DNA from: Bacteroidaceae bacterium
GTDB taxonomy: Bacteria; Bacteroidota; Bacteroidia; Bacteroidales; Bacteroidaceae
Direction of reading: 5' to 3'
DNA: 64,000 bases
NCBI GenBank assembly: GCA_050946375.1
Contig: JBMNUT010000005.1
Coordinates: 7,522-71,521, forward strand
Every line of letters starts with the position of its first letter. Positions within the stretch are counted from its first letter, which is position 1. Below are positions 1-64,000 of this stretch, one piece after another. A program made the position numbers and the translations under genes. The notes below the pieces were generated by a model. It ran no database searches, had not been told where the DNA came from, and worked only from the letters and a program-made list of their open reading frames with translations.

Positions 1-1868
1 ATTTCTACAAGAATGGAGGCGTTGTAATGGCAGTTGGCGAACTGCCTCAAGCTACGAGCCGGATTGGGAAGAATGACGCCCGGGTAAATGCAATGGTGAA
101 AGAGATGTTTGAAGGAAAAGGTGTGTATGAAATCGAGGCGCTTCCGAATCAGATAGGGTCGTTGATTACTCCGGATTTTAAAACCCAGAGCGGTGAAGGG
201 AAAGTATTGCATCGCAGGGTTGCCGGTCAAGATGTATATATGGTGATGAATGTTCGGAAAGGGGATGAAATCTTTTTCCGGAGCAAAGGGAAAGTTGAGC
301 GTTGGACAGCATGGGATGGAAATATTGCGGATGTACCGATCAGCAGACAGACGGATAAAGGTACATGGATAACGTACGATGCGGATTATAATGAATCCAG
401 GTTATTTGTTTTTTCTGCGGGAGAGCCGGAATATAGCGAGGTGGTGCATGATCAAAGCCAGTTGATAAAATCGATATCCGTAGACGGCGAATGGGATATT
501 GAGATTGTTCCGACGATGAATAATAAATGGGGCGATTTCCGTTTGCCTGCAACGGAAGAACTGATAGGCGTTGAAGCGAGGGAATTTGTCTATGGTTTTG
601 TGCCGGATAGCCTTCTTCCTGTTATGCGTGGGAGAGTATTGCCCTATAAAGGCATTTATGGGTATGCACCCTATATGGAGACATTGACGTTGCCGTCGTC
701 GGTAAGTCTGGAAACTTTTTCGCTCGATTCCTTGAACGGAAAAGTATGGAAGCCTTATTGTTATTCTTGGGAATATGGGGTTTTTGATAATCCGGGCAGC
801 CAAGGATATCATGGGCTGAAAGGAAAGGTTGATAATCGTTTTTTGATTTTAGACCAAGGCGGGCATCAGTTTTTTAGGACCTATGTTTATGCGCCGCAGG
901 ATGCTGATTATAGGATTGAACAGGAAGGTACGGAAACGGATTATTGTTATTTGGACGGGAAGCCTTTTTCTGGCAAGAATGTGACGATGAAAAAGGGATG
1001 GCATCAGCTGATACTGGTTTATGCGGATACGCCTGTAGGAGATTATATATTGGAAGAGAAGAAAAGCAATAGTATAGATAATAGGAAACGCAGTGCTTTT
1101 GTATTTTATCCTGCTGACTATCCGCCGATCAAAGAAAACTCATCGTATGATACGATTGTGGCAATGAAGTGGTTCCGGACGGGGCATTTGCCGTATAGCC
1201 CGCTGGGAGATCATAAGGGATTATGGTGCTATGAATTTCAAACAGCTCCTGGGACCTGTAAATTGTTCATGAAGTTAAATGGAGATATAAAGGATGTGTG
1301 GGTAGATAGTATGCGAGTAGAACGAACAGCCTTGGAAAAAAGAGGGGAAAAGGATTGGTCTTTGGATTTGAGTAGGTATTATACTTCCCGTTTATCTACA
1401 GTTACGATTGCCGCAGAACCGGATTGCGCCAATATCGGGCCTGCTTTTTTTGTAACTCCGGTGAAAATGCAGTGTAAGGGAGGAAAGATGTTGGCTGGTA
1501 ACTGGACAGAATATGGAGCTTTGAAGTTTTATTCCGGTGGTATTCGTTATGCGAAAAGTTTTTCGTTGCCAGATAATATGGCAATAGATGGAGTGTTTTT
1601 GGATTTAGGAGGAGTGAATGCTACTTGTGAAGTCGTTGTTAATGGAAAAAGTGCGGGCGTTTTGATGCATCCTCCTTATGTATTAGACGTCAGTAAGCTG
1701 CTGGAAAGAGGCGAAAATAAGATAGAAATATTGGTATATAGTACTTTGTCCAATCATTATCAGACAATACCGTCGGCTTATCGCGGAACGCCAGTGTCTG
1801 GATTGCTTGGGCCGGTGAAACTCTTGATTTATGGGCCTCAAAGTGAAAGTGCTTCAATTGCACCCTGA
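1..1868 (+). CDS. Glycosidase-associated protein ending in a GH2-type sugar-binding / jelly-roll domain; probably 5'-truncated by the window edge
   Basis: ORF-track ORF 27..1868. The frame stays open from nt 3 to the ATG at 27, and there is no signal peptide at that ATG. The C-terminal segment GNWTEYGALKFYSGGIRYAKSF...ATCEVVVNGKSAGVLMHPPYVLDVSKLLERGENKIEILVYSTLSN resembles the jelly-roll at the end of large Bacteroidota glycosidases (possibly GH106-like). This is recognition from memory, not searched. Confidence 0.5.
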   Translation, partial: FYKNGGVVMAVGELPQATSRIGKNDARVNAMVKEMFEGKGVYEIEALPNQIGSLITPDFKTQSGEGKVLHRRVAGQDVYMVMNVRKGDEIFFRSKGKVERWTAWDGNIADVPISRQTDKGTWITYDADYNESRLFVFSAGEPEYSEVVHDQSQLIKSISVDGEWDIEIVPTMNNKWGDFRLPATEELIGVEAREFVYGFVPDSLLPVMRGRVLPYKGIYGYAPYMETLTLPSSVSLETFSLDSLNGKVWKPYCYSWEYGVFDNPGSQGYHGLKGKVDNRFLILDQGGHQFFRTYVYAPQDADYRIEQEGTETDYCYLDGKPFSGKNVTMKKGWHQLILVYADTPVGDYILEEKKSNSIDNRKRSAFVFYPADYPPIKENSSYDTIVAMKWFRTGHLPYSPLGDHKGLWCYEFQTAPGTCKLFMKLNGDIKDVWVDSMRVERTALEKRGEKDWSLDLSRYYTSRLSTVTIAAEPDCANIGPAFFVTPVKMQCKGGKMLAGNWTEYGALKFYSGGIRYAKSFSLPDNMAIDGVFLDLGGVNATCEVVVNGKSAGVLMHPPYVLDVSKLLERGENKIEILVYSTLSNHYQTIPSAYRGTPVSGLLGPVKLLIYGPQSESASIAP

Positions 1869-1920
1869 CAGGCGGAAAGTCTTTTCTAAATTGTAGATTA
1901 GTTACCGGGAAAGTGCCGGC
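1869..1920. repeat. Two units of the GGAAA(A)GTGCC intergenic repeat family
   Basis: GGCGGAAAGTCTTTTC (1871-1886) and CCGGGAAAGTGCCGGC (1905-1920), directly after the stop at 1868. Confidence 0.45.
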
Positions 1921-1963
1921 TTATTACGTCAGAATTGATTGTTCTAATAAAAAAGATAATAAG

Positions 1964-3445
1964 ATGAAAAACAACCTGCGAAACGGGCTCCGCTCAGGAA
2001 TAGTCCGTACGAAACGATGGCTGGCCGCGCTCCTGCTGGGAGTTGTGGCGCAGGGGTGGACTGCCCCGCTGGCTGCGCAAAACGAACCGTTGGCACCGTT
2101 CACACGCGACGAGAAGCTGTATGCTTACTCCAAATTCTGGGCCGAGGTCAAACGCAACTTTGTATATATGTATAAGGTAGGCAACGACCGATGGGATTCG
2201 CTCTACCGGGCGATGCTGCCCGAGGTGATCGACAGCCGGACGGATGCCGAGTTTCTGCGCCTGATGGAGCGGTTTTGCGCTTTTCTCAAGGACGGGCACA
2301 CCGGAATCTCTTATAACGGGAGGCGCGGGCCGGACGTTACGACCACTTATTTCCGCGACGGCATTTCGCTGTGGACGGGGCTTGTGGAGGACAAGATCGT
2401 GCTGGAGCGCGTAGACTCGCTGCATGCCCGCGAGTTCCCTCCCGGTTCGGAACTGGTGGAGGTGGACGGGATACCGGCACGTGCCTACATGGAGAAGTAT
2501 TCGTTGCCCTACATTGCGGCCTCTGCGCCCCACTCGCGGCGGAAACAGGCGGCGATGTACCTGCTGATGGCGCCGAAGGGTACGGAACGCAGGCTGGTGT
2601 TCCGGGTGGACGGCGAGCTGAAACCGCTGACCGTGGTGCATGACTACGTAGGACCGTACAGCTCTTTGGTCGAACTGCCGGGCTTGCCCGCCGGGCAGGG
2701 GCGGAAGGGTTGGTTCGAACTGGCATGGCCCGAGAAACACATTGCCTACGTGCGCATTGGTACGTTTAACCGGGACGACGTAATCGAGCAGTTCGAAGCG
2801 GTCTTCCCCGAGCTGCAGAAGAAGGCAAAGGGCGTAATCATCGACCTGCGCAACAACGGGGGAGGCAGCACGATCCGGGGCACGCGGTTGCTGTCGTACT
2901 TTACTTCGAAAAATTACCTGATGGGTTCCCGTTGGTCGACGCGTTGCTACAAGCCGGCTTATGCGTCGTGGGGCGCGGCAAGTCCCAGCAGTCCGGCTCT
3001 GACGCCGGCCGATACGGTGGGCAGCAGCCTCAACCGTGAGTGTTACCTGCATGCTCAAGACCTGGCGGAGTATGTGGGCGGTATGATGGAGGCCCGCTTC
3101 GAAGAAGGGCATCCCTGCCTGGAGGTGCCGGTGGCCGTGCTGACGAACAGCAATACGGCTTCGGCCTGTGAGGATTTTCTGGTTTTTGCCGACAGTGTGG
3201 AGAATGTGTTCACCGTGGGCGAGCCTACGTACGGCAGTACGGGCAACCCGATTTTCATTCCTCTGATTTACGACCTTTCGTGCCGTATCTGTACGAAAAA
3301 GGATACGTATCCCGACGGACGCGAGTTTGTGGGCAAGGGCATCGAGCCGGATGTCTATGTGCCCGTCACGCTGGAATCGCTGATGAAGAATGACGACATA
3401 CAGCTGGAGGCGGCCATTGCGGAAGTGAAGAAACGTATGGACTGA
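1964..3445 (+). CDS. S41 family peptidase (tail-specific protease-like)
   Basis: ORF 1913..3445 trimmed to the first ATG (MKNNLRNGL...). Hydrophobic signal WLAALLLGVVAQGW. S41 motifs IIDLRNNGGGS and NTASACEDFLVF (Ser nucleophile region). Confidence 0.8.
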   Translation: MKNNLRNGLRSGIVRTKRWLAALLLGVVAQGWTAPLAAQNEPLAPFTRDEKLYAYSKFWAEVKRNFVYMYKVGNDRWDSLYRAMLPEVIDSRTDAEFLRLMERFCAFLKDGHTGISYNGRRGPDVTTTYFRDGISLWTGLVEDKIVLERVDSLHAREFPPGSELVEVDGIPARAYMEKYSLPYIAASAPHSRRKQAAMYLLMAPKGTERRLVFRVDGELKPLTVVHDYVGPYSSLVELPGLPAGQGRKGWFELAWPEKHIAYVRIGTFNRDDVIEQFEAVFPELQKKAKGVIIDLRNNGGGSTIRGTRLLSYFTSKNYLMGSRWSTRCYKPAYASWGAASPSSPALTPADTVGSSLNRECYLHAQDLAEYVGGMMEARFEEGHPCLEVPVAVLTNSNTASACEDFLVFADSVENVFTVGEPTYGSTGNPIFIPLIYDLSCRICTKKDTYPDGREFVGKGIEPDVYVPVTLESLMKNDDIQLEAAIAEVKKRMD

Positions 3446-3475
3446 AAACGGATATTTCTGAAGGCTTTACGGTCT

Positions 3476-3518
3476 GCGGGAAAAAGATTGTGGGAAAAAC
3501 CTGCAGCCTTTTTCCCGC
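3476..3518 (+). terminator. Hairpin after the S41 peptidase gene (repeat-family unit, weak terminator candidate)
   Basis: GCGGGAAAAAG (3476-3486) pairs with CTTTTTCCCGC (3508-3518) around a 21-nt loop; starts 31 nt after the stop. Only a short T-rich tail follows. Confidence 0.4.
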
Positions 3519-3523
3519 TTCTG

Positions 3524-3555
3524 TTTGCGCAGAATATAAATTTATCCTACTTTTG
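3524..3555 (+). promoter_or_regulatory. Bacteroides-type promoter of frdCAB: TTTG (-33) and TAcTTTTG (-7)
   Basis: TTTG at 3524-3527, a 20-nt spacer, then TACTTTTG at 3548-3555; 61 nt before the frdC ATG. Matches the Bacteroides sigma-A consensus TTTG / TAnnTTTG. Confidence 0.55.
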
Positions 3556-3616
3556 CGGGAAGAATGCAGAATCAACTGAAATAACAAATAAATAATCTAA
3601 AAACAGCAATTCATTT

Positions 3617-4279
3617 ATGTGGTTAATCAATTCTTCTGTAGGCAGGAAATTGGTCATGAGTATCTCAGGCTTGTTCCTCGTCCTCTTCGTAACCTTTCAC
3701 ATGGCGATGAACCTTGTGGCTGTCATTTCCGAAGATGGCTACGACGCAGTGTGTGAGTTCTTAGGAGCCAATTGGTATGCTCTTGCAGGAACAGCAGTGT
3801 TGGCTCTGGGTTTTGTGGTGCACATTGTCTACGCTTTCATCCTGACAGCGCAGAACCGCCGCGCACGTGGCAGCCAGGACTATGCTGTCTCGGAACGCCC
3901 GAAAGGTGTGGAATGGGCCTCTCAGAACATGCTTGTGCTGGGGCTTATCGTGATCCTCTTCTTCTTGCTCCACCTGACTCACTTCTGGGGCAAAATGCAG
4001 TTGCCTGAAATCATGGGCGAATATCCCGAAGGTGGTATCGACCTGATTCAGCAGGTATTCAGCAGTCCGCTTAATCTGGTTCTCTACCTGATTTGGTTCG
4101 TTGCTATCTGGTTCCACCTGACCCATGGCTTCTGGAGCGCACTTCAGACGCTGGGTTGGAGCAACCGCGTATGGTTCAACCGTTGGCGGACTATCGGTAA
4201 CGTATGGGCTACGGTCGTTTTGGCCGGATTCGCTCTCTCAGCTATTGTTTTCTACGTGAAATACGGCTTGATGTGCTGA
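3617..4279 (+). CDS. frdC: Fumarate reductase / succinate dehydrogenase cytochrome b subunit
   Basis: 220 aa with about five hydrophobic helices. His-containing heme-ligand contexts FHMAMNLV, VVHIVYAF, LLHLTHFW, IWFHLTHGFW. Lies directly upstream of the flavoprotein and Fe-S subunits. Confidence 0.85.
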   Translation: MWLINSSVGRKLVMSISGLFLVLFVTFHMAMNLVAVISEDGYDAVCEFLGANWYALAGTAVLALGFVVHIVYAFILTAQNRRARGSQDYAVSERPKGVEWASQNMLVLGLIVILFFLLHLTHFWGKMQLPEIMGEYPEGGIDLIQQVFSSPLNLVLYLIWFVAIWFHLTHGFWSALQTLGWSNRVWFNRWRTIGNVWATVVLAGFALSAIVFYVKYGLMC

Positions 4280-4328
4280 TGCTTCATACCTGAACCTATA
4301 CATTATATATTAAAAAGACAATCGCATT

Positions 4329-6272
4329 ATGACTAAGATAGATTCAAAAATTCCCGAAGGCGCATTAGCCGAGAAATGGACTAACTATAAGAATCATCAG
4401 AAGTTGGTGAACCCTGCCAACAAACGCCGCCTGGATATCATCGTGGTCGGAACGGGTTTGGCCGGTGCCTCTGCAGCTGCTACGCTGGGCGAGATGGGTT
4501 TCAAGGTGTTCAACTTCTGTATTCAGGATTCGCCCCGTCGCGCGCACTCAATTGCCGCACAGGGTGGTATCAATGCTGCGAAGAATTACCAAAACGACGG
4601 TGACTCTGTGTACCGTCTCTTCTATGATACGATTAAGGGCGGCGACTATCGTGCCCGTGAAGCAAACGTTTATCGTCTGGCCGAGGTATCGAATAACATT
4701 ATCGACCAGTGCGTTGCGCAGGGAGTGCCTTTCGCTCGCGAATATGGCGGTACGTTGGCCAACCGTTCGTTCGGTGGTGCACAGGTAAGCCGTACTTTCT
4801 ATGCAAAAGGTCAGACCGGTCAGCAGCTTTTGCTGGGTGCCTACTCGGCATTGAGCCGTCAGGTAAACAAAGGCACGGTAAAGCTGTACACCCGTTACGA
4901 GATGCAAAACCTGGTAATCATCGACGGTCGTGCACGGGGCATCATCGCCCGTAACCTCGTAACCGGTAAGTTGGAGCGTTTTGCTGCACACGCTGTGGTA
5001 ATTGCTACGGGTGGATATGGAAATACTTACTTCCTCTCTACGAATGCCATGGGATGCAACTGCTCGGCGGCTATCGAGTGCTATAAGAAAGGTGCTTACT
5101 TTGCAAATCCTGCCTATGTGCAGATTCACCCCACTTGTATCCCCGTACACGGCGACAAGCAGTCCAAGCTGACGCTGATGTCTGAGTCTTTGCGTAATGA
5201 TGGCCGTATCTGGGTTCCGAAGAAGCTGGAAGATGCAAAACGCCTGCAGCGCGGTGAAATCAAAGGTTCGGATATTCCCGAGGAAGACCGCGACTATTAT
5301 TTGGAGCGCCGTTACCCGGCATTCGGAAACTTGGTGCCGCGTGATGTAGCTTCGCGTGCTGCGAAGGAGCGTTGCGACAAGGGATATGGCGTGAACAGCA
5401 CGGGCTTGGCCGTTTTCCTTGACTTCTCTGAAGCTATCGGCCGCTTGGGTGAAGATGTAGTGCGCCAGCGTTATGGCAATCTTTTCGATATGTATGAGGA
5501 GATTACCGACGACAATCCCTACAAAACCCCGATGATGATTTATCCTGCCATCCACTATACGATGGGTGGAATATGGGTAGACTACGAACTGCAGACTTCT
5601 ATCAAAGGTCTTTTTGCTATTGGCGAATGTAACTTCTCTGACCACGGTGCCAACCGTTTGGGCGCATCTGCTTTGATGCAGGGCTTGGCCGATGGCTATT
5701 TCGTACTGCCTTATACGATTCAAAACTACCTGGCTGACCAAATTACCGTACCTCGTTTCTCGACCGATCTGCCTGAGTTTGCAGCTGCCGAGAAGGAAGT
5801 TTCCGACAAGATCGAGAAACTGATGTCTATTAAGGGTAAGGAATCTGTGGATTCTATCCATAAGAGACTCGGCCATATCATGTGGGAATACGTCGGAATG
5901 GGCCGTACCAAGGAAGGTTTGACGAAAGGTTTGGCTGAAATGAAGGCTCTGAAGAAAGAATTCTGGAGCAATGTGTTCATTCCGGGCAAGGCTGACGACA
6001 TGAATACCGAGCTGGATAAGGCATTGCGCCTGGCAGACTTCTTGGAAATGGGTCAACTCGTAGCATTCGATGCTCTGCATCGTGAAGAATCCTGCGGTGG
6101 ACACTTCCGCGAAGAGCACCAGACGGAAGAGGGCGAAGCTAAGCGTGATGACGCAAACTTCTCCTATGTGGCTTGCTGGAACTATCAGGGCGAAGACAAA
6201 GAGCCCGAACTTTTGAAAGAAGATCTGAACTATGAGTTCGTGAAAGTTCAAACCCGTAACTATAAATCATAA
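4329..6272 (+). CDS. frdA: Fumarate reductase / succinate dehydrogenase flavoprotein subunit
   Basis: FAD fold [12 protein letters not shown], covalent-FAD His context [24 protein letters not shown]; 647 aa. Confidence 0.95.
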
Positions 6273-6280
6273 AGAAGAAA

Positions 6281-7036
6281 ATGGATAAAAATATAAGTTT
6301 CACGCTGAAGATCTGGCGTCAAAGAGGTCCTAAAGAGAAAGGCGCTTTCGAGACTTACCACATGGAAGATATCCCTGGGGATACTTCATTCCTGGAAATG
6401 CTCGACATTCTTAATGAACAACTGGTGGAGAAAGGCGAGGAACCGATTGTCTTCGACCACGACTGCCGCGAGGGTATCTGCGGAATGTGTTCCCTTTATA
6501 TCAACGGTCATCCTCACGGACCGGCTACGGGAGCTACTACTTGCCAGATATACATGCGCCGCTTCTCCGACGGCGATACGATTACGGTAGAGCCGTGGCG
6601 CTCCGCTGGTTTCCCCATCATCCGCGATTTGATGGTTGACCGCAGCGCTTACGACAAGATCATGCAGGCCGGTGGTTATGTAAGTGTGAACACGGGCGCT
6701 CAGCAGGAGGCTAATGCAATTCCTATCTCGAAGGATGTGGCCGACGAGGCTATGGATGCTGCCACTTGCATCGGCTGTGGCGCTTGCGTAGCTGCTTGTA
6801 AGAACGGTTCGGCTATGCTGTTCGTCTCCGCCAAGGTAAGCCAGCTGGCATTACTTCCGCAAGGAAAGGCAGAAGCAGCCCGCCGCGCGAAAGCTATGCT
6901 GAGCAAAATGGACGAACTGGGCTTCGGTAACTGTACCAACACACGTGCTTGTGAAGCAGAATGCCCGAAGTGCGTCAGCATCAGCAATATCGCTCGTTTG
7001 AATCGCGAGTTTATTAAGGCTAAATTGGCAGACTGA
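6281..7036 (+). CDS. frdB: Fumarate reductase / succinate dehydrogenase iron-sulfur subunit
   Basis: Three Cys clusters: [33 protein letters not shown]; 251 aa; 8-nt gap after frdA. Confidence 0.95.
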
Positions 7037-7067
7037 TTTCAGCCGGTAATTCGTTTTATATTTAAAA

Positions 7068-7110
7068 GAGTGCCGTTTGCTTTTTCAAAGAGCAACGGCG
7101 CTCTTTTTTT
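7068..7110 (+). terminator. Rho-independent terminator of frdCAB
   Basis: GAGTGCCGTTTGC ... GCAACGGCGCTC stem (one bulge/mismatch) followed by a T7 run at 7104-7110. Confidence 0.8.
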
Positions 7111-7650
7111 ATAGTCCTTTCCCAACGGATGGGATTGTTTAGGTCTGCGCGGAAAATCATTTGCATTTGGCGGCTACGGGGTACAGTCCGACTGGAGCAG
7201 AGAGTGGAGAGATTCTGTTTTTCTCTTTCATGGTTGTGCTGCTTGGGACAGCATTCATCTTTTCTTTCTTCTCAGCAATGTTTCGAAATAGCAGGTCTAT
7301 TGCCATTTTTCAGGGAATGATATTTTTCCTGCTCCCGCTCCGAAATGAGGCAAGCCTCGCAGTAGGGCAGAGTAGGGGGGAAGTACGTTTGGACTGTTGT
7401 GCGGTATGTCCCGATGACTTCATGCAGTGAGGGAAGGGGAAAAATACCGTTTTTTCTCTCAATCCCCAGAAAAACGGCTTTCATAATTGCGCTCTATTCA
7501 ACGAACGGTTCCTTATCCGATAAGTAATTCATTTCTGAAAATTGAGGCTCTCTACGGCCCTTATTTCGCGTTTTTCTTCATATTTGACATAAAAATACCC
7601 CCATTTTCTTTCGAAAGAGTGATTCTTTTGCCGGTCAGACGCCGCAGGCG

Positions 7651-7706
7651 GAAAAAATGAAGCGCCGCATCCTGATGCGAATTCCGTTTGTCAGGATGCG
7701 GCGCTT
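7651..7706 (-). terminator. Rho-independent terminator of waaA
   Basis: A 16-bp perfect stem: AAGCGCCGCATCCTGA (7660-7675) / TCAGGATGCGGCGCTT (7691-7706). On the minus strand it is followed by CATTTTTTC. Confidence 0.8.
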
Positions 7707-7754
7707 TTTATGTATTCGGAAAAAGTCCGTTGTCTTTTATTCAGTTTTCAGGCT

Positions 7755-8981
7755 TCAGAGCGGCAGTTCATCCAGAATCATTTGGGTTGCGCCGGCACGT
7801 TTTTTTACAAAATTACCCGCATTTTCTCCGCTTTGCTGCAGGAATTGCGGGTCGCTGAGGAAGTTGTCCAGCAATTTGTTCAGCTCCTCCTGCGTCGAAA
7901 TGCAGAATCCTCCTTTTTCTTCAATCAGTCCCTTAGCTTCCATAAACTTCTGATGTTTAGGACCGAAGAGCACCGGCATTCCGTAGACGGCAGCCTCCAG
8001 CAGATTGTGTATGCCCTTTCCGAATCCGCCCCCTACATAAGCAATGTCGCCATAGCGATAGATGGACGAGAGCAGCCCGTAGCCGTCGATAATCAGGCAG
8101 TCGGTTTGTTCTATCTTGTTCTCTTTGAGGCGACTATACTGCATGTAGGGCCGTTTGAGTTTGTCTATGATTTCCGTCAGATGTATCTCGTCGATGACAT
8201 GCGGGGCAATGATCAGTTTCAGTTCCGGGTGCGTATTAAAGTATTCGATGAAGAGATCTTCGTCCGGTTGCCAGCTGCTTCCGGCCACGAGGCAGTGCGG
8301 AGCACTCTTGCTGAACCGCTCTACAATCGGTAAGTCGCGTGCCGCCTCCTTGATTTCCAGCACGCGGTCGAACCGCGTGTCGCCGACGACGCTCACGTTG
8401 TGAACCCCTAATTTGGCAAGGAACTTCTTCGAGATTTCGTTCTGCACGTACAGATGCGTAAAGTCCTTCAGCACGTTGCGGTAAATGCCGCCGTACCACT
8501 TGAAAAATATCTGATTTTTTCGGAAAATGCTGGAGATGCTGTACGTCGGGACACCCATTTTGTGCAGCTCGTCGAGGTAGTTTTTCCAAAACTCATATTT
8601 GATGAAAAAAGCCATCTTCGGTTGTACGAGATGGACGAAGCGATGTGCGTTCAGTGGGGTGTCCATGGGCAGGTAACACACGATGTCGGCACCCTGATAG
8701 TGCTTGCGCACTTCATATCCCGAGGGGGAGAAAAAAGTCAGAAGTATCTTATATTGAGGGTATTTCGCGCGTATATGCTCGATGAGCGGCCTTCCCTGTT
8801 CGAATTCGCCCAGCGATGCGGCGTGAAACCAGAGGTAGGGTTTCCCCCGTTCCAGCTGTTGCCGCAGGATACGCCCTACGACCCACGAGCCTTTTACCAT
8901 CTGTCGTGGTTTCCGGCTGAAAGGAAATAGAAAATAGAGAGCTAAATAATAAAGGTATATACCGATGTTGTAAAGAATCAT
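7755..8981 (-). CDS. waaA: 3-deoxy-D-manno-octulosonic acid (Kdo) transferase
   Basis: WFHAASLGEFEQGRPLIE and LLTFFSPSGYE are typical of KdtA/WaaA. ORF 7755..9056 is trimmed to the ATG at 8981 (MILYNIGIYLYY..., membrane anchor), because the upstream 75 nt are the palindromic intergenic repeat. Confidence 0.85.
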   Translation of the reverse strand: MILYNIGIYLYYLALYFLFPFSRKPRQMVKGSWVVGRILRQQLERGKPYLWFHAASLGEFEQGRPLIEHIRAKYPQYKILLTFFSPSGYEVRKHYQGADIVCYLPMDTPLNAHRFVHLVQPKMAFFIKYEFWKNYLDELHKMGVPTYSISSIFRKNQIFFKWYGGIYRNVLKDFTHLYVQNEISKKFLAKLGVHNVSVVGDTRFDRVLEIKEAARDLPIVERFSKSAPHCLVAGSSWQPDEDLFIEYFNTHPELKLIIAPHVIDEIHLTEIIDKLKRPYMQYSRLKENKIEQTDCLIIDGYGLLSSIYRYGDIAYVGGGFGKGIHNLLEAAVYGMPVLFGPKHQKFMEAKGLIEEKGGFCISTQEELNKLLDNFLSDPQFLQQSGENAGNFVKKRAGATQMILDELPL

Positions 8982-9031
8982 AACCGTTATTCGTAGTGTT
9001 TCGGGATGGAGGGGAGGAAAGTTTGGTGCAA

Positions 9032-9071
9032 CGTTTTTCGGGAAAAGTGCAGGCACTTTTCCCGAAAAACG
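9032..9071. repeat. 40-bp near-perfect palindrome, the best full copy of the repeat family
   Basis: CGTTTTTCGGGAAAAGTGC-AG-GCACTTTTCCCGAAAAACG: 19-nt arms with no mismatch; 10 nt downstream of the gltX stop. Confidence 0.85.
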
Positions 9072-9080
9072 GCAAGGCTT

Positions 9081-10598
9081 TTAGCCCAATACCTCTATGG
9101 CTTTTTGTAGGCGTGCCAGCGTTTCCTCCTTGCCCAGCACGTTGGTTATTTCGAACATGTGCGGCCCGATTCCCTGCCCCACCAGAGCCAGTCGGAATGC
9201 GTTCATCACATCTCCCGTTTTGTAGCCTTTTTCTTCAATCCATTTCATGACCTCTTTCTCCTGGTTCTCCATCGAGAAATCGTCCAACCCCTGCAGAAGG
9301 TCGTGTAACTCCTTCATTTGCTGGGCAGAATACTCCTTCCAGCGCTTTTGGCGCGTCTTCTCGTCGTACGTTTCCGGCGCCACGAAGAAGAACCGGCACA
9401 GCGGTACGAGCTCTTTGATGAAGTCCACCCGGCTTTTCATCAGCCCCGCCACGTGCTCGATGCGCTCCAACGGCTCGTGTATGCCTTCCGCTTCCAGCTC
9501 CGGAGCGAGGAGCCGTGCCGCTTCAGCGTTGTCCATGCGCAGGATGTATTCGTGGTTGAACCAGATGCACTTCTTGAAGTCGAACTTGGCCCCCGACTTG
9601 TTGCAGCGTTTCAGGTCGAACAGTTCGCAAAGCTCCTCCCGGCTCATGATTTCCCGGTCGTCGCCCGGATTCCAGCCCAGCAGCGCCAGGAAATTCACCA
9701 CAGCGTCAGGCAGATAGCCTCGTTCGCGGAATCCCAGGCTCTGCTCGCCTGTCTTCGGGTCGGTCCAGGCCAGCGGGAATACGGGGAATCCCATCCGGTC
9801 GCCGTCGCGCTTGCTGAGTTTGCCCTTTCCGTCGGGTTTCAGCAAGAGGGGCAGGTGGGCAAATTCCGGCATGCTGTCGGCCCATCCCAAAGCCCGGTAG
9901 AGCAACACGTGGAGCGGGGCGGACGGCAGCCATTCCTCGCCGCGGATTACGTGGGTGATTTCCATCAGATGGTCGTCCACTATGTTGGCCAGGTGGTAAG
10001 TGGGCAGCTCGTCGGCCGATTTATACAACACCTTGTCGTCCAGTATCGTAGAGTTGATTACGACGTCTCCGCGTATCAGGTCGTGTACGTGTACCTCTTC
10101 GCCCGGTTCCACTTTGAAGCGCACGACGTACTTCGTGCCGTTTTCCATGAGCCGTTTCGTCTCTTCCTCGCCCAGGGTGAGCGAGTTTCTCATTTGCATG
10201 CGCGTTTGCGCGTCGTATTGGAAGTTGGGGATTTCCTTGCGTTTGGCCTCCAGTTCTTCGGGCGTGTCGAATGCCACATAAGCCTTGCCGCTTTCGAGCA
10301 ATTGCCTTGCATGTTTCTGGTAAATCTCCCGGCGCTCGCTCTGGCGATACGGGCCGTATTTTCCACCCCGCTGCGGGCTCTCGTCGAAGGTGATGCCTAA
10401 CCATTCGAACGATTCGGCAATGTATTCCTCGGCTCCGGGCACGAAACGTCCCGAGTCCGTATCTTCAATGCGGAGTATCAGTTCCCCGTTGTTATGACGG
10501 GCAAAGAGATAATTGTATAGAGCGGTACGCACGCCCCCGATATGCAACGCGCCCGTAGGGCTGGGAGCGAAGCGTACTCTTGTTTTGCGTTGGGTCAT
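9081..10598 (-). CDS. gltX: Glutamate--tRNA ligase
   Basis: HIGH-type motif [21 protein letters not shown]-type motif GKLSKRDG; 505 aa. Confidence 0.95.
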
Positions 10599-10626
10599 AT
10601 TGAACGTTAAATTAAGAAAAGTGCCG

Positions 10627-10634
10627 CAAAGTTA
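10627..10634 (-). promoter_or_regulatory. -7 box TAACTTTG for gltX
   Basis: The reverse complement of 10627-10634 is TAACTTTG; 28 nt upstream of the gltX ATG. Confidence 0.45.
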
Positions 10635-10716
10635 CGCCTTTTTTCTCAGAAAACGTTTTTTTCTTTCCTGAATCCCTGGCTTTTTCGTAATTTTCGCCCG
10701 CAAAGTTGAACAACCT

Positions 10717-12873
10717 ATGAAAACTTCCCAGATTACACGTACTCTTACCGCCTCGAAATGGGCTGTTCCTTCGTTGGCTTTCCTGGTGGCTATCGTGCTG
10801 ATTGTATGGTTCATGCCGCGTGAGGAGAAGTTCAATTACCAGTTTGAGACAGGCAAGCCCTGGAAATACGGCCTGCTGACGGCGCCCTACGATTTCCCCA
10901 TCTACAAGGACGCCGAGGTTGTGGCGCAGGAGCGGGACAGTCTGATGGCTTATTACCGCCCTTATGTCGCAGTCGACGACCACTTGGTCGAAGTGATGCT
11001 CTCCCGCTTGCGCAGCGACTATTCCGGCCGGCTCAAAGACCGCCTGCCCGAGGCCTGGCGCCCCCATGTCGAGCGTCTGTTGGCGGCCATCTATCAGGCC
11101 GGAGTGATGGACTCCGAGCTCTATAACAGCCTGAATCAGGAGAATGTGCAGGAAATCATGTTCATGCGCAGCAACACCGCCACGCCGGTCTCCCTCGCTT
11201 CGGTCTATACCCCCAAGAGCGCTTACAGCCTGCTGCTGAACCAAGATACGGTAAACTACCCCCTTGCGCGCCTCCAGCAGTGCGATCTTAACCTCTATCT
11301 GGAGCCCAATCTGACGTACGATACCCTCAAGTCCGACGACGCCCGGGAAGACTTGATGCTCTCCGTCTCCTCGGCCAGCGGAATGGTGCAGGCCGGGCAG
11401 AAAATCATCGACCGTGGCGAAATCGTATCCCCCCAGACGTACGTGATTCTGGAGTCCTTCCGCCAAGCCTCCCTGGCGCGCACCAGCGACCGCACCGGGC
11501 ATATCTTCATCTGGACGGGGCAGGCGCTGTACGTAGTGATTGTCTTCAGCTGTTTTGCCCTCTATCTGTTCGTCTACCGACGGGAATATTTCGAGCAGCG
11601 TAACGCCCTGTTGCTCATGATTTTCCTCATCGTCTCCTATACGGTGGCGACGTACCTGCTCGTGCGCTTTAATGTGCTGAATGTCTACATCGTCCCCTAC
11701 GCCATGATACCCATTGTCGTACACGCCCTTCTGGAGTCGCGTACGGCTTTCGTGACGCACGTCGTGACCGTGTTGCTCAGTTCCATCGCCCTGCATTTCA
11801 TCTACGAATTTGTCCTTTTCCAGCTCGTGGCGGGCATGGTGGCGGCCTACAGTCTGCGCGAACTTACGCAGCGTTCCCAGCTTTACCGCGTAGCCGTACT
11901 CGTGACGCTCACCTACTCCCTGGCCAATGTCAGTCTGGAACTGATGCACCGCAACGAGATTTCGGCCATCAACCTCAACCTTTATCTTAGTTTCCTGATA
12001 AACGGCATTTTCCTGCTCTTCTCCTACCCGTTGCTTTTCGCCATGGAGAAAGCCTTTGGCTTTACCTCCAACGTGACGTTGATTGAGCTTTCCAACACGA
12101 GCAACAAGCTCCTGCGCCGTCTTTCGGAAGAGGCGCCCGGCACTTTCCAGCACACCGTTCAGGTCAGCAACCTGGCCGCCGCCGCGGCCACCCGCATCGG
12201 GGCCAACGTGCAGCTCGTGCGTACCGGAGCGCTCTACCACGATATCGGGAAGCTCAATAACCCCATTTTCTTCACCGAGAACCAGGGCGGGCTGAACCCC
12301 CATGCCCAGCTTTCTTATGAGCAGGGCGCGAAAGTCGTCATCGACCACGTGCGCGACGGACTCAAGATAGCCGATCAGTACGGTTTGCCCAAGGTAATCA
12401 AGGACTTCATCGTCACCCACCACGGGAAGGGCACGGCCAAGTATTTCCTGGTGTCGTGGAAAAACGAGCATCCCGGGCAGGAGCCTGATTTGGAGCGCTT
12501 TTCCTATCCCGGTCCGAATCCCTTCACGCGCGAGACGGCCCTGCTCATGATGGCCGACGGCGTAGAGGCTGCGTCGCGTAGTCTGCCCGAATATACCGAC
12601 GAGGCCATCTCCTCTTTGGTCGACCGCATCATCGACGGGCAGGTGGCTGCGGGGTTCTTCAACGATTGTCCCCTTACCTTCCGCGATATCAGTCAGATAA
12701 AAGCCGTTTTCCGCGACCGTCTGAAGAGTGTCTACCATCCCCGCGTCAGCTATCCCGAGGAGAAGAAGGCGGCGCCCGCTCCGGCTGTTTCCGCGGAGGA
12801 GAAGCCTGCACTGCCGGCCGCGCCGCAGCCTGCGCCTGAGACTGAGGCATCCGCCTCAAAGAGTGAGGCATAG
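10717..12873 (+). CDS. 7TM-HD (HDIG) membrane phosphohydrolase, PgpH-like
   Basis: N-terminal TM helix plus an extracytoplasmic domain, then a central block of about seven TM helices (aa ~270-450). HD/HDIG motifs LYHDIGKLNNP and HHGKGTAKYF. Pro/Ala-rich C-terminal tail. Confidence 0.85.
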   Translation: MKTSQITRTLTASKWAVPSLAFLVAIVLIVWFMPREEKFNYQFETGKPWKYGLLTAPYDFPIYKDAEVVAQERDSLMAYYRPYVAVDDHLVEVMLSRLRSDYSGRLKDRLPEAWRPHVERLLAAIYQAGVMDSELYNSLNQENVQEIMFMRSNTATPVSLASVYTPKSAYSLLLNQDTVNYPLARLQQCDLNLYLEPNLTYDTLKSDDAREDLMLSVSSASGMVQAGQKIIDRGEIVSPQTYVILESFRQASLARTSDRTGHIFIWTGQALYVVIVFSCFALYLFVYRREYFEQRNALLLMIFLIVSYTVATYLLVRFNVLNVYIVPYAMIPIVVHALLESRTAFVTHVVTVLLSSIALHFIYEFVLFQLVAGMVAAYSLRELTQRSQLYRVAVLVTLTYSLANVSLELMHRNEISAINLNLYLSFLINGIFLLFSYPLLFAMEKAFGFTSNVTLIELSNTSNKLLRRLSEEAPGTFQHTVQVSNLAAAAATRIGANVQLVRTGALYHDIGKLNNPIFFTENQGGLNPHAQLSYEQGAKVVIDHVRDGLKIADQYGLPKVIKDFIVTHHGKGTAKYFLVSWKNEHPGQEPDLERFSYPGPNPFTRETALLMMADGVEAASRSLPEYTDEAISSLVDRIIDGQVAAGFFNDCPLTFRDISQIKAVFRDRLKSVYHPRVSYPEEKKAAPAPAVSAEEKPALPAAPQPAPETEASASKSEA

Positions 12874-12908
12874 ATTGCCGGAAAAGAAGCAGCACTTTAT
12901 TGAATGAG

Positions 12909-12965
12909 GGTGTGTCAAAACGTTCAGTTTTGGCTCACCCTCTTATTATGACACACCGCCTTTTT
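12909..12965 (+). terminator. Candidate terminator of the 7TM-HD gene
   Basis: GGTGTGTCA (12909-12917) pairs with TGACACACC (12949-12957) and is followed by GCC TTTTT. The large loop contains a CAAAAC/GTTTTG mini-hairpin. Confidence 0.5.
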
Positions 12966-13302
12966 GGTAGGTTCGCATGTGTGCGGACAATAGGGCGGGG
13001 CCGTTTCCCGCTGGTCTGCCGCAGGCGGACGGGGCAGGGGACGATAGGGGCAAAGACGGGGCAGGGAGCGTCGGAAAGCAGCCCGTGAGTGTTCCGAAAG
13101 TCGCTTTCTTTGTTTCTCATTACTCTTGTTGGGTTTGTCGGCAGAAGGCTTTTCGGAAGAGGCCGTTCCGCACTCCGATGGGGGAAAACAATTCGTTTTT
13201 AGGTCAGTGTGAATGCTTTTCTGTTCCGTTTGAACCGTAGATTTCCCCTCTGTATGCGATTCTGGTATTTATTAACGCGGCCTGTGCGCACAATTCGGGC
13301 TT

Positions 13303-13346
13303 GTTTCATTTCCGTTTCATCTCCGTTTTATTCTTGTTTCGAGTCG
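13303..13346. repeat. Four tandem 11-bp units GTTTCATYTCC-like
   Basis: GTTTCATTTCC / GTTTCATCTCC / GTTTTATTCTT / GTTTCGAGTCG, contiguous, with a period of 11 bp. Confidence 0.7.
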
Positions 13347-13540
13347 ATTTTCCTCGTTTTGAGGCTTAAAAGTATGTTTTTGAACAGGATTTTCCGGTAT
13401 TCTTAACCGACAAGTCGGCGGAGGATAGGCATTTGCTTTTTTAACACAACAGTGTTTAATCGAAAAACTAAAGAAGCGTGAATATTTTGCGAGTTTAATA
13501 TGAGAAATGACAACTAACTTCTTTTCTTTTAGCTCCGTTT

Positions 13541-13834
13541 TAGCACTTTTCGGCCGGTTTTTTGCTCGAAAATAGCCCCTCGTAAACCGCCTTTTCGGGC
13601 AACTCGAAAGCGCATTTTCAGGGGCTTTTCCGGAGAGTCTTTCATGTGCCTCTCGATGTTCTGAAAGTCTTTGTTTATCGGGCTTTACGCGATTTCTTGC
13701 CCGACGGAATCCGTTTCCGGAAAGCGTCTTCCTGGGACGGTCGGGGCGAAGTGCTTTCGGACCCTTTCTCCGGTTCGCCCTGCACGCCCGGAATATGTTT
13801 TGCGGCAAGTCCCTAAAATTTTTCACGAAAAAGT
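13541..13834. repeat. Degenerate array of TTTYCGG/CCGRAAA-cored units upstream of the FAS1/SusCD promoter
   Basis: At least 9 cores: CTTTTCGGCC 13546, CTTTTCGGGC 13591, ATTTTCAGGGG 13614, CTTTTCCGGA 13626, GTTTCCGGAAA 13713, GCTTTCGGAC 13753, CTTTCTCCGG 13765, GTTTTGCGGC 13797, TTTTTCACGAAAAAG 13820. Spacing is irregular (12-49 bp). Confidence 0.5.
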
Positions 13835-13844
13835 CTCCTATTAT

Positions 13845-13877
13845 TTTGCTTGTCTTGTGTTTTTTGACTTATCTTTG
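13845..13877 (+). promoter_or_regulatory. Bacteroides-type promoter of the FAS1/SusCD operon
   Basis: TTTG at 13845-13848, a 21-nt spacer, then TATCTTTG at 13870-13877. This leaves a ~90-100 nt AT-rich leader before the ATG at 13977. Confidence 0.5.
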
Positions 13878-13976
13878 CAACACGTACTCTAAAAAGGGGA
13901 CGTTGTGCCCTGACATTTGTGCGGAAAAAATCGAGAACAAATAAAACTAAATTACTAATTCATAACTAATAAGCGA

Positions 13977-16877
13977 ATGAAAACAAGATTGTGCTGTTTG
14001 TGCTCTAACTTGGCGTTCGGTCTTTTTCTTATGGTCGGTACCGGTATGCTGGTATCTTCGTGTAAGAGCGACTTGGACGAGTTGCTGGAAGACGGCACCT
14101 CGCCGGAATGGTTGGGTTCGAGCATTTATTCCACGTTGCAAGAACGGGGGAATTTTAACTACACGTTACGCTTGATCAACGACATGCCCGGTTATGCTTC
14201 TATCCTCTCGCGGACGGGTAGCCGTACTGTCTTCGTGGCAAACGACGATGCTTGGGAACGTTTCTTCCGGGGCGAATCGTATAACCCGTGGTTGAACCCC
14301 GGTGAGACCATGACGTACGAAGACCTTACGCAGGCACAGAAGCAGTGGATCATGAACAACTCGATGATCAATGCAGCTTACCTGATTGAGCGCCTCTCTA
14401 CGACCTCTTCCAACGGTTCTTTCTCCGAGGGGCAGGCTATGCGCCGTGAGGCATTTACTTCGCAAGAAGATACCACGAAAATCTACTACGGAGACCAGAT
14501 TACGAACAAGCTCTCCGGTTTGAGAACTCAGAACACGCATTGGGACAACATCCTCAACACGGAAGATACACTCCACCTCGGCTATGCGCGCAACGATGAA
14601 GTTCTTATGGTGCACTTCACCGACGATCTGCGTGAGAACAAAGGCATAACCGATTTGGATATGAGCTACATCGTGGGTGGAAAAGGCACGGAAAACGCAA
14701 CGGATGCCTATGCTGATGATTTGACGAACCGTCCCTGGGCTTCTGATGAGGAGCGCGAAAATCGTACCTATATATATACGGATCCCGTTATCGAGCAGGA
14801 CATCACCTGTCAGAACGGATACATCCACGTGTTGGGCGACGTGCTCGTTCCGCCTTCCAATATGGCCGACGAACTGGAGAAGCAGGAAGACTGCTCGATT
14901 TTCTCCAGCTTCCTGGACCGCTACACCATGCCGGTCGTAATCGGTCGTACGTCCAACGGCAAGAACATCTATCGTAAGGTGTACTTCGCTGCCAGTGGTT
15001 CGTATGACGGCTCCAACTACGAAAACGCAGGTTCTACCGGTCTGTCGCGCGACTCCAGTGACAACGAAATGGCAACGCTTGCTTTCGACCCGACGTGGCA
15101 CCACAATACTTATTCTACTGAAACCTATCAGCAGAACATGGCAGCCATGTTTGTTCCGACCAACGAGGCTCTTACCGAATGGTGGAACAGTTCTACCGGT
15201 CAGCTGGTCATGAACGGCATGTCGGACTGGAGTGAAGTGGAAAACAGCTTGCTCCGCGTGCTGATCAACGTACACATGAAAACGAGCTTCACCAACAGCT
15301 TGCCTTCCAACTTCTCCCGCATCCTGAACGACGGTAACCGCGAGCAGGGAATCACCGAGAGCGATGTGGTACGCACGATCTTGGCAAACAACGGCGTAAT
15401 CTATGTAGTAAATAAGGTATATACGCCCGACTCTTATATTTCCGTTATGGCTCCGCTTCACAACGTGGCAGAATTGACCGTAATGCAGCGCGCCGTAACC
15501 TGCACCGACCAGACGACTTACATCCCGGACGGATACGGAACGTATCTGAACTCCATGGAAAGTACGTTTACCTTCCTCATTCCGGAAAACAGCGCTCTGA
15601 TCGATTATCGTGATCCTATTTATTGGAATGCCGCTTGGGCTACCGGCGACTATCGTCAGATCAGCTTCGAGTATAACACGACTTCTACGTGGTCATCTTC
15701 TACCGGAACACGTTTCAACGTAGGTGCTACCTATCAGGATGTGACCGACGCTACTTCGCAGTCCGGTACTATTGAGGGTACCAAGGGTATGAACCTGCTG
15801 AAGGATATTCTGGAGAACAGCATTATCGTGATGGACAACAACAGCGCTCAGTCGGAATGGACCTCCGGAAACGGCGGCTACTACCAGACGAAGGGCGGTG
15901 CTATGGTATACATCGATCGTTTTGCTGAAGGTGGCCATGTATATGGTGGTGGTAACACGGACCGCGCTTCCGGCGAATATGATCCGGCTACGGTAACCGT
16001 CTTCTACAACCAGTCGGCTTACAACTTGAACGGTATGACCGGTTCTGACGGTAACGGTGTTTCCCTCCAGCTCGACAAGGTGGTACAGCCTTCGCGCACG
16101 AGCGTGTTGGATGCTTTGCAGCAGCACGATGAGTTCAGCGAGTTCTATAATTTGCTGACCGGTCTGGATGAAGTACTGGCTACCTACGAAGATGCTACGG
16201 AAGACCCCGGTCTTGACGACGAAGAGGGCGACGGTTCTGAAACGGGAACCGGTATGTCTACCTTCCTTACGGCTGTGAATACCAATGCGGATACAGCTCG
16301 TCTGTATAATCCTGTTTATAATTACACTGGAACTTCCACGTACACCAAGTCGCCTGTAATCAACTTCTTGGGTAACTACAACTACACGTTGTATGTTCCG
16401 ACCAATGAAGCTATGGCTGAGGCTTATGCACAAGGTCTTCCTCACTGGAGTGACCTGACTGTTCCGGGAATGACCGACGGACAACAACGTGAGATCTGCC
16501 GCAAGATCATGAACTTCATCCGTACGCACTTCCAGGATACTTCTATTCCTACCAACGGTAATGCCGGCTACTACAAATCGCAGTCGTTCAACTCGGCAGA
16601 AGGTGTGTTCTATGAACTGTATTTCGATCCGGCAGCTGGTGAGGTGTACACCCGCGAGCAACCCAGCGAAAGAGCTCATCTGGTAGACCCCACCACCAAG
16701 GTGCCTGCACGCGAAAACCTTTCGAACATCATTTCGCGCGATTATCGCTTCAGTGCTGCAGCTACGAGCGATGCTGCTACGATTTCTTCTTCTGCACACG
16801 TGTTGATTCACGCCATCGATGCTCCCTTGTTCATCAGTGCGTTGGACAACAATGGAATCAGAGAACAATTTGAATAA
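13977..16877 (+). CDS. Lipoprotein with about four fasciclin (FAS1) domains
   Basis: Lipoprotein signal ...GMLVSSCKSD. Repeated FAS1 H1/H2-type motifs: TVFVANDDAWERFF / NGYIHVLGDVLVPP; AMFVPTNEALTEWW / NGVIYVVNKVYTP; FTFLIPENSAL; YTLYVPTNEAMAEAY / HVLIHAIDAPL. Confidence 0.75.
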   Translation: MKTRLCCLCSNLAFGLFLMVGTGMLVSSCKSDLDELLEDGTSPEWLGSSIYSTLQERGNFNYTLRLINDMPGYASILSRTGSRTVFVANDDAWERFFRGESYNPWLNPGETMTYEDLTQAQKQWIMNNSMINAAYLIERLSTTSSNGSFSEGQAMRREAFTSQEDTTKIYYGDQITNKLSGLRTQNTHWDNILNTEDTLHLGYARNDEVLMVHFTDDLRENKGITDLDMSYIVGGKGTENATDAYADDLTNRPWASDEERENRTYIYTDPVIEQDITCQNGYIHVLGDVLVPPSNMADELEKQEDCSIFSSFLDRYTMPVVIGRTSNGKNIYRKVYFAASGSYDGSNYENAGSTGLSRDSSDNEMATLAFDPTWHHNTYSTETYQQNMAAMFVPTNEALTEWWNSSTGQLVMNGMSDWSEVENSLLRVLINVHMKTSFTNSLPSNFSRILNDGNREQGITESDVVRTILANNGVIYVVNKVYTPDSYISVMAPLHNVAELTVMQRAVTCTDQTTYIPDGYGTYLNSMESTFTFLIPENSALIDYRDPIYWNAAWATGDYRQISFEYNTTSTWSSSTGTRFNVGATYQDVTDATSQSGTIEGTKGMNLLKDILENSIIVMDNNSAQSEWTSGNGGYYQTKGGAMVYIDRFAEGGHVYGGGNTDRASGEYDPATVTVFYNQSAYNLNGMTGSDGNGVSLQLDKVVQPSRTSVLDALQQHDEFSEFYNLLTGLDEVLATYEDATEDPGLDDEEGDGSETGTGMSTFLTAVNTNADTARLYNPVYNYTGTSTYTKSPVINFLGNYNYTLYVPTNEAMAEAYAQGLPHWSDLTVPGMTDGQQREICRKIMNFIRTHFQDTSIPTNGNAGYYKSQSFNSAEGVFYELYFDPAAGEVYTREQPSERAHLVDPTTKVPARENLSNIISRDYRFSAAATSDAATISSSAHVLIHAIDAPLFISALDNNGIREQFE

Positions 16878-16896
16878 TAAATAGGATTATATAATT

Positions 16897-19800
16897 ATGA
16901 AAGAACGACTGAAATACATATTGCTTTTTGCAATATTCTGTAGCTCGCAGTTATTACTCTGGGCCCAGGACGACGCGGCAGACAATATGGTGCGCGGTAC
17001 CGTGACATCGAAAGCCGACGGCCTACCCATGATGCAAGTAAACGTAACGGAGGTGGATGCGAACAACCGTATCTTCTCTGCTACAGTGACCGATATGAAC
17101 GGTGAGTTCTCCATGAAAATCAAAAACCCGAAGAATTCCCTGCAATTCAAATATATCGGATATAAGACCGTGACTCGGGGTATGAGCTCAGGCGAACGTG
17201 TCTTCAACATCGAAATGGAAGAAGACAACATGCTGGAGACCGTCTCGATTACTGCAAAACGTACCTCCAACACGGGTGCGCTCGACATTCCCGAACGGGA
17301 AATCTCTATGGCGGTGCAGAAAATCAGTACCAAGGAATTTGAAGGTATTTCTGCTGCATCTATCGATGAAATGTTGCAAGGACGTATCGCCGGTCTTGAT
17401 ATTCTGTCCAACTCCGGTGACTTGGGTAGCGGTATGAACATGCGCTTGCGTGGTGTATCTACCTTGAGCGGTAACACGCAGCCTTTGATCGTGGTCGATG
17501 GTATCGTGTTCGAAACGAACTCTACGACCGACCTCGACTTTGCTACGGCTACGGAAGACCAATATGCTGAATTGCTGCAAATCAGCCCGGACGATATCGA
17601 AACCATTACGGTATTGAAGGATGCTGCCGCTACGGCTATCTGGGGTTCCAGAGGTTCTAACGGTGTATTGCAGTTTACGACGAAGAAAGGTGTACGTGGT
17701 AAAACACGTGTTCAATACACCTATCGTTACTCCGGTAAATGGCAGCCGAAGGGATATGACCTCCTGAACGGTGACCAATATACAATGTATATGAAAGAGG
17801 CATACTTCAATGCCGCTTACGATGCTGCCGCTGCCGACGTGCCTGAAATTTCTTACCTCCCGCTGAACCAGTTCGGATATGCCAACGAGTTTGACGATAA
17901 TACCGACTGGGTAGACGAAATCAAACAGTACGGTCAGACGCACGACCACTATGTAACGGTAACCGGTGGTGGTGAAAAAGCGCGTTTCCGTATATCCGGT
18001 GGTTACTACGATGAAAAAGGTACCATCATCGAGCAGAACTATACGCGTTATTCTTCTCGTATGAACTTGGACTACTTCGTATCCGACCGTTTGAAATTTA
18101 CGACTGAGTTCTCGTTCACATTCTCCGACAACAAGGAAAATGCGGACGACCTGATGAACATTGCCCTGCGCAAGATGCCTAACCTCTCTATCTATCGTGA
18201 GGATGCAAACGGCAACGACACGCACGACTACTTCACTTATCCTGCCTACAATTCGGAAGTTACCGGTATCTATGCTACGAGCGACATCGGTAGCCAGGAC
18301 GGTCTGGTGAACCCCATTGCTTCTGCACATTTGGCGTACAACAACTCGCAGACATACCGTATCATCCCGACCTTCCGTATTCAGTATGACTTCCTGGATC
18401 CGACCAAGACGCGTCTGTTGTATAAGGGTTACATCTCGTTCGACGTGAACAACAGCAGCAGCGACTCCTACTATCCGAAAGAACTCTCTTCCGGTACGGT
18501 TTGGTACGACCAGGCACAGACCGGTACGTATAATGAGAACAAGAGCCTCGGTGTGGCTATGGAACATGCGTTGACATTCACTCCGAAGTTCGCCAACGAC
18601 GACCACTCTCTGATGCTGTATGCGGCCTTGCAGATGAACTGGGGTAACAGCTCCGGACAGACCATCGGTTCCGACCGTCTGCCTTCGGGCATCACTTCCC
18701 CGTCTACGGGTACGTATCTGAGCAACTTGGCTTCCGGTCCGGGACGCTGGCGCAGCATGGCATGGGTAGGTACAATCCACTATGCTTATCAAAGCCGCTA
18801 TATGGTTGACTTCGTGATCCGTCGTGAAGGTTCGACCAAGTTCGGTAGCGATAACAAGTTCGGTAACTTCCCCGGTATATCTGCACGTTGGAACCTCTCC
18901 GACGAGTCGTTCATGGATTGGTCCGACAGCTGGTTGAACATGTTCTCTATCCGTCCCAGCTGGGGTGTCTCGGGTAATGCGCCCAGCAGCGAATACCTTT
19001 ATTATAGCCGCTACAACCAGAACAACGGTTACATCAATACTTCCGGTTTGTCTCCTGCCAACGTACAGATGACCCGTCTGAAATGGGAAAAGACTTCGCA
19101 GTGGAACATCGGTTCGGATATCGAATTGTTTAACGGCAAACTGGCCGGTGACTTCAACTACTACCACAGCTTGACGACCGACCTGCGCGTAAACCTCTCC
19201 GTACCGACCTCATCCGGTTTCACGACGTATGAGAACTGGAACTCCGGTGAAATCCTCAACCGTGGTTGGGAAGTCAACTTGAATGCATACGACCTCCTGA
19301 AGTTCGGTGACTTCTCGGTAGACTTCAACTTCAACATCGCAAACAACATCAATACCATCGAGTTCCTGGATGAGTCCGTATTGGCCAGCTACAACTCCGA
19401 ATATGGTTACAGCAACGGCGAATACCTCTCCCGTATCCAGCTGCACAACGCCTTCGGTTCTATCTACGGTTTCCGTTACAAAGGCGTTTACCAGTACAAC
19501 TATTCTTATAAGAACAGTGAGAACGTAGGTCGTCGCGACCAGGGTTACGCCGGCGAGCCGGTTGCACGCGATGCTGCAGGCAACGTAATCTACGACGAGA
19601 GCGGTGCTCCGAAGCACATGGTATTCCACTTCGGCGATGCCAACCAGTATACCTTCGCCGGTGGTGATGCTATCTACGAGGATATCAACCACGATGGTAA
19701 CATCGACGCACTCGATATCGTTTACCTTGGTAACTCTAACCCGGACTTCAACGGTGGTTTCGGTGTTAAGTTCAAATATAAGAGATTGTCGCTGAATATC

Positions 19801-20229
19801 TTCAGTAACTTCCGTTATGGTAACAAGATTGTCAACACGGCCCGCCTGAACCTGGAGAGCATGCGCGACGGTAACAACCAGAGCGTATCCATCAACTGGC
19901 GTTGGCGTAAGGACGGTGACGTGACCAACATGCCGCGTGCACTGTACGATGCCGGTTACAACTCCCTGGGTAGCGACCGCTACGTAGAAGACGGCTCCTT
20001 CTGGCGTATCAAGTACATCACCTTGAACTACTCCATCGATCCGAAGCTGTTGAAGAAGTACTACCTCTCTCAGTTGAGCTTCTACTTTACCATCAACAAC
20101 CTGTGGTGCTTCAGCAAATATTCTGGAGTTGATCCTGAAGTTTCCTACGGTACGTGGGGTGTATCTACCGATAACGCGCAAACACCGCGCTCTCGTTACT
20201 TCACCGCCGGTATTACCGTTGCATTCTAA
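16897..20229 (+). CDS. SusC/RagA family TonB-linked outer membrane transporter
   Basis: Signal peptide; CarboxypepD_reg-like segment VRGTVTSKADGLPMMQVNVTEV; plug motif ISPDDIETITVLKDAAATAIWGSRGSNGVLQFTTKKG; 1110 aa; C-terminal YFTAGITVAF (terminal Phe). Confidence 0.9.
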   Translation: MKERLKYILLFAIFCSSQLLLWAQDDAADNMVRGTVTSKADGLPMMQVNVTEVDANNRIFSATVTDMNGEFSMKIKNPKNSLQFKYIGYKTVTRGMSSGERVFNIEMEEDNMLETVSITAKRTSNTGALDIPEREISMAVQKISTKEFEGISAASIDEMLQGRIAGLDILSNSGDLGSGMNMRLRGVSTLSGNTQPLIVVDGIVFETNSTTDLDFATATEDQYAELLQISPDDIETITVLKDAAATAIWGSRGSNGVLQFTTKKGVRGKTRVQYTYRYSGKWQPKGYDLLNGDQYTMYMKEAYFNAAYDAAAADVPEISYLPLNQFGYANEFDDNTDWVDEIKQYGQTHDHYVTVTGGGEKARFRISGGYYDEKGTIIEQNYTRYSSRMNLDYFVSDRLKFTTEFSFTFSDNKENADDLMNIALRKMPNLSIYREDANGNDTHDYFTYPAYNSEVTGIYATSDIGSQDGLVNPIASAHLAYNNSQTYRIIPTFRIQYDFLDPTKTRLLYKGYISFDVNNSSSDSYYPKELSSGTVWYDQAQTGTYNENKSLGVAMEHALTFTPKFANDDHSLMLYAALQMNWGNSSGQTIGSDRLPSGITSPSTGTYLSNLASGPGRWRSMAWVGTIHYAYQSRYMVDFVIRREGSTKFGSDNKFGNFPGISARWNLSDESFMDWSDSWLNMFSIRPSWGVSGNAPSSEYLYYSRYNQNNGYINTSGLSPANVQMTRLKWEKTSQWNIGSDIELFNGKLAGDFNYYHSLTTDLRVNLSVPTSSGFTTYENWNSGEILNRGWEVNLNAYDLLKFGDFSVDFNFNIANNINTIEFLDESVLASYNSEYGYSNGEYLSRIQLHNAFGSIYGFRYKGVYQYNYSYKNSENVGRRDQGYAGEPVARDAAGNVIYDESGAPKHMVFHFGDANQYTFAGGDAIYEDINHDGNIDALDIVYLGNSNPDFNGGFGVKFKYKRLSLNIFSNFRYGNKIVNTARLNLESMRDGNNQSVSINWRWRKDGDVTNMPRALYDAGYNSLGSDRYVEDGSFWRIKYITLNYSIDPKLLKKYYLSQLSFYFTINNLWCFSKYSGVDPEVSYGTWGVSTDNAQTPRSRYFTAGITVAF

Positions 20230-20249
20230 TCTTAAAAGAATAAGTTGAA

Positions 20250-22097
20250 ATGAAAAAGTCAATTAAGAAAATAATATTGCTTCCGGCTATTGCCTTGAGC
20301 TTGTCATCTTGTACGGACTGGCTGGAGCTGAAACCGACCACGCAGATTGTTGAGGAAGACATGTGGAAGAATCAGGACGACGTGGAAGCCGTTGTCGCTT
20401 CCTGCTACAATGCCATGCTTTCCAACAACTTCATGACGAGGGTCATTGCCTACGGTGAGTTGCGTAGTGATAACATGAACTACAACCGCAACAAGAGCGA
20501 CGAGCTTTCCACCGATGACCAGGAGATGTACCGAAGCGTTTCGCTCTCGAGTATTACTTCTACGGACTGGATCTGTTCGTGGTCTGCATTCTATAATGTG
20601 ATTAACATCTGTAACTATGTAATCCATTATGCACCCAGTGTCTGCAACGTCGATCCGGACTACCTTACGAGTGAGATGAATGCGAACCTGGCCGAGGCCC
20701 GCGCAATCCGCGCCTTGTGTTACTTCTATCTGATCCGTACCTTCGATAAGGTGCCCTATGTAGAAGAACCGACCATCAACGATCAGCAGGAAGTCAACCT
20801 GCCTCAGACTTCGCAGGACGAAATCATCGAGCACATGATTCAAGACCTCCAGTTTGCCGTACAAAACGCACGTTCGGTATATCCTTCTGCTGAAGAAACC
20901 AAATACCGCATCACGCGTCGCGGTGCTGCCGCCATCCTGGCCGATGTATATTTGTGGAAGGCTTCCGGACAGAGCTATCCGCAGGACTCCATCACCTATG
21001 ACCTGGCCATCAAGGCTTGTGACATGGCTTACAATACCAACGAGACTCCTTCGCGTGTGACCGGTTCGGGACTGTACTCCTTCTATGCCTTGTGGGATGG
21101 AAACGGAAGCTACGGAAACATCTTCTCCAGCTCCATCGAAAACGGAAGCTATCCGAATGAAGAACTGATCTTCGCTCTGGATGCGCGCGAAAGCACGTTT
21201 GGAACGCAGACGGCAGGCGCAAGAGAAACGGGTACCTATATGTCCGTCAACCAGCTGTATGGTCCGGTTGGAACTTCCGGTACACGCGGCGACTTGGCTA
21301 CGCACTACCTGGTAGCGCCGAACGACAACTATCCGACTCAGTCGTCCTTGAGTTCGGTGGACTTCTCCGACGTAAACTCTTCTGTATTTAAGGTTGTTCA
21401 AACTGCTGCCGGCGGTACCAACGATGTCCGTTACGGTTATTGCTCGGGCCTGAACAGCAACTCATACCTTATATATAAGTATAACGGTGGTCAGTCCAGC
21501 ATAACCAACTATCCGGACTGGATCTTCTATCGTGTTTCGGATATCTATCTGATGAAAGCCGAAGCCATTGCCGAGAAGATGAACTGCCGCTTCGAATACG
21601 TAACCGATCCCAATACGGGTACGCGCTCCCTGAGTTTCCGTAACTGGACGGAGAACCCGACCGCTTATCAGGACTCGATGGCGAAAGTGCGTGACCTCTG
21701 TTATGCCGTGTTCCAGCGTTGCAACCAGGCAAGTGCAAATACCGGTTATACGAACTATGCGACCAACCAGTTGCAGACGTCGCCGTACTCCTACTTCCCC
21801 GCTTTGGTTTATGCAGAACGCCGTCGTGAATTCCTCTTCGAAGGAAAGCGTTGGTTCGACCTCCTGCGTATCGCCCGTCGTAACTACAAGCGTGACGCTT
21901 CCTCGTTCACGACCGAACTGGTTACCGCCGTGCGTACCAAACTGGACGAAGGTGCCGACCTTATCGGTTCCCGCCTGGCTTCGATGGACGCCCTCTACTG
22001 GCCTGTCTACGACGACGAGTTGGATCGCAACCCGGCTCTGGTGCAGAACGCATACTACCTCTCTACCGAGGAATCGGATGATATGGAAATTCAATAA
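20250..22097 (+). CDS. SusD/RagB family nutrient-binding outer membrane lipoprotein
   Basis: Lipoprotein signal LSLSSCTDW; SusD hallmarks ARAIRALCYFYLIRTFDKVPYV and ERRREFLFEGKRWFDLLR; starts 20 nt after the SusC gene. Confidence 0.85.
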   Translation: MKKSIKKIILLPAIALSLSSCTDWLELKPTTQIVEEDMWKNQDDVEAVVASCYNAMLSNNFMTRVIAYGELRSDNMNYNRNKSDELSTDDQEMYRSVSLSSITSTDWICSWSAFYNVINICNYVIHYAPSVCNVDPDYLTSEMNANLAEARAIRALCYFYLIRTFDKVPYVEEPTINDQQEVNLPQTSQDEIIEHMIQDLQFAVQNARSVYPSAEETKYRITRRGAAAILADVYLWKASGQSYPQDSITYDLAIKACDMAYNTNETPSRVTGSGLYSFYALWDGNGSYGNIFSSSIENGSYPNEELIFALDARESTFGTQTAGARETGTYMSVNQLYGPVGTSGTRGDLATHYLVAPNDNYPTQSSLSSVDFSDVNSSVFKVVQTAAGGTNDVRYGYCSGLNSNSYLIYKYNGGQSSITNYPDWIFYRVSDIYLMKAEAIAEKMNCRFEYVTDPNTGTRSLSFRNWTENPTAYQDSMAKVRDLCYAVFQRCNQASANTGYTNYATNQLQTSPYSYFPALVYAERRREFLFEGKRWFDLLRIARRNYKRDASSFTTELVTAVRTKLDEGADLIGSRLASMDALYWPVYDDELDRNPALVQNAYYLSTEESDDMEIQ

Positions 22098-22117
22098 CGT
22101 AGCTTGAATACTTGAAA

Positions 22118-24127
22118 ATGTTTCATTTTCTAAGAAATAGCAAACTGTTGGCAGCTGCCTTGGTAGCCCTTTGGGGTATGTCGTCGTGTACGAACGACGA
22201 CATACCTTCCGACAGCTACTACACGTTCACGGGACAGACTCTGGGCCAGTATCTGGAGAGCCACCCCGATGAATACAGTGACTTCGTGCAGTTGCTGAGC
22301 CGCTCGTATGTGGATACCGATGAAGGCGGATCGACCGTATTCGAAATGCTTAATTCCTACGGTTGCTACACCTGCTTCGCGCCCAACAACGAGACTCTGG
22401 CAAAATACCTGCGCAAGGAAGGGCTGAATTCCATAGAGGAAGTTTCGGATTCCGCCGCAAGAGTTTTGTCATTGATGAGCATCGTTGCTTCCGAAGCGAC
22501 CGTATATGAGTCGCAGTACTTCGTAAATCGCTTGCCCGATCAGAATCTGTACCGGAAAACCATCTATATTTCAGGTGATGGGACTTCGTATCTGGTCAAT
22601 GGCATGGCCAACATTACGGAAGTGGACATCGAGGTGCACAACGGCGTCATCCAGTCTGTCGATTCCGTGCTGGAACCTTCCGACCTGACGCTGCTCGGCT
22701 TCTTCGACGGACATCCTGAGTATTCTCTCTTCCGGGAAGCTCTGGAACTGACGGGAGTCTACGAACGTGTGAATTCGGAACAGGAAGACTTGAACTATGT
22801 GCCGCCTACGTCGATGACGGGTAACGACGGCGCTACGATTCAGGATTTCCCCACACGCCGTTTCTATGGCTTCACCTGTTTCCTTGAGCCGAACTCCGTG
22901 TACGAAGCTGCCGGCATTACCGACATCGAAGGCCTGAAGGATTATGCTCGTCAGTGGTTTACTGAAACCTATGAGGAGGATGCTCCTGAAATCTATGCCT
23001 TGGGAGACAACGAGAACTATCTCGACACGAACAATTACTTTAATCGTTTTGTGGCCTATCATTTTGTGAACAAGACCATATCGCAGGCCGACTTTACCGA
23101 AGTAGGCTGGACGTATATGAACGGTTACGATAAGTACTTGGACTATACCGAGACGCTTGCTCCGGGCCAGACGCTGTGTCTTGCAGCAGGAAAGAACTCC
23201 TTTGCCAGCGATGAATACAGCGATCGTCTGCAGCTCAATCCTTCGGCCGACCATGTGGCCCTGGAGGGTGTTTCTCCCTACCGCAACTGGAGCCGTCCGA
23301 CGCGCAACGGAGTCCTCCTGGCACAGAAGAGCCAGATGGAAAGTTCCATCGGTGTTTTCCACGAGTTGGAAGGCATTCTGACTTATCCGCGCAGTGATTT
23401 CCGACGGATGCGCATGCGTTTGGACTATGCCGCCTTGTTCCCCGAAATGATGAGCAACTCCATCCGTTACACGGTGAAGGAACTCAACGGTTATGGCTTG
23501 CCCAACGGCTACCTTACCAACTTCTGGGTGAACTCTACGGGTACCACGCTGCTCTACATGGCTACTCCTTCCCAGCCCTCTCCGGGATGGTGGAATGACT
23601 TCCAGAGCGACGAGTTCATCGCTAAGGGTAACTTCGACTTCACGGTCAAGCTGCCTCCTGTACCCGCCGGGCTCTATGAAGTTCGTATCGGTTACACCGT
23701 AAACGGTAACCGCGGTTGTGCCCAGATGTATCTCGGCAGCTCGTTGGATAACCTGATTGCCAGCGGTATCCCCGTAGACCTTACCGTCTCGGGCGACAAG
23801 CATGGATGGGTGAAAGACGAAAACACCGATGTCGACTATGAGTCGGATAAACTCTTGCGCGCCAATGGCTTCATGAAAGCTCCGAACTCTTCGAAGTCGG
23901 ATGCCGGATATGGTACCTCCAGCTTGCGCGAAGTAGGTGCGGACGCTTTCCCCGAGTATGCCTTGCGCTGCATTGTCGGTACGCATCAGCTGACCACGGA
24001 CGGAAGCATTTATGTCCGTTTCCGGAACGCTACGACCAGTACGACTCCCGAGTTCATGATGGACTACATAGAGGTTTGCCCTGCAACCATCTATGATAAC
24101 CCGGATGAAACGGAACCACGCGATTAA
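22118..24127 (+). CDS. FAS1-domain lipoprotein with a C-terminal beta-sandwich (CBM-like) module
   Basis: ORF 22112 (TTG) trimmed to the ATG at 22118. Lipobox GMSSCTNDD. FAS1 motifs CYTCFAPNNETLAKYL / HNGVIQSVDSVLEPS. The C-terminus ...GLYEVRIGY...EFMMDYIEVCP resembles the edge strands of carbohydrate-binding modules (inference). Confidence 0.7.
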   Translation: MFHFLRNSKLLAAALVALWGMSSCTNDDIPSDSYYTFTGQTLGQYLESHPDEYSDFVQLLSRSYVDTDEGGSTVFEMLNSYGCYTCFAPNNETLAKYLRKEGLNSIEEVSDSAARVLSLMSIVASEATVYESQYFVNRLPDQNLYRKTIYISGDGTSYLVNGMANITEVDIEVHNGVIQSVDSVLEPSDLTLLGFFDGHPEYSLFREALELTGVYERVNSEQEDLNYVPPTSMTGNDGATIQDFPTRRFYGFTCFLEPNSVYEAAGITDIEGLKDYARQWFTETYEEDAPEIYALGDNENYLDTNNYFNRFVAYHFVNKTISQADFTEVGWTYMNGYDKYLDYTETLAPGQTLCLAAGKNSFASDEYSDRLQLNPSADHVALEGVSPYRNWSRPTRNGVLLAQKSQMESSIGVFHELEGILTYPRSDFRRMRMRLDYAALFPEMMSNSIRYTVKELNGYGLPNGYLTNFWVNSTGTTLLYMATPSQPSPGWWNDFQSDEFIAKGNFDFTVKLPPVPAGLYEVRIGYTVNGNRGCAQMYLGSSLDNLIASGIPVDLTVSGDKHGWVKDENTDVDYESDKLLRANGFMKAPNSSKSDAGYGTSSLREVGADAFPEYALRCIVGTHQLTTDGSIYVRFRNATTSTTPEFMMDYIEVCPATIYDNPDETEPRD

Positions 24128-24151
24128 CACCGAAAACGTAAATAATAAAAA

Positions 24152-25948
24152 ATGAATATACGAATGAATAAATTACTGTTAGGTGTGCTGCTCCTTGCCG
24201 GAGGCACGGCGCTGCACTCGTGTAGTGATGAGTGGGACGATCACTACTCTGACTCCGGTTCCAATGCCGTCAACTCGACAGGTATATCGCTTTGGGATCG
24301 TTTGAAGTCCATGCCGGATTACAGTGCCTTTGTGGAGAAACTGCAGGAGTACGACTACGACCGCATCCTCTCCCAAAACCGCGCTTTCACGGTTTACGCC
24401 CCGAACAACGCAGCGATGGCTAATTATGTAGCCAACGGGCAGTATAACGAAAAAGATGCCTTTGTGCGCAACCACATTGCTTATTTCAATCATCCCTACA
24501 ACACGTATGCTGATACGACGGTCGAGATGATGAATGAAAAGGTAATGCGCATACGGGGTGGTCTGTTCGGAACCAATCAGGACCCGAACATCGCCTTCGT
24601 CGAGGGTGAGACCAACCTGCCTTGCCGCAACGGCCTTATCCATGGCATCTCCGGCATCGTGCCTTACATGCCGAACATCTGGGAAATCATCGATGCGCAG
24701 GCTCCTCTCTACAGCCAGTATCTGCACCAGTTGGACGAGCAGGTTCTGAATACGGAAGAAAGTACTGTGGACTCCATCAGTTCGGATGGCCAGACGGTAT
24801 ATCTCGACTCGGTTGTTACCTATAATAACAACTTCTGGAGCGTCGTAGGCGAACTGAATACGGAGGATAGCTCCTACGTATCGATTGTGATGGCTGACGA
24901 CGCCTGGCAGGCTGCCTACAGCCAAATAGAGAAGAGCTACCTTTATTATCCTGCATTGCAGGGTGGAAATTTCTGGGAAGGTGCCGGTAATACGCAATCT
25001 CAGCAAGACTCCTTGAGTCGTTATAAGGATGCAATGATTTATCAGACCATCATGCGTTCCTTGTCTTACCGTTATCCGCAGGTAGAATCGCTGCTCGAAG
25101 GCAACTACCGCCCCGACTACGATTTCATTTCCTCTACCAGTGGTCGTCAGGTTCCCAAAGAGGTGCTGAAGGCTTGGCTGGAGAAAATTGCTGCTAATCC
25201 GGATTCCGTAGAAGAAGCAAGTAATGGTCGGGCTTACATCGCTCACTCCTATGACTTCGCCAACTACGATGTCGCTCAGGATACCATCTCGACTGAGGCC
25301 GAAAACTCGCAGCGCATCTTCCAGGTTTCATCCGGTGCCAGCCAAAGCACGGTACGCTTGAATACCGATACGCTGTCCTATTCTACTTATCAGCCCGAAG
25401 AAGAGTTGAATAACGTAGAGTATTACGTTCCCAAGACGTTGCCCGACGGAACGAAGGAGAAGCACGAAGTGTCCAGCTCCGAGTATCTGATGGTTGGTGC
25501 GGGTACTGCAGCTCCGAGCATTATCTTCGGTGTGCCCAACACGCTCTCCGGAGAATACGAGGTGTGGATTACCTTTATTCCTTCCAGCGCGGCCAGAGGT
25601 GCCAGCCAGGCTCTGCCTGCCAACATCCGTGTAACGACTCAGTACACGACGTTACGTAGCGAAAGCTCGCTTGCCTTAGGGACGACCCGTACGGACGACT
25701 TCCCCGTTGATGCACGTGCCGTGACGAAGGTGAAAGTGGGTACGATCAATCTGGGAGCTTGCTGGTCAGGCTTCATGAGTGCTTCTGATGATTTGTACAC
25801 GGATGCAACCAATATTACCGGAAGTGACCTCTTCAATTCCAAATATGGTGTGAAGATTACCGTTCAGAACCGTAGCAGCAGCAACGGTGAATACGACCGT
25901 AACCTTTATATCGACTGCATCGAATTAGTACCGCATCGAGTTGAATAA
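24152..25948 (+). CDS. FAS1-domain lipoprotein with a C-terminal beta-sandwich (CBM-like) module
   Basis: Lipobox ALHSCSDEW. FAS1 motifs AFTVYAPNNAAMANY / RNGLIHGISGIVPY. The C-terminus GEYEVWITF...NLYIDCIELVP parallels that of the preceding gene product. Confidence 0.7.
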   Translation: MNIRMNKLLLGVLLLAGGTALHSCSDEWDDHYSDSGSNAVNSTGISLWDRLKSMPDYSAFVEKLQEYDYDRILSQNRAFTVYAPNNAAMANYVANGQYNEKDAFVRNHIAYFNHPYNTYADTTVEMMNEKVMRIRGGLFGTNQDPNIAFVEGETNLPCRNGLIHGISGIVPYMPNIWEIIDAQAPLYSQYLHQLDEQVLNTEESTVDSISSDGQTVYLDSVVTYNNNFWSVVGELNTEDSSYVSIVMADDAWQAAYSQIEKSYLYYPALQGGNFWEGAGNTQSQQDSLSRYKDAMIYQTIMRSLSYRYPQVESLLEGNYRPDYDFISSTSGRQVPKEVLKAWLEKIAANPDSVEEASNGRAYIAHSYDFANYDVAQDTISTEAENSQRIFQVSSGASQSTVRLNTDTLSYSTYQPEEELNNVEYYVPKTLPDGTKEKHEVSSSEYLMVGAGTAAPSIIFGVPNTLSGEYEVWITFIPSSAARGASQALPANIRVTTQYTTLRSESSLALGTTRTDDFPVDARAVTKVKVGTINLGACWSGFMSASDDLYTDATNITGSDLFNSKYGVKITVQNRSSSNGEYDRNLYIDCIELVPHRVE

Positions 25949-25964
25949 AAAAAAAGTGAATGCT

Positions 25965-28900
25965 ATGAATAAGATAAAAGAATTCATTGGAAATTTGCAT
26001 GTCCTGGGAACAGGGTTGTGCATGTGCGCGTTGGCCGGTACGGTTTCCTTGCACGCTCAAGATGCTGCAACGAATCCTCCTACGCCAGCGAGCGAAGAAA
26101 ACTTAGTCACCGTGCAGGGTAAAGTCATCGATGCGGCTACCAAGCGTCCCATCGTCGGTGCACGTGTGCAAATGGTAGGCCGTTTGTATTCGGCCATGAC
26201 CAACGAAAACGGCGTATATACCTTGAAAGTCCCCACCGCTGCAGCTGTCGTAGAGGTAACGGCTGAAGACTACGCTACCCGCGAAGTCGGCTTGCGCAAT
26301 CAGAGCGAGGTAGACATACAGCTCTACTCCACCACTTTCACCGGACTGTACGAGAATGTACAGACTTTGACGGGTGCAAAGAGCAGTGCCAGCATGATTA
26401 CGCCGTATGCCCAGGTAGCCGGTAGCAACAAAGACGGTGCCTATACCGTAGACCAGTCTATCGCTGCCAAACTCTCCGGCCAGATGCGTGCCATTACCCA
26501 TTCGGCTGTTCCCGGAAACGGTATCTCCATGTTTATCCGTGGCTTGAACTCTATCAATGCGCAGGCTGCCCCCCTGATTCTGGTGGACGGAGTCGTATTT
26601 GATAACCAGGTCGACCGTCATTCAATATTGGAAGGCTATTTCAACAACCCGCTTTCTTCCATTGACATGAACGACGTAGAAGACATTACCATCCTCAAGG
26701 ACGGTACTTCTCTCTACGGTAGCCGTGGTGCCAATGGCGTAGTCCTCATCACTACCAAGCGCGGCCGCAGCCAGGCTACTCAGATTGAGGTCAATGCTTA
26801 TACCGGCTTCAATGAGAAACCCAAACTCCCCGACATGATGAATGCCGAGCAGTTCCGCCGTTATGCAAGTAACTTGGCCATCGACGACCCCGACTATTCC
26901 GATTATGATAACATCGCATGGTTGAAGCACACTTCGCTCATCACCCGTCCGGACGGTACGGTTACCAACATGCAGCAGTACCGCTCTTATACCAACGAGA
27001 CCGACTGGGCCGACGAAGTGTACCGCAACACCTTCATGCAGAGCTACAGCATCTCGGTAAACGGTGGTGACGAATCTGCGTTGTACAACCTCTCCGTAGG
27101 TTACACTAATGCTCCTTCTACCTTGAAGAACAGCAGCTTCAGCCGTTTGAACGCACGGTTCAACTCCGATATTCAGATCTTCTCCCGCCTGGCAATGGCC
27201 GTAGATATCTCCTATTCGCAGACCGACCGTACCGCTCCTAACGATGGTGCACCTGCCGACTACACGAGCGACCCTGTAACCTCCGTAGGCTACCTGGCTC
27301 TTATCAAGGCTCCGTTCCTGGCTCCTTACCAGTTCACCCGTGACGGTTACGTTTCTCCCAACTACAGCGATGCAGACGTATTCGGCGTTTCCAACCCGAC
27401 CGCTTTGCTCGACGAAGACCGCAACCGTTATAAGAACGAGGCCAACCACATCAATATCACCGCTACTCCGAAGCTCGACCTCGGCCGCGGCTTTGAATTG
27501 AGCACCAAGTTCAGCTATACGCTGGATAAGACGGTAGAGGCTTACTTCCGTCCCCGTAACGGTTCGCCTTCCTTTGACCGTGGTACCGGAACGCTCGCTG
27601 AGAGCACCGTGAAGACCCTCTCTGCAAAGCAAATCTCCGTATTCAGCGATACGCGTCTGAATTGGAAGAAGAGCTTCAACCAGCACAACCTCGACGTGCT
27701 GTTGGGTTATCGCTTCACCTCCGATCAGTACCAGTCTGACTGGGCACGTGCCGACAATACGGCCAATGACTACATCAACACCATCACGGCCAGCCTGCCG
27801 AACCGTATTGCCGACGGTGTGGACGACCGCGTGAAGACTGCAGCCATATATGCCAATATCGACTACAACTGGTTGAACCGTTACTTCCTGACGGGAACTC
27901 TCTCGTTCGACACCTCCACCCGTTTCGGTAGCGATGTAGACGGAGCTGTTCACCTCGGCGACCACTCTTGGGGCTTCTTCCCCTCCATTCAGGGAGGCTG
28001 GATCATCTCCAACGAGCCGTTCCTCCAGGATGTTGACTTCCTTTCCTTCGCACGTCTGCGTGCCGGATACAGCATCACGGGTAACGACCAGATCCTGAAC
28101 TATGCGTACAAGACCTACTTCTCGCCGTTCTTCTATTATGATCGTATCTCCGGTCTGGAACTTGCCAACATCGGCAATGAGACTCTCGGCTGGGAGCGTA
28201 ACCACAAGTTCAGCGTTGGATTGGACGTTTCGTTGTTCAACGACATCTTCTCCTTCTCTATCGACGGTTACAAGAACCACATCACCGACCTGCTTACTCA
28301 GGTAGAGATGCCTGAAATCAGCGGTATGTCCAACAAGTATTGGACCAACAACGGTACGATGGACAACACCGGTGTCGAGGTTTCGGCCCGTGCCAAGTTG
28401 TTGAACCTGCGCGACTTCAAGTGGGAACTCGGTGCAACCATCTCTCACTACAAGAACGAAGTGAAGTCCCTCATCGACGGTAAGTCCGTAATCAACCAAT
28501 ACTACGGTGCTGAAATCATCACTCAGGAAGGCAGTCCTGCCGGACTCTTCTACGGTTATGAGACGATGAAGCGCGACGGAAACACCTACGTGTTCGCAAC
28601 TTCTGACGAAGCCCGCCTGGCTACTCAGAACAGTGCTGACGGAAGCGGCCGCCTGGCCATCGAAGACGAAACGGGCGAGCTTACCTACTTCGAAGCCGGT
28701 GACGTATTCTTCGTAGATCAGAATGGCGACGGTATTATCGACGAGCAAGACCGCACGGTCATCGGCGACCCGAACCCCGACTTCATCGGTAACATCACCA
28801 CCCGTTTCCAGTGGAAGCGCTTTACGCTCGACGCTCTCTTCACCTATTCCGTAGGTAACGACGTCTACAACTATCTGCGTCGTCAGCTCGAGTCGGGTAG

Positions 28901-29264
28901 CACCTACTACAACCAGACTACCGCAATGAACTCAGCATGGAGCTACGAAGGTCAGGTTACTTCCATGCCGCGTGTTACCTACGACGACCCGATGGGCAAC
29001 AGCCGCTTCTCCGACCGTTGGATTGAGGATGGTTCCTACTTCCGTTTGAAGACCTTGAGCCTGTCTTATGACATCCCCATCAACTCTTCCTACCTGCAGG
29101 GCATTACCATCTGGGCTTCTGCCAACAATTTGTGGACGGCTACGAAATATCTCGGTTCCGATCCCGAATTCTCCAACAGTGGTGCTGTTCTCTACCAAGG
29201 CGTAGACTCCGGACTCCTCTCTCAGGGCCGCAGCTATTACTTGGGTGTGAAGTTAAATCTCTAA
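25965..29264 (+). CDS. SusC/RagA family TonB-linked outer membrane transporter (second copy)
   Basis: ORF-track TTG at 25941 overlaps the upstream stop, so it is trimmed to the ATG at 25965 (MNKIKEF...). CarboxypepD_reg-like VTVQGKVIDAATKRPIVGARVQMV; plug DMNDVEDITILKDGTSLYGSRGANGVVLITTKRG. Confidence 0.9.
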   Translation: MNKIKEFIGNLHVLGTGLCMCALAGTVSLHAQDAATNPPTPASEENLVTVQGKVIDAATKRPIVGARVQMVGRLYSAMTNENGVYTLKVPTAAAVVEVTAEDYATREVGLRNQSEVDIQLYSTTFTGLYENVQTLTGAKSSASMITPYAQVAGSNKDGAYTVDQSIAAKLSGQMRAITHSAVPGNGISMFIRGLNSINAQAAPLILVDGVVFDNQVDRHSILEGYFNNPLSSIDMNDVEDITILKDGTSLYGSRGANGVVLITTKRGRSQATQIEVNAYTGFNEKPKLPDMMNAEQFRRYASNLAIDDPDYSDYDNIAWLKHTSLITRPDGTVTNMQQYRSYTNETDWADEVYRNTFMQSYSISVNGGDESALYNLSVGYTNAPSTLKNSSFSRLNARFNSDIQIFSRLAMAVDISYSQTDRTAPNDGAPADYTSDPVTSVGYLALIKAPFLAPYQFTRDGYVSPNYSDADVFGVSNPTALLDEDRNRYKNEANHINITATPKLDLGRGFELSTKFSYTLDKTVEAYFRPRNGSPSFDRGTGTLAESTVKTLSAKQISVFSDTRLNWKKSFNQHNLDVLLGYRFTSDQYQSDWARADNTANDYINTITASLPNRIADGVDDRVKTAAIYANIDYNWLNRYFLTGTLSFDTSTRFGSDVDGAVHLGDHSWGFFPSIQGGWIISNEPFLQDVDFLSFARLRAGYSITGNDQILNYAYKTYFSPFFYYDRISGLELANIGNETLGWERNHKFSVGLDVSLFNDIFSFSIDGYKNHITDLLTQVEMPEISGMSNKYWTNNGTMDNTGVEVSARAKLLNLRDFKWELGATISHYKNEVKSLIDGKSVINQYYGAEIITQEGSPAGLFYGYETMKRDGNTYVFATSDEARLATQNSADGSGRLAIEDETGELTYFEAGDVFFVDQNGDGIIDEQDRTVIGDPNPDFIGNITTRFQWKRFTLDALFTYSVGNDVYNYLRRQLESGSTYYNQTTAMNSAWSYEGQVTSMPRVTYDDPMGNSRFSDRWIEDGSYFRLKTLSLSYDIPINSSYLQGITIWASANNLWTATKYLGSDPEFSNSGAVLYQGVDSGLLSQGRSYYLGVKLNL

Positions 29265-29283
29265 TGATATAAACGAAGAAACA

Positions 29284-31464
29284 ATGAAAAAAGCAATAAT
29301 TATAGGAATGTGCGCCGCTGTAATGGGCACAGGCTTTACTTCGTGCTTGGATGTCGAGAACGAGCGTTTTGCCGAAGTAGACCAGATGAGCACGAGCGAC
29401 TCCGCTTTCTATTTCCTGAGCATCCTCAACGGTGTGAAGACGCTGGCTCCCCGCCTTGTCGTGCTGGGCGAATTGCGCGGTGACCTGATGACGGCTACGA
29501 ACCATGCCGCCACCGAACTCCGCGAAATCGACCAGTGGACGCTCAATCAGAACACCGACAACAAGTACCTCAGCAAGACGGAGTACTATAATATCATCAA
29601 CCAGTGTAACTACATCATCGAGTATGGCGCCGCTCTGCCCAAAGAGCAGGCGGCTGCCACCGCGATGCGTGCCTGGACCTACCTGCAGTTGGCTATCAAC
29701 TACGGACGGGCTGCATATTATGAGAACTTCATCGCCAGTGAGGAAGCCTCCTATGCCGACTATCCCAAACTGGGTGTAGATGAACTGGCCGGAGAGCTTA
29801 TCCCGCAGCTCGAAGCCATCCTCAATGTGCCCCCCGTGGATTACGGAACCTACGGTACGGACTTCTCCATGCAGATCTTCAACCCCCGTTTCGTATTGGC
29901 AGAACTTTACCTCTGGCGTGGTGCCGGCCGTTCCGACTATGTGCGGGCTGCTGAGCTCTACTATGACCTCATCGTAAACGACTACCCCAATGCCGAGAAC
30001 CAGAACACGCCCCGTTATGCAGCAATACCTATGGATTTCTCTTCCGGTACGTCTTCCAGTTCGTCGGCCACGCAGCGTGTATATTATAGTAATTCCCGTA
30101 TGAATCCGATGAACTGGTCGAGCGGCTGGGATCGTACTCTCTCGGGACTAACTCCAATTTCGAGCGAAGAGAATGCACAGCAGACGTTGGTTGATGGGAT
30201 GACTGACGTGCGCTATACCACGGGCGAGAATGCAGTAACCTGTAATCTGGATACTCTGACCGGTCTGATGGCCTCTTCTACGAGCCTGAGTACCAGCGAC
30301 CGTCTGGAAGCAATCTCCCTGACCGCTACGCGCGCCATGTCTTCCATTTTCTCCTCTACGCTGTACACTTTCTACGAGGATGAAACCGACCTGTACACCC
30401 AGGATGGAAACACGGCTTTCAGCAACTACCTGAACCATTCGAGCCTTGAGTCCGACGTAACCACCCGTTTGGGCGACCTGCGTATCAACGAGACTTATAC
30501 GCCCAATCCCGGTTCCGGTATTACGATTAGCGGTGGAAGCATCGTGAGCACTTATCCGGACAGTGTGATAGCCAAGTATCTGGATGTTACTTCGGGTAAT
30601 AAGACCATCACCATTGCCCGTTCGGCTTACCTCTATCTGCGCTATGCCGAGGCTGTAAACCGCGCCGGCAAGCCGGGTCTGGCCATGATTGCCTTGAAGT
30701 ATGGTTTGAACCAGCTCAACGTTCGTTTCTACATGCCTGCCAGCGAGAAGCTCTCCATCGACGGCGAAGATATGACGTTTGCCCTCTATCTGCGTGACTA
30801 TGCGAACGACCAGTCTTCTGTTTCCTATACTTCCCGTGTGCCCCAGCCGTTGTATGCCATCGAGAACGGCACCGATACGGTAGAAGTCGGTACTTTCGTC
30901 TACGATGCTACCGAGAGCCGTCTGAAGGCTTCCATGCCGGTGAGCGTGGCCGACCAGTATCTGCGTTCCGACGGTGCCGGTTATCGTATTCCGGTTACCC
31001 ACATGGAGAACGGTCGCTACATCATTGGCGAGAATGCCGTGGCAGAAACGACTCCTAACTACGCATTCTATTGCTTCAAGGATACCACCGAGTCTTACTA
31101 CGACTTCCCCACCACTATGTATGCCAACGTAGGTCTCCACTGGCGTGGTGCCGGTTGCGCCGCTCTCGACTCTACCTATCAGATGCCGAACGTGCGCTAT
31201 CCGGGCAATGTAGAAGCTCAGCAGGCTTACATGGACTCCGTTATCTGTAACGAGTATGCTTTGGAGACAGCTTTCGAAGGTGGACGTTTCGCCGACCTGA
31301 TGCGTCTCTCCAAGCACCGCAACGATCCGAACTTCCTCATGTATTACTTGGGCCGGAAGTATGACCAAGCGTTTATCGAAAAGTTGAGAGGCCGTCAAGG
31401 TTCTGTTCCTTCCAGCGGTTGGGATTATTCCTCTTGGTATTTGCCCGACTACGAGAAAGAATGA
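29284..31464 (+). CDS. SusD/RagB family lipoprotein, unusually long (726 aa)
   Basis: Lipobox GFTSCLDVE. SusD-like helices AMRAWTYLQLAINYGRAAYY, SAYLYLRYAEAVNRAG, CNEYALETAFEGGRFADLMRL. Starts 19 nt after the second SusC gene. Confidence 0.75.
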   Translation: MKKAIIIGMCAAVMGTGFTSCLDVENERFAEVDQMSTSDSAFYFLSILNGVKTLAPRLVVLGELRGDLMTATNHAATELREIDQWTLNQNTDNKYLSKTEYYNIINQCNYIIEYGAALPKEQAAATAMRAWTYLQLAINYGRAAYYENFIASEEASYADYPKLGVDELAGELIPQLEAILNVPPVDYGTYGTDFSMQIFNPRFVLAELYLWRGAGRSDYVRAAELYYDLIVNDYPNAENQNTPRYAAIPMDFSSGTSSSSSATQRVYYSNSRMNPMNWSSGWDRTLSGLTPISSEENAQQTLVDGMTDVRYTTGENAVTCNLDTLTGLMASSTSLSTSDRLEAISLTATRAMSSIFSSTLYTFYEDETDLYTQDGNTAFSNYLNHSSLESDVTTRLGDLRINETYTPNPGSGITISGGSIVSTYPDSVIAKYLDVTSGNKTITIARSAYLYLRYAEAVNRAGKPGLAMIALKYGLNQLNVRFYMPASEKLSIDGEDMTFALYLRDYANDQSSVSYTSRVPQPLYAIENGTDTVEVGTFVYDATESRLKASMPVSVADQYLRSDGAGYRIPVTHMENGRYIIGENAVAETTPNYAFYCFKDTTESYYDFPTTMYANVGLHWRGAGCAALDSTYQMPNVRYPGNVEAQQAYMDSVICNEYALETAFEGGRFADLMRLSKHRNDPNFLMYYLGRKYDQAFIEKLRGRQGSVPSSGWDYSSWYLPDYEKE

Positions 31465-31520
31465 TGCGTAGGTAGCCGCACCCCGTGTGCGGGACTACCG
31501 CCGATATACGATTTTTTTGC

Positions 31521-31561
31521 AGAGAACCTGCCCCGGAAACGAGGCGGGTTCTCTTTTTTTA
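31521..31561 (+). terminator. Rho-independent terminator of the FAS1/SusCD operon
   Basis: AGAGAACC(T)GCC / GGCGGGTTCTCT stem followed by a T7 run (31555-31561); starts 57 nt after the SusD stop. Confidence 0.8.
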
Positions 31562-31665
31562 TCCGTCCGTGTGAGCTGTTTTATCTGTGTGTGCAAGCCG
31601 TTATCGCCGCAATTCGTCGCCGGGGCATTTCCCTGTTCCGCCACAGACGGCGGTGGTGCGTCCCG

Positions 31666-31776
31666 AAAAGCAGCAAGGGAAATTCCGGAAAGCGGCAAGG
31701 CTAATTTCCCGAAGCAGCAAGGCTAATCCGTAGCAGCCTTCAGTGAATACTTCCGAAAGTACAGCCTTCTCTTGGG
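31666..31776. repeat. Tandem ~22-bp units GCRGCAAGG(N6-8)TTYCCGRAA
   Basis: Unit starts (GCAGCAAGG / GCGGCAAGG / GCAGCAAGG / GCAGCC) at 31670, 31692, 31714 and 31733, giving spacings of 22, 22 and 19. Confidence 0.7.
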
Positions 31777-31907
31777 AACACTATATGCGCCCTTTCGACC
31801 ATCGCTGCTCCGACGAATGGCGTGTTGCAGGCGTTTCTCTTCCGGAAAGAGGAAAAATAGACTATTTCTTAGGCGATAGGGAACGGCCTCCGCTTGCGAA
31901 ATTCCCT

Positions 31908-31915
31908 TAATTTTG
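31908..31915 (+). promoter_or_regulatory. -7 box TAATTTTG for the metallophosphoesterase gene
   Basis: Exact TAnnTTTG match only 8 nt before the ATG at 31924, which implies a very short or absent leader. Confidence 0.35.
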
Positions 31916-31923
31916 CCCCGCTT

Positions 31924-32766
31924 ATGATGAAGAACCGTTTCACCCTTTTTCCGCTCATCCGTCGTATTCCATTCTTCGGTCTGCTCCTGCTGGTACTTGC
32001 CTTGCCCGGTTGCGACCTTTTCGAATATCATCCGTACAGTATGGACACGGAGGGAATCGCCGATGTCAATCAGTCCAACATCGACCGCATAGCCGCTGCC
32101 TGCCGGGGAAAAGACACTTTGCGCTTCGCGCTCATCAGCGATACCCAGCGGCAGTATGACGAGACGGTGGACCTCGTGGCCCATCTCAATGCCAACGACA
32201 GCCTCGACCTGGTTATCCATGCGGGCGACCTGACCGACTTCGGCCTCACGAAGGAGTTCATCTGGATGTATGAGATTCTGTCCGGCCTGCGCGTGCCGTT
32301 CGTCACGCTCCTCGGCAACCACGACGTCCTGGCCAACGGTTACGAGGCCTACCTCAGCATGTTCGGGCCGGCCGACTTCTCTTTTGTGGCCGGGCGGGTG
32401 CGCTTCGTCTGCCTGAACACCAATGCCATCGAGTTCGACTACGCTACTCCCATTCCCAACTTCTCTTTCATCAGTTCCTGCCTCTCCGACGATGCGGAAC
32501 AGCCCGGCCTGCGCACCATTGTGGCCATGCACTCTGCGCCCTATACCGAGCAGTTCAACAATAATGTGGCCGAGGTGTTCGAAGAATACATTACCCGTTT
32601 TTCCGACCTCGTCTGCTGCCTCCACGGCCATGGCCACGGCTATGAGCACCGCGACCTCTTCGGCGACGGCGTGATGTACTACAGTTCGCCCAATCCCAAG
32701 AAGCGGCATTATTTAGTCTTTACCATAACCCCCGACAGTTATTCCTATGAAGTTGTTTGGTTCTGA
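31924..32766 (+). CDS. Metallophosphoesterase (calcineurin-like) lipoprotein
   Basis: ORF 31894 (TTG) trimmed to the ATG at 31924. Lipobox LALPGCDLF. Metallophosphoesterase motifs FALISDTQ, VIHAGDLTDFG, TLLGNHD, CCLHGHGHG. Confidence 0.8.
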   Translation: MMKNRFTLFPLIRRIPFFGLLLLVLALPGCDLFEYHPYSMDTEGIADVNQSNIDRIAAACRGKDTLRFALISDTQRQYDETVDLVAHLNANDSLDLVIHAGDLTDFGLTKEFIWMYEILSGLRVPFVTLLGNHDVLANGYEAYLSMFGPADFSFVAGRVRFVCLNTNAIEFDYATPIPNFSFISSCLSDDAEQPGLRTIVAMHSAPYTEQFNNNVAEVFEEYITRFSDLVCCLHGHGHGYEHRDLFGDGVMYYSSPNPKKRHYLVFTITPDSYSYEVVWF

Positions 32767-33550
32767 TTGCCTTTCGTTCGTCTGCCGGGGGCTTTTACGA
32801 GTTTTCCTTTGCCTGTCCCCGCTGTGTTCCCTTGCGGCTCAGGAACGGCAGACCGCTGCGCCCGATACGCTGGTGCCGGCCTTGCCGCAAGAGTTGCCGG
32901 CCGGGTGGTCCGTTGCTGCCGATTCGGCGGCCCTTTCCCCGTCGTTTCCCGCGGAAGAGGCGTTGCCGGACACGGTCGAACCGCGCTACATGCGCCATGC
33001 CGAATTTGTGCGCACGCTCTGGGCGCGCCTCACCCCGCAGTATCTGAAGGTGCAGTATGCCGGCTCCATCGGGCTTATCTCCATCGGTACGGGCTGGGAC
33101 TATGGGAAGCGCGACCGCTGGGAAACCGACGTCCTGCTCGGCTTTACGCCCAAGTATGAGGACAAGCGCATCAAGGTGACGCTCACCCTGCGCGAGCAGT
33201 TCACCCCCTGGTCTATCCCCCTGAAGCGCGCTCCCCGCTGGTCGATAGAGCCGCTGACGTGCGGACTGTTCATGAGTACCACGTTCGACAAGCGTTTCTG
33301 GGCTCACGAGCCGGGGCGTTACCCGAGCGGGTACTACGGTTTCTCCACGAAAATCCGTTTCAACCTCTTTCTCGGCCAGCAGTGCACCGTCAATATCGCC
33401 CAGCGCAAGGCGCTCCACCGTGCCGTCTCTTTCTACTATCAGCTCTCCATCAGCGAGCTGAACCTCGTTTCGGCCTGGGGCAACAGCTACCTGCGTCCTT
33501 CCGACTATCTGAGCCTGGCTTTCGGACTCAAGCTCCATCTGCTCGACTGA
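32747..33550 (+). CDS. Hypothetical secreted protein (possibly beta-rich / outer-membrane)
   Basis: 267-aa ORF whose ATG overlaps the phosphoesterase gene by 20 nt. Signal-like N-terminus LLRVFLCLSPLCSLAAQ. Alternating-polarity segments (KVQYAGSIGLISIGTGWDY, DVLLGFTPKY, IKVTLTLREQF). I recognise no family motif. Confidence 0.5.
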   Translation: MKLFGSDCLSFVCRGLLRVFLCLSPLCSLAAQERQTAAPDTLVPALPQELPAGWSVAADSAALSPSFPAEEALPDTVEPRYMRHAEFVRTLWARLTPQYLKVQYAGSIGLISIGTGWDYGKRDRWETDVLLGFTPKYEDKRIKVTLTLREQFTPWSIPLKRAPRWSIEPLTCGLFMSTTFDKRFWAHEPGRYPSGYYGFSTKIRFNLFLGQQCTVNIAQRKALHRAVSFYYQLSISELNLVSAWGNSYLRPSDYLSLAFGLKLHLLD

Positions 33551-33655
33551 GGCCTGCAACCGCCCGAATCCCGCCTGCAGAGCCGATTCTGCCTTTGTCG
33601 CCGTGCGGTCGAAAATCTGTTTGCAAATCGCAGTGGATATCTAACGCTTTTTTCC

Positions 33656-33663
33656 TACCTTTG
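33656..33663 (+). promoter_or_regulatory. -7 box TACCTTTG for ettA
   Basis: Exact TAnnTTTG match 28 nt before the ettA ATG. Confidence 0.45.
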
Positions 33664-33691
33664 CGACTATCATAGATTTCAACCCAATCTT

Positions 33692-35380
33692 ATGGCAGAC
33701 GACAAGAAGATTATTTTCTCCATGGTGGGCGTGAGCAAGAGCTTCCAGCCCGGCAAATTCGTCCTCAAGGACATTTATCTCTCGTTTTTTTATGGCGCAA
33801 AAATTGGAATCATCGGATTGAATGGTTCCGGAAAGTCGACTTTGATGAAAATCATAGCCGGCCTGGAGCAATCCTACCAGGGCGAGGTCGTCTTTTCTCC
33901 GGGCTATTCCGTGGGTTATCTGCCCCAGGAGCCGCAACTCGACCCGGCAAAGACCGTGAAGGAAGTCGTCATGGAGGGCGTGCAGCCCGTCTTGGACGCC
34001 TTGGCCGAGTATGAAAGCATCAATGAGAAGTTCGGTTTGCCCGAATATTACGAGGATGAGGACAAAATGAACCAGCTTTTCGCCCGTCAGGCCGAGCTGC
34101 AGGACGTTTTGGACTCCACCGATGCGTGGAACCTCGACAGCAAACTGGAGCGGGCCATGGACGCTTTGCGCTGTCCGCCCGAGGATCAGCCCGTTTCGCA
34201 GCTCTCCGGAGGCGAACGCCGCCGCGTGGCGCTGTGCCGCCTCCTGCTTCAGAAGCCGGACGTGCTGCTCCTCGACGAACCGACCAACCACTTGGACGCC
34301 GAAAGCATAGACTGGCTGGAACAACACTTGCAGCAATATGAGGGAACGGTCATTGCCGTGACGCACGACCGCTACTTCCTCGACCACGTGGCCGGCTGGA
34401 TTCTCGAACTCGACCGGGGCGAGGGCATACCCTACCAGGGCAATTATTCCTCGTGGCTGGAGCAAAAGGCACGCCGGCTGGAGATGGAGGAGAAAACCGC
34501 CAGCAAGCGGCGCAAAACCCTCGAGCGCGAGCTGGAATGGGTGCGCATGGCTCCCAAGGCGCGCCATGCAAAGGGAAAAGCGCGCCTGAACTCCTACGAC
34601 AAGCTGCTGAACGAGGACCAGAAAGAGAAGGAGGCTAAACTCGAAATATTCATCCCCAACGGCCCGCGTCTGGGCAACAAGGTAATCGAGGCGCAGCATG
34701 TGGCAAAGGCGTATGGCGACAAACTGCTGTACGACGACCTGAACTTCGTGCTTCCGCCCAACGGCATTGTCGGCGTAATCGGCCCCAATGGCGCCGGAAA
34801 GACCACTCTTTTCCGCCTCATCATGGGGCTGGACAAGCCCGACCGGGGTACGTTTGAGGTAGGGGAGACGGTGAAGTTGGCTTACGTCGACCAGCAACAC
34901 AAGGATATCGACCCGGAGAAGACGGTCTATGAGGTCATCTCTCAGGGCAACGAACTGCTCCGCATGGGCGGGCGCGACGTGAACGCGCGGGCTTACCTCT
35001 CGCGGTTTAACTTCACGGGTCCCGACCAGGAGAAGAAGTGCGGCATGCTTTCCGGTGGTGAGCGCAACCGCCTGCATCTGGCCATGGCGCTCAAGGAGGA
35101 GGGCAATGTGCTGCTCCTGGACGAGCCGACCAACGACATCGACGTCAACACGCTGCGCGCCCTGGAGGAAGGTCTGGAAGAGTTTGCCGGCTGTGCCGTG
35201 GTTATCAGTCACGACCGCTGGTTCCTCGACCGCATCTGCACGCATATCCTGGCATTCGAGGGAGACTCGAAGGTATTCTACTTCGAAGGCTCTTACTCCG
35301 AATACGAGGAGAATAAACTCAAGCGCCTTGGCCGTGAAGAGCCGAAACGCATACGATACCGGAAACTGACGGACGACTGA
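33692..35380 (+). CDS. ettA: Energy-dependent translational throttle protein EttA (ABC-F ATPase)
   Basis: Two ABC cassettes: Walker A GLNGSGKST and GPNGAGKTT, signatures LSGGERRRVAL and LSGGERNRLHL. No TM domain; 562 aa; N-terminus typical of EttA. Confidence 0.95.
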   Translation: MADDKKIIFSMVGVSKSFQPGKFVLKDIYLSFFYGAKIGIIGLNGSGKSTLMKIIAGLEQSYQGEVVFSPGYSVGYLPQEPQLDPAKTVKEVVMEGVQPVLDALAEYESINEKFGLPEYYEDEDKMNQLFARQAELQDVLDSTDAWNLDSKLERAMDALRCPPEDQPVSQLSGGERRRVALCRLLLQKPDVLLLDEPTNHLDAESIDWLEQHLQQYEGTVIAVTHDRYFLDHVAGWILELDRGEGIPYQGNYSSWLEQKARRLEMEEKTASKRRKTLERELEWVRMAPKARHAKGKARLNSYDKLLNEDQKEKEAKLEIFIPNGPRLGNKVIEAQHVAKAYGDKLLYDDLNFVLPPNGIVGVIGPNGAGKTTLFRLIMGLDKPDRGTFEVGETVKLAYVDQQHKDIDPEKTVYEVISQGNELLRMGGRDVNARAYLSRFNFTGPDQEKKCGMLSGGERNRLHLAMALKEEGNVLLLDEPTNDIDVNTLRALEEGLEEFAGCAVVISHDRWFLDRICTHILAFEGDSKVFYFEGSYSEYEENKLKRLGREEPKRIRYRKLTDD

Positions 35381-35450
35381 TTCGCCTGCCGCTGCGGCTG
35401 TGTGCGTCTGCTGTCCCGTTGTGGGGCGGAGATGCCGGGTTCGGTCGGGG

Positions 35451-35516
35451 GCGGAAGTGCCTGCGGTTTTCGGGAAAACATCTGGCGCTTTCCGGAAAAA
35501 GTGCCGGCGATTTTAG
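35451..35516. repeat. Three repeat-family units between ettA and the pepP-like gene
   Basis: GCGGAAGTGCCTGCGGTTTTCGGG / AAAACATCTGGCGCTTTCCGG / AAAAAGTGCCGGCGATTTTAG. Confidence 0.6.
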
Positions 35517-35541
35517 AAAGAACGACCAATATTATAGAGAT

Positions 35542-36939
35542 ATGTTTGAAGCATCCGTTTACGAAACACGCCGCCAGACGCTTTGTTCGAAGCTCACCTC
35601 TGGCATAGTTCTCCTCTTGGGCAATGAGGAGGTAGGCATGAATTATGCCGACAATACGTATGACTATCGTCAGGATAGTACGTTCCTTTACTACTTTGGC
35701 CACAGCCTTCCCGGGCTGGCAGCCATCATCGATGTGGAAAGCCACGAGGCCGTACTCTATGGCAATGACCCCTCTATCGACGATATCGTGTGGACCGGTC
35801 CGCTGCCCAGCATTCAGCAGCTGGCCGAACAAGTGGGCTTGAAGAAGAGCGGAAGCCTCGCCCGCCTGCAGGACGACCTGCGCGCCGCTGTCAACGCCGG
35901 CCGCAAGGTGCACTTCCTGCCGCAGTACCGCTACCGCAACCAGATATGGATTATGGACATGCTGGGCATCGTTCCCTCTTTGCAGGAAAGCTATTCCTCG
36001 CTCGAACTGATAAAAGCCGTCATTTCCATGCGTGCCGTCAAGGAACCCCGCGAGATTGAAGAAATCGAGAAGGCATGTAAGGTGGGCCAGGAGATGCAGC
36101 TTATGGCCATGCGCCTGGGCAAAGCCGGCGTATCGGAGAAGTACATTGCCGGGCAGGTGGACGGCGTAGCGCTGTCGTATGGCGCAAAGCCTTCGTTCCC
36201 CACCATCCTGACCCAGAAGGCGGCTACGCTCCACATTCACAGCCACGACGGTATCCTCAAGGATGGCAACCTCGTGCTCAACGATTGCGGTGCGGAGTCG
36301 ATGCTTTACTACTGCAGCGACTATTCGCGCTCGTGGCCTGTTAGCGGAAAATATACGCAGCAGCAGCGTGAAATCTACGACATTGCCTACAAATCCTACA
36401 CCACGGCGCTGGCTTTGGCTAAGCCGGGCGTGACCTATATGCACGTTCATTACGAGGCTTGCAAGGTCATCTTCAACGGATTGAAGGAGCTGGGCCTGAC
36501 GAAGGGCGATGCCGATGCAGCCGTAGCAGCCGGTGCACACAGCCTGTTCTTCCCCTGCGGTTTGGGACACATGATGGGCATGGACGTACACGATATGGAG
36601 AACCTCGGGCAAATCTATGTCGGTTACGACGACGAGGTACGCCCCCGCACGGAATTCGGTATCAAGTCCCTGCGTATGGGACGTCGTCTGCAGCCGGGAT
36701 TCGTAATGACCGACGAGCCGGGCATCTACTTCATTCCCGAACTCATCGACCGCTGGAAGGCAGACGGCACTTGCAAGGAGTTCCTGAACTTCCCCGCTAT
36801 CGAGAAATACCGTAACTTCGGCGGCCTGCGTGTGGAGGACGATATTCTGATAACGGAAGATGGTTCTCGTTTCCTCGGCGGGCATCTCATCAATTCCGCA
36901 GACGAAATTGAGGAATACATCGCCCAGTCGCGCAGCTAA
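35542..36939 (+). CDS. Xaa-Pro aminopeptidase (M24B, aminopeptidase P family)
   Basis: ORF 35419 (TTG) trimmed to the ATG at 35542, because the upstream part is the intergenic repeat array. Motifs PCGLGHMMGMDVHD, MTDEPGIYF, GGLRVEDDILIT. Confidence 0.85.
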   Translation: MFEASVYETRRQTLCSKLTSGIVLLLGNEEVGMNYADNTYDYRQDSTFLYYFGHSLPGLAAIIDVESHEAVLYGNDPSIDDIVWTGPLPSIQQLAEQVGLKKSGSLARLQDDLRAAVNAGRKVHFLPQYRYRNQIWIMDMLGIVPSLQESYSSLELIKAVISMRAVKEPREIEEIEKACKVGQEMQLMAMRLGKAGVSEKYIAGQVDGVALSYGAKPSFPTILTQKAATLHIHSHDGILKDGNLVLNDCGAESMLYYCSDYSRSWPVSGKYTQQQREIYDIAYKSYTTALALAKPGVTYMHVHYEACKVIFNGLKELGLTKGDADAAVAAGAHSLFFPCGLGHMMGMDVHDMENLGQIYVGYDDEVRPRTEFGIKSLRMGRRLQPGFVMTDEPGIYFIPELIDRWKADGTCKEFLNFPAIEKYRNFGGLRVEDDILITEDGSRFLGGHLINSADEIEEYIAQSRS

Positions 36940-36960
36940 CCTGCTGGCTTTTTGATATTG

Positions 36961-37006
36961 AAAGGCAGGAGTTTCGTCAAAAAGGAGCTCCTGCCTTTAT
37001 GATTTT
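36961..37006 (+). terminator. Terminator after the pepP-like gene
   Basis: An 11-bp stem, AAAGGCAGGAG (36961-36971) / CTCCTGCCTTT (36988-36998), followed by ATGATTTT. Confidence 0.6.
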
Positions 37007-37040
37007 GTGTAAGGATAACAATGAAAAATGAATCTTGCTT

Positions 37041-39209
37041 ATGAGAAAACTTTCTCTCTTATTGGCTTCTTTCCTTTTATGTCTGAACTTTGCGGCGCTC
37101 CCGGCCCAGGAGAAAGACACATCGGTTTATGGTAAAATGGATGCCGTACTGCGCCTGCAGCTCCGCCGGGCCGGTTACGAAGCGGCCGACGGTGTGCTCA
37201 AGCGGAGCGCGTCGCCTGCACGTCGGGCGCAGGCCGATACGGTTTTCCACCTGCTCGTGCGTTGTACGGACAGCGAGGCGCTTACCGAAACCTTGCGGGC
37301 CGACGGCTACGAGGCGCACCCGATTGTACCCAACCTGTGCGTGGTCCGCACATCCGCCTCAAGGCTTTCCCGTCTGGCCGGGTATGCCGGTGTGGAGCAG
37401 CTCTGCGGAAGCCGGAAGGCGCACCTCATGATAGACGTCTCGCGCTCGCTGACGGGCATGGACCGCGTGGGGACGGGCGACGGACTGGACTCGCCTTTCG
37501 ACGGAACGGGCGTCGTGGCAGGTGTTATAGACCAAGGCTTTGAATATAATCATCCTGCCTTTTCCACTCCGGAAGGCGAATTGCGCATTAAATACCTGTG
37601 GGATGAGAGGCAGGGCCATGAGCCTTTGACGGATCCGGACAGCATCCGGATGGCGGAAAACGATGGTCCCGACGAGATTGGCCACGCCACTCATGTGGCA
37701 AACATCGCGGCCGGAAGCCCGGTTGCGGGAGCGGAAGAGTTGCACGGTTATGCCCCCGGGGCTGACTTGGCCTTCGTTTCTTCCTCTTTTCAGGAGGGCG
37801 AAATTTTGGTAGCTGCGCGGCGTATAATCGACCAGGCGCATCGGTTGGGAAAACCATGCGTCATCAACATGAGTTTCGGAGGCAACGTTTATTCTCACGA
37901 CGGGTTGACTCCTTTTGAACAGGCTTTCAATGAGATGGCCGGCGAAGGGGTTCTCTTTGCGGCTTCAGTGGGAAACTGCGGGACGTATTCCGTACATGTC
38001 GAAAAGCGTTTCGCTTCGGAGCGCGACACGCTGCGCCTGCTTCTCGAACCCAATGGCTCGGAAGTATTATGCTGCTTATTCAGGCACGACGGGGAGCAGG
38101 AAATTAGTTATGTGCTTTCTCTTTACGACCTTCAGCGGCAGGCGGTATATGATCTGGATCCGGAAGAATTGCTTGATGGCGGCTATCTGTCTTTGGAAAG
38201 TGAATACAATACTTCCGCCGACGGGCAGTGCTACCTGTTCGTGGATTGGGCGCGGTTGGTAGAGGACTGGAAGATGTCGGAAGATTTCCGCCTCATGCTT
38301 TCGATTTACGGCGCTTCTCCCGGCTCTTTGCTGCATGGATGGACTGAACTCAATGCTTATTTTGACGATGGCGGCCGCGAAGATGGCTATTTTACGCAGG
38401 GTGACGATGCTTATACGATAGGTGCACCCTCGTCTGCGGCACGGGTTTTGGCAATCAGTTCCTATGCCAGCCGGAACAAATGGACGAGTTTGAATGGCAC
38501 TTCTTATGTGTCTTCCTGGAATGAACCGGGGAAACTTTCTTATTTCAACTCTGTCGGTCCGATGCTCGATGCGAGCCTGAAGAAGCCGCTTATTACAGCT
38601 CCCGGACAGTTGGTTCTCTCGGCTTTTTCCCGACAGGCTGCAGGAATTCAGGAGAATAAACCGTATGTCGTACGGCGCGTGACGCAGGATGAAACGGATT
38701 ACTACTACGGACTCATGCAGGGCACTTCCATGGCTGCGCCTCAGGTGGCGGGCATTCTGGCCTGCTGGCTGCAGGCTTATCCGCAACTTACGCCCGAAGA
38801 GGCGGAAGAGATAATCCGTTCTACGGCTATCAACGATGACTTTACGGGCAATGTGCGCGAGAATTGGGACCCGTTTTGGGGATATGGCAAGATTGATGCG
38901 TATGCCGGACTGAAAGAATGCCTTGCGCGGGCTGCTTCCGTAGGGCTTAGCGAAGTGGTAGGCAGCGATGAGCCGGTTTCGTTCCGCATTGACGGACGGG
39001 AGGCACGTGTCCTTTTCAACAATGCCGAGGCGGGTGCCGTCGTCAGCGTTTATGCGTTGGGCGGAACGCTGTGCGAGGAACGCCGCCTGCAGGCTGTTCC
39101 CTGCGCTCACGAGGAAGTTGTTTCGCTGGCCGGATATGCACCGGGTTGCTATTTGCTCTCCGTTGAGACGGACAAGGCGCGGGTCGTGCGGAAAATCGTG
39201 CTGCCCTGA
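37041..39209 (+). CDS. S8 (subtilisin) family peptidase with T9SS C-terminal sorting domain
   Basis: Signal peptide MRKLSLLLASFLLCLNFAALPAQ. Catalytic triad contexts AGVIDQGFEYNHPAF (Asp), GHATHVANIAAG (His), GTSMAAPQVAGILA (Ser). C-terminal ~80 aa VSVYALGGTLC...GCYLLSVETDKARVVRKIVLP is typical of a type-A T9SS CTD. Confidence 0.85.
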   Translation: MRKLSLLLASFLLCLNFAALPAQEKDTSVYGKMDAVLRLQLRRAGYEAADGVLKRSASPARRAQADTVFHLLVRCTDSEALTETLRADGYEAHPIVPNLCVVRTSASRLSRLAGYAGVEQLCGSRKAHLMIDVSRSLTGMDRVGTGDGLDSPFDGTGVVAGVIDQGFEYNHPAFSTPEGELRIKYLWDERQGHEPLTDPDSIRMAENDGPDEIGHATHVANIAAGSPVAGAEELHGYAPGADLAFVSSSFQEGEILVAARRIIDQAHRLGKPCVINMSFGGNVYSHDGLTPFEQAFNEMAGEGVLFAASVGNCGTYSVHVEKRFASERDTLRLLLEPNGSEVLCCLFRHDGEQEISYVLSLYDLQRQAVYDLDPEELLDGGYLSLESEYNTSADGQCYLFVDWARLVEDWKMSEDFRLMLSIYGASPGSLLHGWTELNAYFDDGGREDGYFTQGDDAYTIGAPSSAARVLAISSYASRNKWTSLNGTSYVSSWNEPGKLSYFNSVGPMLDASLKKPLITAPGQLVLSAFSRQAAGIQENKPYVVRRVTQDETDYYYGLMQGTSMAAPQVAGILACWLQAYPQLTPEEAEEIIRSTAINDDFTGNVRENWDPFWGYGKIDAYAGLKECLARAASVGLSEVVGSDEPVSFRIDGREARVLFNNAEAGAVVSVYALGGTLCEERRLQAVPCAHEEVVSLAGYAPGCYLLSVETDKARVVRKIVLP

Positions 39210-39235
39210 TTGGGGAAAAGGCACAAGAGTTATGC

Positions 39236-39279
39236 AAAAAAGATGCAAGGGAAATCGGAACAACCCTTGCATCTTTTTT
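39236..39279. terminator. Bidirectional terminator between the convergent S8 peptidase and HTCS genes
   Basis: AAAAAAGATGCAAGGG (39236-39251) / CCCTTGCATCTTTTTT (39264-39279): a 16-bp stem with an A-run and a T-run on either side. Confidence 0.8.
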
Positions 39280-39296
39280 GTGTAAGCCTTGCTGCT

Positions 39297-42074
39297 TTAT
39301 TTCTTGCGGCGCAGGAAATCGGTGGGACTCTCGCCGAAGTATTCCTTGTAGCTGCGGGTGAAGTAGGACGGCGAGGCAAAGCCCGTTTCGTAGGCCACTT
39401 CGGCTATGGTCTTGTCCGTACTGCTCAGCAGTTGGGAGGCGCGGCGCAGTCGGGCTATGCGCAGTAGCTCGTTGGGCGAATGGTTGGTGAGTGCCTTGAG
39501 CTTGCGGTAGAGCTGTACGCGGCTCATGCCCATGCTCGTGCCGAGTTCCTCGACCGTCAGGTCGGAATCGGCGAGGCGCTTCTCGATGAGTTCCCTGAAA
39601 CGCTCGAGAAATGACTTGTCGACTTTTCCGATTCCGCTCTTGGGAAGTATGGCTTCGTCGGTGAAGATTTCCCGTAGTTTCTTCCTGTTTTCGAGCAGAT
39701 TGCGCACGCGCGTCTTTAGCAGACGCGGGTTGAATGGCTTTTCCATGTAGGAGTCGGCCCCCATTTCGAAGCCTTTGATGCGGTCTTCCTCGCGTGCATA
39801 GGCGGTGAGCATGAGGATGGGGATGTGGGAAGTCTGGGGCTCCTGCTTGAGAATCCGGCAGCATTCCGTTCCGTTCATGCGGGGCATCATGATGTCGCAC
39901 ACGATGAGGTCGGGCACGTACTGTATGGCTTTGCGCACGCCCTCCTGGCCGTCTTCGGCTTCCAGCAGGTTATATTCCTCGCCGAGCAGGGTGCGGAGCA
40001 GGAAGCGCATGTCGGCATTGTCGTCGATGACGAGTATGGTTTCGCGCCCGTTGGGGTTCTCTTCGGGGAGAAGAGCGTCGGTCGTTTCCGTCTTGTCCGT
40101 GGGGACGGGTTCTTCCGCTTTGATGTTTTCGAGCAGGGAGGAAGTGGCCGTAGCCTCTTGCCGGGCGGGTAGCTGGGACGGCTGCGGGCGTCCGGCAGAA
40201 GCGGGGAAGACGATGATGAAGCGGCTGCCGCTCTTTTCGCGGCTTTCTACGCTGATGTGCCCGTGGTGCAGCTCGACGAAGGCTTTGACTACGGCCAGTC
40301 CGATGCCCGAGCCTGCATGGTGGGTGTCGGCGGTGTAGAACTGTTCGAAGATGTGCTGTACGTGTTCTACGGCGATGCCCGTGCCCGTGTCGCTCACGCA
40401 GAGGCGTATGTCGTTCCCTTCGCGGGTGAGGCTGACGGTGACGGTGCCGTTTTCGGGGGTGAAGCGGATGGCATTGGACAGCAGGTTGAAGTAGATGCGC
40501 TCCATTTTGTCGGCGTCGGCCATCATCCAGAAGTCCTCTTTTCCGCTGTCGTTCACTTCGAGTTTGAAATTGATGTGCTTCTTCAGCGCCAGCGTGCGGA
40601 ATGCCTGGCTCCATTCCTCTATGTGTGCTCTCAGGTCGATGGGGGCAAGGTGCAGTTCGAGCTGGCGGGTTTCGTATTTGCGGAAGTCGAGTATCTGGTT
40701 GACCAGGCGCTTCAGGATGAGTGTGTTCTTGCGGATGAGCTGGAGGAGCTTGCGCGGTTCGGGCGGGACCGATTTGTCTTCGAGTAGTTCCTCTACGGGT
40801 GTGAGCACAAGCGTCAGCGGAGTGCGGAAATCATGGGATACGTTGGTGAAGAAGGACAGCTGGGCGTGTGTCGTCTCTTCCATCTGTTTGGAAAGGTCGA
40901 CCAGGCGGTTGCGCTGTTCTTCGAGCTGTTTTTTCTGGAGGAACAGCTCTTTGTTCATCCGCGCCTTCACTTGGTAGGCACGGACTATGAAGGCGAGCAG
41001 GGCGGCCAGCAGGAGCAGCACGGTCAGGCAGGCGGCCAGCAGGAGTTGTTGCGTGGTAGTGCGCGAGAGGTAGCCGCTGATGAGCTGGTTGAGGTACTCG
41101 ATTTTGCGGTCTTGCTCGTTGATGTGCTCGGTTTGCAGCTGCATTACGCGCACATTGCTGGAGTCTATCAGCGCAGTGGAGAGGAGCGTTTCGCGTTTGA
41201 AGGGCTTGTTTTGCAAAATGTTGAGCGCAAGTCGCAAAATCTTGTCGCCGTCGGTGGGATTGACGAAGGTGGCGTCGAGAATGCCCTGGGCCACGAGGTC
41301 GATTCCCTGTCCTCTTCCCGAGATGGCGTCGGTGCCGATGAAGCGGATATGGTTGTGGGGATTGAGTTTGTGGGCCGCTTTCCAGGCACCGAGGGCCATG
41401 CGGTCGTTGTGGGCTACGATGAGATCAACTTTGGGGTAAATCTTCAGGAGCGAATCGGCTACCCTTTCGGCTATATCCTGGTTCCAAAGCGCATCGACGC
41501 GGGCGAGAATGTGGATGTTCGGGCTTCCTTTGAGCACTTCTTCCAGGCCTTCCTGGCGTTCGGTGGCCGTGGTGGAGAGTTTGCGCCCGGTAATTTCCAG
41601 AATGTTGCCCTGGTCGTGAAGCCGATTGCGGACGTAGTTGCCGATATCGCGGCCTATCTGCCGGTTGTCGGCTCCGATGTAGGCCGTGTAGTGGGGTGTT
41701 CGGGCTTTCCGGTCGATAAGAATTACGGGAATCCCGGCCTTATAGACTTCTTCGATGATGGGGGTCAGCGGGAGCGATTCGTTGGGAGAGATGATGAGGA
41801 GGTCGACTCCCTGTGCGATGAGGCTCCGTATGTCTTCAATCTGTTCGTGGCTGTCGTCGTGCGCATTGCGTATGTCGACGGTCACATCTTCCAGTATGAG
41901 CGCTTCACGCTGGATTTCGCGGTTCATTTTTGCGCGCCATTCGTCGTCGCTGCATTGGGATACCCCGATGAGGTACTCCGATTCTTCGTCATGGCAGGCA
42001 GATAGGGTTATTATCCCTGACGCAAGCACGGCAAGAGACAGCAGGCGCGTCAAGGAGCGGATCTTTTTCTTCAT
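39297..42074 (-). CDS. Hybrid two-component system sensor kinase/response regulator (HTCS) with a periplasmic sugar-binding-protein-type sensor and AraC HTH
   Basis: Lipoprotein-like signal ...ITLSACHDEE. PBP type-I fold segment LIGVSQCSDDEW...GVDLLIISPNE...GIPVILIDR. TM helix; HisKA FFTNVSHDFRTPLTL; HATPase VSDTGTGIAVEH; REC ILVIDDNADMRFLL...VCDIMMPRMNG; AraC-type HTH FASPSYFTRSYKEYFGESP. Confidence 0.9.
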   Translation of the reverse strand: MKKKIRSLTRLLSLAVLASGIITLSACHDEESEYLIGVSQCSDDEWRAKMNREIQREALILEDVTVDIRNAHDDSHEQIEDIRSLIAQGVDLLIISPNESLPLTPIIEEVYKAGIPVILIDRKARTPHYTAYIGADNRQIGRDIGNYVRNRLHDQGNILEITGRKLSTTATERQEGLEEVLKGSPNIHILARVDALWNQDIAERVADSLLKIYPKVDLIVAHNDRMALGAWKAAHKLNPHNHIRFIGTDAISGRGQGIDLVAQGILDATFVNPTDGDKILRLALNILQNKPFKRETLLSTALIDSSNVRVMQLQTEHINEQDRKIEYLNQLISGYLSRTTTQQLLLAACLTVLLLLAALLAFIVRAYQVKARMNKELFLQKKQLEEQRNRLVDLSKQMEETTHAQLSFFTNVSHDFRTPLTLVLTPVEELLEDKSVPPEPRKLLQLIRKNTLILKRLVNQILDFRKYETRQLELHLAPIDLRAHIEEWSQAFRTLALKKHINFKLEVNDSGKEDFWMMADADKMERIYFNLLSNAIRFTPENGTVTVSLTREGNDIRLCVSDTGTGIAVEHVQHIFEQFYTADTHHAGSGIGLAVVKAFVELHHGHISVESREKSGSRFIIVFPASAGRPQPSQLPARQEATATSSLLENIKAEEPVPTDKTETTDALLPEENPNGRETILVIDDNADMRFLLRTLLGEEYNLLEAEDGQEGVRKAIQYVPDLIVCDIMMPRMNGTECCRILKQEPQTSHIPILMLTAYAREEDRIKGFEMGADSYMEKPFNPRLLKTRVRNLLENRKKLREIFTDEAILPKSGIGKVDKSFLERFRELIEKRLADSDLTVEELGTSMGMSRVQLYRKLKALTNHSPNELLRIARLRRASQLLSSTDKTIAEVAYETGFASPSYFTRSYKEYFGESPTDFLRRKK

Positions 42075-42622
42075 TTTCCAAAGGTAGGGGAAACGGTTGG
42101 ATTCTCCAAGCCGAAGGCGACAAAATGCTACTTTTTCTCCGAAAAGGAATATATTTTGTTTATGATAAACGGCCTTTTGTCCTTCCTGCAGCTACTGCCT
42201 GTTCGGGTACGTATGCACCAATTCCACCCCTTGGGCCCTCTCCCCGGGAGTAGGGGAGAGGAGGGGTTTCACTCAATGTTATTATGAAGAAAAAGATTCC
42301 AAATGAAAAGGCTTTTCCCGCTTCCGGCGGGTCCGGAGCCTTCTTCCGGGGAGCCGGAGCGCTTCGTGTCGCTTGTGGATGAAAAACTCCTCACGGAGGT
42401 TTCTCGGACAATCAGCGCATTCCGGCTTTTCGCGTGTCGTACCTATTGAGAATTGTGAAGCGGATGAGTTTTCCGTGTCACCCGTCTTGTTTGTATTTGC
42501 GTGTAGACCGGGTTCCTTTTTTCGACGGCAAAAGTAGTGAGTTGCCTGCATGTACTTTATCACACATGTTGCAGGAACTGTCTGATATGTTTCAGTGTAA
42601 CATAAGTGCAAGTATATGTAAC

Positions 42623-42740
42623 AAAAGGAACTCCCGGCGCTTTGTGTGGAAAGTGCCCGGACTTTGCGGCAGAAGGCGCGGGGCTTTTTTCGCGGCGGGG
42701 AAAGGCTTTGGTGCAGACTGCCCTCCGCTTTGTTGCGGGC
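42623..42740. repeat. Degenerate repeat-family units in the mscS-HTCS gap
   Basis: GGAAAGTGCCCGGACTTTGCGGC, AGAAGGCGCGGGGCTTTTTTCGCGGC, GGGGAAAGGCTTTGG... Confidence 0.45.
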
Positions 42741-42743
42741 GCA

Positions 42744-42895
42744 GGGGAGAGGCGGAAAAATCGGTTGCGACAATTCGGGAAAGCCGCTGTGTTCCCGCAA
42801 AAAAAGGGCCGAGGAGCAGACCGCATGTGGAGTTGCTCTCCCGACGTCGGGGAAGTGATTTTTTTAAGTGGGTTGGGTGAAGTACGTAGGTAAGC
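42744..42895. repeat. Decayed copy 1 of a ~175-bp tandem duplication (mscS 3' end + terminator + repeat units)
   Basis: Aligns by eye at roughly 85% with 42917-43072: GGGGAGAGG..GGTTGCGRCAATTCGGGAAAGCCGYTGTGTTCCCGYAAAAAAAG..GAGCAGNCCGCATGTGGAGYTGCTC...GAAGTACGNAGGTAAG. Confidence 0.75.
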
Positions 42896-42916
42896 TGCCT
42901 TGTTTTGCCCGGACGT

Positions 42917-43072
42917 GGGGGAGAGGTGGGGAAAGCGGTTGCGGCAATTCGGGAAAGCCGTTGTGTTCCCGTAAAAAAAGAAGCGGGGGAGCAGTCCGCA
43001 TGTGGAGCTGCTCCCCCGCCGTTTGGGATAGGGTTATTCTTTTACGATAACCTGGTTGAAGTACGGGTAAGG
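42917..43072. repeat. Copy 2 of the tandem duplication (the functional mscS 3' end and terminator)
   Basis: See copy 1. The offset between copies is 173-179 bp, varying with small indels. Confidence 0.75.
42970..43019 (-). terminator. Rho-independent terminator of mscS
   Basis: GCGGGGGAGCAG (42983-42994) / CTGCTCCCCCGC (43008-43019). On the minus strand it is followed by TTCTTTTTTTAC. Lies 15 nt after the mscS stop. Confidence 0.85.
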
Positions 43073-43909
43073 TATTTCTATGTTTTCGCGGTCGAAGCAT
43101 TCCTTGATGCTCTTCAGCAGGTCGCACTTCAGGGCGTAGGCATTGGCCGAGCTGGAGGCCCATGCCCATGCCCTCAGCGTTATGGCCGAGTCGCCCAGGT
43201 TGGTCACCCGTATTACGACTTGCTCTTCCCCGTTCTTTTTCCCTTCTTCCGTACGGCGGTCTATGAGCAAGGGGTGCTTCATGATTTCCGCACGCATCAG
43301 CTGCATGGCCCGGTTGAGGTCGGTGGTGTACGATACGCCTATGTCGATAAACGAGCATACTGCCTGGTCGCCGATGGTGGAGTTTATGATGGAAGCCGTG
43401 TTCATCGTGCTGTTGGGGACGATAATCATGCGGTTTTCGGTGTTCCGTATTACGGTATGGCGCAGGGTGATTTCGGTGACGGTCCCGGTGATGTTTTGGT
43501 CGACTTGTATGTAATCGCCGATTCGGAAGGGTTTGGAAAAGGCTATGAACATGCCGCTCACGATGTTTTTCAGTGCCTCTTGCGATGCCAGACCTACGGC
43601 CATGGCGGCGATACCGGCACCGGCCAGTATGGATTTACTGATTTGTTCCATGCCCGGGATGAGGGCCAGGAAGGCGGTGATACCTACTATATATAAGGTA
43701 TATACGATTACGTGTTGGAAGAAGCTGAGGTTGCTCTTCTCGGCGTCGAGCTTCCCTTTCCGCCTGATATGCTGGCGGAAGAGGTACTTCACCAATAAAA
43801 CAGCGCCTTGCGTGAAGATATAAATCAGCAGGGCCTTAACGACAAACGAAAGAGCGGTGCCCAGTCGTACTCCTAATACGGTGGTGTTGAAAATTTCTTG
43901 TAAATCCAT
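43034..43909 (-). CDS. mscS: Small-conductance mechanosensitive channel (MscS family)
   Basis: GLASQEALKNIVSGMFIAFSKPFRIGDYIQV is the MscS pore/beta-domain junction, and there are three N-terminal TM helices. ORF-track TTG at 43948 lies inside the predicted -7 box, so I prefer the ATG at 43909 (MDLQEIF...). Confidence 0.85.
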   Translation of the reverse strand: MDLQEIFNTTVLGVRLGTALSFVVKALLIYIFTQGAVLLVKYLFRQHIRRKGKLDAEKSNLSFFQHVIVYTLYIVGITAFLALIPGMEQISKSILAGAGIAAMAVGLASQEALKNIVSGMFIAFSKPFRIGDYIQVDQNITGTVTEITLRHTVIRNTENRMIIVPNSTMNTASIINSTIGDQAVCSFIDIGVSYTTDLNRAMQLMRAEIMKHPLLIDRRTEEGKKNGEEQVVIRVTNLGDSAITLRAWAWASSSANAYALKCDLLKSIKECFDRENIEIPYPYFNQVIVKE

Positions 43910-43945
43910 AGGAAAATATGCATTAAATTCTGTAATATTGCGTCG

Positions 43946-43953
43946 CAAAAATA
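43946..43953 (-). promoter_or_regulatory. -7 box TATTTTTG for mscS
   Basis: The reverse complement of 43946-43953 is TATTTTTG; 36 nt upstream of the ATG at 43909. Confidence 0.4.
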
Positions 43954-44009
43954 AGTGCTTTCTTCAAGAATGCCAAGAATAGTTGCCGAACTTTAGTTTT
44001 CAAGAAGTT

Positions 44010-44543
44010 ATGGACTACATGAAAATTATATCCAAATATTATCCGGATGATGAGGCCCGTGAGATTTTGGTGGTGCACAGCCGCAGCGTTACTCAGAAGG
44101 CTTTGGAGATTGCGGCCCGCCATCCGGAGCTGAACATCGATACCGCGTTTGTGGAAGAGGCCGCCATGCTGCACGATATCGGCATCTTCCGCACCGATGC
44201 GCCGGGCATTAAGTGCTATGGGAAGTATCCTTATCTCTGCCACGGCTATCTGGGGGCCGATCTCATGCGTGAGGAGGGCTATCCCCGCCATGCCTTGGTC
44301 TGCGAACGGCATACGGGGGCAGGAATTTCGCTGGCCGATATCCAGATGAGCCAGCTTCCCCTCCCACAACGCGATATGGTCCCGCAATCAATTGAGGAAC
44401 AGTTGATTTGTTTCTCCGACAAGTTCTACTCGAAAACCCACCTCGACCGCGAAAAGACCGTGGAGCAGGCCCGCAGGAGCCTGGCGCGGTATGGCGGAGA
44501 CGGGCTGAAGCGTTTCGACAAGTGGTGTGCCCTTTTTCTGTAG
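44010..44543 (+). CDS. HD-domain phosphohydrolase
   Basis: ORF 43983 (TTG) trimmed to the ATG at 44010. HD residues in VVHSRSV...AAMLHDIGIF...CERHTGAGI; ~177 aa. Confidence 0.7.
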   Translation: MDYMKIISKYYPDDEAREILVVHSRSVTQKALEIAARHPELNIDTAFVEEAAMLHDIGIFRTDAPGIKCYGKYPYLCHGYLGADLMREEGYPRHALVCERHTGAGISLADIQMSQLPLPQRDMVPQSIEEQLICFSDKFYSKTHLDREKTVEQARRSLARYGGDGLKRFDKWCALFL

Positions 44544-44612
44544 CGCGGCGGAATGTCGGACGAAAAAATACTTAAAAACCAACGTATGCCCCGATAATTC
44601 ACTAAGATTGCC

Positions 44613-44620
44613 TAACTTTG
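44613..44620 (+). promoter_or_regulatory. -7 box TAACTTTG for lptD-like gene
   Basis: Exact TAnnTTTG match 38 nt before the ATG at 44659. Confidence 0.4.
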
Positions 44621-44658
44621 CCGCGGAGAACGGAAGCACGTTTTTCCCGACGTTATAA

Positions 44659-47466
44659 ATGGCCCTCAAAAAACACTATATATTCTTTCTGGTAGTATTT
44701 TGTGCTCTGTTGCAGACAATAGGGCATGTACCCGCAAAAGCAAACATGCATGGGCCGTGGATTAGTGGGGATACGCTGGAAATGGAGGGGGATACCCTGA
44801 AGGAGGCTGTGGGCGATTCTGTGCCTGCAGTACTTATCGATTCCTTAAACCATACGGCCGACTCGATAGCGGCGCTGCCACCTGATTCCATAGGAAGCGA
44901 GGGATTTGCGGAAGACTCTGTCCCTGAAAAGAAGAAAGACGAGCTGGAAGCTCCGGTTCCCTATACGGCCAACGACTCCATTATTTTCACCTTCGATTCG
45001 ACCAGTGTAACCCATCTCTATGGAAAGAGTAAGGTAACCTACCAGAAGTCGCAGCTCGAGGCGGAAGTCATCTCCATGAATATGGACAGCAGTACCGTCT
45101 ATGCCCACGGTGTGCCGGACTCTACGGGAAAGAGTTTCATCGGGCAGCCGGTTTTTACCGATGGAGGCGTCCCGTATGAGTCGGAAACTATGCGATACAA
45201 CTTCAAGTCTAAACGAGGGTTCATCCACAATGTGAATACTCAGCAGGGGGAAGGTTACGTAATCAGCTACAATGCCAAAAAGGACTCGCTGGATAATCTG
45301 TACATGCGCAACGGTCTTTATACGACGTGCGACAACAAAGAGCATCCGCACTTCTACCTGGCATTGACCCGCGCCAAGGCCCGCGTCAAGAAGAACGTGG
45401 TTTTCGGCCCGGCCTACCTCGTGGTCGAAGATGTCCCGCTGCCGCTGGGCATTCCTTTCGGCTTCTTTCCTTTCACGAGCAGCTATTCTTCCGGATTCCT
45501 AATGCCCTCCTATGGTGACGAAATGGAGCGTGGTTTCTATTTGCGCGACGGCGGATATTATTTTGCCATCAGCGACTACATGGATTTGCGCCTGACGGGC
45601 GAGATTTTTACGAAAGGAAGCTGGGGCATAAGTGCCGCTTCCAATTACAACAAGCGCTATAAGTTCTCCGGAAACTTCAACCTCAGTTATTTGTATACGA
45701 AGACGGGCGAGAAGAATATGCCGGACTATTCGGTGTCGAAGGACTTCAAGCTTCAGTGGAGTCACCGGCAGGATTCCAAGTTCAGGCCCAATACTTCGTT
45801 TTCGGCGAGTGTGAACTTCTCGACAAGTTCGTATGAGCATTCCAACCTGGACAGCTATTATAATCCGGCACTCTTCTCGCAGAATACCAAAACCTCAAGT
45901 ATTAACTTTACAAAGACTTTCCCCGACCAGAAACTGACGATATCCGGCGGTCTGAACCTGTCGCAGTCTTCCAGCGACTCCACCATATCGATTTCTTTCC
46001 CGAACTTGTCTGTCAGCGTAAGTACCTTCTATCCTTTCAAAAGGAAGAAGGCCGCCGGTTCCGAGCGCTGGTATGAAAAGATCAGAATGAGCTACTCCGG
46101 ACAGTTGGCCAACAGCATCACGACGAAAGAAAACCAGCTCCTGAAGTCGAATATCATTAAGGATTGGCGAAACGCCATCAAGCACGAAATTCCCATCTCG
46201 GCCACTTTTACGCTTTTCGACTACATCAGTGTGTCGCCCTCCTTCCGCTATACGGAGCGTTGGTACACCCACAAGGTGAAGCAGCGCATGGAAAACAACG
46301 AACTGGTGCGGGACACCATCTGGGGATTCAACCGCGTCTACAACTATACGGCAAGCCTTGCCTTCTCGACCAAGCTGTATGGTATGTACACGCCCGTCTT
46401 CGGAAAGAAAATCAAGCAAATCCGCCATGTGTTTACCCCGACGGTAACATTCAGCGCCGCCCCGGACTTCGGAGCCAGGCGCTATGGCTATTATGATTCA
46501 TACACCTACATCGACGCCTACGGCCATGAGCAAACCGTAGAATACTCTCCTTATTCCGGCCAGTTATACGGCGTTCCGAGCCAGGGCAAGACCGGTTCTG
46601 TTACGTTCGACGTGTCCAACAACCTGGAGATGAAGGTGGCTTCCAAGCGAGATACCTCGGGAATACGGAAAATAAGCCTTATCGACGAAATCGGCGGAAG
46701 CCTTTCGTACAATATGGCCGCCGCTACCCGCCCGTGGAGCGACCTCAGTTTCCGTTTGCGCCTGAAGTTGAGCAGCAGCTATACGTTCAACCTGAGCACA
46801 AGTTTTGCCACTTATGCCTATGAGTTCGACGAAAACGGAAACGTCCGGGTAGGCGACCGCACGGAATGGTCGTACGGACGTTTCGGACGTTTCTCGGGAA
46901 CCAGCTTTTCCTATTCGTACACGTTCAACAACCAGACCTGGAAAAAGTGGTTTGGCCCTAAGGAGAAAAAGGACGGCGAAAACTCTACCGGCGAAAGCGA
47001 GGGCGAAACGTCGTCCAGCACGTCCAAGTCTAACGGAAAGAAGAAAGAAGTGAAAGAAGAAAAGGCAGTGACCGACAACGACGGATATGAGGCATTCAGC
47101 ATGCCGTGGTCTTTCACTATTTCCTATTCGTGTCGTATTTCCGAGAATACCTCTGCAAAAATCAATCCGAAGAACATGCGCTATCCCTATCGGCTTACCC
47201 ACAGTTTGTCGGGAAGCGGTAGCTTGAAAATCAGTAATAAGTGGAGTTTTTCGTTTTCCACCGCCTATGATTTCGATGCCCACGAGATTGCCACCACAAC
47301 CTGCAATATCTCGCGCGATCTGCACTGCTTCACCATTACCGGAAGCCTGAATCCTTTTGGCCGTTGGAAGAGCTATAATTTCACCATCCGTGCCAAGAGT
47401 AGTCTGTTGCAAGACCTGAAGTGGGAGGAAAAGAGCTCGTATTCCAATAACGTGCGCTGGTATTGA
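44659..47466 (+). CDS. lptD: Putative LPS-assembly outer membrane protein LptD (OstA family)
   Basis: Signal peptide; 935 aa; OstA-like N-terminal part. The segment NGLYTTCDNKEHPHFYLALTRAKARVKKNVVFGPAYLVVEDVPLPLGIPFGFFP matches the conserved TxC..P.W/F core of Bacteroidota LptD as I remember it. Long beta-rich C-terminus ending ...NNVRWY. Confidence 0.65.
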   Translation: MALKKHYIFFLVVFCALLQTIGHVPAKANMHGPWISGDTLEMEGDTLKEAVGDSVPAVLIDSLNHTADSIAALPPDSIGSEGFAEDSVPEKKKDELEAPVPYTANDSIIFTFDSTSVTHLYGKSKVTYQKSQLEAEVISMNMDSSTVYAHGVPDSTGKSFIGQPVFTDGGVPYESETMRYNFKSKRGFIHNVNTQQGEGYVISYNAKKDSLDNLYMRNGLYTTCDNKEHPHFYLALTRAKARVKKNVVFGPAYLVVEDVPLPLGIPFGFFPFTSSYSSGFLMPSYGDEMERGFYLRDGGYYFAISDYMDLRLTGEIFTKGSWGISAASNYNKRYKFSGNFNLSYLYTKTGEKNMPDYSVSKDFKLQWSHRQDSKFRPNTSFSASVNFSTSSYEHSNLDSYYNPALFSQNTKTSSINFTKTFPDQKLTISGGLNLSQSSSDSTISISFPNLSVSVSTFYPFKRKKAAGSERWYEKIRMSYSGQLANSITTKENQLLKSNIIKDWRNAIKHEIPISATFTLFDYISVSPSFRYTERWYTHKVKQRMENNELVRDTIWGFNRVYNYTASLAFSTKLYGMYTPVFGKKIKQIRHVFTPTVTFSAAPDFGARRYGYYDSYTYIDAYGHEQTVEYSPYSGQLYGVPSQGKTGSVTFDVSNNLEMKVASKRDTSGIRKISLIDEIGGSLSYNMAAATRPWSDLSFRLRLKLSSSYTFNLSTSFATYAYEFDENGNVRVGDRTEWSYGRFGRFSGTSFSYSYTFNNQTWKKWFGPKEKKDGENSTGESEGETSSSTSKSNGKKKEVKEEKAVTDNDGYEAFSMPWSFTISYSCRISENTSAKINPKNMRYPYRLTHSLSGSGSLKISNKWSFSFSTAYDFDAHEIATTTCNISRDLHCFTITGSLNPFGRWKSYNFTIRAKSSLLQDLKWEEKSSYSNNVRWY

Positions 47467-47476
47467 TTCGGAAAAT

Positions 47477-49900
47477 ATGCGAAAGTTTACTCTTAGAATT
47501 GCCCTGCTTCTTTTGTTGTGTTCCCTTGTACATGCGCCGCTCATGGCGCAGATTTTGTTTGAGACCGGGCGCACGGCAAGAATTTATGTAGGCAAGTCGG
47601 AAAAAAGCGTAGTGCACATGGCTGCGGACATGCTGCGCAACGATGTAAAGAGCGTGTTCGACGCCCGTTTGCTATCGATATCGGAGCCGGGAGAGGCGGC
47701 AGAAATCGTAGCCGGTACGGTCGGAAACCCCGAATTCCGTGCTTTTCTGGATAAAAACCACATCGACATTTCCCAGATAGAAGGGCAATGGGAAGCCTTT
47801 CAGATTGCCACTCTGCACGGAAAGCAAGTCGTCGTTGCCGGAAGCGATGCGCGGGGCTTGGCTTATGGCCTGCTGGAAATCTCCCGTATGATAGGCGTTT
47901 CGCCGTGGGAGTGGTGGGCCGATGTGGTGCCGGACAAGCGGAAACGCTTCCGGGTGGCTGAGGTTTGCGAAAGCCGGCAGGCACCTTCCGTGCGTTACCG
48001 GGGTATTTTTCTCAACGATGAAGACTGGGGATTGACGCCGTGGTCCACTCATAACTTCGAACCGGAGGCACAAATCAGAAAAGACATAGATAAGAGCCGT
48101 TTCCGCGGGCAGGTCGGACCGAAAACATACGCAAAGATTTTCGAGCTCCTCCTCCGCCTGCGGGCCAATACCTTGTGGCCGGCCATGCACGAAGTGACGG
48201 TGCCGTTCTATTTCGTAGAGGGAAATCGCGAGATGGCCGAGCGTTATGGCATCGTGCTCAGCACGTCCCACTGCGAACCGATGATGCGCAATTCGGCAAC
48301 CGAGTGGGATTTGGCCGGAAAGGGAGAATATAATTTCCTGACGAACCGCCAGTCTGTCATCGACTATTGGGCCGACCGGCTCAAGGAGCTGGGCAATTCG
48401 GAAAACATATTCACCATTGGCATGCGTGGCAAGCACGACGGGCGCATGATTGGCGTGAAGAATACGGAAGAGTATAAAGACGCACTGTACGAGGTGCTGC
48501 ACGTACAGGACAGTCTGCTCCGCGCTTACATCAGTCCGGACAGCGAAAGTTTGCCCCAGCAGTTCATCCCTTACAAAGAAGTGCTCGACGTGTACCGCGC
48601 AGGCTTGCAGGTTCCGGAACATGTCACGCTCGTTTGGCCTGACGACAACTACGGTTATATCCGTCACTTCCCCGATTCGGCCGAACAGGCTCGCCCGGGT
48701 GGAAACGGAGTCTATTACCACACCTCTTATTGGGGCGAGCCGCACGATTTTCTGTGGTTGGGTATTGTGCAACCGGCCTTGATGTATCAGCAGATGAGGC
48801 TGGCCTACGACCGGAACATGCGGGCCATCTGGATACTCAACGTGGGCGATATCAAACCTTCCGAGTACCTGACCGAATTTTTCCTCGACCTTGCCTGGAA
48901 TATCGGCCTGCCCGGAAGTGAAGCAGGCAGCGGAGTCGTACGTTCTCACCTGGGTAACTGGCTGAAACGGACTTTCGGTGACCGGGTGGGGGAGCAGCTT
49001 TTGCCGCTGATGGACAGTTTCTATCTTCTTTCCCACGTCCGTAAGCCCGAATTCATGGGCAATACGCGTACTTATGACCGCCGCTATCAGAAAATAGCCG
49101 ACCTCCCTTGGACAAACGAAGAGGTAGTCGGACGGCTGGAGCAGTTCGAAAAACTGGCCGGCGGCGTGGAAAAGTGGTCGGCCCTCTTGCCCGAAAACCG
49201 GAAGGAGGCCTATTTTCAGTTGATTCAGTACCCCGTGTTGGCATCTTATGAGATGAATAAAAAGATGCTCTATGCCCAATTGGCCCGTCATACTCCGGCC
49301 GATAGCGCAGCGTTGTGGGCAAAGTCCGATGCAGCCTACGACAGTATCGTCACGCTCACGCAGCGTTACAACGCTTTGTGCGACGGAAAGTGGAACGGCA
49401 TCATGAGCTACTGTCCGCGTAATTTGCCCGTCTTTGGACGAGTGCCTCATACCGTGTCTGAATCGGGGCAGGACGATGCCCGCCCCCTGCCGCGCCAGTC
49501 GTGGGACGGCACGGAGTATTCATCCGTTTCAGGCACTTGTACGGTCGTCGACGGCCTGGGGCATTCGGGAAAAGCCGTGTGCCTCTCGAAAAATACTACG
49601 GTAGAATACGCTTTCCGGGGCAATACTTTCGACACGTTGACCGTGACCGTATGCCTGTTGCCGGTGCATGCCGTGGAGAATGGGCGTCTGCGTTTTTCGC
49701 TGTCTGTGGCAGGCGCAAACTCCGAACCGCACGTCTTCGACTGCGAGACAGCCGAGTACAGCGAGGAGTGGAAGGCCAATATTTTGCGGGCGCAGGCAGT
49801 GAAAACGGCCCGAATCCCCTGTGCGGGCGAGAACGGGCGCATCATACTTACCGCTATCGACGAGGGAGTCGTTGTCGACCGGGTAATCCTTTCGGAATAA
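47477..49900 (+). CDS. Glycoside hydrolase family 115 (alpha-glucuronidase-like)
   Basis: Signal peptide. VVAGSDARGLAYGLLEISRMIGVSPWEWWADV and VRYRGIFLNDEDWGLTPW match the GH115 N-terminal/catalytic-domain signatures (GSDxRGxxYGxxExSxxIGVSPWxWWADV; YRGIFxNDE). Confidence 0.8.
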   Translation: MRKFTLRIALLLLLCSLVHAPLMAQILFETGRTARIYVGKSEKSVVHMAADMLRNDVKSVFDARLLSISEPGEAAEIVAGTVGNPEFRAFLDKNHIDISQIEGQWEAFQIATLHGKQVVVAGSDARGLAYGLLEISRMIGVSPWEWWADVVPDKRKRFRVAEVCESRQAPSVRYRGIFLNDEDWGLTPWSTHNFEPEAQIRKDIDKSRFRGQVGPKTYAKIFELLLRLRANTLWPAMHEVTVPFYFVEGNREMAERYGIVLSTSHCEPMMRNSATEWDLAGKGEYNFLTNRQSVIDYWADRLKELGNSENIFTIGMRGKHDGRMIGVKNTEEYKDALYEVLHVQDSLLRAYISPDSESLPQQFIPYKEVLDVYRAGLQVPEHVTLVWPDDNYGYIRHFPDSAEQARPGGNGVYYHTSYWGEPHDFLWLGIVQPALMYQQMRLAYDRNMRAIWILNVGDIKPSEYLTEFFLDLAWNIGLPGSEAGSGVVRSHLGNWLKRTFGDRVGEQLLPLMDSFYLLSHVRKPEFMGNTRTYDRRYQKIADLPWTNEEVVGRLEQFEKLAGGVEKWSALLPENRKEAYFQLIQYPVLASYEMNKKMLYAQLARHTPADSAALWAKSDAAYDSIVTLTQRYNALCDGKWNGIMSYCPRNLPVFGRVPHTVSESGQDDARPLPRQSWDGTEYSSVSGTCTVVDGLGHSGKAVCLSKNTTVEYAFRGNTFDTLTVTVCLLPVHAVENGRLRFSLSVAGANSEPHVFDCETAEYSEEWKANILRAQAVKTARIPCAGENGRIILTAIDEGVVVDRVILSE

Positions 49901-49986
49901 GTGCCAGCACTTTTCCGCGAGAGTCGGGGCACTTCCGGCAAAAAGCCCTGCCGCTTTTGTCCGTTTCCGGCTTCGCTTTCGGCGCG
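49899..49986. repeat. Four repeat-family units directly after the GH115 stop
   Basis: AAGTGCCAGCACTTTTCCGC / GAGAGTCGGGGCACTTCCGGC / AAAAAGCCCTGCCGCTTTTGTCCG / TTTCCGGCTTCGCTTTCGGCGCG. Confidence 0.6.
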
Positions 49987-50015
49987 ACGTCTGCCCTCTC
50001 ACTCATAAACTACTT

Positions 50016-50906
50016 ATGAATATGGAAAAGAACACATCAACCCTTCGTTTGATTTACCCGCAATGGCAGGGAGCCGACGTCGTGCGTTTGCTCCCCGAGC
50101 TTCGAGACAATCCGGCCGATGCCGCCCGTGGCTATTTCCTGGGCGCCCGCCTGCTGGAGTTTCTCGCCCCCGACAATGGGCAGGAGACGCTGGTCGTCCC
50201 CGTATCCACCGAGATGACCGACCGCGAAGTGACGGACGGAGTGATGGACCGCGACGTTATTCTCCGTCAGACGGAAGCCGCTTTGGCCATGCTCAGTGCC
50301 GCCAATCCCGACAAGATCGTGACCTTGGGCGGAGAATGCTCCGTGAGTGTCGCCCCGTTCACCTACCTTGCCGCCAAGTACGGCGGCGATGTGGCCCTGA
50401 TCTGGATAGACGCGCATCCCGACATTACGCTCCCCGGCGATGTTTATGCAGGCTACCACGCCATGGCCGTTACCGCCTGCATGGGATTGGGCGAGCAGAA
50501 AATCATTTCTGCCCTGCCCGCCCGGATAGAGGCTTCCCGCATTTTGTACGTAGGCCTACGCAACTGGGAGCGCGAGGAGATTGAATTGCGGCAGAAGCAG
50601 TACGGCATTCCCCATCTCACCTGCGCCGACGTGGCAGAGGACAGCCGCGCCGTCCTCAAGTGGCTGCGTTCTTGCGGAGCCTCCAAGGTCCTTATCCATT
50701 TTGACATGGACGTTTTGGATCCCGCCGAGATAGTAGCTGCCGCCGGCCCCGAGCCGGACGGGATGAAGCTGGCACAAGTCGTACGGGTCATCAATGACAT
50801 TGCCGCAGAAAAGGAAGTCGTCGGGCTGACCGTTGCAGAGCCTATGCCCCGCATCGCCATCCGTCTTAAGAATATGCTGAGCCGGCTGCCGCTGCTGAAT
50901 CAATAA
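50016..50906 (+). CDS. Arginase-fold (ureohydrolase family) protein with a variant metal motif
   Basis: IWIDAHPDI (DAHxD) and IHFDMDVLDP (DxDxxDP) are present. The first motif reads GGECSVS instead of the canonical GGDHS. Confidence 0.7.
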   Translation: MNMEKNTSTLRLIYPQWQGADVVRLLPELRDNPADAARGYFLGARLLEFLAPDNGQETLVVPVSTEMTDREVTDGVMDRDVILRQTEAALAMLSAANPDKIVTLGGECSVSVAPFTYLAAKYGGDVALIWIDAHPDITLPGDVYAGYHAMAVTACMGLGEQKIISALPARIEASRILYVGLRNWEREEIELRQKQYGIPHLTCADVAEDSRAVLKWLRSCGASKVLIHFDMDVLDPAEIVAAAGPEPDGMKLAQVVRVINDIAAEKEVVGLTVAEPMPRIAIRLKNMLSRLPLLNQ

Positions 50907-50929
50907 CTTTTCAGAATTTCCCTGTTGCT

Positions 50930-51688
50930 ATGAATCAAGAAAACGATAAAGAACGCTTTGAGCGTGCGGTCCGTTCCTATCTGGAGGGGCATCACTACGA
51001 CCGGTTGCGCCTGCACAACGTATTGTTCGACATGGATGGCGTGCTCTTCGACTCCATGCCTTATCACGCCAAGGCCTGGAACAAATCGATGAAAGAGTTC
51101 GGCCTCGATTTACCCGAGGCTGAGGCTTTCCTCCACGAGGGGCGCACCGGTGCCGGAACCATCGACATCGTTATGCAGAGAGAGTGGGGCCGTAAGCCGA
51201 CGGAGGCCGAGATTCGTGAAATTTACGCCCGCAAATCAGAAATCTTCAATGCCTTTCCGCAAGCCGGGCCTATGCCGGGCGCGCGTGGGCTGGTGGAAAA
51301 GATGCGGCGCGACGGCCTGGTGGCACAGATCGTTACCGGTTCCGGACAAAAGTCCCTGCTCGCTCGCATAGAGCAGAGCTATCCTGGGCTATTCGAAGCC
51401 CGATTTATGGTAACGGCTTTCGATGTTCGCTACGGGAAGCCCGATCCTGAGCCATACCTCATGGGCTTGCAGAAAGCAGGCATAGGGCCGGATGAAGCCA
51501 TCGTAGTGGAAAATGCTCCGCTCGGCGTGCAGGCCGGTCACGATGCGGGCATCTTTACCGTAGCAGTCAATACGGGTCCGCTGCCCGACGAGGCACTTTT
51601 AGAAGCCGGTGCCGACCTTCTGTTCCCCTCCATGCAGGCCTTTGCCGACAGCTGGGAGACGTTTTTCGCCGCGACAAGCGTCGGTTGA
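50930..51688 (+). CDS. HAD-superfamily hydrolase (beta-phosphoglucomutase-like subfamily IA)
   Basis: Motif I VLFDMDGVLFDS, motif II VTGSGQKS, motif III/IV YGKPDPEPY...VVENAPLGVQAG. Confidence 0.8.
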   Translation: MNQENDKERFERAVRSYLEGHHYDRLRLHNVLFDMDGVLFDSMPYHAKAWNKSMKEFGLDLPEAEAFLHEGRTGAGTIDIVMQREWGRKPTEAEIREIYARKSEIFNAFPQAGPMPGARGLVEKMRRDGLVAQIVTGSGQKSLLARIEQSYPGLFEARFMVTAFDVRYGKPDPEPYLMGLQKAGIGPDEAIVVENAPLGVQAGHDAGIFTVAVNTGPLPDEALLEAGADLLFPSMQAFADSWETFFAATSVG

Positions 51689-51759
51689 CGCGTAGCGCGC
51701 CGCGCCCGGCAATGCGCCGCTGCGGGTCGCATGCGAAGAAATACTGCCCCTTTTAATGA

Positions 51760-51795
51760 AACAGCGGGACTTCCCCAAAAGGAAGTCCCGCTGTT
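51760..51795. terminator. Hairpin between the convergent HAD and alcohol dehydrogenase genes
   Basis: A 15-bp perfect stem, AACAGCGGGACTTCC (51760-51774) / GGAAGTCCCGCTGTT (51781-51795), with weak T tails on both strands. Confidence 0.6.
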
Positions 51796-51813
51796 CTGTT
51801 TGTAGGTAGGAGG

Positions 51814-52992
51814 TTACCCTTTGCAGGCGATGCGGAAGATGGCTTCCGTATCGGCGGGGGCAAGCCGCTTGAAGAAGCCTATTGTGGGGCCTTTGTGCAG
51901 GTGAAGCCGCCGTACCAGCTCGGGGATGTCTTCTTCGCGTGCGCCGATTTCACCGAAGGTGAGCGGCATGTTGATTGAGTGGAAGAACTCTTTCAGCCGA
52001 CGGATGCCCTCGCGTGCGTCGGCCACGGCATCGCCGCTGTCGGAAACCTGCATGACGCGGTGGGCAAACTGGGACAGTTTTTCGCTTTTCTCCTCGGCCA
52101 GATACGTCATCCAGGCGGGCACGATGACGGCAAGTCCCGCTCCGTGCGTCACGTTGTACAGGGCGCTCAGCTCGTGTTCCATGAAGTGCGATGCCCAATC
52201 CTCCTCGCGTCCCGTGCCGCAGATGCCGCCGTGGGCGATGGTTCCGGCCCACATTATGTTGGCGCGTGCGTCGTAGTCGTTCGGGTCCTGCAGCAGTTTT
52301 CGTGCTTCCTCCATGATGCTGACCAAAGCGCCCTCGCACAATCGGTCAGTCAGGCCGCATCCCGGCGTATTGGTGAAGTACCGTTCCATGATGTGCACCA
52401 TCATGTCCACGATTCCGGCAGCGGTCTGGTGGGGAGGCAGGGTGAAAGTCAGCTCGGGGTTCATGATTGAGAACTTCGGGCGCAAGGCTCTGGGCGTGCG
52501 GAGGCTGATTTTCTGCATGCCCTGCCGCAGCGTGATGACGCTGTTGCCGCTGGCTTCGCTGCCGGCGGCGGGTATGGTGAGCACGACCCCTACGGGCAAA
52601 GCCGTTTCCACGGTCGCTTTTCCGCAAAAGAAGTCCCAGAAGTCGCCTTCGTAGGGCACTCCGCAGGCAATGGCCTTGGCCGTATCGATGACCGACCCGC
52701 CGCCTACGGGCAGGAGGAAGTCGATTTGTTCGCGGCGCGCCAGGTCGATGCCTTCGCGCACCTTGTCGTCCAGCGGATTGGGCTGCACGCCTCCCATGAG
52801 GACGTAGGGTATTTTCCGTTCGTCCAGCGTCTGTTTTACGCGGTCGAGCAGGCCGCTGCGCACGACGGAGCCGCCGCCGTAGACGATGAGTACGCGCCGT
52901 GCGCCGTAGCGCAGCAGGGCTTCGCCGGTCTGCGCCTCGGCATTGTGTCCGAAGATGAACTCTGTCGGACTGTAGTACATGAAGTCGTTCAT
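51814..52992 (-). CDS. Iron-containing (group III) alcohol dehydrogenase
   Basis: ORF 51814..53175 trimmed to the ATG at 52992 (MNDFMYYSPTEFIFG, a typical Fe-ADH N-terminus), because the upstream 183 nt are the repeat array. NAD motif LPVGGGSVIDTAKAIA. Confidence 0.85.
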   Translation of the reverse strand: MNDFMYYSPTEFIFGHNAEAQTGEALLRYGARRVLIVYGGGSVVRSGLLDRVKQTLDERKIPYVLMGGVQPNPLDDKVREGIDLARREQIDFLLPVGGGSVIDTAKAIACGVPYEGDFWDFFCGKATVETALPVGVVLTIPAAGSEASGNSVITLRQGMQKISLRTPRALRPKFSIMNPELTFTLPPHQTAAGIVDMMVHIMERYFTNTPGCGLTDRLCEGALVSIMEEARKLLQDPNDYDARANIMWAGTIAHGGICGTGREEDWASHFMEHELSALYNVTHGAGLAVIVPAWMTYLAEEKSEKLSQFAHRVMQVSDSGDAVADAREGIRRLKEFFHSINMPLTFGEIGAREEDIPELVRRLHLHKGPTIGFFKRLAPADTEAIFRIACKG

Positions 52993-53040
52993 AAGAATTA
53001 TTGGATTTGTGAAGTGATTCGTCGCAGGGAAGCCTCTGTC

Positions 53041-53166
53041 GGTGCCGTACTTTTCCGCCGGAGCCTTGCCGCTTTCCGGGAAAAGCCTTGCATGTTTTCC
53101 GCAAAAGTCTTGCATCTTTTTCGAAAAAGTCTTGCCGCTTTCCGCAGGGCGGGGCAGCGCGCTTCC
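53041..53166. repeat. Six tandem 21-22-bp units in the divergent ADH / GH2 control region
   Basis: Units at 53041-59, 53060-80, 53081-102, 53103-23, 53124-45, 53146-66. For example AAAAGCCTTGCATGTTTTCCGC / AAAAGTCTTGCATCTTTTTCG / AAAAAGTCTTGCCGCTTTCCGC. Confidence 0.75.
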
Positions 53167-53276
53167 TCCATGCAAAGTAAGGTAATCGGCCGATAACGTA
53201 CAACTTCCTGCCCGTTTTTTTGCCCCTTCCGCCGGAAAACATAGCCCCGGGGAGCGAGGAATTGTATCAATTTCGT

Positions 53277-53284
53277 TATTTTTG
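53277..53284 (+). promoter_or_regulatory. -7 box TATTTTTG for the GH2-like gene
   Basis: Exact TAnnTTTG match 27 nt before the ATG at 53312. Confidence 0.45.
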
Positions 53285-53311
53285 TCCCCACATCCATACC
53301 TTTATTTCCTC

Positions 53312-56227
53312 ATGAAAAAACTCTTTTCCCTGCTTTTCCTTTTCAGCCTGCTCGCCCTTTCCGGCCGGGCGCAGCAGAGCCTGAGCCTCGCCGGCGAGTG
53401 GGATTTCCGCATCGACCGCCAGGACTCCGGGCTGGTGCACCGCTGGTTTGAGGCGTGCGCCTACGACGACCGTATCGAACTGCCCGGCTCCATGCCGCAG
53501 CGCCTCAAGGGCGACCCGGTGACGGCGCAGACGGTATGGACGGCCAGCCTCTACGACAGTACCTATTACTACAGCCCCGCCATGGCCAAATACCGCGAGC
53601 CGGGCAACGTGAAGCTACCCTTCTTCCTCACCCCGCAGCGGCACTACGTGGGCGTGGCTTGGTACCGGCGCACGATTACCGTACCGCGCGACTGGAAGGG
53701 GAAGCACCTGACGCTCTTCCTCGAGCGGCCGCACATCGAGACAATGGTGTGGGTCAACGGCAAACCGGCCGGCATACAGAACTCGCTCTGCGCGCCCCAT
53801 CTCTACGAACTCACCCCGCTCCTCGAGGCAGGCCGCGAGAATACCATCACAATCCGTGTGGACAACCGCCTGAAAGAGGCCTACAACGTGGGGCAGGACT
53901 CCCACAGTGTGACCGACCAGACGCAAGGCAACTGGAACGGAATCGTAGGCCGCATGGAGCTGCGCTGCGAGCCGATTACGTGGATTCAGAGTGTCCAGGT
54001 CTATCCCGATGTGCAGCAGAAGAAAGCGCGCGTGCGCCTTTCCATCGGGATGAACAAGGAGCGCAAGCTGAAAGGCACGCTGCGCCTCGTGGCAACCAGC
54101 TTCAATACCGACGCGCCGGTGCAGACCCGGCAGATGGAAGTCAAGCTGCCCGGCAAGAAAAGTACGCAGATAACCAATCTGGAGCTGAGCCTCCCGATGG
54201 GCGACAGCGTGCTGCTCTGGGACGAATTCTCCCCGGCGCTGTACCGGCTGACCGTAAGTCTGGAGTCGTTCTGGGGCACGGATACGAAAGAAGTGGAGTT
54301 CGGGATGCGCGACTTCGCCATCGAAGGGCGCGACTTCTACGTCAACGGCCGGCCGACCATGCTGCGGGGCACGGTGGAAAACTGCGACTTCCCGCTGACG
54401 GGCTATGCCCCGATGGACCGCGAGTCCTGGATGCAAGTCTTCCGGAAGTGCAAGGAATACGGCCTGAACCACATGCGCTTCCACTCCTTCTGCCCGCCGG
54501 AAGCCGCCTTCGAGGCTGCCGACCGCGTCGGCTTCTACCTGCAGCCCGAGGCCGGAACGTGGCCGAATCACGGCGTAAAGCTCGGCTATAATCAACCCAT
54601 CGACCACTACCTGGCGTTCGAAGCCCTGCGCATCAGCGCCATCTACGGCAACCATGCCTCGTTTTGCCTCTTCGCCGTGGGCAACGAGCCCGCAGGCCGC
54701 TGGGTGGATGCCGTAGCCGACATCAACGAAGTGGTAAAGCAAATGGACCCGAGGCGCGTCTATACCGGCGCATCGGTGGGCGGCAGCTGGCAGTGGCAGC
54801 CGCGCAGCGATTACCATGTCAAGGCCGGGGCGCGCGGTTTGGACTGGGCCCGTCGCCAGCCTTCCTCCATGGATGACTTCCGGAGCCGCATCGATACCGT
54901 GCGGCAGCCCTACGTCTCCCACGAAATGGGGCAGTGGTGTGTCTTCCCGGACTTCTCCGAAATGAGCCAATACACCGGCGTGAACCAGCCGAAAAACTTT
55001 GAGATTTTCCGTGAAACCCTTGCCGAAAACCACCTGGAAGACCGTGCGCGCGACTTCCTGATGGCCTCGGGAAAACTCCAGATTCTCTGCTACAAGCACG
55101 AGCTGGAGCGTACGTTCCGCACGCCGCACTACGCCGGTTTCCAGATGTTGGCGCTCAACGATTACTCCGGTCAGGGCACGGCGCTGGTGGGCCCGCTCAA
55201 CGTATTTTTCCGCGAGAAGGGCTACGTCGACGCCGAAGAGTGGCGTCATTTCTGCGCGCCTACCGTATTGCTGGCACGCCTGCCTAAGTTCGTCTATACG
55301 ACGGCCGACACGCTTTCCGCCGCTTTCGAGGCCGCCCATTTCGGACAGGCTCCGCTGAAAGGCCGCGAACTGCACTACGAAGTGACCGACGAGGCCGGGC
55401 AAGTCCTGGCCGAGGGCAGCACGGGGACGTTCGACGTGCCGCTCGGGCACAACAATTCCCTGGGCACGCTTCGCCTGCCGCTGCAGGACTTTTCCGCGCC
55501 TGTGCGGCTGAATCTGAAGATTTCCCTCTCCGGCACGGACCTCAGCAACGACTGGAATTTCTGGGTTTACCCGGCCCAACTGCCCGAAGGTAGCCTGCAG
55601 GCGGGCGAGGACATCTACGTCGCCGACACGCTGGACGAGGCGGCACTCGGCGTTTTGAACAAGGGCGGCAAGGTACTCCTGCTGGCCGCCGGGAAAATAT
55701 CCTACGGCCGCGGCATCGAGCAGTACTTCACTCCCGTCTTCTGGAATACCTCCTGGTTCAAGATGCGCCCGCCGCATACGACCGGTTTGCTTATCGATAA
55801 CCGCCATCCGCTCTTCCGCCATTTCCCGACCGACTACCACAGCGACCTCCAGTGGTGGGAGCTGGCCAACCGGGCGCAGGTCATGTTGTTCTCCGAATTT
55901 CCGGCCGATTTCCAGCCCACGGTGCAGAGTATCGACACTTGGTTCCTGTCGCGCAAGATAGGGATGCTCTTCGAGGCGCGCGTCGGTGCGGGGCGGCTGC
56001 TGATGACGACGATGGATCTGGAGAGCGACCTGCAGCACCGCGTCGTAGCACGCCAGATGCTTGCCTCGATTCTCGACTACATGAAGAGCGACGACTTCCG
56101 CCCCCGCGACACGGTGGATGCTGCCCGCGTGGCCGAACTCTTTACGAAGCAGACGCCGGAGGTAAGCTCTTATACGAAAAGCTCCCCCGACGAGCTGCGG
56201 CCCGTGCAGAACAAGTCCGGGCGATAG
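53312..56227 (+). CDS. Glycoside hydrolase family 2-like protein
   Basis: ORF 53282 trimmed to the ATG at 53312 (MKKLFSLLFLFSLLALSGRAQQ signal). N-terminal sugar-binding jelly-roll (LSLAGEWDFRI...). TIM-barrel motifs GLNHMRFHSFCPP, LFAVGNEPAG (acid/base-like NE), VSHEMGQWCVFP (nucleophile-like E). Confidence 0.7.
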   Translation: MKKLFSLLFLFSLLALSGRAQQSLSLAGEWDFRIDRQDSGLVHRWFEACAYDDRIELPGSMPQRLKGDPVTAQTVWTASLYDSTYYYSPAMAKYREPGNVKLPFFLTPQRHYVGVAWYRRTITVPRDWKGKHLTLFLERPHIETMVWVNGKPAGIQNSLCAPHLYELTPLLEAGRENTITIRVDNRLKEAYNVGQDSHSVTDQTQGNWNGIVGRMELRCEPITWIQSVQVYPDVQQKKARVRLSIGMNKERKLKGTLRLVATSFNTDAPVQTRQMEVKLPGKKSTQITNLELSLPMGDSVLLWDEFSPALYRLTVSLESFWGTDTKEVEFGMRDFAIEGRDFYVNGRPTMLRGTVENCDFPLTGYAPMDRESWMQVFRKCKEYGLNHMRFHSFCPPEAAFEAADRVGFYLQPEAGTWPNHGVKLGYNQPIDHYLAFEALRISAIYGNHASFCLFAVGNEPAGRWVDAVADINEVVKQMDPRRVYTGASVGGSWQWQPRSDYHVKAGARGLDWARRQPSSMDDFRSRIDTVRQPYVSHEMGQWCVFPDFSEMSQYTGVNQPKNFEIFRETLAENHLEDRARDFLMASGKLQILCYKHELERTFRTPHYAGFQMLALNDYSGQGTALVGPLNVFFREKGYVDAEEWRHFCAPTVLLARLPKFVYTTADTLSAAFEAAHFGQAPLKGRELHYEVTDEAGQVLAEGSTGTFDVPLGHNNSLGTLRLPLQDFSAPVRLNLKISLSGTDLSNDWNFWVYPAQLPEGSLQAGEDIYVADTLDEAALGVLNKGGKVLLLAAGKISYGRGIEQYFTPVFWNTSWFKMRPPHTTGLLIDNRHPLFRHFPTDYHSDLQWWELANRAQVMLFSEFPADFQPTVQSIDTWFLSRKIGMLFEARVGAGRLLMTTMDLESDLQHRVVARQMLASILDYMKSDDFRPRDTVDAARVAELFTKQTPEVSSYTKSSPDELRPVQNKSGR

Positions 56228-56228
56228 C

Positions 56229-56408
56229 TCCGGCTTTTGCCGCAAACGCAGGGTGCTGCCGCTTTTTTCCTATGCCGCAAGGGGAGAAAAGCGGCAGTAC
56301 TTTATCGGAAAACAAGCAGTACTTTATCGGAAAAGCGGCGGCACTTTTGCGGGGAACTGCCGGCACTTTTGCAGAAAAGATGCGACACTCCGGCGGGCAT
56401 TTTGCGCC
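56229..56408. repeat. Array of ~8 units after the GH2 stop, including a 19/22-identical tandem pair
   Basis: AAAAGCGGCAGTACTTTATCGG (56287-56308) / AAAACAAGCAGTACTTTATCGG (56309-56330) / AAAAGCGGCGGCACTTTTGCGGGG / AACTGCCGGCACTTTTGCAG / AAAAGATGCGACACTCCGGCGGGCATTTTGCGCC. Confidence 0.75.
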
Positions 56409-56601
56409 CCTTGGCGGGGTAAGCTGCTATCTTCGGCTGTCAACTTGCGGCGCTCCTGAAGGAGAGTCTTGCCGGTATGGTTAAAAAGATAAAATAAACG
56501 AAAGATTTTTGGGTACACACTTGACGGAAAGAAATAGTTTTGTTATATTTAGCGCGTGAGAAATCTCTCAAATAGTTCCACTCTTTAAAAAATAATGCCT
56601 T

Positions 56602-56823
56602 ATGTCTAAACGAGAAGTTGATAGCAATGCCAAACGTATTTGGCAACTGTTGGGAGATAATTGTACGCGGAGCTACAAATATCTCAAGGAGAAAACCGGG
56701 CTCGACGACTTTGAAATGGGAATGGCCATAGGTTGGTTGATGGCATCGGACATGGTAGTTCAAGAGAAGTCGCGCGGCGATGATGTAATGCTTTCCGGCT
56801 GTGTAAACGTTTATATCGGGTGA
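56602..56823 (+). CDS. Small winged-helix DNA-binding-like protein (DUF2582-like)
   Basis: 73 aa. AKRIWQLLGDNCTRSYKYLKEKTGLDDFEMGMAIGWLMASDMVV looks like the small wHTH proteins of Bacteroidota/archaea. Has its own strong terminator (56872-56921). Confidence 0.55.
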   Translation: MSKREVDSNAKRIWQLLGDNCTRSYKYLKEKTGLDDFEMGMAIGWLMASDMVVQEKSRGDDVMLSGCVNVYIG

Positions 56824-56871
56824 ATTTATGAGGGAAGTAAATCAAACAGCTATTAGTATTGGAGGGCAGTA

Positions 56872-56921
56872 AGAACTTCTGCTTGGCTTGGGAATCGGAG
56901 CAAGGCAGAAGTTCTTTTTTT
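56872..56921 (+). terminator. Rho-independent terminator of the small wHTH gene
   Basis: AGAACTTCTGCTTG / CAAGGCAGAAGTTCT stem (one bulge) followed by a T7 run. Confidence 0.85.
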
Positions 56922-57045
56922 GTGCCTGTCCTTGGAGGCAGTATTGTGGGCAGAAAGGTAGGAAAATGCGGGAAAATTAGGGGAAACAGGCAGTCTTGGG
57001 CTGAAAAAGCGGCCTTATTTTAGTTTAAAAGCTGAAAATATAGTG

Positions 57046-57053
57046 TACTTTTG
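57046..57053 (+). promoter_or_regulatory. -7 box TACTTTTG for the LRR gene
   Basis: Exact TAnnTTTG match 85 nt before the ATG at 57139, downstream of the wHTH terminator. Confidence 0.4.
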
Positions 57054-57138
57054 TAGCGTACAAAGCCAGACTTTGTGCGCTGTCTTTTTATTCCGGGATT
57101 ATTAGTTTCTCTTACAAACAAGCAAAATATTATTGCCT

Positions 57139-60100
57139 ATGAAAAAGCGAATTTTTCTACTATTGTTGAGTGTCTTTGGACTAAGCCTTTGGACAGTCGC
57201 CCAATCGGTAACTGTCGGTGGGGTGGAATATGTGTACCACGAGTCTGAAGGCTATGCCGAGGCTACGAATTATGAGCGTGGCACGGTGAAAGAGTTGCAC
57301 ATCCCTGCGTCGGTGGTCTATAATGGTGTGGAGTATCCCGTGCAGGTTATCCAGTTTAACTGCAATGGCGACCCTGATTTGACGGAAGCATTGATTGAAG
57401 CGCCTGCTACCGAATTGGAGTGGGGCTTCTTCGCAGATTGCACGGCTTTGCAGAGGGTAGACCTGAGCGGCACGCTGCTCTCGGAAATCCCCGGGGAATT
57501 CTTCCGGGGTTGCAGCTCGCTTACGGAGGTAAGCCTGCCCGAAACGGCTGAAAGAATTGCCGAAAGTGCCTTTTCCGACTGCAGCTCTCTGGAAACATTT
57601 GAGGTTCCGGCAGGCGTAACCTCCATAGCCAATGGCGTTTTCAGTGGCTGTACGGCTCTGAAGGACCTTACCTTTGCCAACAGCACGGAAGAACTTGTTT
57701 TGGAAAACGATTTCTGTTCGTCGCTTACCGCACTGCATAATCTGTATATTGGCCGCAATGTGTCGGGAGTCAGCTATGGCAGCTTGTTTGCCGAGGCTGT
57801 GGAATTGCGGAATGTCACGATCGGTGGTCTCGCAATTGCCGTGCCGGCAGATGCTTTCAGCGGGGCTCCTAACCTGGAGGCGGTAGTGGTTGCGGATAAT
57901 GTGGAGACGATTGGTAATAATGCCTTTGCCAATTGTCCGAATTTGAAAAGCATATTGCTTCCCGAGCGCCTGCGGTCTATCGGGGATAATGCCTTCGAAA
58001 ACGACGGTCAGCTTGCAGATTTGCTCCTGCCCGCAGGGGTGACGCGACTTGGGGATAGGGCTTTCTACGGATGCGCCAGCCTCGAGGAAATGAGTGTGCC
58101 CGATGAAGTGAAGGTTTTGCCGGCCTATCTGTTTGCGAACTGCTCGGCCTTGCGGCGGATAGTGCTGCCCGACAGGCTGGAAGACATGGGTACTTCTACG
58201 TTTTCGGGTTGCACTTCGCTCAAAGATATCAATATCCCTTCGGGAATCCGGGTGCTTCCTGACTATGTTTTCGATGGGTGTATGGCGTTGGACACGCTCA
58301 TAATTCCGAATAACGTGCAGACCATCGGCAACCATGCCTTCGGTTCTTGCGGAAATCTGGCGCAGATTACGTTCGGCGCGCAGGTGGATACGATTCGCGA
58401 CGGCGCATTTGCTGACTGCGTGAAGCTGCAAAATCTGTATTACGACGGCACGATGGTTGACTGGTGCCACATCTATTTCGAGGTTCAGTCGTTCCAGGAA
58501 GATACGAACCCCTTGACTTATGCCCGGGCGTTGTACATGCCGGACGAAGAAACGGGTGAGTATTCCTTGATTGAGGACCTGGTTATTCCCGACGAGGTAG
58601 ACTCTATTCGCGGATTGGCCTTCTCCCGTTTCCGGGGAGCGAAGACCCTTTTCGTCTCCGACTCGGTGAAATACATAGGAACTGATGCGTTCAGCTCTTG
58701 TACCGCCTTGAGAAAGGCGAGAATCGGGGCCGAAACGATTGACGATTATGCCTTCTCCGGCTGTCTCTCGCTGGACTCTTTGACGATTGGCCCGCGGCTT
58801 CGCTCGGTGGGTGAATACGCTTTCTCCAGTTGCGACCGCCTCTTCGACGTGTTCTACGAGGGTGACTTGTCGGGTTGGTTCTTTATTTCGTTCGCAGCCG
58901 CCAACGCAAATCCGCTGAACGGCGCCGAACGCTTCTACGTGCAGGGCGACTTGATTGAAGAACTGACAGTGCCCCGCTACGTAATCCGCGTGCGCGATTA
59001 CTGTTTCTACGGCTATCGCGGGCTAAAGCTGGTGCGCGCTCACTCGGTGGTGGATGACATTGGCAAGTATGCCTTTGCGAACTGTCCGAATCTCACGGGT
59101 ATTTTGAAAATAAGTGCCTCCGATTTGGAGAAAAACACCCGGGCCTTTTCCGCCGAAGTGCCGGGACTTTCCATCGGGGAGGGTGCATTTGAAGGATGTT
59201 CGTTGCTGGCAACGATGGAACTTGGCGACAGGGTTACCCAAGTCGGCGCCTATGCGTTCGACGGTACGGCCTGGTACAACAACCAGCCGGACGGGCTGCT
59301 TTACATCGGAACGTGCGCCTATGAATATAAAGGTACCATGCCGGCCGGCACGGTGCTTACCCTGCGCGAAGGAACGACGCAGGTGTGCGATGGCGCTTTT
59401 GCCGAGACTTCGGCCGAAGGGCTGCTCACCGGCATCGTGTTGCCCCAGAGCTTGCGCGGCATAGGCAGCAGAGCTTTCTCCGGATGTACGGGACTTACGT
59501 CGATAAACATTCCCTCTGGCGTCACGACCATCGGCAGTTCGGCCTTCTCGGGCTGCAGCAATCTGACAGGCGTGCAGCTCCCCTCGTCGCTCGAGGTGCT
59601 GGAAGAAAACACTTTCGAGAACTGTTCGTCCATTTCCTCACTGACTATTCCCGCTTCGGTGAAGCGCTTCTGGCTTTATGCCATAAAGGGAATGACGGGA
59701 CTGAAGAGCCTCGTGCTGGAAGACTCGTCGGATACGCTGGCTTGCCTCTACCTTTATAGTGATTTCAGCGACCTTCCTATCGAATATACCTACATCGGTC
59801 GTGACTTAAATACCTATGTTGCTTATGGAGACGTGGTGACTCCCATGGAAAGCATGCCGCTTTTCCAGTATAAGGAGACGCTGAAAGAAGCCGTAATCGG
59901 GGCTGAAGTGACGGAAATCGACCCCTATCTTTTCATGGGTTGCAGCAATCTGACTGAAATCTCTTCCGTTTCGCCCGAGCCGCCCGTATGCCTCAAGTCG
60001 GAATACAGCGATGTTTACCGCAACTTCGACGGCGTGGATTACAACGCGTGTCTGCTCCGCGTGCCGGTAGGGGCTAAGGAGCGCTATGCGGCCGCAGGAG

Positions 60101-60285
60101 GATGGAGCGATTTCTTCAATATCGAGGAAGATGCGACGGTGGGCATTGAGCGCGTTGAGGCCGGCGATGCCGAGGTTTCGGCTACGCACTACGACGTGAG
60201 CGGCCGTCCGCTCAGTCAGGACGCCAAGGGTCTGCACATCATACGCTACTCCGACGGACGGGTTGAGAAGGTGATTGTTGAGTAA
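57139..60285 (+). CDS. BspA-type leucine-rich-repeat surface protein with T9SS C-terminal sorting domain
   Basis: Signal peptide MKKRIFLLLLSVFGLSLWTVAQS. More than 20 repeats of ~23 aa with the pattern IP.(S/G)V..IG..AF..C..L (e.g. INIPSGVTTIGSSAFSGCSNLTGVQLPSSLEVLEENTFENCSSISSLTIPASV). C-terminal VSATHYDVSGRPLSQDAKGLHIIRYSDGRVEKVIVE is a T9SS CTD. Confidence 0.85.
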   Translation: MKKRIFLLLLSVFGLSLWTVAQSVTVGGVEYVYHESEGYAEATNYERGTVKELHIPASVVYNGVEYPVQVIQFNCNGDPDLTEALIEAPATELEWGFFADCTALQRVDLSGTLLSEIPGEFFRGCSSLTEVSLPETAERIAESAFSDCSSLETFEVPAGVTSIANGVFSGCTALKDLTFANSTEELVLENDFCSSLTALHNLYIGRNVSGVSYGSLFAEAVELRNVTIGGLAIAVPADAFSGAPNLEAVVVADNVETIGNNAFANCPNLKSILLPERLRSIGDNAFENDGQLADLLLPAGVTRLGDRAFYGCASLEEMSVPDEVKVLPAYLFANCSALRRIVLPDRLEDMGTSTFSGCTSLKDINIPSGIRVLPDYVFDGCMALDTLIIPNNVQTIGNHAFGSCGNLAQITFGAQVDTIRDGAFADCVKLQNLYYDGTMVDWCHIYFEVQSFQEDTNPLTYARALYMPDEETGEYSLIEDLVIPDEVDSIRGLAFSRFRGAKTLFVSDSVKYIGTDAFSSCTALRKARIGAETIDDYAFSGCLSLDSLTIGPRLRSVGEYAFSSCDRLFDVFYEGDLSGWFFISFAAANANPLNGAERFYVQGDLIEELTVPRYVIRVRDYCFYGYRGLKLVRAHSVVDDIGKYAFANCPNLTGILKISASDLEKNTRAFSAEVPGLSIGEGAFEGCSLLATMELGDRVTQVGAYAFDGTAWYNNQPDGLLYIGTCAYEYKGTMPAGTVLTLREGTTQVCDGAFAETSAEGLLTGIVLPQSLRGIGSRAFSGCTGLTSINIPSGVTTIGSSAFSGCSNLTGVQLPSSLEVLEENTFENCSSISSLTIPASVKRFWLYAIKGMTGLKSLVLEDSSDTLACLYLYSDFSDLPIEYTYIGRDLNTYVAYGDVVTPMESMPLFQYKETLKEAVIGAEVTEIDPYLFMGCSNLTEISSVSPEPPVCLKSEYSDVYRNFDGVDYNACLLRVPVGAKERYAAAGGWSDFFNIEEDATVGIERVEAGDAEVSATHYDVSGRPLSQDAKGLHIIRYSDGRVEKVIVE

Positions 60286-60390
60286 CGCAGCCTTGCCTTC
60301 CGGAAAAAGTCCTTGGGCTTTTTCCGGAAAGTGCAGGGACTTTTCATACGAAGTGCCGCGTCTTTCTCCGGAAAGGCGCGGCACTTTTTT
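60286..60390. repeat. Five units between the convergent LRR and GT2 genes
   Basis: CGCAGCCTTGCCTTCCGG / AAAAAGTCCTTGGGCTTTTTCCGG / AAAGTGCAGGGACTTTTCATACG / AAGTGCCGCGTCTTTCTCCGG / AAAGGCGCGGCACTTTTTT. Contains a perfect TTTCCGGAAA at 60321-60330. Confidence 0.7.
60351..60390 (+). terminator. Rho-independent terminator of the LRR gene (built from repeat-family units)
   Basis: AAGTGCCGCG (60351-60360) / CGCGGCACTT (60377-60386) followed by TTTT, with a TCTCCGGAAAGG-containing loop. Confidence 0.8.
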
Positions 60391-60408
60391 AGGTTTCCGC
60401 AGGGCGGG

Positions 60409-61212
60409 TCAGTGGAAAATCCGGCGTAGAACGATGCGCAGGTGCGAGGCGATGGCGGCTCCGCGGCCATAGTGTTTGGCCATAATGCGGAAGCGCTCGC
60501 GCAGGGAGGCCCGGTGATTTTGCGTAGTGAGGCCTTCGTCGAGGTAATCGATGAGGGTGTCTCGCGTATAGTAGTTGTAGCGGCTGAAGGAAAGGAGCCG
60601 TATGCACCAGTCATAGTCGGCGGAGTATCGGTATTGAAGGTCGTAGTCTATCCATTGCCCCTCGGCTTTTTTCCGGAGGTTGCCCACCTTTCCTTCGCAG
60701 AGGGGGCGCGACGGCCAGAAGGCCTGGTGGCAGACGAGCATTCCCTGCAGGAAGCTGTGGCTGGTGAGCGTGTCGGGTGCCCGGTAGTGGCGTGGCCGCA
60801 GGTATTTCCCTGTGGCGTCCACGATGTTTGTCTGCCCGTAAAGCAGGTCGGGGCGGGGACTTTCTTCCATGACCTGGTCGGCCGCTTCGCGCAGGGTCTG
60901 CACCGAGTGAAACCGGTCGCCGGCGTTCAGGAAAATCAGGTAGTCGCCCGTGGCCTGATGGAGGCCCTTGTTCATGGCGTCATACAGGCCTTTGTCCGGC
61001 TCGCTCTGCAGCTTGACGCCTGCCGTGCAGTGCTCCCGCAGCTGAGGCTCCAGCTCTTGGGCCAGGGCGAAGGTGCGGTCTTTGGAGTTTCCGTCTATGA
61101 GGATGAATTCGATGTGCTGGTATTTCTGTGCGAGTATGCTCGCCAATGTGGCCGGGAGGGTGCGCTCGGCGTTGTAGGTTACGGTGATGATGCTGAAAAC
61201 TGGTGCGCTCAT
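60409..61212 (-). CDS. Glycosyltransferase family 2
   Basis: FSIITVTYNAERTLPATLASILAQ...ILIDGNSKD...FLNAGD (GT-A fold with DxD-like motif); 267 aa; 4-nt overlap with the upstream GT4 gene. Confidence 0.85.
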   Translation of the reverse strand: MSAPVFSIITVTYNAERTLPATLASILAQKYQHIEFILIDGNSKDRTFALAQELEPQLREHCTAGVKLQSEPDKGLYDAMNKGLHQATGDYLIFLNAGDRFHSVQTLREAADQVMEESPRPDLLYGQTNIVDATGKYLRPRHYRAPDTLTSHSFLQGMLVCHQAFWPSRPLCEGKVGNLRKKAEGQWIDYDLQYRYSADYDWCIRLLSFSRYNYYTRDTLIDYLDEGLTTQNHRASLRERFRIMAKHYGRGAAIASHLRIVLRRIFH

Positions 61213-62489
61213 AGTTTGGTTTGTGCTAATATATTCCGGTAGAGTTGCAGGTATTTTTCCCCAACGACGGCCGGATCGTAGCAGCGGGCCACCTTGTTTA
61301 TGGCCTCGCGGCTGAGTTCTTCGTAGTTTGGTGCGCCGAGCAGATAGGCCATGCCCTCGGCCAAGTCTTCTGCCGACTTGTATTTGGCGAGAAAGCCATT
61401 GCGCTTGTGGTCAATCATCTCGGGAATTCCGCCGATGCGGAAGCCCGCGCAGGGCAAACCGCAGGCCATTGCTTCCATAATGGTGTTCGGAAGGTTTTCT
61501 TCCAGCGAGGGTGTTACGAAAAGGTCTGCGGCGTTGTAGGCAAGGGCCATCTCCTTTCCGCTCTTCAGGTAGCCGAGCGGGTAGACGGGGAAGGGGATTT
61601 GTGCGTTTACCTGCTCGTCTCCCTGCCCGAAGATGGCTATTCCGAGCCGCCCGTCTGCTGTCCATTCCGGATGTTTGCCGGCCAGTATCCGGCAAGCGTC
61701 TATGAAGTAATCGATGCCCTTGCGCTTGTCGGTGAACTTGCATGCGCCGAAGAGGATGAATTTCTTGCCTTCCGGCAGGAGATTGCCCCAGTGTTTTCGC
61801 GCTTCGGCCTTGTCCATGGGGCGGAAGGCCTGCGGGTCGATGGGGTTGGGTATGGCGCAGATTTCCTTTCCCTTGAGCAGGGCGGACTGTTCGGCCTGCT
61901 TTTTGAGCCACTGGCTGCAGGTTACGAAGTGGAGCGGCGCGTCGGCATAGATGCGCGCCTTGTGTCGGAAGCAGCTGCGGGCCAGGTTGAGCAGGGGGCC
62001 GTGGTTCTTGAGAAACGGGCATGCGCGGCATTCCGTGTGATACTCGGTGCATTCCCGCGCGTGGTGGCAGATGGCTGTGCAGGGCCACATGTCGTGCATG
62101 GTCCAGACCACGGGCTTTCCGCTGCGGAAGATGCGCTCCAGGTCGCGGAGCGAGAGGAAGCCTTGGTTAATCCAGTGCAGGTGTATGAGGTCGGCCTCGC
62201 GGAACTCGGGGCGCGTAGTGATGTCGGTTCCGGCGTTGGCTATGTCGACGGCGAAGAGATTCTGCCGGCTGAATCGGTTAGAGGCCCAGATGACGAGCCG
62301 TTCCCACAGGAAGTTTCGGCGCAGCCGCCACGAGGGTTGCAGGCTGAGGACCGAGGGGTCGTCGGTCGAACGGTCGCGCACGAGCATGCGCGCCTCCACG
62401 CCTTTTTCCTGAAGGACGCGCATGATGCGCCCGGCTGCCACGGCGGCTCCGCCGGTAAGTTCGGAGGTATTGACGAAGAGTACTTTCAT
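61209..62489 (-). CDS. Glycosyltransferase family 4 (GT-B, GT1/GT4 type)
   Basis: ORF 61209..62531 trimmed to the ATG at 62489 (MKVLFVNTSELTGGAAVAA). EX7E-type motif VTPSLEENLPNTIMEAMACGLPC. Confidence 0.8.
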   Translation of the reverse strand: MKVLFVNTSELTGGAAVAAGRIMRVLQEKGVEARMLVRDRSTDDPSVLSLQPSWRLRRNFLWERLVIWASNRFSRQNLFAVDIANAGTDITTRPEFREADLIHLHWINQGFLSLRDLERIFRSGKPVVWTMHDMWPCTAICHHARECTEYHTECRACPFLKNHGPLLNLARSCFRHKARIYADAPLHFVTCSQWLKKQAEQSALLKGKEICAIPNPIDPQAFRPMDKAEARKHWGNLLPEGKKFILFGACKFTDKRKGIDYFIDACRILAGKHPEWTADGRLGIAIFGQGDEQVNAQIPFPVYPLGYLKSGKEMALAYNAADLFVTPSLEENLPNTIMEAMACGLPCAGFRIGGIPEMIDHKRNGFLAKYKSAEDLAEGMAYLLGAPNYEELSREAINKVARCYDPAVVGEKYLQLYRNILAQTKL

Positions 62490-62502
62490 GTTTCCTTTAA
62501 AT

Positions 62503-62563
62503 GTTGCGGTACTTTTCCGCAAAAGTGGCAAGGCTTTCGGATGAAAGTGCCGGGACTTTCCGG
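62503..62563. repeat. Three units between the GtrA stop and the GT4 start
   Basis: GTTGCGGTACTTTTCCGC / AAAAGTGGCAAGGCTTTCGG / ATGAAAGTGCCGGGACTTTCCGG. Confidence 0.6.
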
Positions 62564-62570
62564 ACGCAGG

Positions 62571-63005
62571 CTATCGGCTTATGTGGAAAAGCAGGTATTT
62601 GCGTGCCAGGAAGTTGTAGAGGTACACGATGGCTGCGGTGATGATTTTCGACAGCGTATAGTGGAGTCCTACGGTTTCGGTGATGAACTTCAGGAGCAGC
62701 GTGTTGAGCGCGAGCCCGACAACCCCGATGAGTGCGAAGATAAGGAACTCGATGCCTTTCTGCTTGACGCGCGACTGGCTGAATACCCACGCCTTGCTTA
62801 TGAAGTAGTTCACCAGCAGCCCCGCGATGAAAGATATGGTGGCCGAGACCAGATAGTGCAGTCCGCACAGCTCGGTGAGGCCCACCAGCAGCAGGAAGTC
62901 TACGGCAAACGCAGCTCCTCCCACAAAGGTGTAGCGGAAAAGCTGTATGAAAATGTTGTCGGTGGACTCCAGCAGCGACTTCTTCAGCACGTCTTTTGTC
63001 TTCAT
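62571..63005 (-). CDS. GtrA family membrane protein
   Basis: 144 aa, four TM helices; IQLFRYTFVGGAAFAVDF...VNYFISKAWVF is typical of GtrA. Confidence 0.8.
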   Translation of the reverse strand: MKTKDVLKKSLLESTDNIFIQLFRYTFVGGAAFAVDFLLLVGLTELCGLHYLVSATISFIAGLLVNYFISKAWVFSQSRVKQKGIEFLIFALIGVVGLALNTLLLKFITETVGLHYTLSKIITAAIVYLYNFLARKYLLFHISR

Positions 63006-63042
63006 GCCCTTATGCGTTTTTCTCCGTCGGTTGCGGCGTCCG

Positions 63043-64000
63043 TCATTGTTCGTACTTCATGCCCAACATTTCCGCGGCTTTCTTCCGGTCGAATTGGAGC
63101 AGGTAGGTGTCGGGGAAGGTGAGCTGCACGACGGGATAGAAGAGGTGGGGATTCTTCTGAATGGCGGGGTACAGGTAGAGCGGCGTGGAGGAAAATCCCA
63201 GTTGGTCGAGCACTACGTAGTCGGCCTTGCTCTTGACCATCTCGCGCAGCACGGCCTTGTCGTCCGAAGAGTAGAGGTATCCTTTGGCGCGCGTGCGGGC
63301 ATAGAGGTAGAAGAGCTGCGGCTTGCGGCAGATGACTACGGTGCTTTCCGGCACACTGACCCGCGTCATTTGGGCAATCTCGATGTAGTTCTTGTAATTG
63401 GGCGGCAGCGGTTGCGCGTTTACCTTGGCGAGGTAGGCCACGGGCCCCTTGCAGAAGAGGAGCAACAGGATGAGCGGCCAGGGAGAGAGGCTGGAGGTAA
63501 ACTTCTTTTGCCACAGCCAGTTGAGCAAGGCATACAGCCCGACGAGCTGTCCCATGGTAAGGAACGGGAGAAGGGCGGTGATGTATCGGTTGCCGGACGG
63601 GGTACTAAAGAGCGCAATCACCCCGAAAGTGCAGACAAGGTAGCTGATGAGCAGCCAACGGAGCTGCCTGAACTGCCAGAAGCCATAGATGATGAGCGCC
63701 AGACTCACGAGGCCGATAATCCAAAGCCCGGCGGTTTGCGGCTGTTGGCTGTAGTCGCCGGCCAGTTGCAGGTAGGGAGTGTTCGGATCGATAGGCCCGT
63801 CGAACGAGCCGACGAGGGAGAATGGCAAATTGGGGATGATGGAATTGGGCAAAGCCTGCGAGATCAGCATGCCCAGCGTGTCGAAAAATCGGGAAACTAT
63901 GCCGCCAAAGTCGAGCGAGCCATCCTCCGGCCGGAAAGGGTTGGCCTGAGATATGGTCTCGAAGTAGCGGTTTTGGGCCAAACCCATAGCCTTGTTGCGC
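63043..64000 (-). CDS. Polytopic membrane protein, possibly an ArnT/PMT-like (GT39/GT83) glycosyltransferase; 5' end outside the window
   Basis: The frame is open from 63043 to the window edge (RNKA precedes the ATG at 63987). Several TM helices are followed by a soluble C-terminal part. The call rests mainly on context (GtrA + GTs) and topology, so it is weak. Confidence 0.4.
   Translation of the reverse strand, partial: RNKAMGLAQNRYFETISQANPFRPEDGSLDFGGIVSRFFDTLGMLISQALPNSIIPNLPFSLVGSFDGPIDPNTPYLQLAGDYSQQPQTAGLWIIGLVSLALIIYGFWQFRQLRWLLISYLVCTFGVIALFSTPSGNRYITALLPFLTMGQLVGLYALLNWLWQKKFTSSLSPWPLILLLLFCKGPVAYLAKVNAQPLPPNYKNYIEIAQMTRVSVPESTVVICRKPQLFYLYARTRAKGYLYSSDDKAVLREMVKSKADYVVLDQLGFSSTPLYLYPAIQKNPHLFYPVVQLTFPDTYLLQFDRKKAAEMLGMKYEQ

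Follow-up and report, generated by a model that had tools for sequence, protein, structure and literature searches.

A dispersed family of 22-bp intergenic repeats in a Bacteroidaceae bacterium, possibly a clade-specific minisatellite

A 22-bp unit in the gaps between genes

The analysed DNA (the window) is a 64-kb stretch of a Bacteroidaceae contig in which many of the gaps between genes hold short, imperfect repeats. A preliminary description, made from the sequence alone, had placed a palindromic repeat family in almost every gap, with 2-8 units per array. The family itself, its enrichment and its phasing were all borne out, but its abundance, its array size and some of its loci were not. 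We found units in 13 of the 23 intergenic gaps of at least 30 nt, arranged head to tail without linkers, with 1-6 recognisable units per array. This amounts to roughly one array per 5 kb and roughly 2% of the window, with a unit-to-unit identity of 60-85%. Tandem, convergent and divergent gaps all bear arrays; the extragenic placement of the units was confirmed, and many arrays adjoin stop codons.

The repeat unit is 22 bp long, with the consensus TTTCCGGAAAAGTGCCGGCACT, and consists of a palindromic core of about 14 bp (CTTTyCCGGrAAAG) and an 8-bp arm. CTTT and GAAAAG, which flank the CCGG centre, are its best-conserved parts. The conserved blocks occupy unit positions 21-2 and 9-12 and the arms are variable, in a profile that is partly inflated because a position weight matrix (PWM) was used to select the units. 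Arm identity was 0.56 within arrays and 0.47 between arrays, values that we count toward a probable common descent of the units.

A split-half PWM test, which is non-circular and used a conservative ORF map, gave a unit density 10-40 times higher in non-coding than in coding DNA, in agreement with the intergenic enrichment first proposed. The sequence TTCCGGAA was expected 1.67 times and is present 11 times: the non-coding DNA (6.1 kb) has six of the copies and the coding DNA (57.9 kb) the other five. The six had been counted correctly before, but a coding copy at 54440 was overlooked. Similarly, CTTTTCCGGAAAAG at up to 3 mismatches gave 29 occurrences (3.7 expected), and the half-site GGAAAAGTGCC at up to 2 mismatches gave 46 (20.2 expected). 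The phasing of about 22 bp was also confirmed: TRF reported period-22 arrays at 31661-727, 35455-513, 53062-144 and 56286-347, and a sliding lag-identity scan singled out lag 22, with 5 segments versus 0-3 at each other lag from 10 to 35. This period is uniform across loci and in both species that carry the family.

The largest array, at 56228..56410, has 6-8 units (TRF score 89; lag-22 identity 0.76). The array at 53040..53165 holds 4-5 units in the divergent gap between the Fe-ADH and GH2 genes (TRF; lag-22 identity 0.73), and its AGYCTTGC arms are direct repeats, not inverted ones. About 3-5 units with GCAGCAAGGCT arms and a period of 22-23 make up the array at 31655..31775 (TRF score 83, lag-22 segment), which sits downstream of a canonical terminator. 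Three units fill 35446..35513 between the ABC-F and M24 peptidase genes (TRF; PWM 22-24 bits), and about five degenerate units, with CTTT kept every 22 nt, lie at 42622..42740. At 49890..49990 there are 3-4 units, the first of which extends into the end of the GH115 gene, covering its final codons and its stop. Convergent genes enclose 4-5 units at 60286..60395, and three more (62492..62558) reach from the gtrA stop to the GT4 start. Unit matches put 2-3 units at 9015..9080, directly 3' of the gltX stop. Single units lie at 12875..12896, 1 nt past the stop of the 7TM-HD gene (24.8 bits), and at 1902..1923 (TTACCGGGAAAGTGCCGGCTTA, 17.2 bits), in a gap of 95 nt preceding the S41 gene, whose true start (1964) was inferred from the translation. 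A repeat search also revealed a terminator-like hairpin between convergent genes at 39217..39298, with the inverted units AAAAAAGATGCAAGGG and CCCTTGCATCTTTTTT; inverted and direct repeat matches show these to be homologous to the units of the 53062 array.

The palindromic sequences quoted in the preliminary description are present at 9041-9062, 56359-72 and 35494-508, but full palindromy is found at a minority of loci only. Four of the loci given there (13541-13834, 10605-10680, 3476-3518 and 1869-1920) have weak or single units. The first of them, 13541..13834, is a degenerate unit-like tract in a 1.1-kb non-coding region upstream of a polysaccharide-utilisation locus; its best unit scores 10-13 bits and a lag-22 segment is absent. 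The ORF at 13317-13826 on the minus strand gave no match in a Pfam scan.

The second, 10605-10680, is largely the genuine gltX promoter, and it bears on the proposal to read the units as Bacteroidetes -7 boxes (TAnnTTTG) that have decayed or act as decoys. The gltX promoter GCGTAACTTTGCGGCACTTTTC is indeed unit-like, and the PWM gives the sdh -7 box a score of 17.4 bits. However, the only exact box at this locus is that of the real promoter (10627), none lies within any phased array, and TAnnTTTG as a whole is found 24 times against 25.3 expected. The units have CACTTTTC instead, which departs from the box at the key positions 1 and 8, and a 22-bp period does not resemble the spacing of -33 to -7 elements. 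A promoter origin is therefore barely credible.

We also considered that phased A/T-tracts might give intrinsic curvature as the sole function of the arrays, which appears very improbable. Five consensus copies are moderately curved (end-to-end/contour 0.83) in a wedge model, and the arrays at 35445 and 56260 exceed shuffled sequences in curvature (z = -3.2 and -2.2). However, seven of nine arrays stay inside the shuffle range, and the spacing from T-tract to A-tract alternates between 8 and 14 bp instead of following 10.5 bp.

Folding of the arrays

RNA folding gave z below -2.5 in three of nine arrays of the window (four of ten loci when one in L001, a comparison locus, is included). The region 9015-9085 forms a hairpin with a 19-bp stem on the sense (minus) strand (z = -6.85), and 60286-60400 forms strong hairpins (z = -8.0 and -5.1), while the hairpin at 62495-62570 is weaker. 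L001 has a strong hairpin at 12950-13070 and a perfect 34-bp palindrome at 7638-7671. The remaining six folded arrays of the window, with z from +1.3 to -1.4, fold no better than shuffled sequence; 31655..31775 (z = +1.2), 42622..42740 (z = -0.4) and 53040..53165 are unstructured.

A GC-rich hairpin with a T run at a gene 3' end occurs at 60346-60395 and 39217-39298, not in most arrays; in the former, T6 follows a 17-bp hairpin made by the last two units of the 60286 array. Since the unit consists of an A-tract, a GC-rich arm and a T-tract, inverted unit pairs would give terminator-like bidirectional hairpins. A generic terminator scan was non-discriminating (19 matches versus 21.9 expected). 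A strong hairpin lies right 3' of the gltX stop in both carrier species, and its retention despite a difference in sequence hints at a function at that site.

These structures bear on whether the arrays are a REP/BIME-like hairpin family that shapes mRNA 3' ends or binds gyrase and is mobilised by a RAYT-type Y1 enzyme. The REP/BIME repeats of Proteobacteria fall into GTAG and CGTC super-families, marked by a terminal tetranucleotide tag (PMC3733652). Like them, the units are short palindromes outside genes that repeat in clusters, often right behind stop codons, are species-specific and can form hairpins, and the strong hairpins of both species, together with the two terminator-like ones made of units, speak for such a kinship. 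On the other hand, the hairpin-forming behaviour first proposed stands for 9015-9085, 60286-60400 and, more weakly, 62495-62570, but not for the six arrays that fold like shuffled sequence. In the 53062 array the arms repeat directly, the consensus has neither the GTAG nor the CGTC tag, the units follow each other without linkers, and arrays also occupy divergent promoter gaps. Moreover, no RAYT is known to be associated with the family in the 64-kb window, and the window ORFs scanned against Pfam gave no transposase match. We thus regard this explanation as unlikely.

Clade distribution and turnover of the family

The family was found in the source species and in one relative whose GltX is 89-90% identical, and at a PWM cut-off of 15 bits it was absent from relatives at 80% and 76% GltX identity. 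With the threshold raised to 17 bits, the window gave 29 matches and L001 gave 6, against 2 in the 1.3 Mb of 79 other Bacteroidales loci. By these matches, with the 64-kb window and about 40 kb more as the clade sample, the family appears to be confined to a narrow clade. With the Rfam covariance models, neither the gathering threshold nor a cut-off of E <= 0.05 gave any match, and searches of Rfam, plasmids, phages and the literature agree with the initial impression that the element is undescribed.

The sister species has the same consensus and the same 22-bp period. Units are present in the orthologous gaps of both the window and L001, with sequences that cannot be aligned; between the two species, single arrays are thus replaced but the consensus of the family lasts. 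Between gltX and kdtA, the gap grows from 6 nt in the 76% relative to 75 nt in the 80% relative; it is 77 nt long in the sister species and reaches 99 nt in the window. The syntenic non-coding share is about 12.6% in a carrier species (L140) versus 6.6% in an array-free relative (L138).

The sample contained two strain-level events, one unit indel and one loop flip. By alignment, the window and one further contig (L083) have exactly one more 22-bp unit than four conspecific contigs, the variable unit being 56290-56311 of the array 56228..56410. Array length therefore changes in whole-unit steps, as slippage predicts. In the hairpin of 60286..60395, the loop is polymorphic between CTTG and CAAG, a TT/AA difference exactly at the hairpin centre, which shows that the palindrome centre can flip. 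The arrays are ready VNTR markers for typing strains of this uncultured gut Bacteroidaceae clade.

Origin of the arrays and unit-like sequence in genes

The best reading, held with about even confidence, is that the arrays form a clade-specific, dispersed intergenic minisatellite (VNTR-like) family, apparently undescribed so far but of a type well known among bacterial repeats. In this scheme, arrays would turn over through slippage and palindrome-driven template switching, and copies of units may reach other loci through ectopic templated repair or some mobilising enzyme. Arrays would fill unconstrained DNA, typically running from a stop codon and ending some 25-30 nt short of the following start or promoter. 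Switching of template within the palindromic core would convert direct units into inverted pairs, and some of the resulting bidirectional terminator-like hairpins were apparently co-opted as 3'-end structures, which would make the family an illustration of a repeat serving as raw material for terminators. Most copies would then have no sequence-specific cellular function.

Dispersed intergenic tandem repeats with strain-variable copy number are familiar from the MIRU-VNTR of mycobacteria, which lie between same-direction genes, abutting their stops and starts, and have units of 46-101 bp with small ORFs that overlap the flanking genes. The present arrays resemble them in dispersal, in adjoining stops and starts and in their variable copy number, but their palindrome-centred unit has 22 bp, a length not divisible by 3. 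Closer in taxonomy is BrickBuilt, a 23-nt minisatellite MITE of Porphyromonas gingivalis, which has leader and tail segments with IS5-like terminal inverted repeats (TIRs) and occurs in only 19 copies per genome; a copy has at most 22.8 units, which mismatch one another by 0-11% (PMC4596501). Both families are intergenic repeats of Bacteroidales with a narrow host range, built of spacer-less, head-to-tail, imperfect units of 22-23 nt that strains gain or lose whole. Unlike BrickBuilt, the 22-bp family has no conserved flanks; it also differs in its density, its shorter and more divergent arrays and its palindromic core. No TIRs or target-site duplications were found in the window, where the repeat search gave only the 22-nt unit families D1-D5. 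Because most long arrays show no folding excess over shuffled sequence, and tag, TIR, -7 box and Rfam match are lacking, we do not take the family for a REP/BIME, a BrickBuilt-type MITE or a promoter relic.

Several points count against the minisatellite reading: the window gave no transposase, TIR or target-site duplication that would account for dispersal, only the two strain-level events were seen, and the gltX hairpin kept by both species hints at function. Also, a fixed 22-bp period with highly conserved CTTT/AAAG and poorly conserved arms would be equally expected from selection by a bound protein. As the preliminary description also proposed, the arrays could be same-face sites for a dimeric DNA-binding protein (for instance a clade-specific nucleoid-associated protein, a roadblock protein or a global regulator), which is possible, if clearly less probable. 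The CTTT and AAAG half-sites lie one helical turn apart and the units two turns apart, so such a protein could polymerise cooperatively along the arrays. The uniform period of both species, the independence of most arrays from hairpin formation and the survival of the consensus through array turnover are consistent with this. Iteron and operator arrays, including the direct repeats about 21 bp apart predicted for Bacteroides hybrid two-component (HTCS) regulators (PMC3878776), offer a geometric precedent, being same-face direct repeats about two turns apart. However, they are tied to particular origins or promoters and their binding protein is known, whereas the 22-bp arrays occupy half of the gaps, stand at variable distances from -7 boxes and turn over between species. 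Lack of array conservation at orthologous sites, copy number variation within the species, the inflated conservation profile and the lack of a candidate protein likewise argue against binding. If such a protein exists, it would represent a new nucleoid or insulator system in Bacteroidota.

Unit-like sequence was also observed within genes. In gltX, a patch at 10275..10316 on the minus strand has both arms of two adjacent units at 22-nt spacing. It is identical to 53062-97 at 31 of 36 positions, compared with a maximum of 24-26 in codon shuffles (n=20), and its window-specific codons agree with the array. We count this patch in favour of a putative exchange between arrays and other DNA; if real, dispersed repeats edit a housekeeping gene. 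A stretch at 59113..59168 on the plus strand, within a BspA-type LRR gene (PWM 21.9 bits), is in frame and matches the 42647 array at 27 of 36 positions.

These patches relate to a further, rather doubtful proposal: either the units spread without a dedicated transposase, by template switching and short-patch conversion, or the arrays are clade-specific, same-face platforms for a polymerising protein. In the former case, these ectopic events, started from the 14-bp palindromic core, would keep the family uniform, and copying would even overwrite essential coding sequence, as in the gltX patch and the LRR stretch. In the latter, the protein would have arisen together with the clade's rise in GC and the doubling of its intergenic DNA.

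For annotation, it matters that the arrays lengthen ORFs. The false N-terminal extensions suspected earlier are real: we called a kdtA product of 408 aa where the ORF has 433, and one of 392 aa for Fe-ADH where the ORF has 453. The start of the M24 peptidase was placed at 35541, and its AMP_N domain begins at residue 48 of the long ORF.

A degenerate 22-bp unit in intergenic DNA

The window is a chromosome segment of Bacteroidaceae type, whose gene content includes SusC/SusD pairs, a hybrid two-component regulator (HTCS), sdhCAB, gltX, kdtA and lptD, and 6.1 kb of it (9.5%) is non-coding after correction of gene starts. Every sequence quoted in the preliminary description was found where it had been placed. 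The enrichment of TTCCGGAA stands (11 copies against 1.67 expected, a count that 0 of 100 shuffles reach), with its coding copies, earlier put at four or more, numbering five and its non-coding copies six. Also overrepresented are the palindromic 14-mer CTTTTCCGGAAAAG (29 occurrences against 3.7 expected, allowing up to 3 mismatches) and the half-site (46 against 20.2, allowing up to 2).

The proposed periodicity of about 22 bp was confirmed by base autocorrelation, whose peaks, at lags 22 and 44, are confined to intergenic DNA. Tandem Repeats Finder (TRF) independently reported period-22 arrays at 31661, 35455, 53062 and 56286, and a repeat-family search of the window recovered families with copies 22 nt apart at different loci. 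When lags of 10 to 35 were scanned with a sliding window, lag 22 gave five segments of high self-identity and the other lags 0 to 3 each, all at multiples of three and in coding DNA. A 22-nt position weight matrix (PWM), built by iteration, yields the consensus TTTCCGGAAAAGTGCCGGCACT, with most information in CTTT and GAAAAG. To avoid circularity, we built the matrix from one half of the window and scored the other half with it; the unit density of non-coding DNA was 10 to 40 times that of coding DNA, even with array-containing N-terminal extensions counted as coding, and shuffles gave almost nothing. The intergenic enrichment is therefore upheld, on a smaller scale than described: a recognisable unit occurs in only 13 of the 23 gaps of at least 30 nt, not in almost every gap, and recognisable units number 1 to 6 per array instead of 2 to 8. 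Among the loci originally listed, 13541–13834, 3476–3518, 1869–1920 and 10605–10680 are weak, the last being mostly gltX promoter, with its −7 box at 10627. The units are too degenerate for searches with exact patterns to work. The repeats are no assembly artefact, since the same loci recur in assemblies made independently from five samples.

In each unit, a palindromic core (CTTTyCCGGrAAAG, about 14 bp) is joined to an arm of some 8 bp, and units abut head to tail with no linkers. Arm identity is 0.56 within arrays and 0.47 between arrays, both above random, implying common ancestry of whole units. Two arm types recur, the self-complementary GTGCCGGCAC and GCGGCA(A/G)GGCT, which is not self-complementary. 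The arms are direct repeats in the 53062 array; they are inverted at 9036–9075, 60346–60390 and L001:7638–7671 (L001 being a metagenome-assembled genome of a sister species), where they form perfect or near-perfect long palindromes.

The polysaccharide-utilisation locus at 13977–31464 (seven genes, including three fasciclin-domain proteins and two SusC/SusD pairs) contains no repeat units, and its gaps are only 14–24 nt. Upstream of it lies 1.1 kb of T-rich non-coding DNA (12874–13976), with an 11-bp tandem repeat, GTTTCATTTCC ×2.7, at 13303–13332. This region has the same length in L140 (sister species) and L137 (a more distant relative), and is 229 nt in the distant relative L138. Separately, long shadow ORFs at 31723–32709(−), 10612–12738(−), 61245–63122(+) and 33641–35245(−) run antisense to real genes, which encode metallophosphoesterase, 7TM-HD, GT4 and ABC-F proteins. 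GC-rich genomes typically carry such ORFs, which can mislead annotation that relies on ORFs.

Distribution among relatives

The family is real and clade-specific. The nearest species representative, L001, is an uncultured Bacteroidaceae genome with 90% identical GltX; further relatives reach at most 80%. At a threshold of at least 17 bits, we counted 29 units in the 64-kb window, 6 in 21.5 kb of L001, and 2 in 1.3 Mb from 79 other Bacteroidales gltX loci. The sister-species contigs L140–L142 (GltX 89%) carry 7 each at 15 bits or more, with a consensus identical to that of the window, and L140 also has a period-22 array by TRF. At that same threshold, there are 0 in L137 (GltX 80%, 48.7% GC) and 0 in L138/L139 (76%, 42% GC), and TTCCGGAA occurs in the 76–80% relatives as a few scattered copies outside any unit context. 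The carriers are the high-GC tip (54–57%) of their lineage. Intergenic DNA has grown with the family. The gltX-kdtA gap, 6 nt long in the 76% relative, reaches 75 nt in the one at 80%, 77 nt in the sister species and 99 nt in the window, and non-coding DNA in the syntenic region, by called genes, is about 6.6% in L138 vs about 12.6% in L140.

As far as Rfam, sequence collections and literature searches show, the family is undescribed, as first claimed: Rfam gave no match at the gathering threshold or at E ≤ 0.05, and BLAST gave none either for the two arrays searched, the first against plasmids and the second against phages. A viral scan for CACTTTTCCGGAAAAGTG found no match, and a metagenome scan found 49 loci, none from the clade of the window. 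These loci come mostly from unrelated organisms of 30–34% GC and carry a different, singleton 26-bp palindrome. This palindrome, ATTCCACTTTTCCGGAAAAGTGGAAT, is highly conserved on the JGI metagenome contigs L088–L136 and has TCAA/TTGA-like flanking bases; the contigs are many and the samples few. Its appearance suggests an operator or a REP-like element in some unrelated organism of low GC.

Turnover of arrays and a possible exchange

Orthologous gaps of two carrier species both contain family members, yet their sequences cannot be aligned, whereas the adjacent kdtA leader and gltX promoter are conserved. The time over which species diverge is therefore enough for arrays to be replaced, yet consensus and 22-bp period persist; for this, propagation must be sequence-specific or selection must act. 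Five conspecific contigs aligned with the window reveal variation in a single 22-bp unit (56290–56311), which is present in the window and L083 and absent from L082 and L084–L086. In the 60286 array, the window and L082 differ exactly at the 4-nt loop of a predicted hairpin, where TT in the window is AA in L082 (CTTG versus CAAG). Such a change is what template switching leaves when it flips the centre of a palindrome.

A coding patch in the essential gene gltX, 10275–10316 (−), suggests, by sequence comparison, that gltX and an array 43 kb away took part in a templated exchange. Its 36 nt at 10281–10316 are 31/36 identical to two adjacent units at 53062–53097, with both arms matching perfectly and mismatches in the core alone; identity to the array at 31673 is 28/36, and codon-shuffled controls (n = 20) reached a maximum of 24–26/36. 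At the nine positions that differ from the sister species, the arm segments have the array state at 7/7 and the core segment at 0/2. A unit-like stretch also lies within the coding sequence of a BspA-type LRR gene (59113–59168; 21.9 bits by PWM, 27/36 identical to the 42647 array). It translates as SASDLEKNTRAFSAEVPGLS and may be an in-frame repeat insertion. The LRR surface-protein gene itself (57133–60285; L082 4539–7687) varies between strains, with one ORF of 1048–1050 aa in the window and L083, but two pieces, of 131 and 841 aa, in L082, L085 and L086.

In behaviour, the closest known systems are dispersed VNTR minisatellites, such as MIRU and the internal repeats of BrickBuilt, the latter a MITE of P. 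gingivalis defined by leader, tail and TIR (PMC4596501). A BrickBuilt-type MITE was ruled out, as the repeat-family search of the window found no conserved leader, tail or TIR flanking the units. We put at about even chances a minisatellite family that is for the most part selfish or neutral. Its arrays would turn over through slippage and through template switching mediated by palindromes and would spread by some copying process, with ectopic conversion hinted at by the gltX patch, and its inverted unit pairs might occasionally be recruited as terminators.

Proposed roles as binding sites, hairpins or promoters

The main rival reading, already raised in the preliminary description, is that the arrays are same-face protein-binding sites. 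CTTT and AAAG blocks about 10 bp apart, repeated every 22 bp, fall on the same helix face, which would suit a dimeric DNA-binding protein every two turns, and direct repeats about 21 bp apart have been predicted for Bacteroides HTCS regulators (PMC3878776). Even so, we regard this reading as rather unlikely. Intrinsic curvature is a very unlikely explanation: in a wedge model (parameters checked against the known A4T4/T4A4 contrast) the idealised consensus is moderately curved, but real arrays are inconsistent.

REP/BIME-like hairpins, another early proposal, are borne out at some loci, with RNA folding z-scores against shuffled sequence of −6.9 at 9015–9085, −8.0 and −5.1 for the two strands of 60286–60400, −3.1 at L001:12950–13070 and −2.5 at 62495–62570. 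The arrays at 31655, 35445, 42620, 49885, 53040 (both strands) and 56260 score between +1.3 and −1.4, ruling out a general hairpin family. The units also lack the GTAG or CGTC tags that define two REP super-families (PMC3733652). With no tag, no linkers and most long arrays folding no better than shuffles, REP/BIME membership fails, and we consider a REP-like RNA-hairpin role improbable, behind same-face binding.

Within the minisatellite reading, terminator take-over has a structural basis. Each unit runs A-tract, GC-rich arm, T-tract, so that two inverted units have the shape of a classical bidirectional terminator. Between convergent genes, inverted-unit hairpins occur at 60346–60395 (17-bp stem, then T6) and at 39217–39298 (stem homologous to 53062-array units), and the gltX stop is directly followed by a strong hairpin in both carrier species, of different sequence in each. 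Some members thus seem to have been taken over as 3′-end structures, though this does not look like the general state of the family. Terminator-like hairpins read at about 7660, 31510, 36940, 51770 and 56870 have no sequence relation to the units, and a scan of the window for sigma-70 promoters and terminators was uninformative (19 matches against 21.9 expected).

The suggestion that units are decayed −7 boxes was rejected, because TAnnTTTG is not enriched (24 against 25.3 expected) and has no copy inside phased arrays, plausible real −7 boxes lie outside these arrays (3548, 10627(−), 13870, 33656, 42079(−), 44613, 56535 and 57046), and array-promoter distance varies, arrays standing after the upstream stop or terminator and before the downstream promoter. 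Resemblances to sigma-54, CodY-box, CIRCE, dif and uptake (USS/DUS) sequences, compared by consensus, were dismissed on spacing or architecture. Downstream of mscS, a tandem duplication of about 175 bp (42736–43028; copies 80–86% identical, each ending in a GC-rich hairpin) is unrelated to the 22-bp family.

Follow-up and report, generated by a model that had tools for sequence, protein, structure and literature searches.

The operon occupied positions 13977-31464 of the window, which is the whole 64-kb stretch of DNA that was analysed. Seven co-directional genes were found on the + strand in the order FAS1(x4), SusC, SusD, FAS1, FAS1, SusC, SusD. The genes and the signals around them were as follows.

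13845-13877, + strand: predicted Bacteroidetes-type promoter motif, TTTG (-33) N21 TAtcTTTG (-7), about 100 nt before the first start codon
13977-16877, + strand: FAS1a, 966 aa (ORF and Pfam Fasciclin)
16897-20229, + strand: SusC1, 1110 aa (TIGR04056, TIGR04057, Pfam)
20250-22097, + strand: SusD1, 615 aa (SusD_RagB, SusD-like_3)
22118-24127 (alternative start 22112), + strand: FAS1b, 669 aa, or 671 aa from 22112 (Pfam Fasciclin)
24152-25948, + strand: FAS1c, 598 aa (Pfam Fasciclin)
25965-29264 (alternative start 25941), + strand: SusC2, 1099 aa, or 1107 aa from 25941 (TIGR04056)
29284-31464, + strand: SusD2, 726 aa (SusD_RagB)
31521-31561, + strand: intrinsic terminator, a 12-bp GC-rich hairpin (31521-31554) followed by U7

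With FAS1b read from ATG 22118 and SusC2 from ATG 25965, the intergenic gaps were 19, 20, 20, 24, 16, and 19 nt. For SusC2, the start analysis favoured ATG 25965 over TTG 25941. The ORF coordinates and family assignments reproduced the gene order and the 16-24 nt gaps of the original prediction, and its single consensus promoter and single strong terminator were also recovered. The TTTG-N21-TAtcTTTG pattern occurred twice in the window, each time just 5' of an operon start, compared with 0.57 expected occurrences. At least two occurrences were obtained in 12 of 100 shuffles. The terminator folded with −27.2 kcal/mol (z = −4.4), and none of 200 shuffles folded as well. Scans for sigma-70 promoters and simple terminators gave the same counts as shuffles and were uninformative for a Bacteroidota operon. 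Rfam gave no match within 12000-33000. From the arrangement of the genes and signals, we infer that the seven genes are transcribed as one unit.

No enzyme or regulator domain was detected by Pfam in any of the seven products, as had been claimed. In the strict sense, a polysaccharide-utilisation locus (PUL) clusters a CAZyme with susC/susD and has a regulator of its own (HTCS, ECF-sigma/anti-sigma, or SusR-like). No CAZyme was present in or adjoining the operon, and no such regulator lay in the locus or next to it. The nearest CAZymes, a GH115 and a GH2, were 16-22 kb away behind housekeeping genes. Both flanks were of housekeeping type, with 7TM-HD, gltX, and waaA upstream and metallophosphoesterase, ABC-F, and PepP downstream. 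A PBP-type HTCS was located 8 kb downstream with unrelated genes in between. The window downstream of the operon also contained genes for an S8 peptidase and PepP.

SusC1 and SusC2 were assigned to the SusC/RagA family. They matched TIGR04056 over the full length with 699.9 and 659.7 bits (NCBIfam; cut-off 368.25), and the TIGR04057 signature gave 49.4 and 48.1 bits (cut-off 46.2). The layout of SusC1 was signal peptide, CarboxypepD_reg, plug, and barrel. In agreement with the claim that neither SusC has an STN-like extension, no PF07660 match was obtained for either protein (Pfam), and CarboxypepD_reg began directly after the signal peptide (residue 32 of SusC1, residue 58 of SusC2). This meant that neither protein was of the ECF-sigma-coupled type. 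SusD1 and SusD2 were members of the SusD/RagB family by profile score, lipoprotein signal, and position right after susC. SusD_RagB (PF07980) gave 72.2 and 36.5 bits (cut-off 23.1), each protein had a lipobox at Cys21, and each gene was 19-20 nt past its susC. SusD1 also matched SusD-like_3 (PF14322) with 61.5 bits. SusD2 was long and divergent, with 25% identity to SusD1 across the N-terminal 246 residues. The two SusC/D pairs were old, divergent paralogues.

The FAS1 assignment held for all three lipoproteins in the HMM search. Fasciclin (PF02469) scores were 55, 49.2, and 24.8 bits for FAS1a, FAS1b, and FAS1c (Pfam; cut-off 22), and the FAS1 fold was seen in the AF2 models of both FAS1a and FAS1b by Foldseek. 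The claim of four FAS1 domains in FAS1a was confirmed. Its model (pLDDT 77) aligned across about 950 columns (E 2e-18) with TGFBIp and periostin, which have four FAS1 domains each, and four domain-end motifs of the NG-x-hydrophobic-H/x-x-hydrophobic-D type were readable at about 280, 473, 693, and 945. FAS1b consisted of two FAS1 domains, matching the TGFBIp, periostin, and fasciclin I fold (E 1e-11), and a C-terminal CBM6/Cry-domain-III-like beta-sandwich (pLDDT 82). Its invariant residues were mostly in the C-terminal module. FAS1c carried its FAS1 region at the N-terminus, ahead of a C-terminal part with no assigned fold, and it aligned to the FAS1b family with 98.9% probability in hhalign, in the N-terminal 240 columns only. 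No C-terminal module common to FAS1b and FAS1c was detected by BLASTP or hhalign. FAS1a was single-copy in the genome, and FAS1b had four orphan paralogues elsewhere. Sequence searches of the PDB with the three proteins returned generic FAS1 domains only, with no solved bacterial homologue beyond these. The matches included the Rhodobacter fasciclin-like protein 1W7D.

Acidic residues after the lipoprotein Cys are taken as a mark of surface display in Bacteroidetes lipoprotein export signals. The lipobox Cys was followed by KSDLDE in FAS1a (Cys29), TNDDIPSD in FAS1b, and SDEWDD in FAS1c (Cys24). We take the three proteins to be surface lipoproteins from these acidic stretches.

The apparatus resembled that of canonical Sus-like PULs (the 'utilisome'), in which a SusC barrel and a SusD lid are accompanied by extra adjoining surface lipoproteins. 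However, canonical SusE/F-type surface glycan-binding proteins (SGBPs) are Ig-like/CBM tandems, whereas the accessory lipoproteins here were built of FAS1 domains. The operon also departed from a canonical PUL in its fixed heptad with two unlike SusCD pairs and in having neither enzyme nor sensor in the locus. A tandem SusC-SusD-SusC-SusD core for xylan, xusA-D, was reportedly described by Dodd et al. in xylan PULs of Bacteroides/Prevotella with GH10 partners. By this description the tandem pairs are alike, but xusA-D lacks FAS1 lipoproteins and differs in its GH10 partners.

The order FAS1a-SusC-SusD-FAS1b-FAS1c-SusC-SusD was found in 53 of 63 related loci with enough DNA. Four of the others were truncated or frameshifted copies, six were without FAS1b, and none was rearranged. 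FAS1a homologues were present in 466 species-level genomes, and in 270 of the 401 sampled genomes of the organism's own family (gut/rumen). The cassette was no less conserved among free-living Marinilabiliales and Prolixibacteraceae from sediments and soda lakes. These homologues mark the heptad as an ancient cassette that is widespread, in hundreds of Bacteroidota species. The original prediction had implied a rare and enzyme-less type of locus. This was not supported. The heptad was common, and an HTCS, GH43, GH88, or GH2 was found near it in some relatives. In about one third of relatives a GH128-type glycanase was encoded directly upstream.

This link with GH128 was seen in several ways. 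Of 58 relatives' loci, 20 had a gene for a T9SS-secreted GH128-like enzyme immediately upstream in the same orientation, and 24 had one within 10 kb; direct adjacency was absent in 38. Among 301 genomes drawn evenly from the order, 9 of the 12 with the cassette also had GH128, compared with 20 of the 289 without it (Fisher p = 3.7e-8). The SusC1 tree placed the operon inside a 75-row GH128-linked clade (SH-aLRT 100), and loci with an adjacent GH128 branched on either side of it. The operon shared the gene order and positional orthology of the GH128-linked heptads; a T9SS glycanase adjoining the cassette was absent here, and three copies were found in trans. To our knowledge, all characterised GH128s are beta-1,3-glucanases. 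The long GH128-like enzymes were only about 30% identical to these.

The partner genes were located elsewhere in the genome. Three long GH128-like proteins were encoded on contigs C10, C3, and C2, with features of a T9SS C-terminal sorting domain that were read by eye; Por_Secre_tail was named by Pfam in the relatives' GH128 copies only. Their NEP and E-W catalytic motifs aligned to the GH128 structure 6UAQ (E 7e-26), and the T9SS component SprA was present in the genome. The C10 protein scored about 600 bits against cassette-adjacent GH128s. An HTCS in divergent orientation was about 4 kb from its gene, and outside the operon's own contig the genome had three classical HTCSs in all. The candidate HTCSs were all about 25% identical to cassette-adjacent HTCSs, and the best matches named no single cognate. 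The C10 cluster ended in a GH43+RicinB protein that matched PDB 6EUF (E 1.6e-179), which we take to be B. thetaiotaomicron GH43_24, and also the named exo-beta-1,3-galactanases 7BYS, 5FLW, and 3VSF. The C3 island carried GH88 and GH2, and the window also held the GH115 and a further GH2. The genome had one GH16 and no GH3, so the standard laminarin end-pathway was not evident. The claim that degradation is supplied in trans was supported by the GH128-like T9SS enzymes, GH43_24, GH88, GH2, and HTCS on C10 and C3. The proposal of a dedicated capture-and-import machine was likewise supported, and its likely enzyme partners were encoded in this genome.

PUL 10 of Alkalitalea saponilacus (CDL62_12280-12355; PULDB prediction) had all seven genes in the order of the operon and belonged to the same SusC1 superclade. 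The arrangement in CP021904 was GH128(T9SS)-FAS1a-SusC-SusD-FAS1b-FAS1c-SusC-SusD. Identities to the operon were 46% for SusC1, 38% (partial) for SusC2, and 27-30% for FAS1a, FAS1b, SusD1, and FAS1c. The C10 GH128-like protein was a full-length orthologue of the PUL 10 GH128 with 36.5% identity over 895 aa. In PUL 10, the GH128 (T9SS) is directly upstream and LamG/cadherin T9SS proteins are downstream, whereas the enzymes here were all elsewhere. PUL 10 is also listed with two GH16_3, GH43_34, GH2, GH31, and GH97 further along the locus, and the fasciclin proteins go unmentioned (PMC13591233). CDL62_12310/12315 were reported in 2026 to be induced on laminarin relative to glucose by RT-qPCR (PMC13591233). 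By counting locus tags, these corresponded to SusC2/SusD2, so that the laminarin link is one RT-qPCR on SusC2/SusD2 transcripts only, in a distant relative (30-46% identity). A homologous PULDB locus already tied to a defined substrate and enzyme set was named in the original prediction as something that would refute it. PUL 10, with its enzyme set and laminarin induction, is in part such a locus. The operon is another copy of a little-studied, already catalogued kind of locus.

Taken together, the sequence comparisons make it fairly likely that the operon, a member of the GH128-linked heptad clade, encodes the outer-membrane core for binding and transport in a split polysaccharide-utilisation system. 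A beta-1,3-linked glycan is the probable substrate. Our single best guess would be a beta-1,3-glucan of the kind found in laminarin, callose, or fungal walls, because GH128 enzymes are known to act on it and the one experiment on a homologous cassette points there as well. The T9SS-secreted GH128-like endoglycanases from C10, C3, and C2 would cut the polymer at the cell surface. The three FAS1 lipoproteins would serve as surface glycan-binding and scaffold proteins, with FAS1a as a four-domain rod and FAS1b, and probably FAS1c, as a FAS1 stalk bearing a C-terminal binding module. SusD1 and SusD2 would cap the two TonB-dependent SusC barrels, which would import oligosaccharides. Periplasmic exo-enzymes (GH43_24, GH2, and GH88) would complete the breakdown. 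A classical HTCS, most plausibly the one beside the C10 GH128 orthologue, would turn on both the enzyme island and the operon.

The same apparatus might instead act on type II arabinogalactan, with a beta-1,3-galactan backbone and decorated side chains, and the GH128-like enzymes would then be endo-beta-1,3-galactanases. We consider this unlikely, though it is the strongest of the alternatives. The GH43_24 exo-beta-1,3-galactanase family, GH88, and GH2 near GH128 genes, here and in Paludibacter, would suit arabinogalactan at least as well. In Paludibacter L077 and others, the cassette has GH43_24-like, GH88-GH43, and GH2 genes on its flanks, PUL 10 includes GH43_34, GH2_1, and GH97, and the GH115 and further GH2 of the window point the same way. 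However, the GH128 activities known to us are all on beta-1,3-glucan, and A. saponilacus, whose cassette SusC/D was laminarin-responsive, did not grow on gum arabic (PMC13591233).

The heptad was the source of the only TIGR04056 matches above cut-off and the only PF07980 matches in the genome (95% complete, 2.6-Mb), and two of four sampled congeners likewise had only the two heptad SusCs. CAZymes were scattered without transporters, such as an orphan PL11 at C5:122897-124837, alone among housekeeping genes. These results would fit an importer of broad specificity, shared by several scattered enzyme sets (the GH128 islands, PL11, GH115, GH2, and others), and the divergent SusC/D paralogues would leave room for two specificities. 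This was judged improbable. The SusCD pairs studied to date are substrate-specific, about nine other TonB-dependent receptors in the genome could take other substrates, and a cassette so tightly conserved with one enzyme family would be expected to have one main substrate.

A pectin (RG-I) importer was also considered, as heptads occur in RG-I lyase loci of Bacteroides-type genomes. In G668, a genome of the same family from a Bacteroides-like genus, FAS1a-C-D-FAS1b-FAS1c-C-D had two PL11 lyases, GH28, an esterase, and an HTCS on its flanks, and each gene best matched its positional counterpart. This locus likewise counts in part against the original prediction, as a more distant heptad within an enzyme set. 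The orphan PL11 was 56% identical to the G668 enzyme. As here, lipoproteins are encoded between two tandem SusC/D pairs in the RG-I PUL core of Bacteroides; the sequence comparison was made with G668, and B. thetaiotaomicron was compared by its published layout, SusC/D BT4164/65, SGBP BT4167, SusC/D BT4168/69, and lyase BT4170 (Luis et al. 2018, as summarised in PMC8002723). However, the G668 heptad formed a separate, distant clade with barely alignable FAS1 proteins and pectin enzymes in place of GH128. Pectin-type copies fell outside the 75-row SusC1 clade, and their FAS1 matches reached only E ~1e-25, compared with 1e-100 or better within it. A search with the G668 query found no GH28 in the genome, and the PL11 was isolated. 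An RG-I role is thus very improbable. The operon was not assigned to the RG-I-type heptads, whose clade is found beside PL9/PL11/GH28 genes, being outside their SusC1 clade with no pectin enzymes adjoining.

It is hardly credible that the FAS1 proteins serve in adhesion to a host or matrix glycoprotein, a ligand suggested originally, with the SusCD pairs importing peptides or glycopeptides as RagAB does: FAS1 is adhesive in animals and some bacteria (the PDB matches were TGFBIp, periostin, and 1W7D) and peptidase genes lie downstream, but nothing was found in support of such a ligand, the cassette is equally conserved in the free-living lineages, its constant partners are glycoside hydrolases rather than peptidases, and FAS1b bears a CBM-like module.

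We return to the split system for a beta-1,3-linked glycan. Literature searches for fasciclin/FAS1 with SusC/SusD, PUL, TonB, or Prevotella gave nothing relevant except the legend of one figure, which names a 'FAS1 domain protein' in a Gramella PUL. A bolder proposal, which we put forward tentatively, is that the three FAS1 lipoproteins may form a so far uncharacterised class of scaffold and glycan-binding proteins at the cell surface. They might join the two SusCD pairs into a fixed 'double utilisome', with FAS1a as the rod and both FAS1b and FAS1c as stalks with binding modules. This machine might be the only Sus-type importer kept in genome-reduced gut lineages, fed by T9SS enzymes encoded elsewhere. 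The heptad is among the most widely conserved Sus-type cassettes traced, and its FAS1 lipoproteins have almost no mention in the open literature. The present copy is a natural experiment, as the only Sus-type importer in a 2.6-Mb genome, set apart from its enzymes and sensor. The co-regulation of a split locus and the role of the FAS1 proteins become directly testable in this genome.

Seven long ORFs lay head to tail on the + strand at window positions 13977-31464. Pfam and NCBIfam, with all matches above curated cut-offs, gave the product order Fasciclin, SusC/RagA, SusD, Fasciclin, Fasciclin, SusC/RagA, SusD (FAS1a-SusC1-SusD1-FAS1b-FAS1c-SusC2-SusD2, called the heptad or cassette here). The intergenic gaps were 19, 20, 20, 24, 16 and 19 nt with ATG 22118 and ATG 25965 taken as start codons. 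A 12-bp GC-rich hairpin followed by U7 was located downstream of the last gene, and one promoter motif preceded the first:

13845-13877, + strand, Bacteroidetes-type -33/-7 promoter motif TTTG-N21-TAtcTTTG, by motif match

Pfam gave no STN match in SusC1 or SusC2, and neither had space for such a domain. These results agreed with the original prediction, which had described this gene order, gaps of 16-24 nt, a single consensus promoter with a strong terminator, and two SusCs lacking an STN-like extension. The operon was real and well formed. From operon geometry alone, that is, the gaps, the promoter motif and the terminator, we infer that the seven genes are co-transcribed. The TTTG/TAnnTTTG motif occurred twice in the window, each time just upstream of an operon start. 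The other match (TTTG-N(18-22)-TAnnTTTG, 3524-3555) was about 60 nt 5' of the fumarate reductase/succinate dehydrogenase operon (3617-7036) and was consistent with a real promoter.

Housekeeping genes were present on both sides of the operon. Between a 7TM-HD gene and the operon promoter, 1.1 kb (window 12874-13976) contained no credible ORF and matched no Rfam family; the same two genes were merely about 230 nt apart in L001, a 50%-identical related locus. About 430 nt past the terminator, a metallophosphoesterase lipoprotein gene overlapped the start of a gene for a 267-aa protein without a Pfam match, on the same strand (window 31894-33550). This pair was missing in the syntenic L001, which instead had at this place a gene of 240 aa and one resembling an HTCS (hybrid two-component sensor).

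In Bacteroidetes, acidic residues just after the lipoprotein cysteine mark export to the cell surface. All five non-barrel products had such a cysteine with acidic residues a few positions later, which was taken to mark them as surface-displayed. The AF2 model of FAS1a (pLDDT 77) aligned end to end with TGFBIp and periostin (E 2e-18), which are four-FAS1 proteins, and the full-length alignment upheld the earlier assignment of four FAS1 domains. The FAS1b model (pLDDT 82) showed two FAS1 domains followed by a C-terminal beta-sandwich, whose structural neighbours were Cry-toxin domain III, CBM6 and other glycan-binding modules. The invariant residues of the FAS1b family were mostly in this C-terminal module, and many were Arg, Lys, Tyr and Glu, located at 434-657. 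At the profile level, the similarity of FAS1c to FAS1b was limited to the N-terminal FAS1 region. The three FAS1 proteins, and likewise the two SusC/D pairs, are old and deeply diverged paralogues. FAS1b-type lipoproteins were expanded to five copies in G000, the genome carrying the window. Four of them were orphans outside the window (contigs C9:84212-88861, C2:133341-135470 and C2:256956-259055). They kept the 'C-TNDDIPSDSYYTFTG' N-terminus and the C-terminal module of FAS1b, with no SusC/D nearby. Two were in tandem directly after the gene for a 1360-aa protein, which appears to be T9SS-secreted from its C-terminal end, read by eye.

When a FAS1a alignment was used as the query, relatives turned up in 466 species-representative genomes. 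Among the best 80 loci, 63 had enough DNA, and the FAS1a-SusC-SusD-FAS1b-FAS1c-SusC order was intact in 53 of them; four others were truncated or frameshifted, six lacked FAS1b and none was rearranged. The carriers were rumen and gut Bacteroidaceae/Prevotellaceae, Paludibacter, Prolixibacteraceae and Marinilabiliaceae, with Maribellus sediminis, M. mangrovi and Alkalitalea saponilacus among the cultured ones. Within the family to which the window belongs, a homologue was present in 270 of the 401 genomes sampled. The operon is one copy of a conserved cassette and not a singular locus. Many genomes of the family had two FAS1a homologues. Some relatives (loci L026, L068, L082) had a second FAS1a-like gene after SusD2, or two heptads back to back. 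Two contigs labelled 'MAG: Clostridium sp.' (JAMPGY01; loci L069 and L088) carried complete Bacteroidota-type FAS1-SusCD cassettes, and this bin is probably mislabelled or contaminated.

A gene for a Glyco_hydro_cc protein (PF11790, CAZy GH128) of about 900-1000 aa was directly upstream on the same strand in 20 of the 58 loci with enough upstream DNA. All three cassette-adjacent copies annotated with Pfam had a Por_Secre_tail, the T9SS C-terminal sorting domain. Classical HTCS sensors, GH43, GH88 and GH2 were further recurrent neighbours. Among 301 genomes drawn evenly from the order, 9 of the 12 with the cassette had GH128, against 20 of the 289 others (p = 3.7e-8, somewhat inflated by kinship). 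Alkalitalea saponilacus (CP021904) had the order GH128(T9SS)-FAS1a-SusC-SusD-FAS1b-FAS1c-SusC-SusD, and two LamG/cadherin T9SS proteins came after it. A 2026 paper described this locus as PUL 10, with CDL62_12280 as the GH128, and reported that the SusC gene CDL62_12310 and the SusD gene CDL62_12315 were strongly induced on laminarin compared with glucose; it made no mention of fasciclin (PMC13591233). By arithmetic, counting tags in steps of five and not comparing sequences, these two correspond to SusC2 and SusD2 of the cassette.

Partners were then placed within G000 (2.57 Mb, 95% complete). Three long proteins encoded there, on contigs C10, C3 and C2, are GH128-like, and their NEP and E-W catalytic motifs aligned to GH128 structures. 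By eye, each appears to end in a T9SS sorting domain. SprA was found, and therefore T9SS was present. The copy on contig C10 and the PUL 10 enzyme shared 36.5% identity across 895 residues. Clustered with the C10 copy were a divergently oriented classical HTCS, a CBM4_9/ricin protein, a repeat protein of 1875 aa and a GH43+RicinB enzyme from the exo-beta-1,3-galactanase family; the C-terminal ends of the CBM4_9/ricin and repeat proteins read, by eye, like the T9SS type. The repeat protein gene (C10:38181-43808, outside the window) directly followed the GH128 orthologue. Its product consisted of four repeats, each about 440 aa long and almost the same in sequence, and the related loci searched contained no homologue of it. 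An island on contig C3 contained GHL10, GH88, a lipoprotein gene homologous to the one upstream of GH128 in A. saponilacus, a further GH128-like gene and GH2. Degradation had been expected to be supplied in trans, and this was right; partner enzymes (GH128-like, GH43, GH88, GH2) and a sensor could be named on C10 and C3. We consider it probable that the operon serves as the core for transport and binding in a split PUL, belonging to a GH128-linked FAS1-SusCD heptad family.

For the substrate, we go no further than a beta-1,3-linked glycan. The best single guess would be beta-1,3-glucan, because of the known GH128 activity and the A. saponilacus laminarin datum. G000 had one GH16 and no PF00933 (GH3) anywhere, not even of the NagZ type, although GH3 was present in 10 of 14 control genomes; this argued against a simple laminarin pathway. 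Type II arabinogalactan was the main rival. The clustering of GH43_24, GH88 and GH2 with GH128-like genes would suit it, but GH128 activity and laminarin induction point to beta-1,3-glucan, and we regard arabinogalactan as rather unlikely. It was kept since the glucan and galactan pointers conflict.

Bacteroides-like genomes of the same family, with at least 32 SusC genes each, contained distant heptad copies. Beside one of them were genes for two PL11 rhamnogalacturonan lyases, a GH28 enzyme, an esterase and an HTCS. Compared by layout alone, this copy agreed with the B. thetaiotaomicron RG-I locus as published (PMC8002723). The heptad would be a chassis serving more than one glycan. In the SusC1 tree, these pectin-type copies were outside a 75-row clade (SH-aLRT 100) that took in the window operon, A. 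saponilacus and every copy next to a GH128 gene; copies of this last kind occurred on either side of the operon's branch. G000 had an isolated PL11 (contig C5:122897-124837, about 51 kb beyond the window end, amid housekeeping genes), 56% identical to the Bacteroides-type PUL enzyme; neither a transporter nor another pectin enzyme was near it. Despite this lyase, an RG-I pectin importer is very improbable because the tree set the operon apart from the PL11-flanked heptads.

No SusC or SusD genes were present in the G000 assembly apart from the operon's two of each (window 16897-31464). Of four congeners sampled, two also had no SusCs beyond the heptad pair, and the number was 3-11 in other genera of the family with small genomes. 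These results suggested that the heptad is the last Sus-type importer retained in a lineage with a reduced repertoire. The heptad family was already known, and this operon adds one more copy among hundreds.
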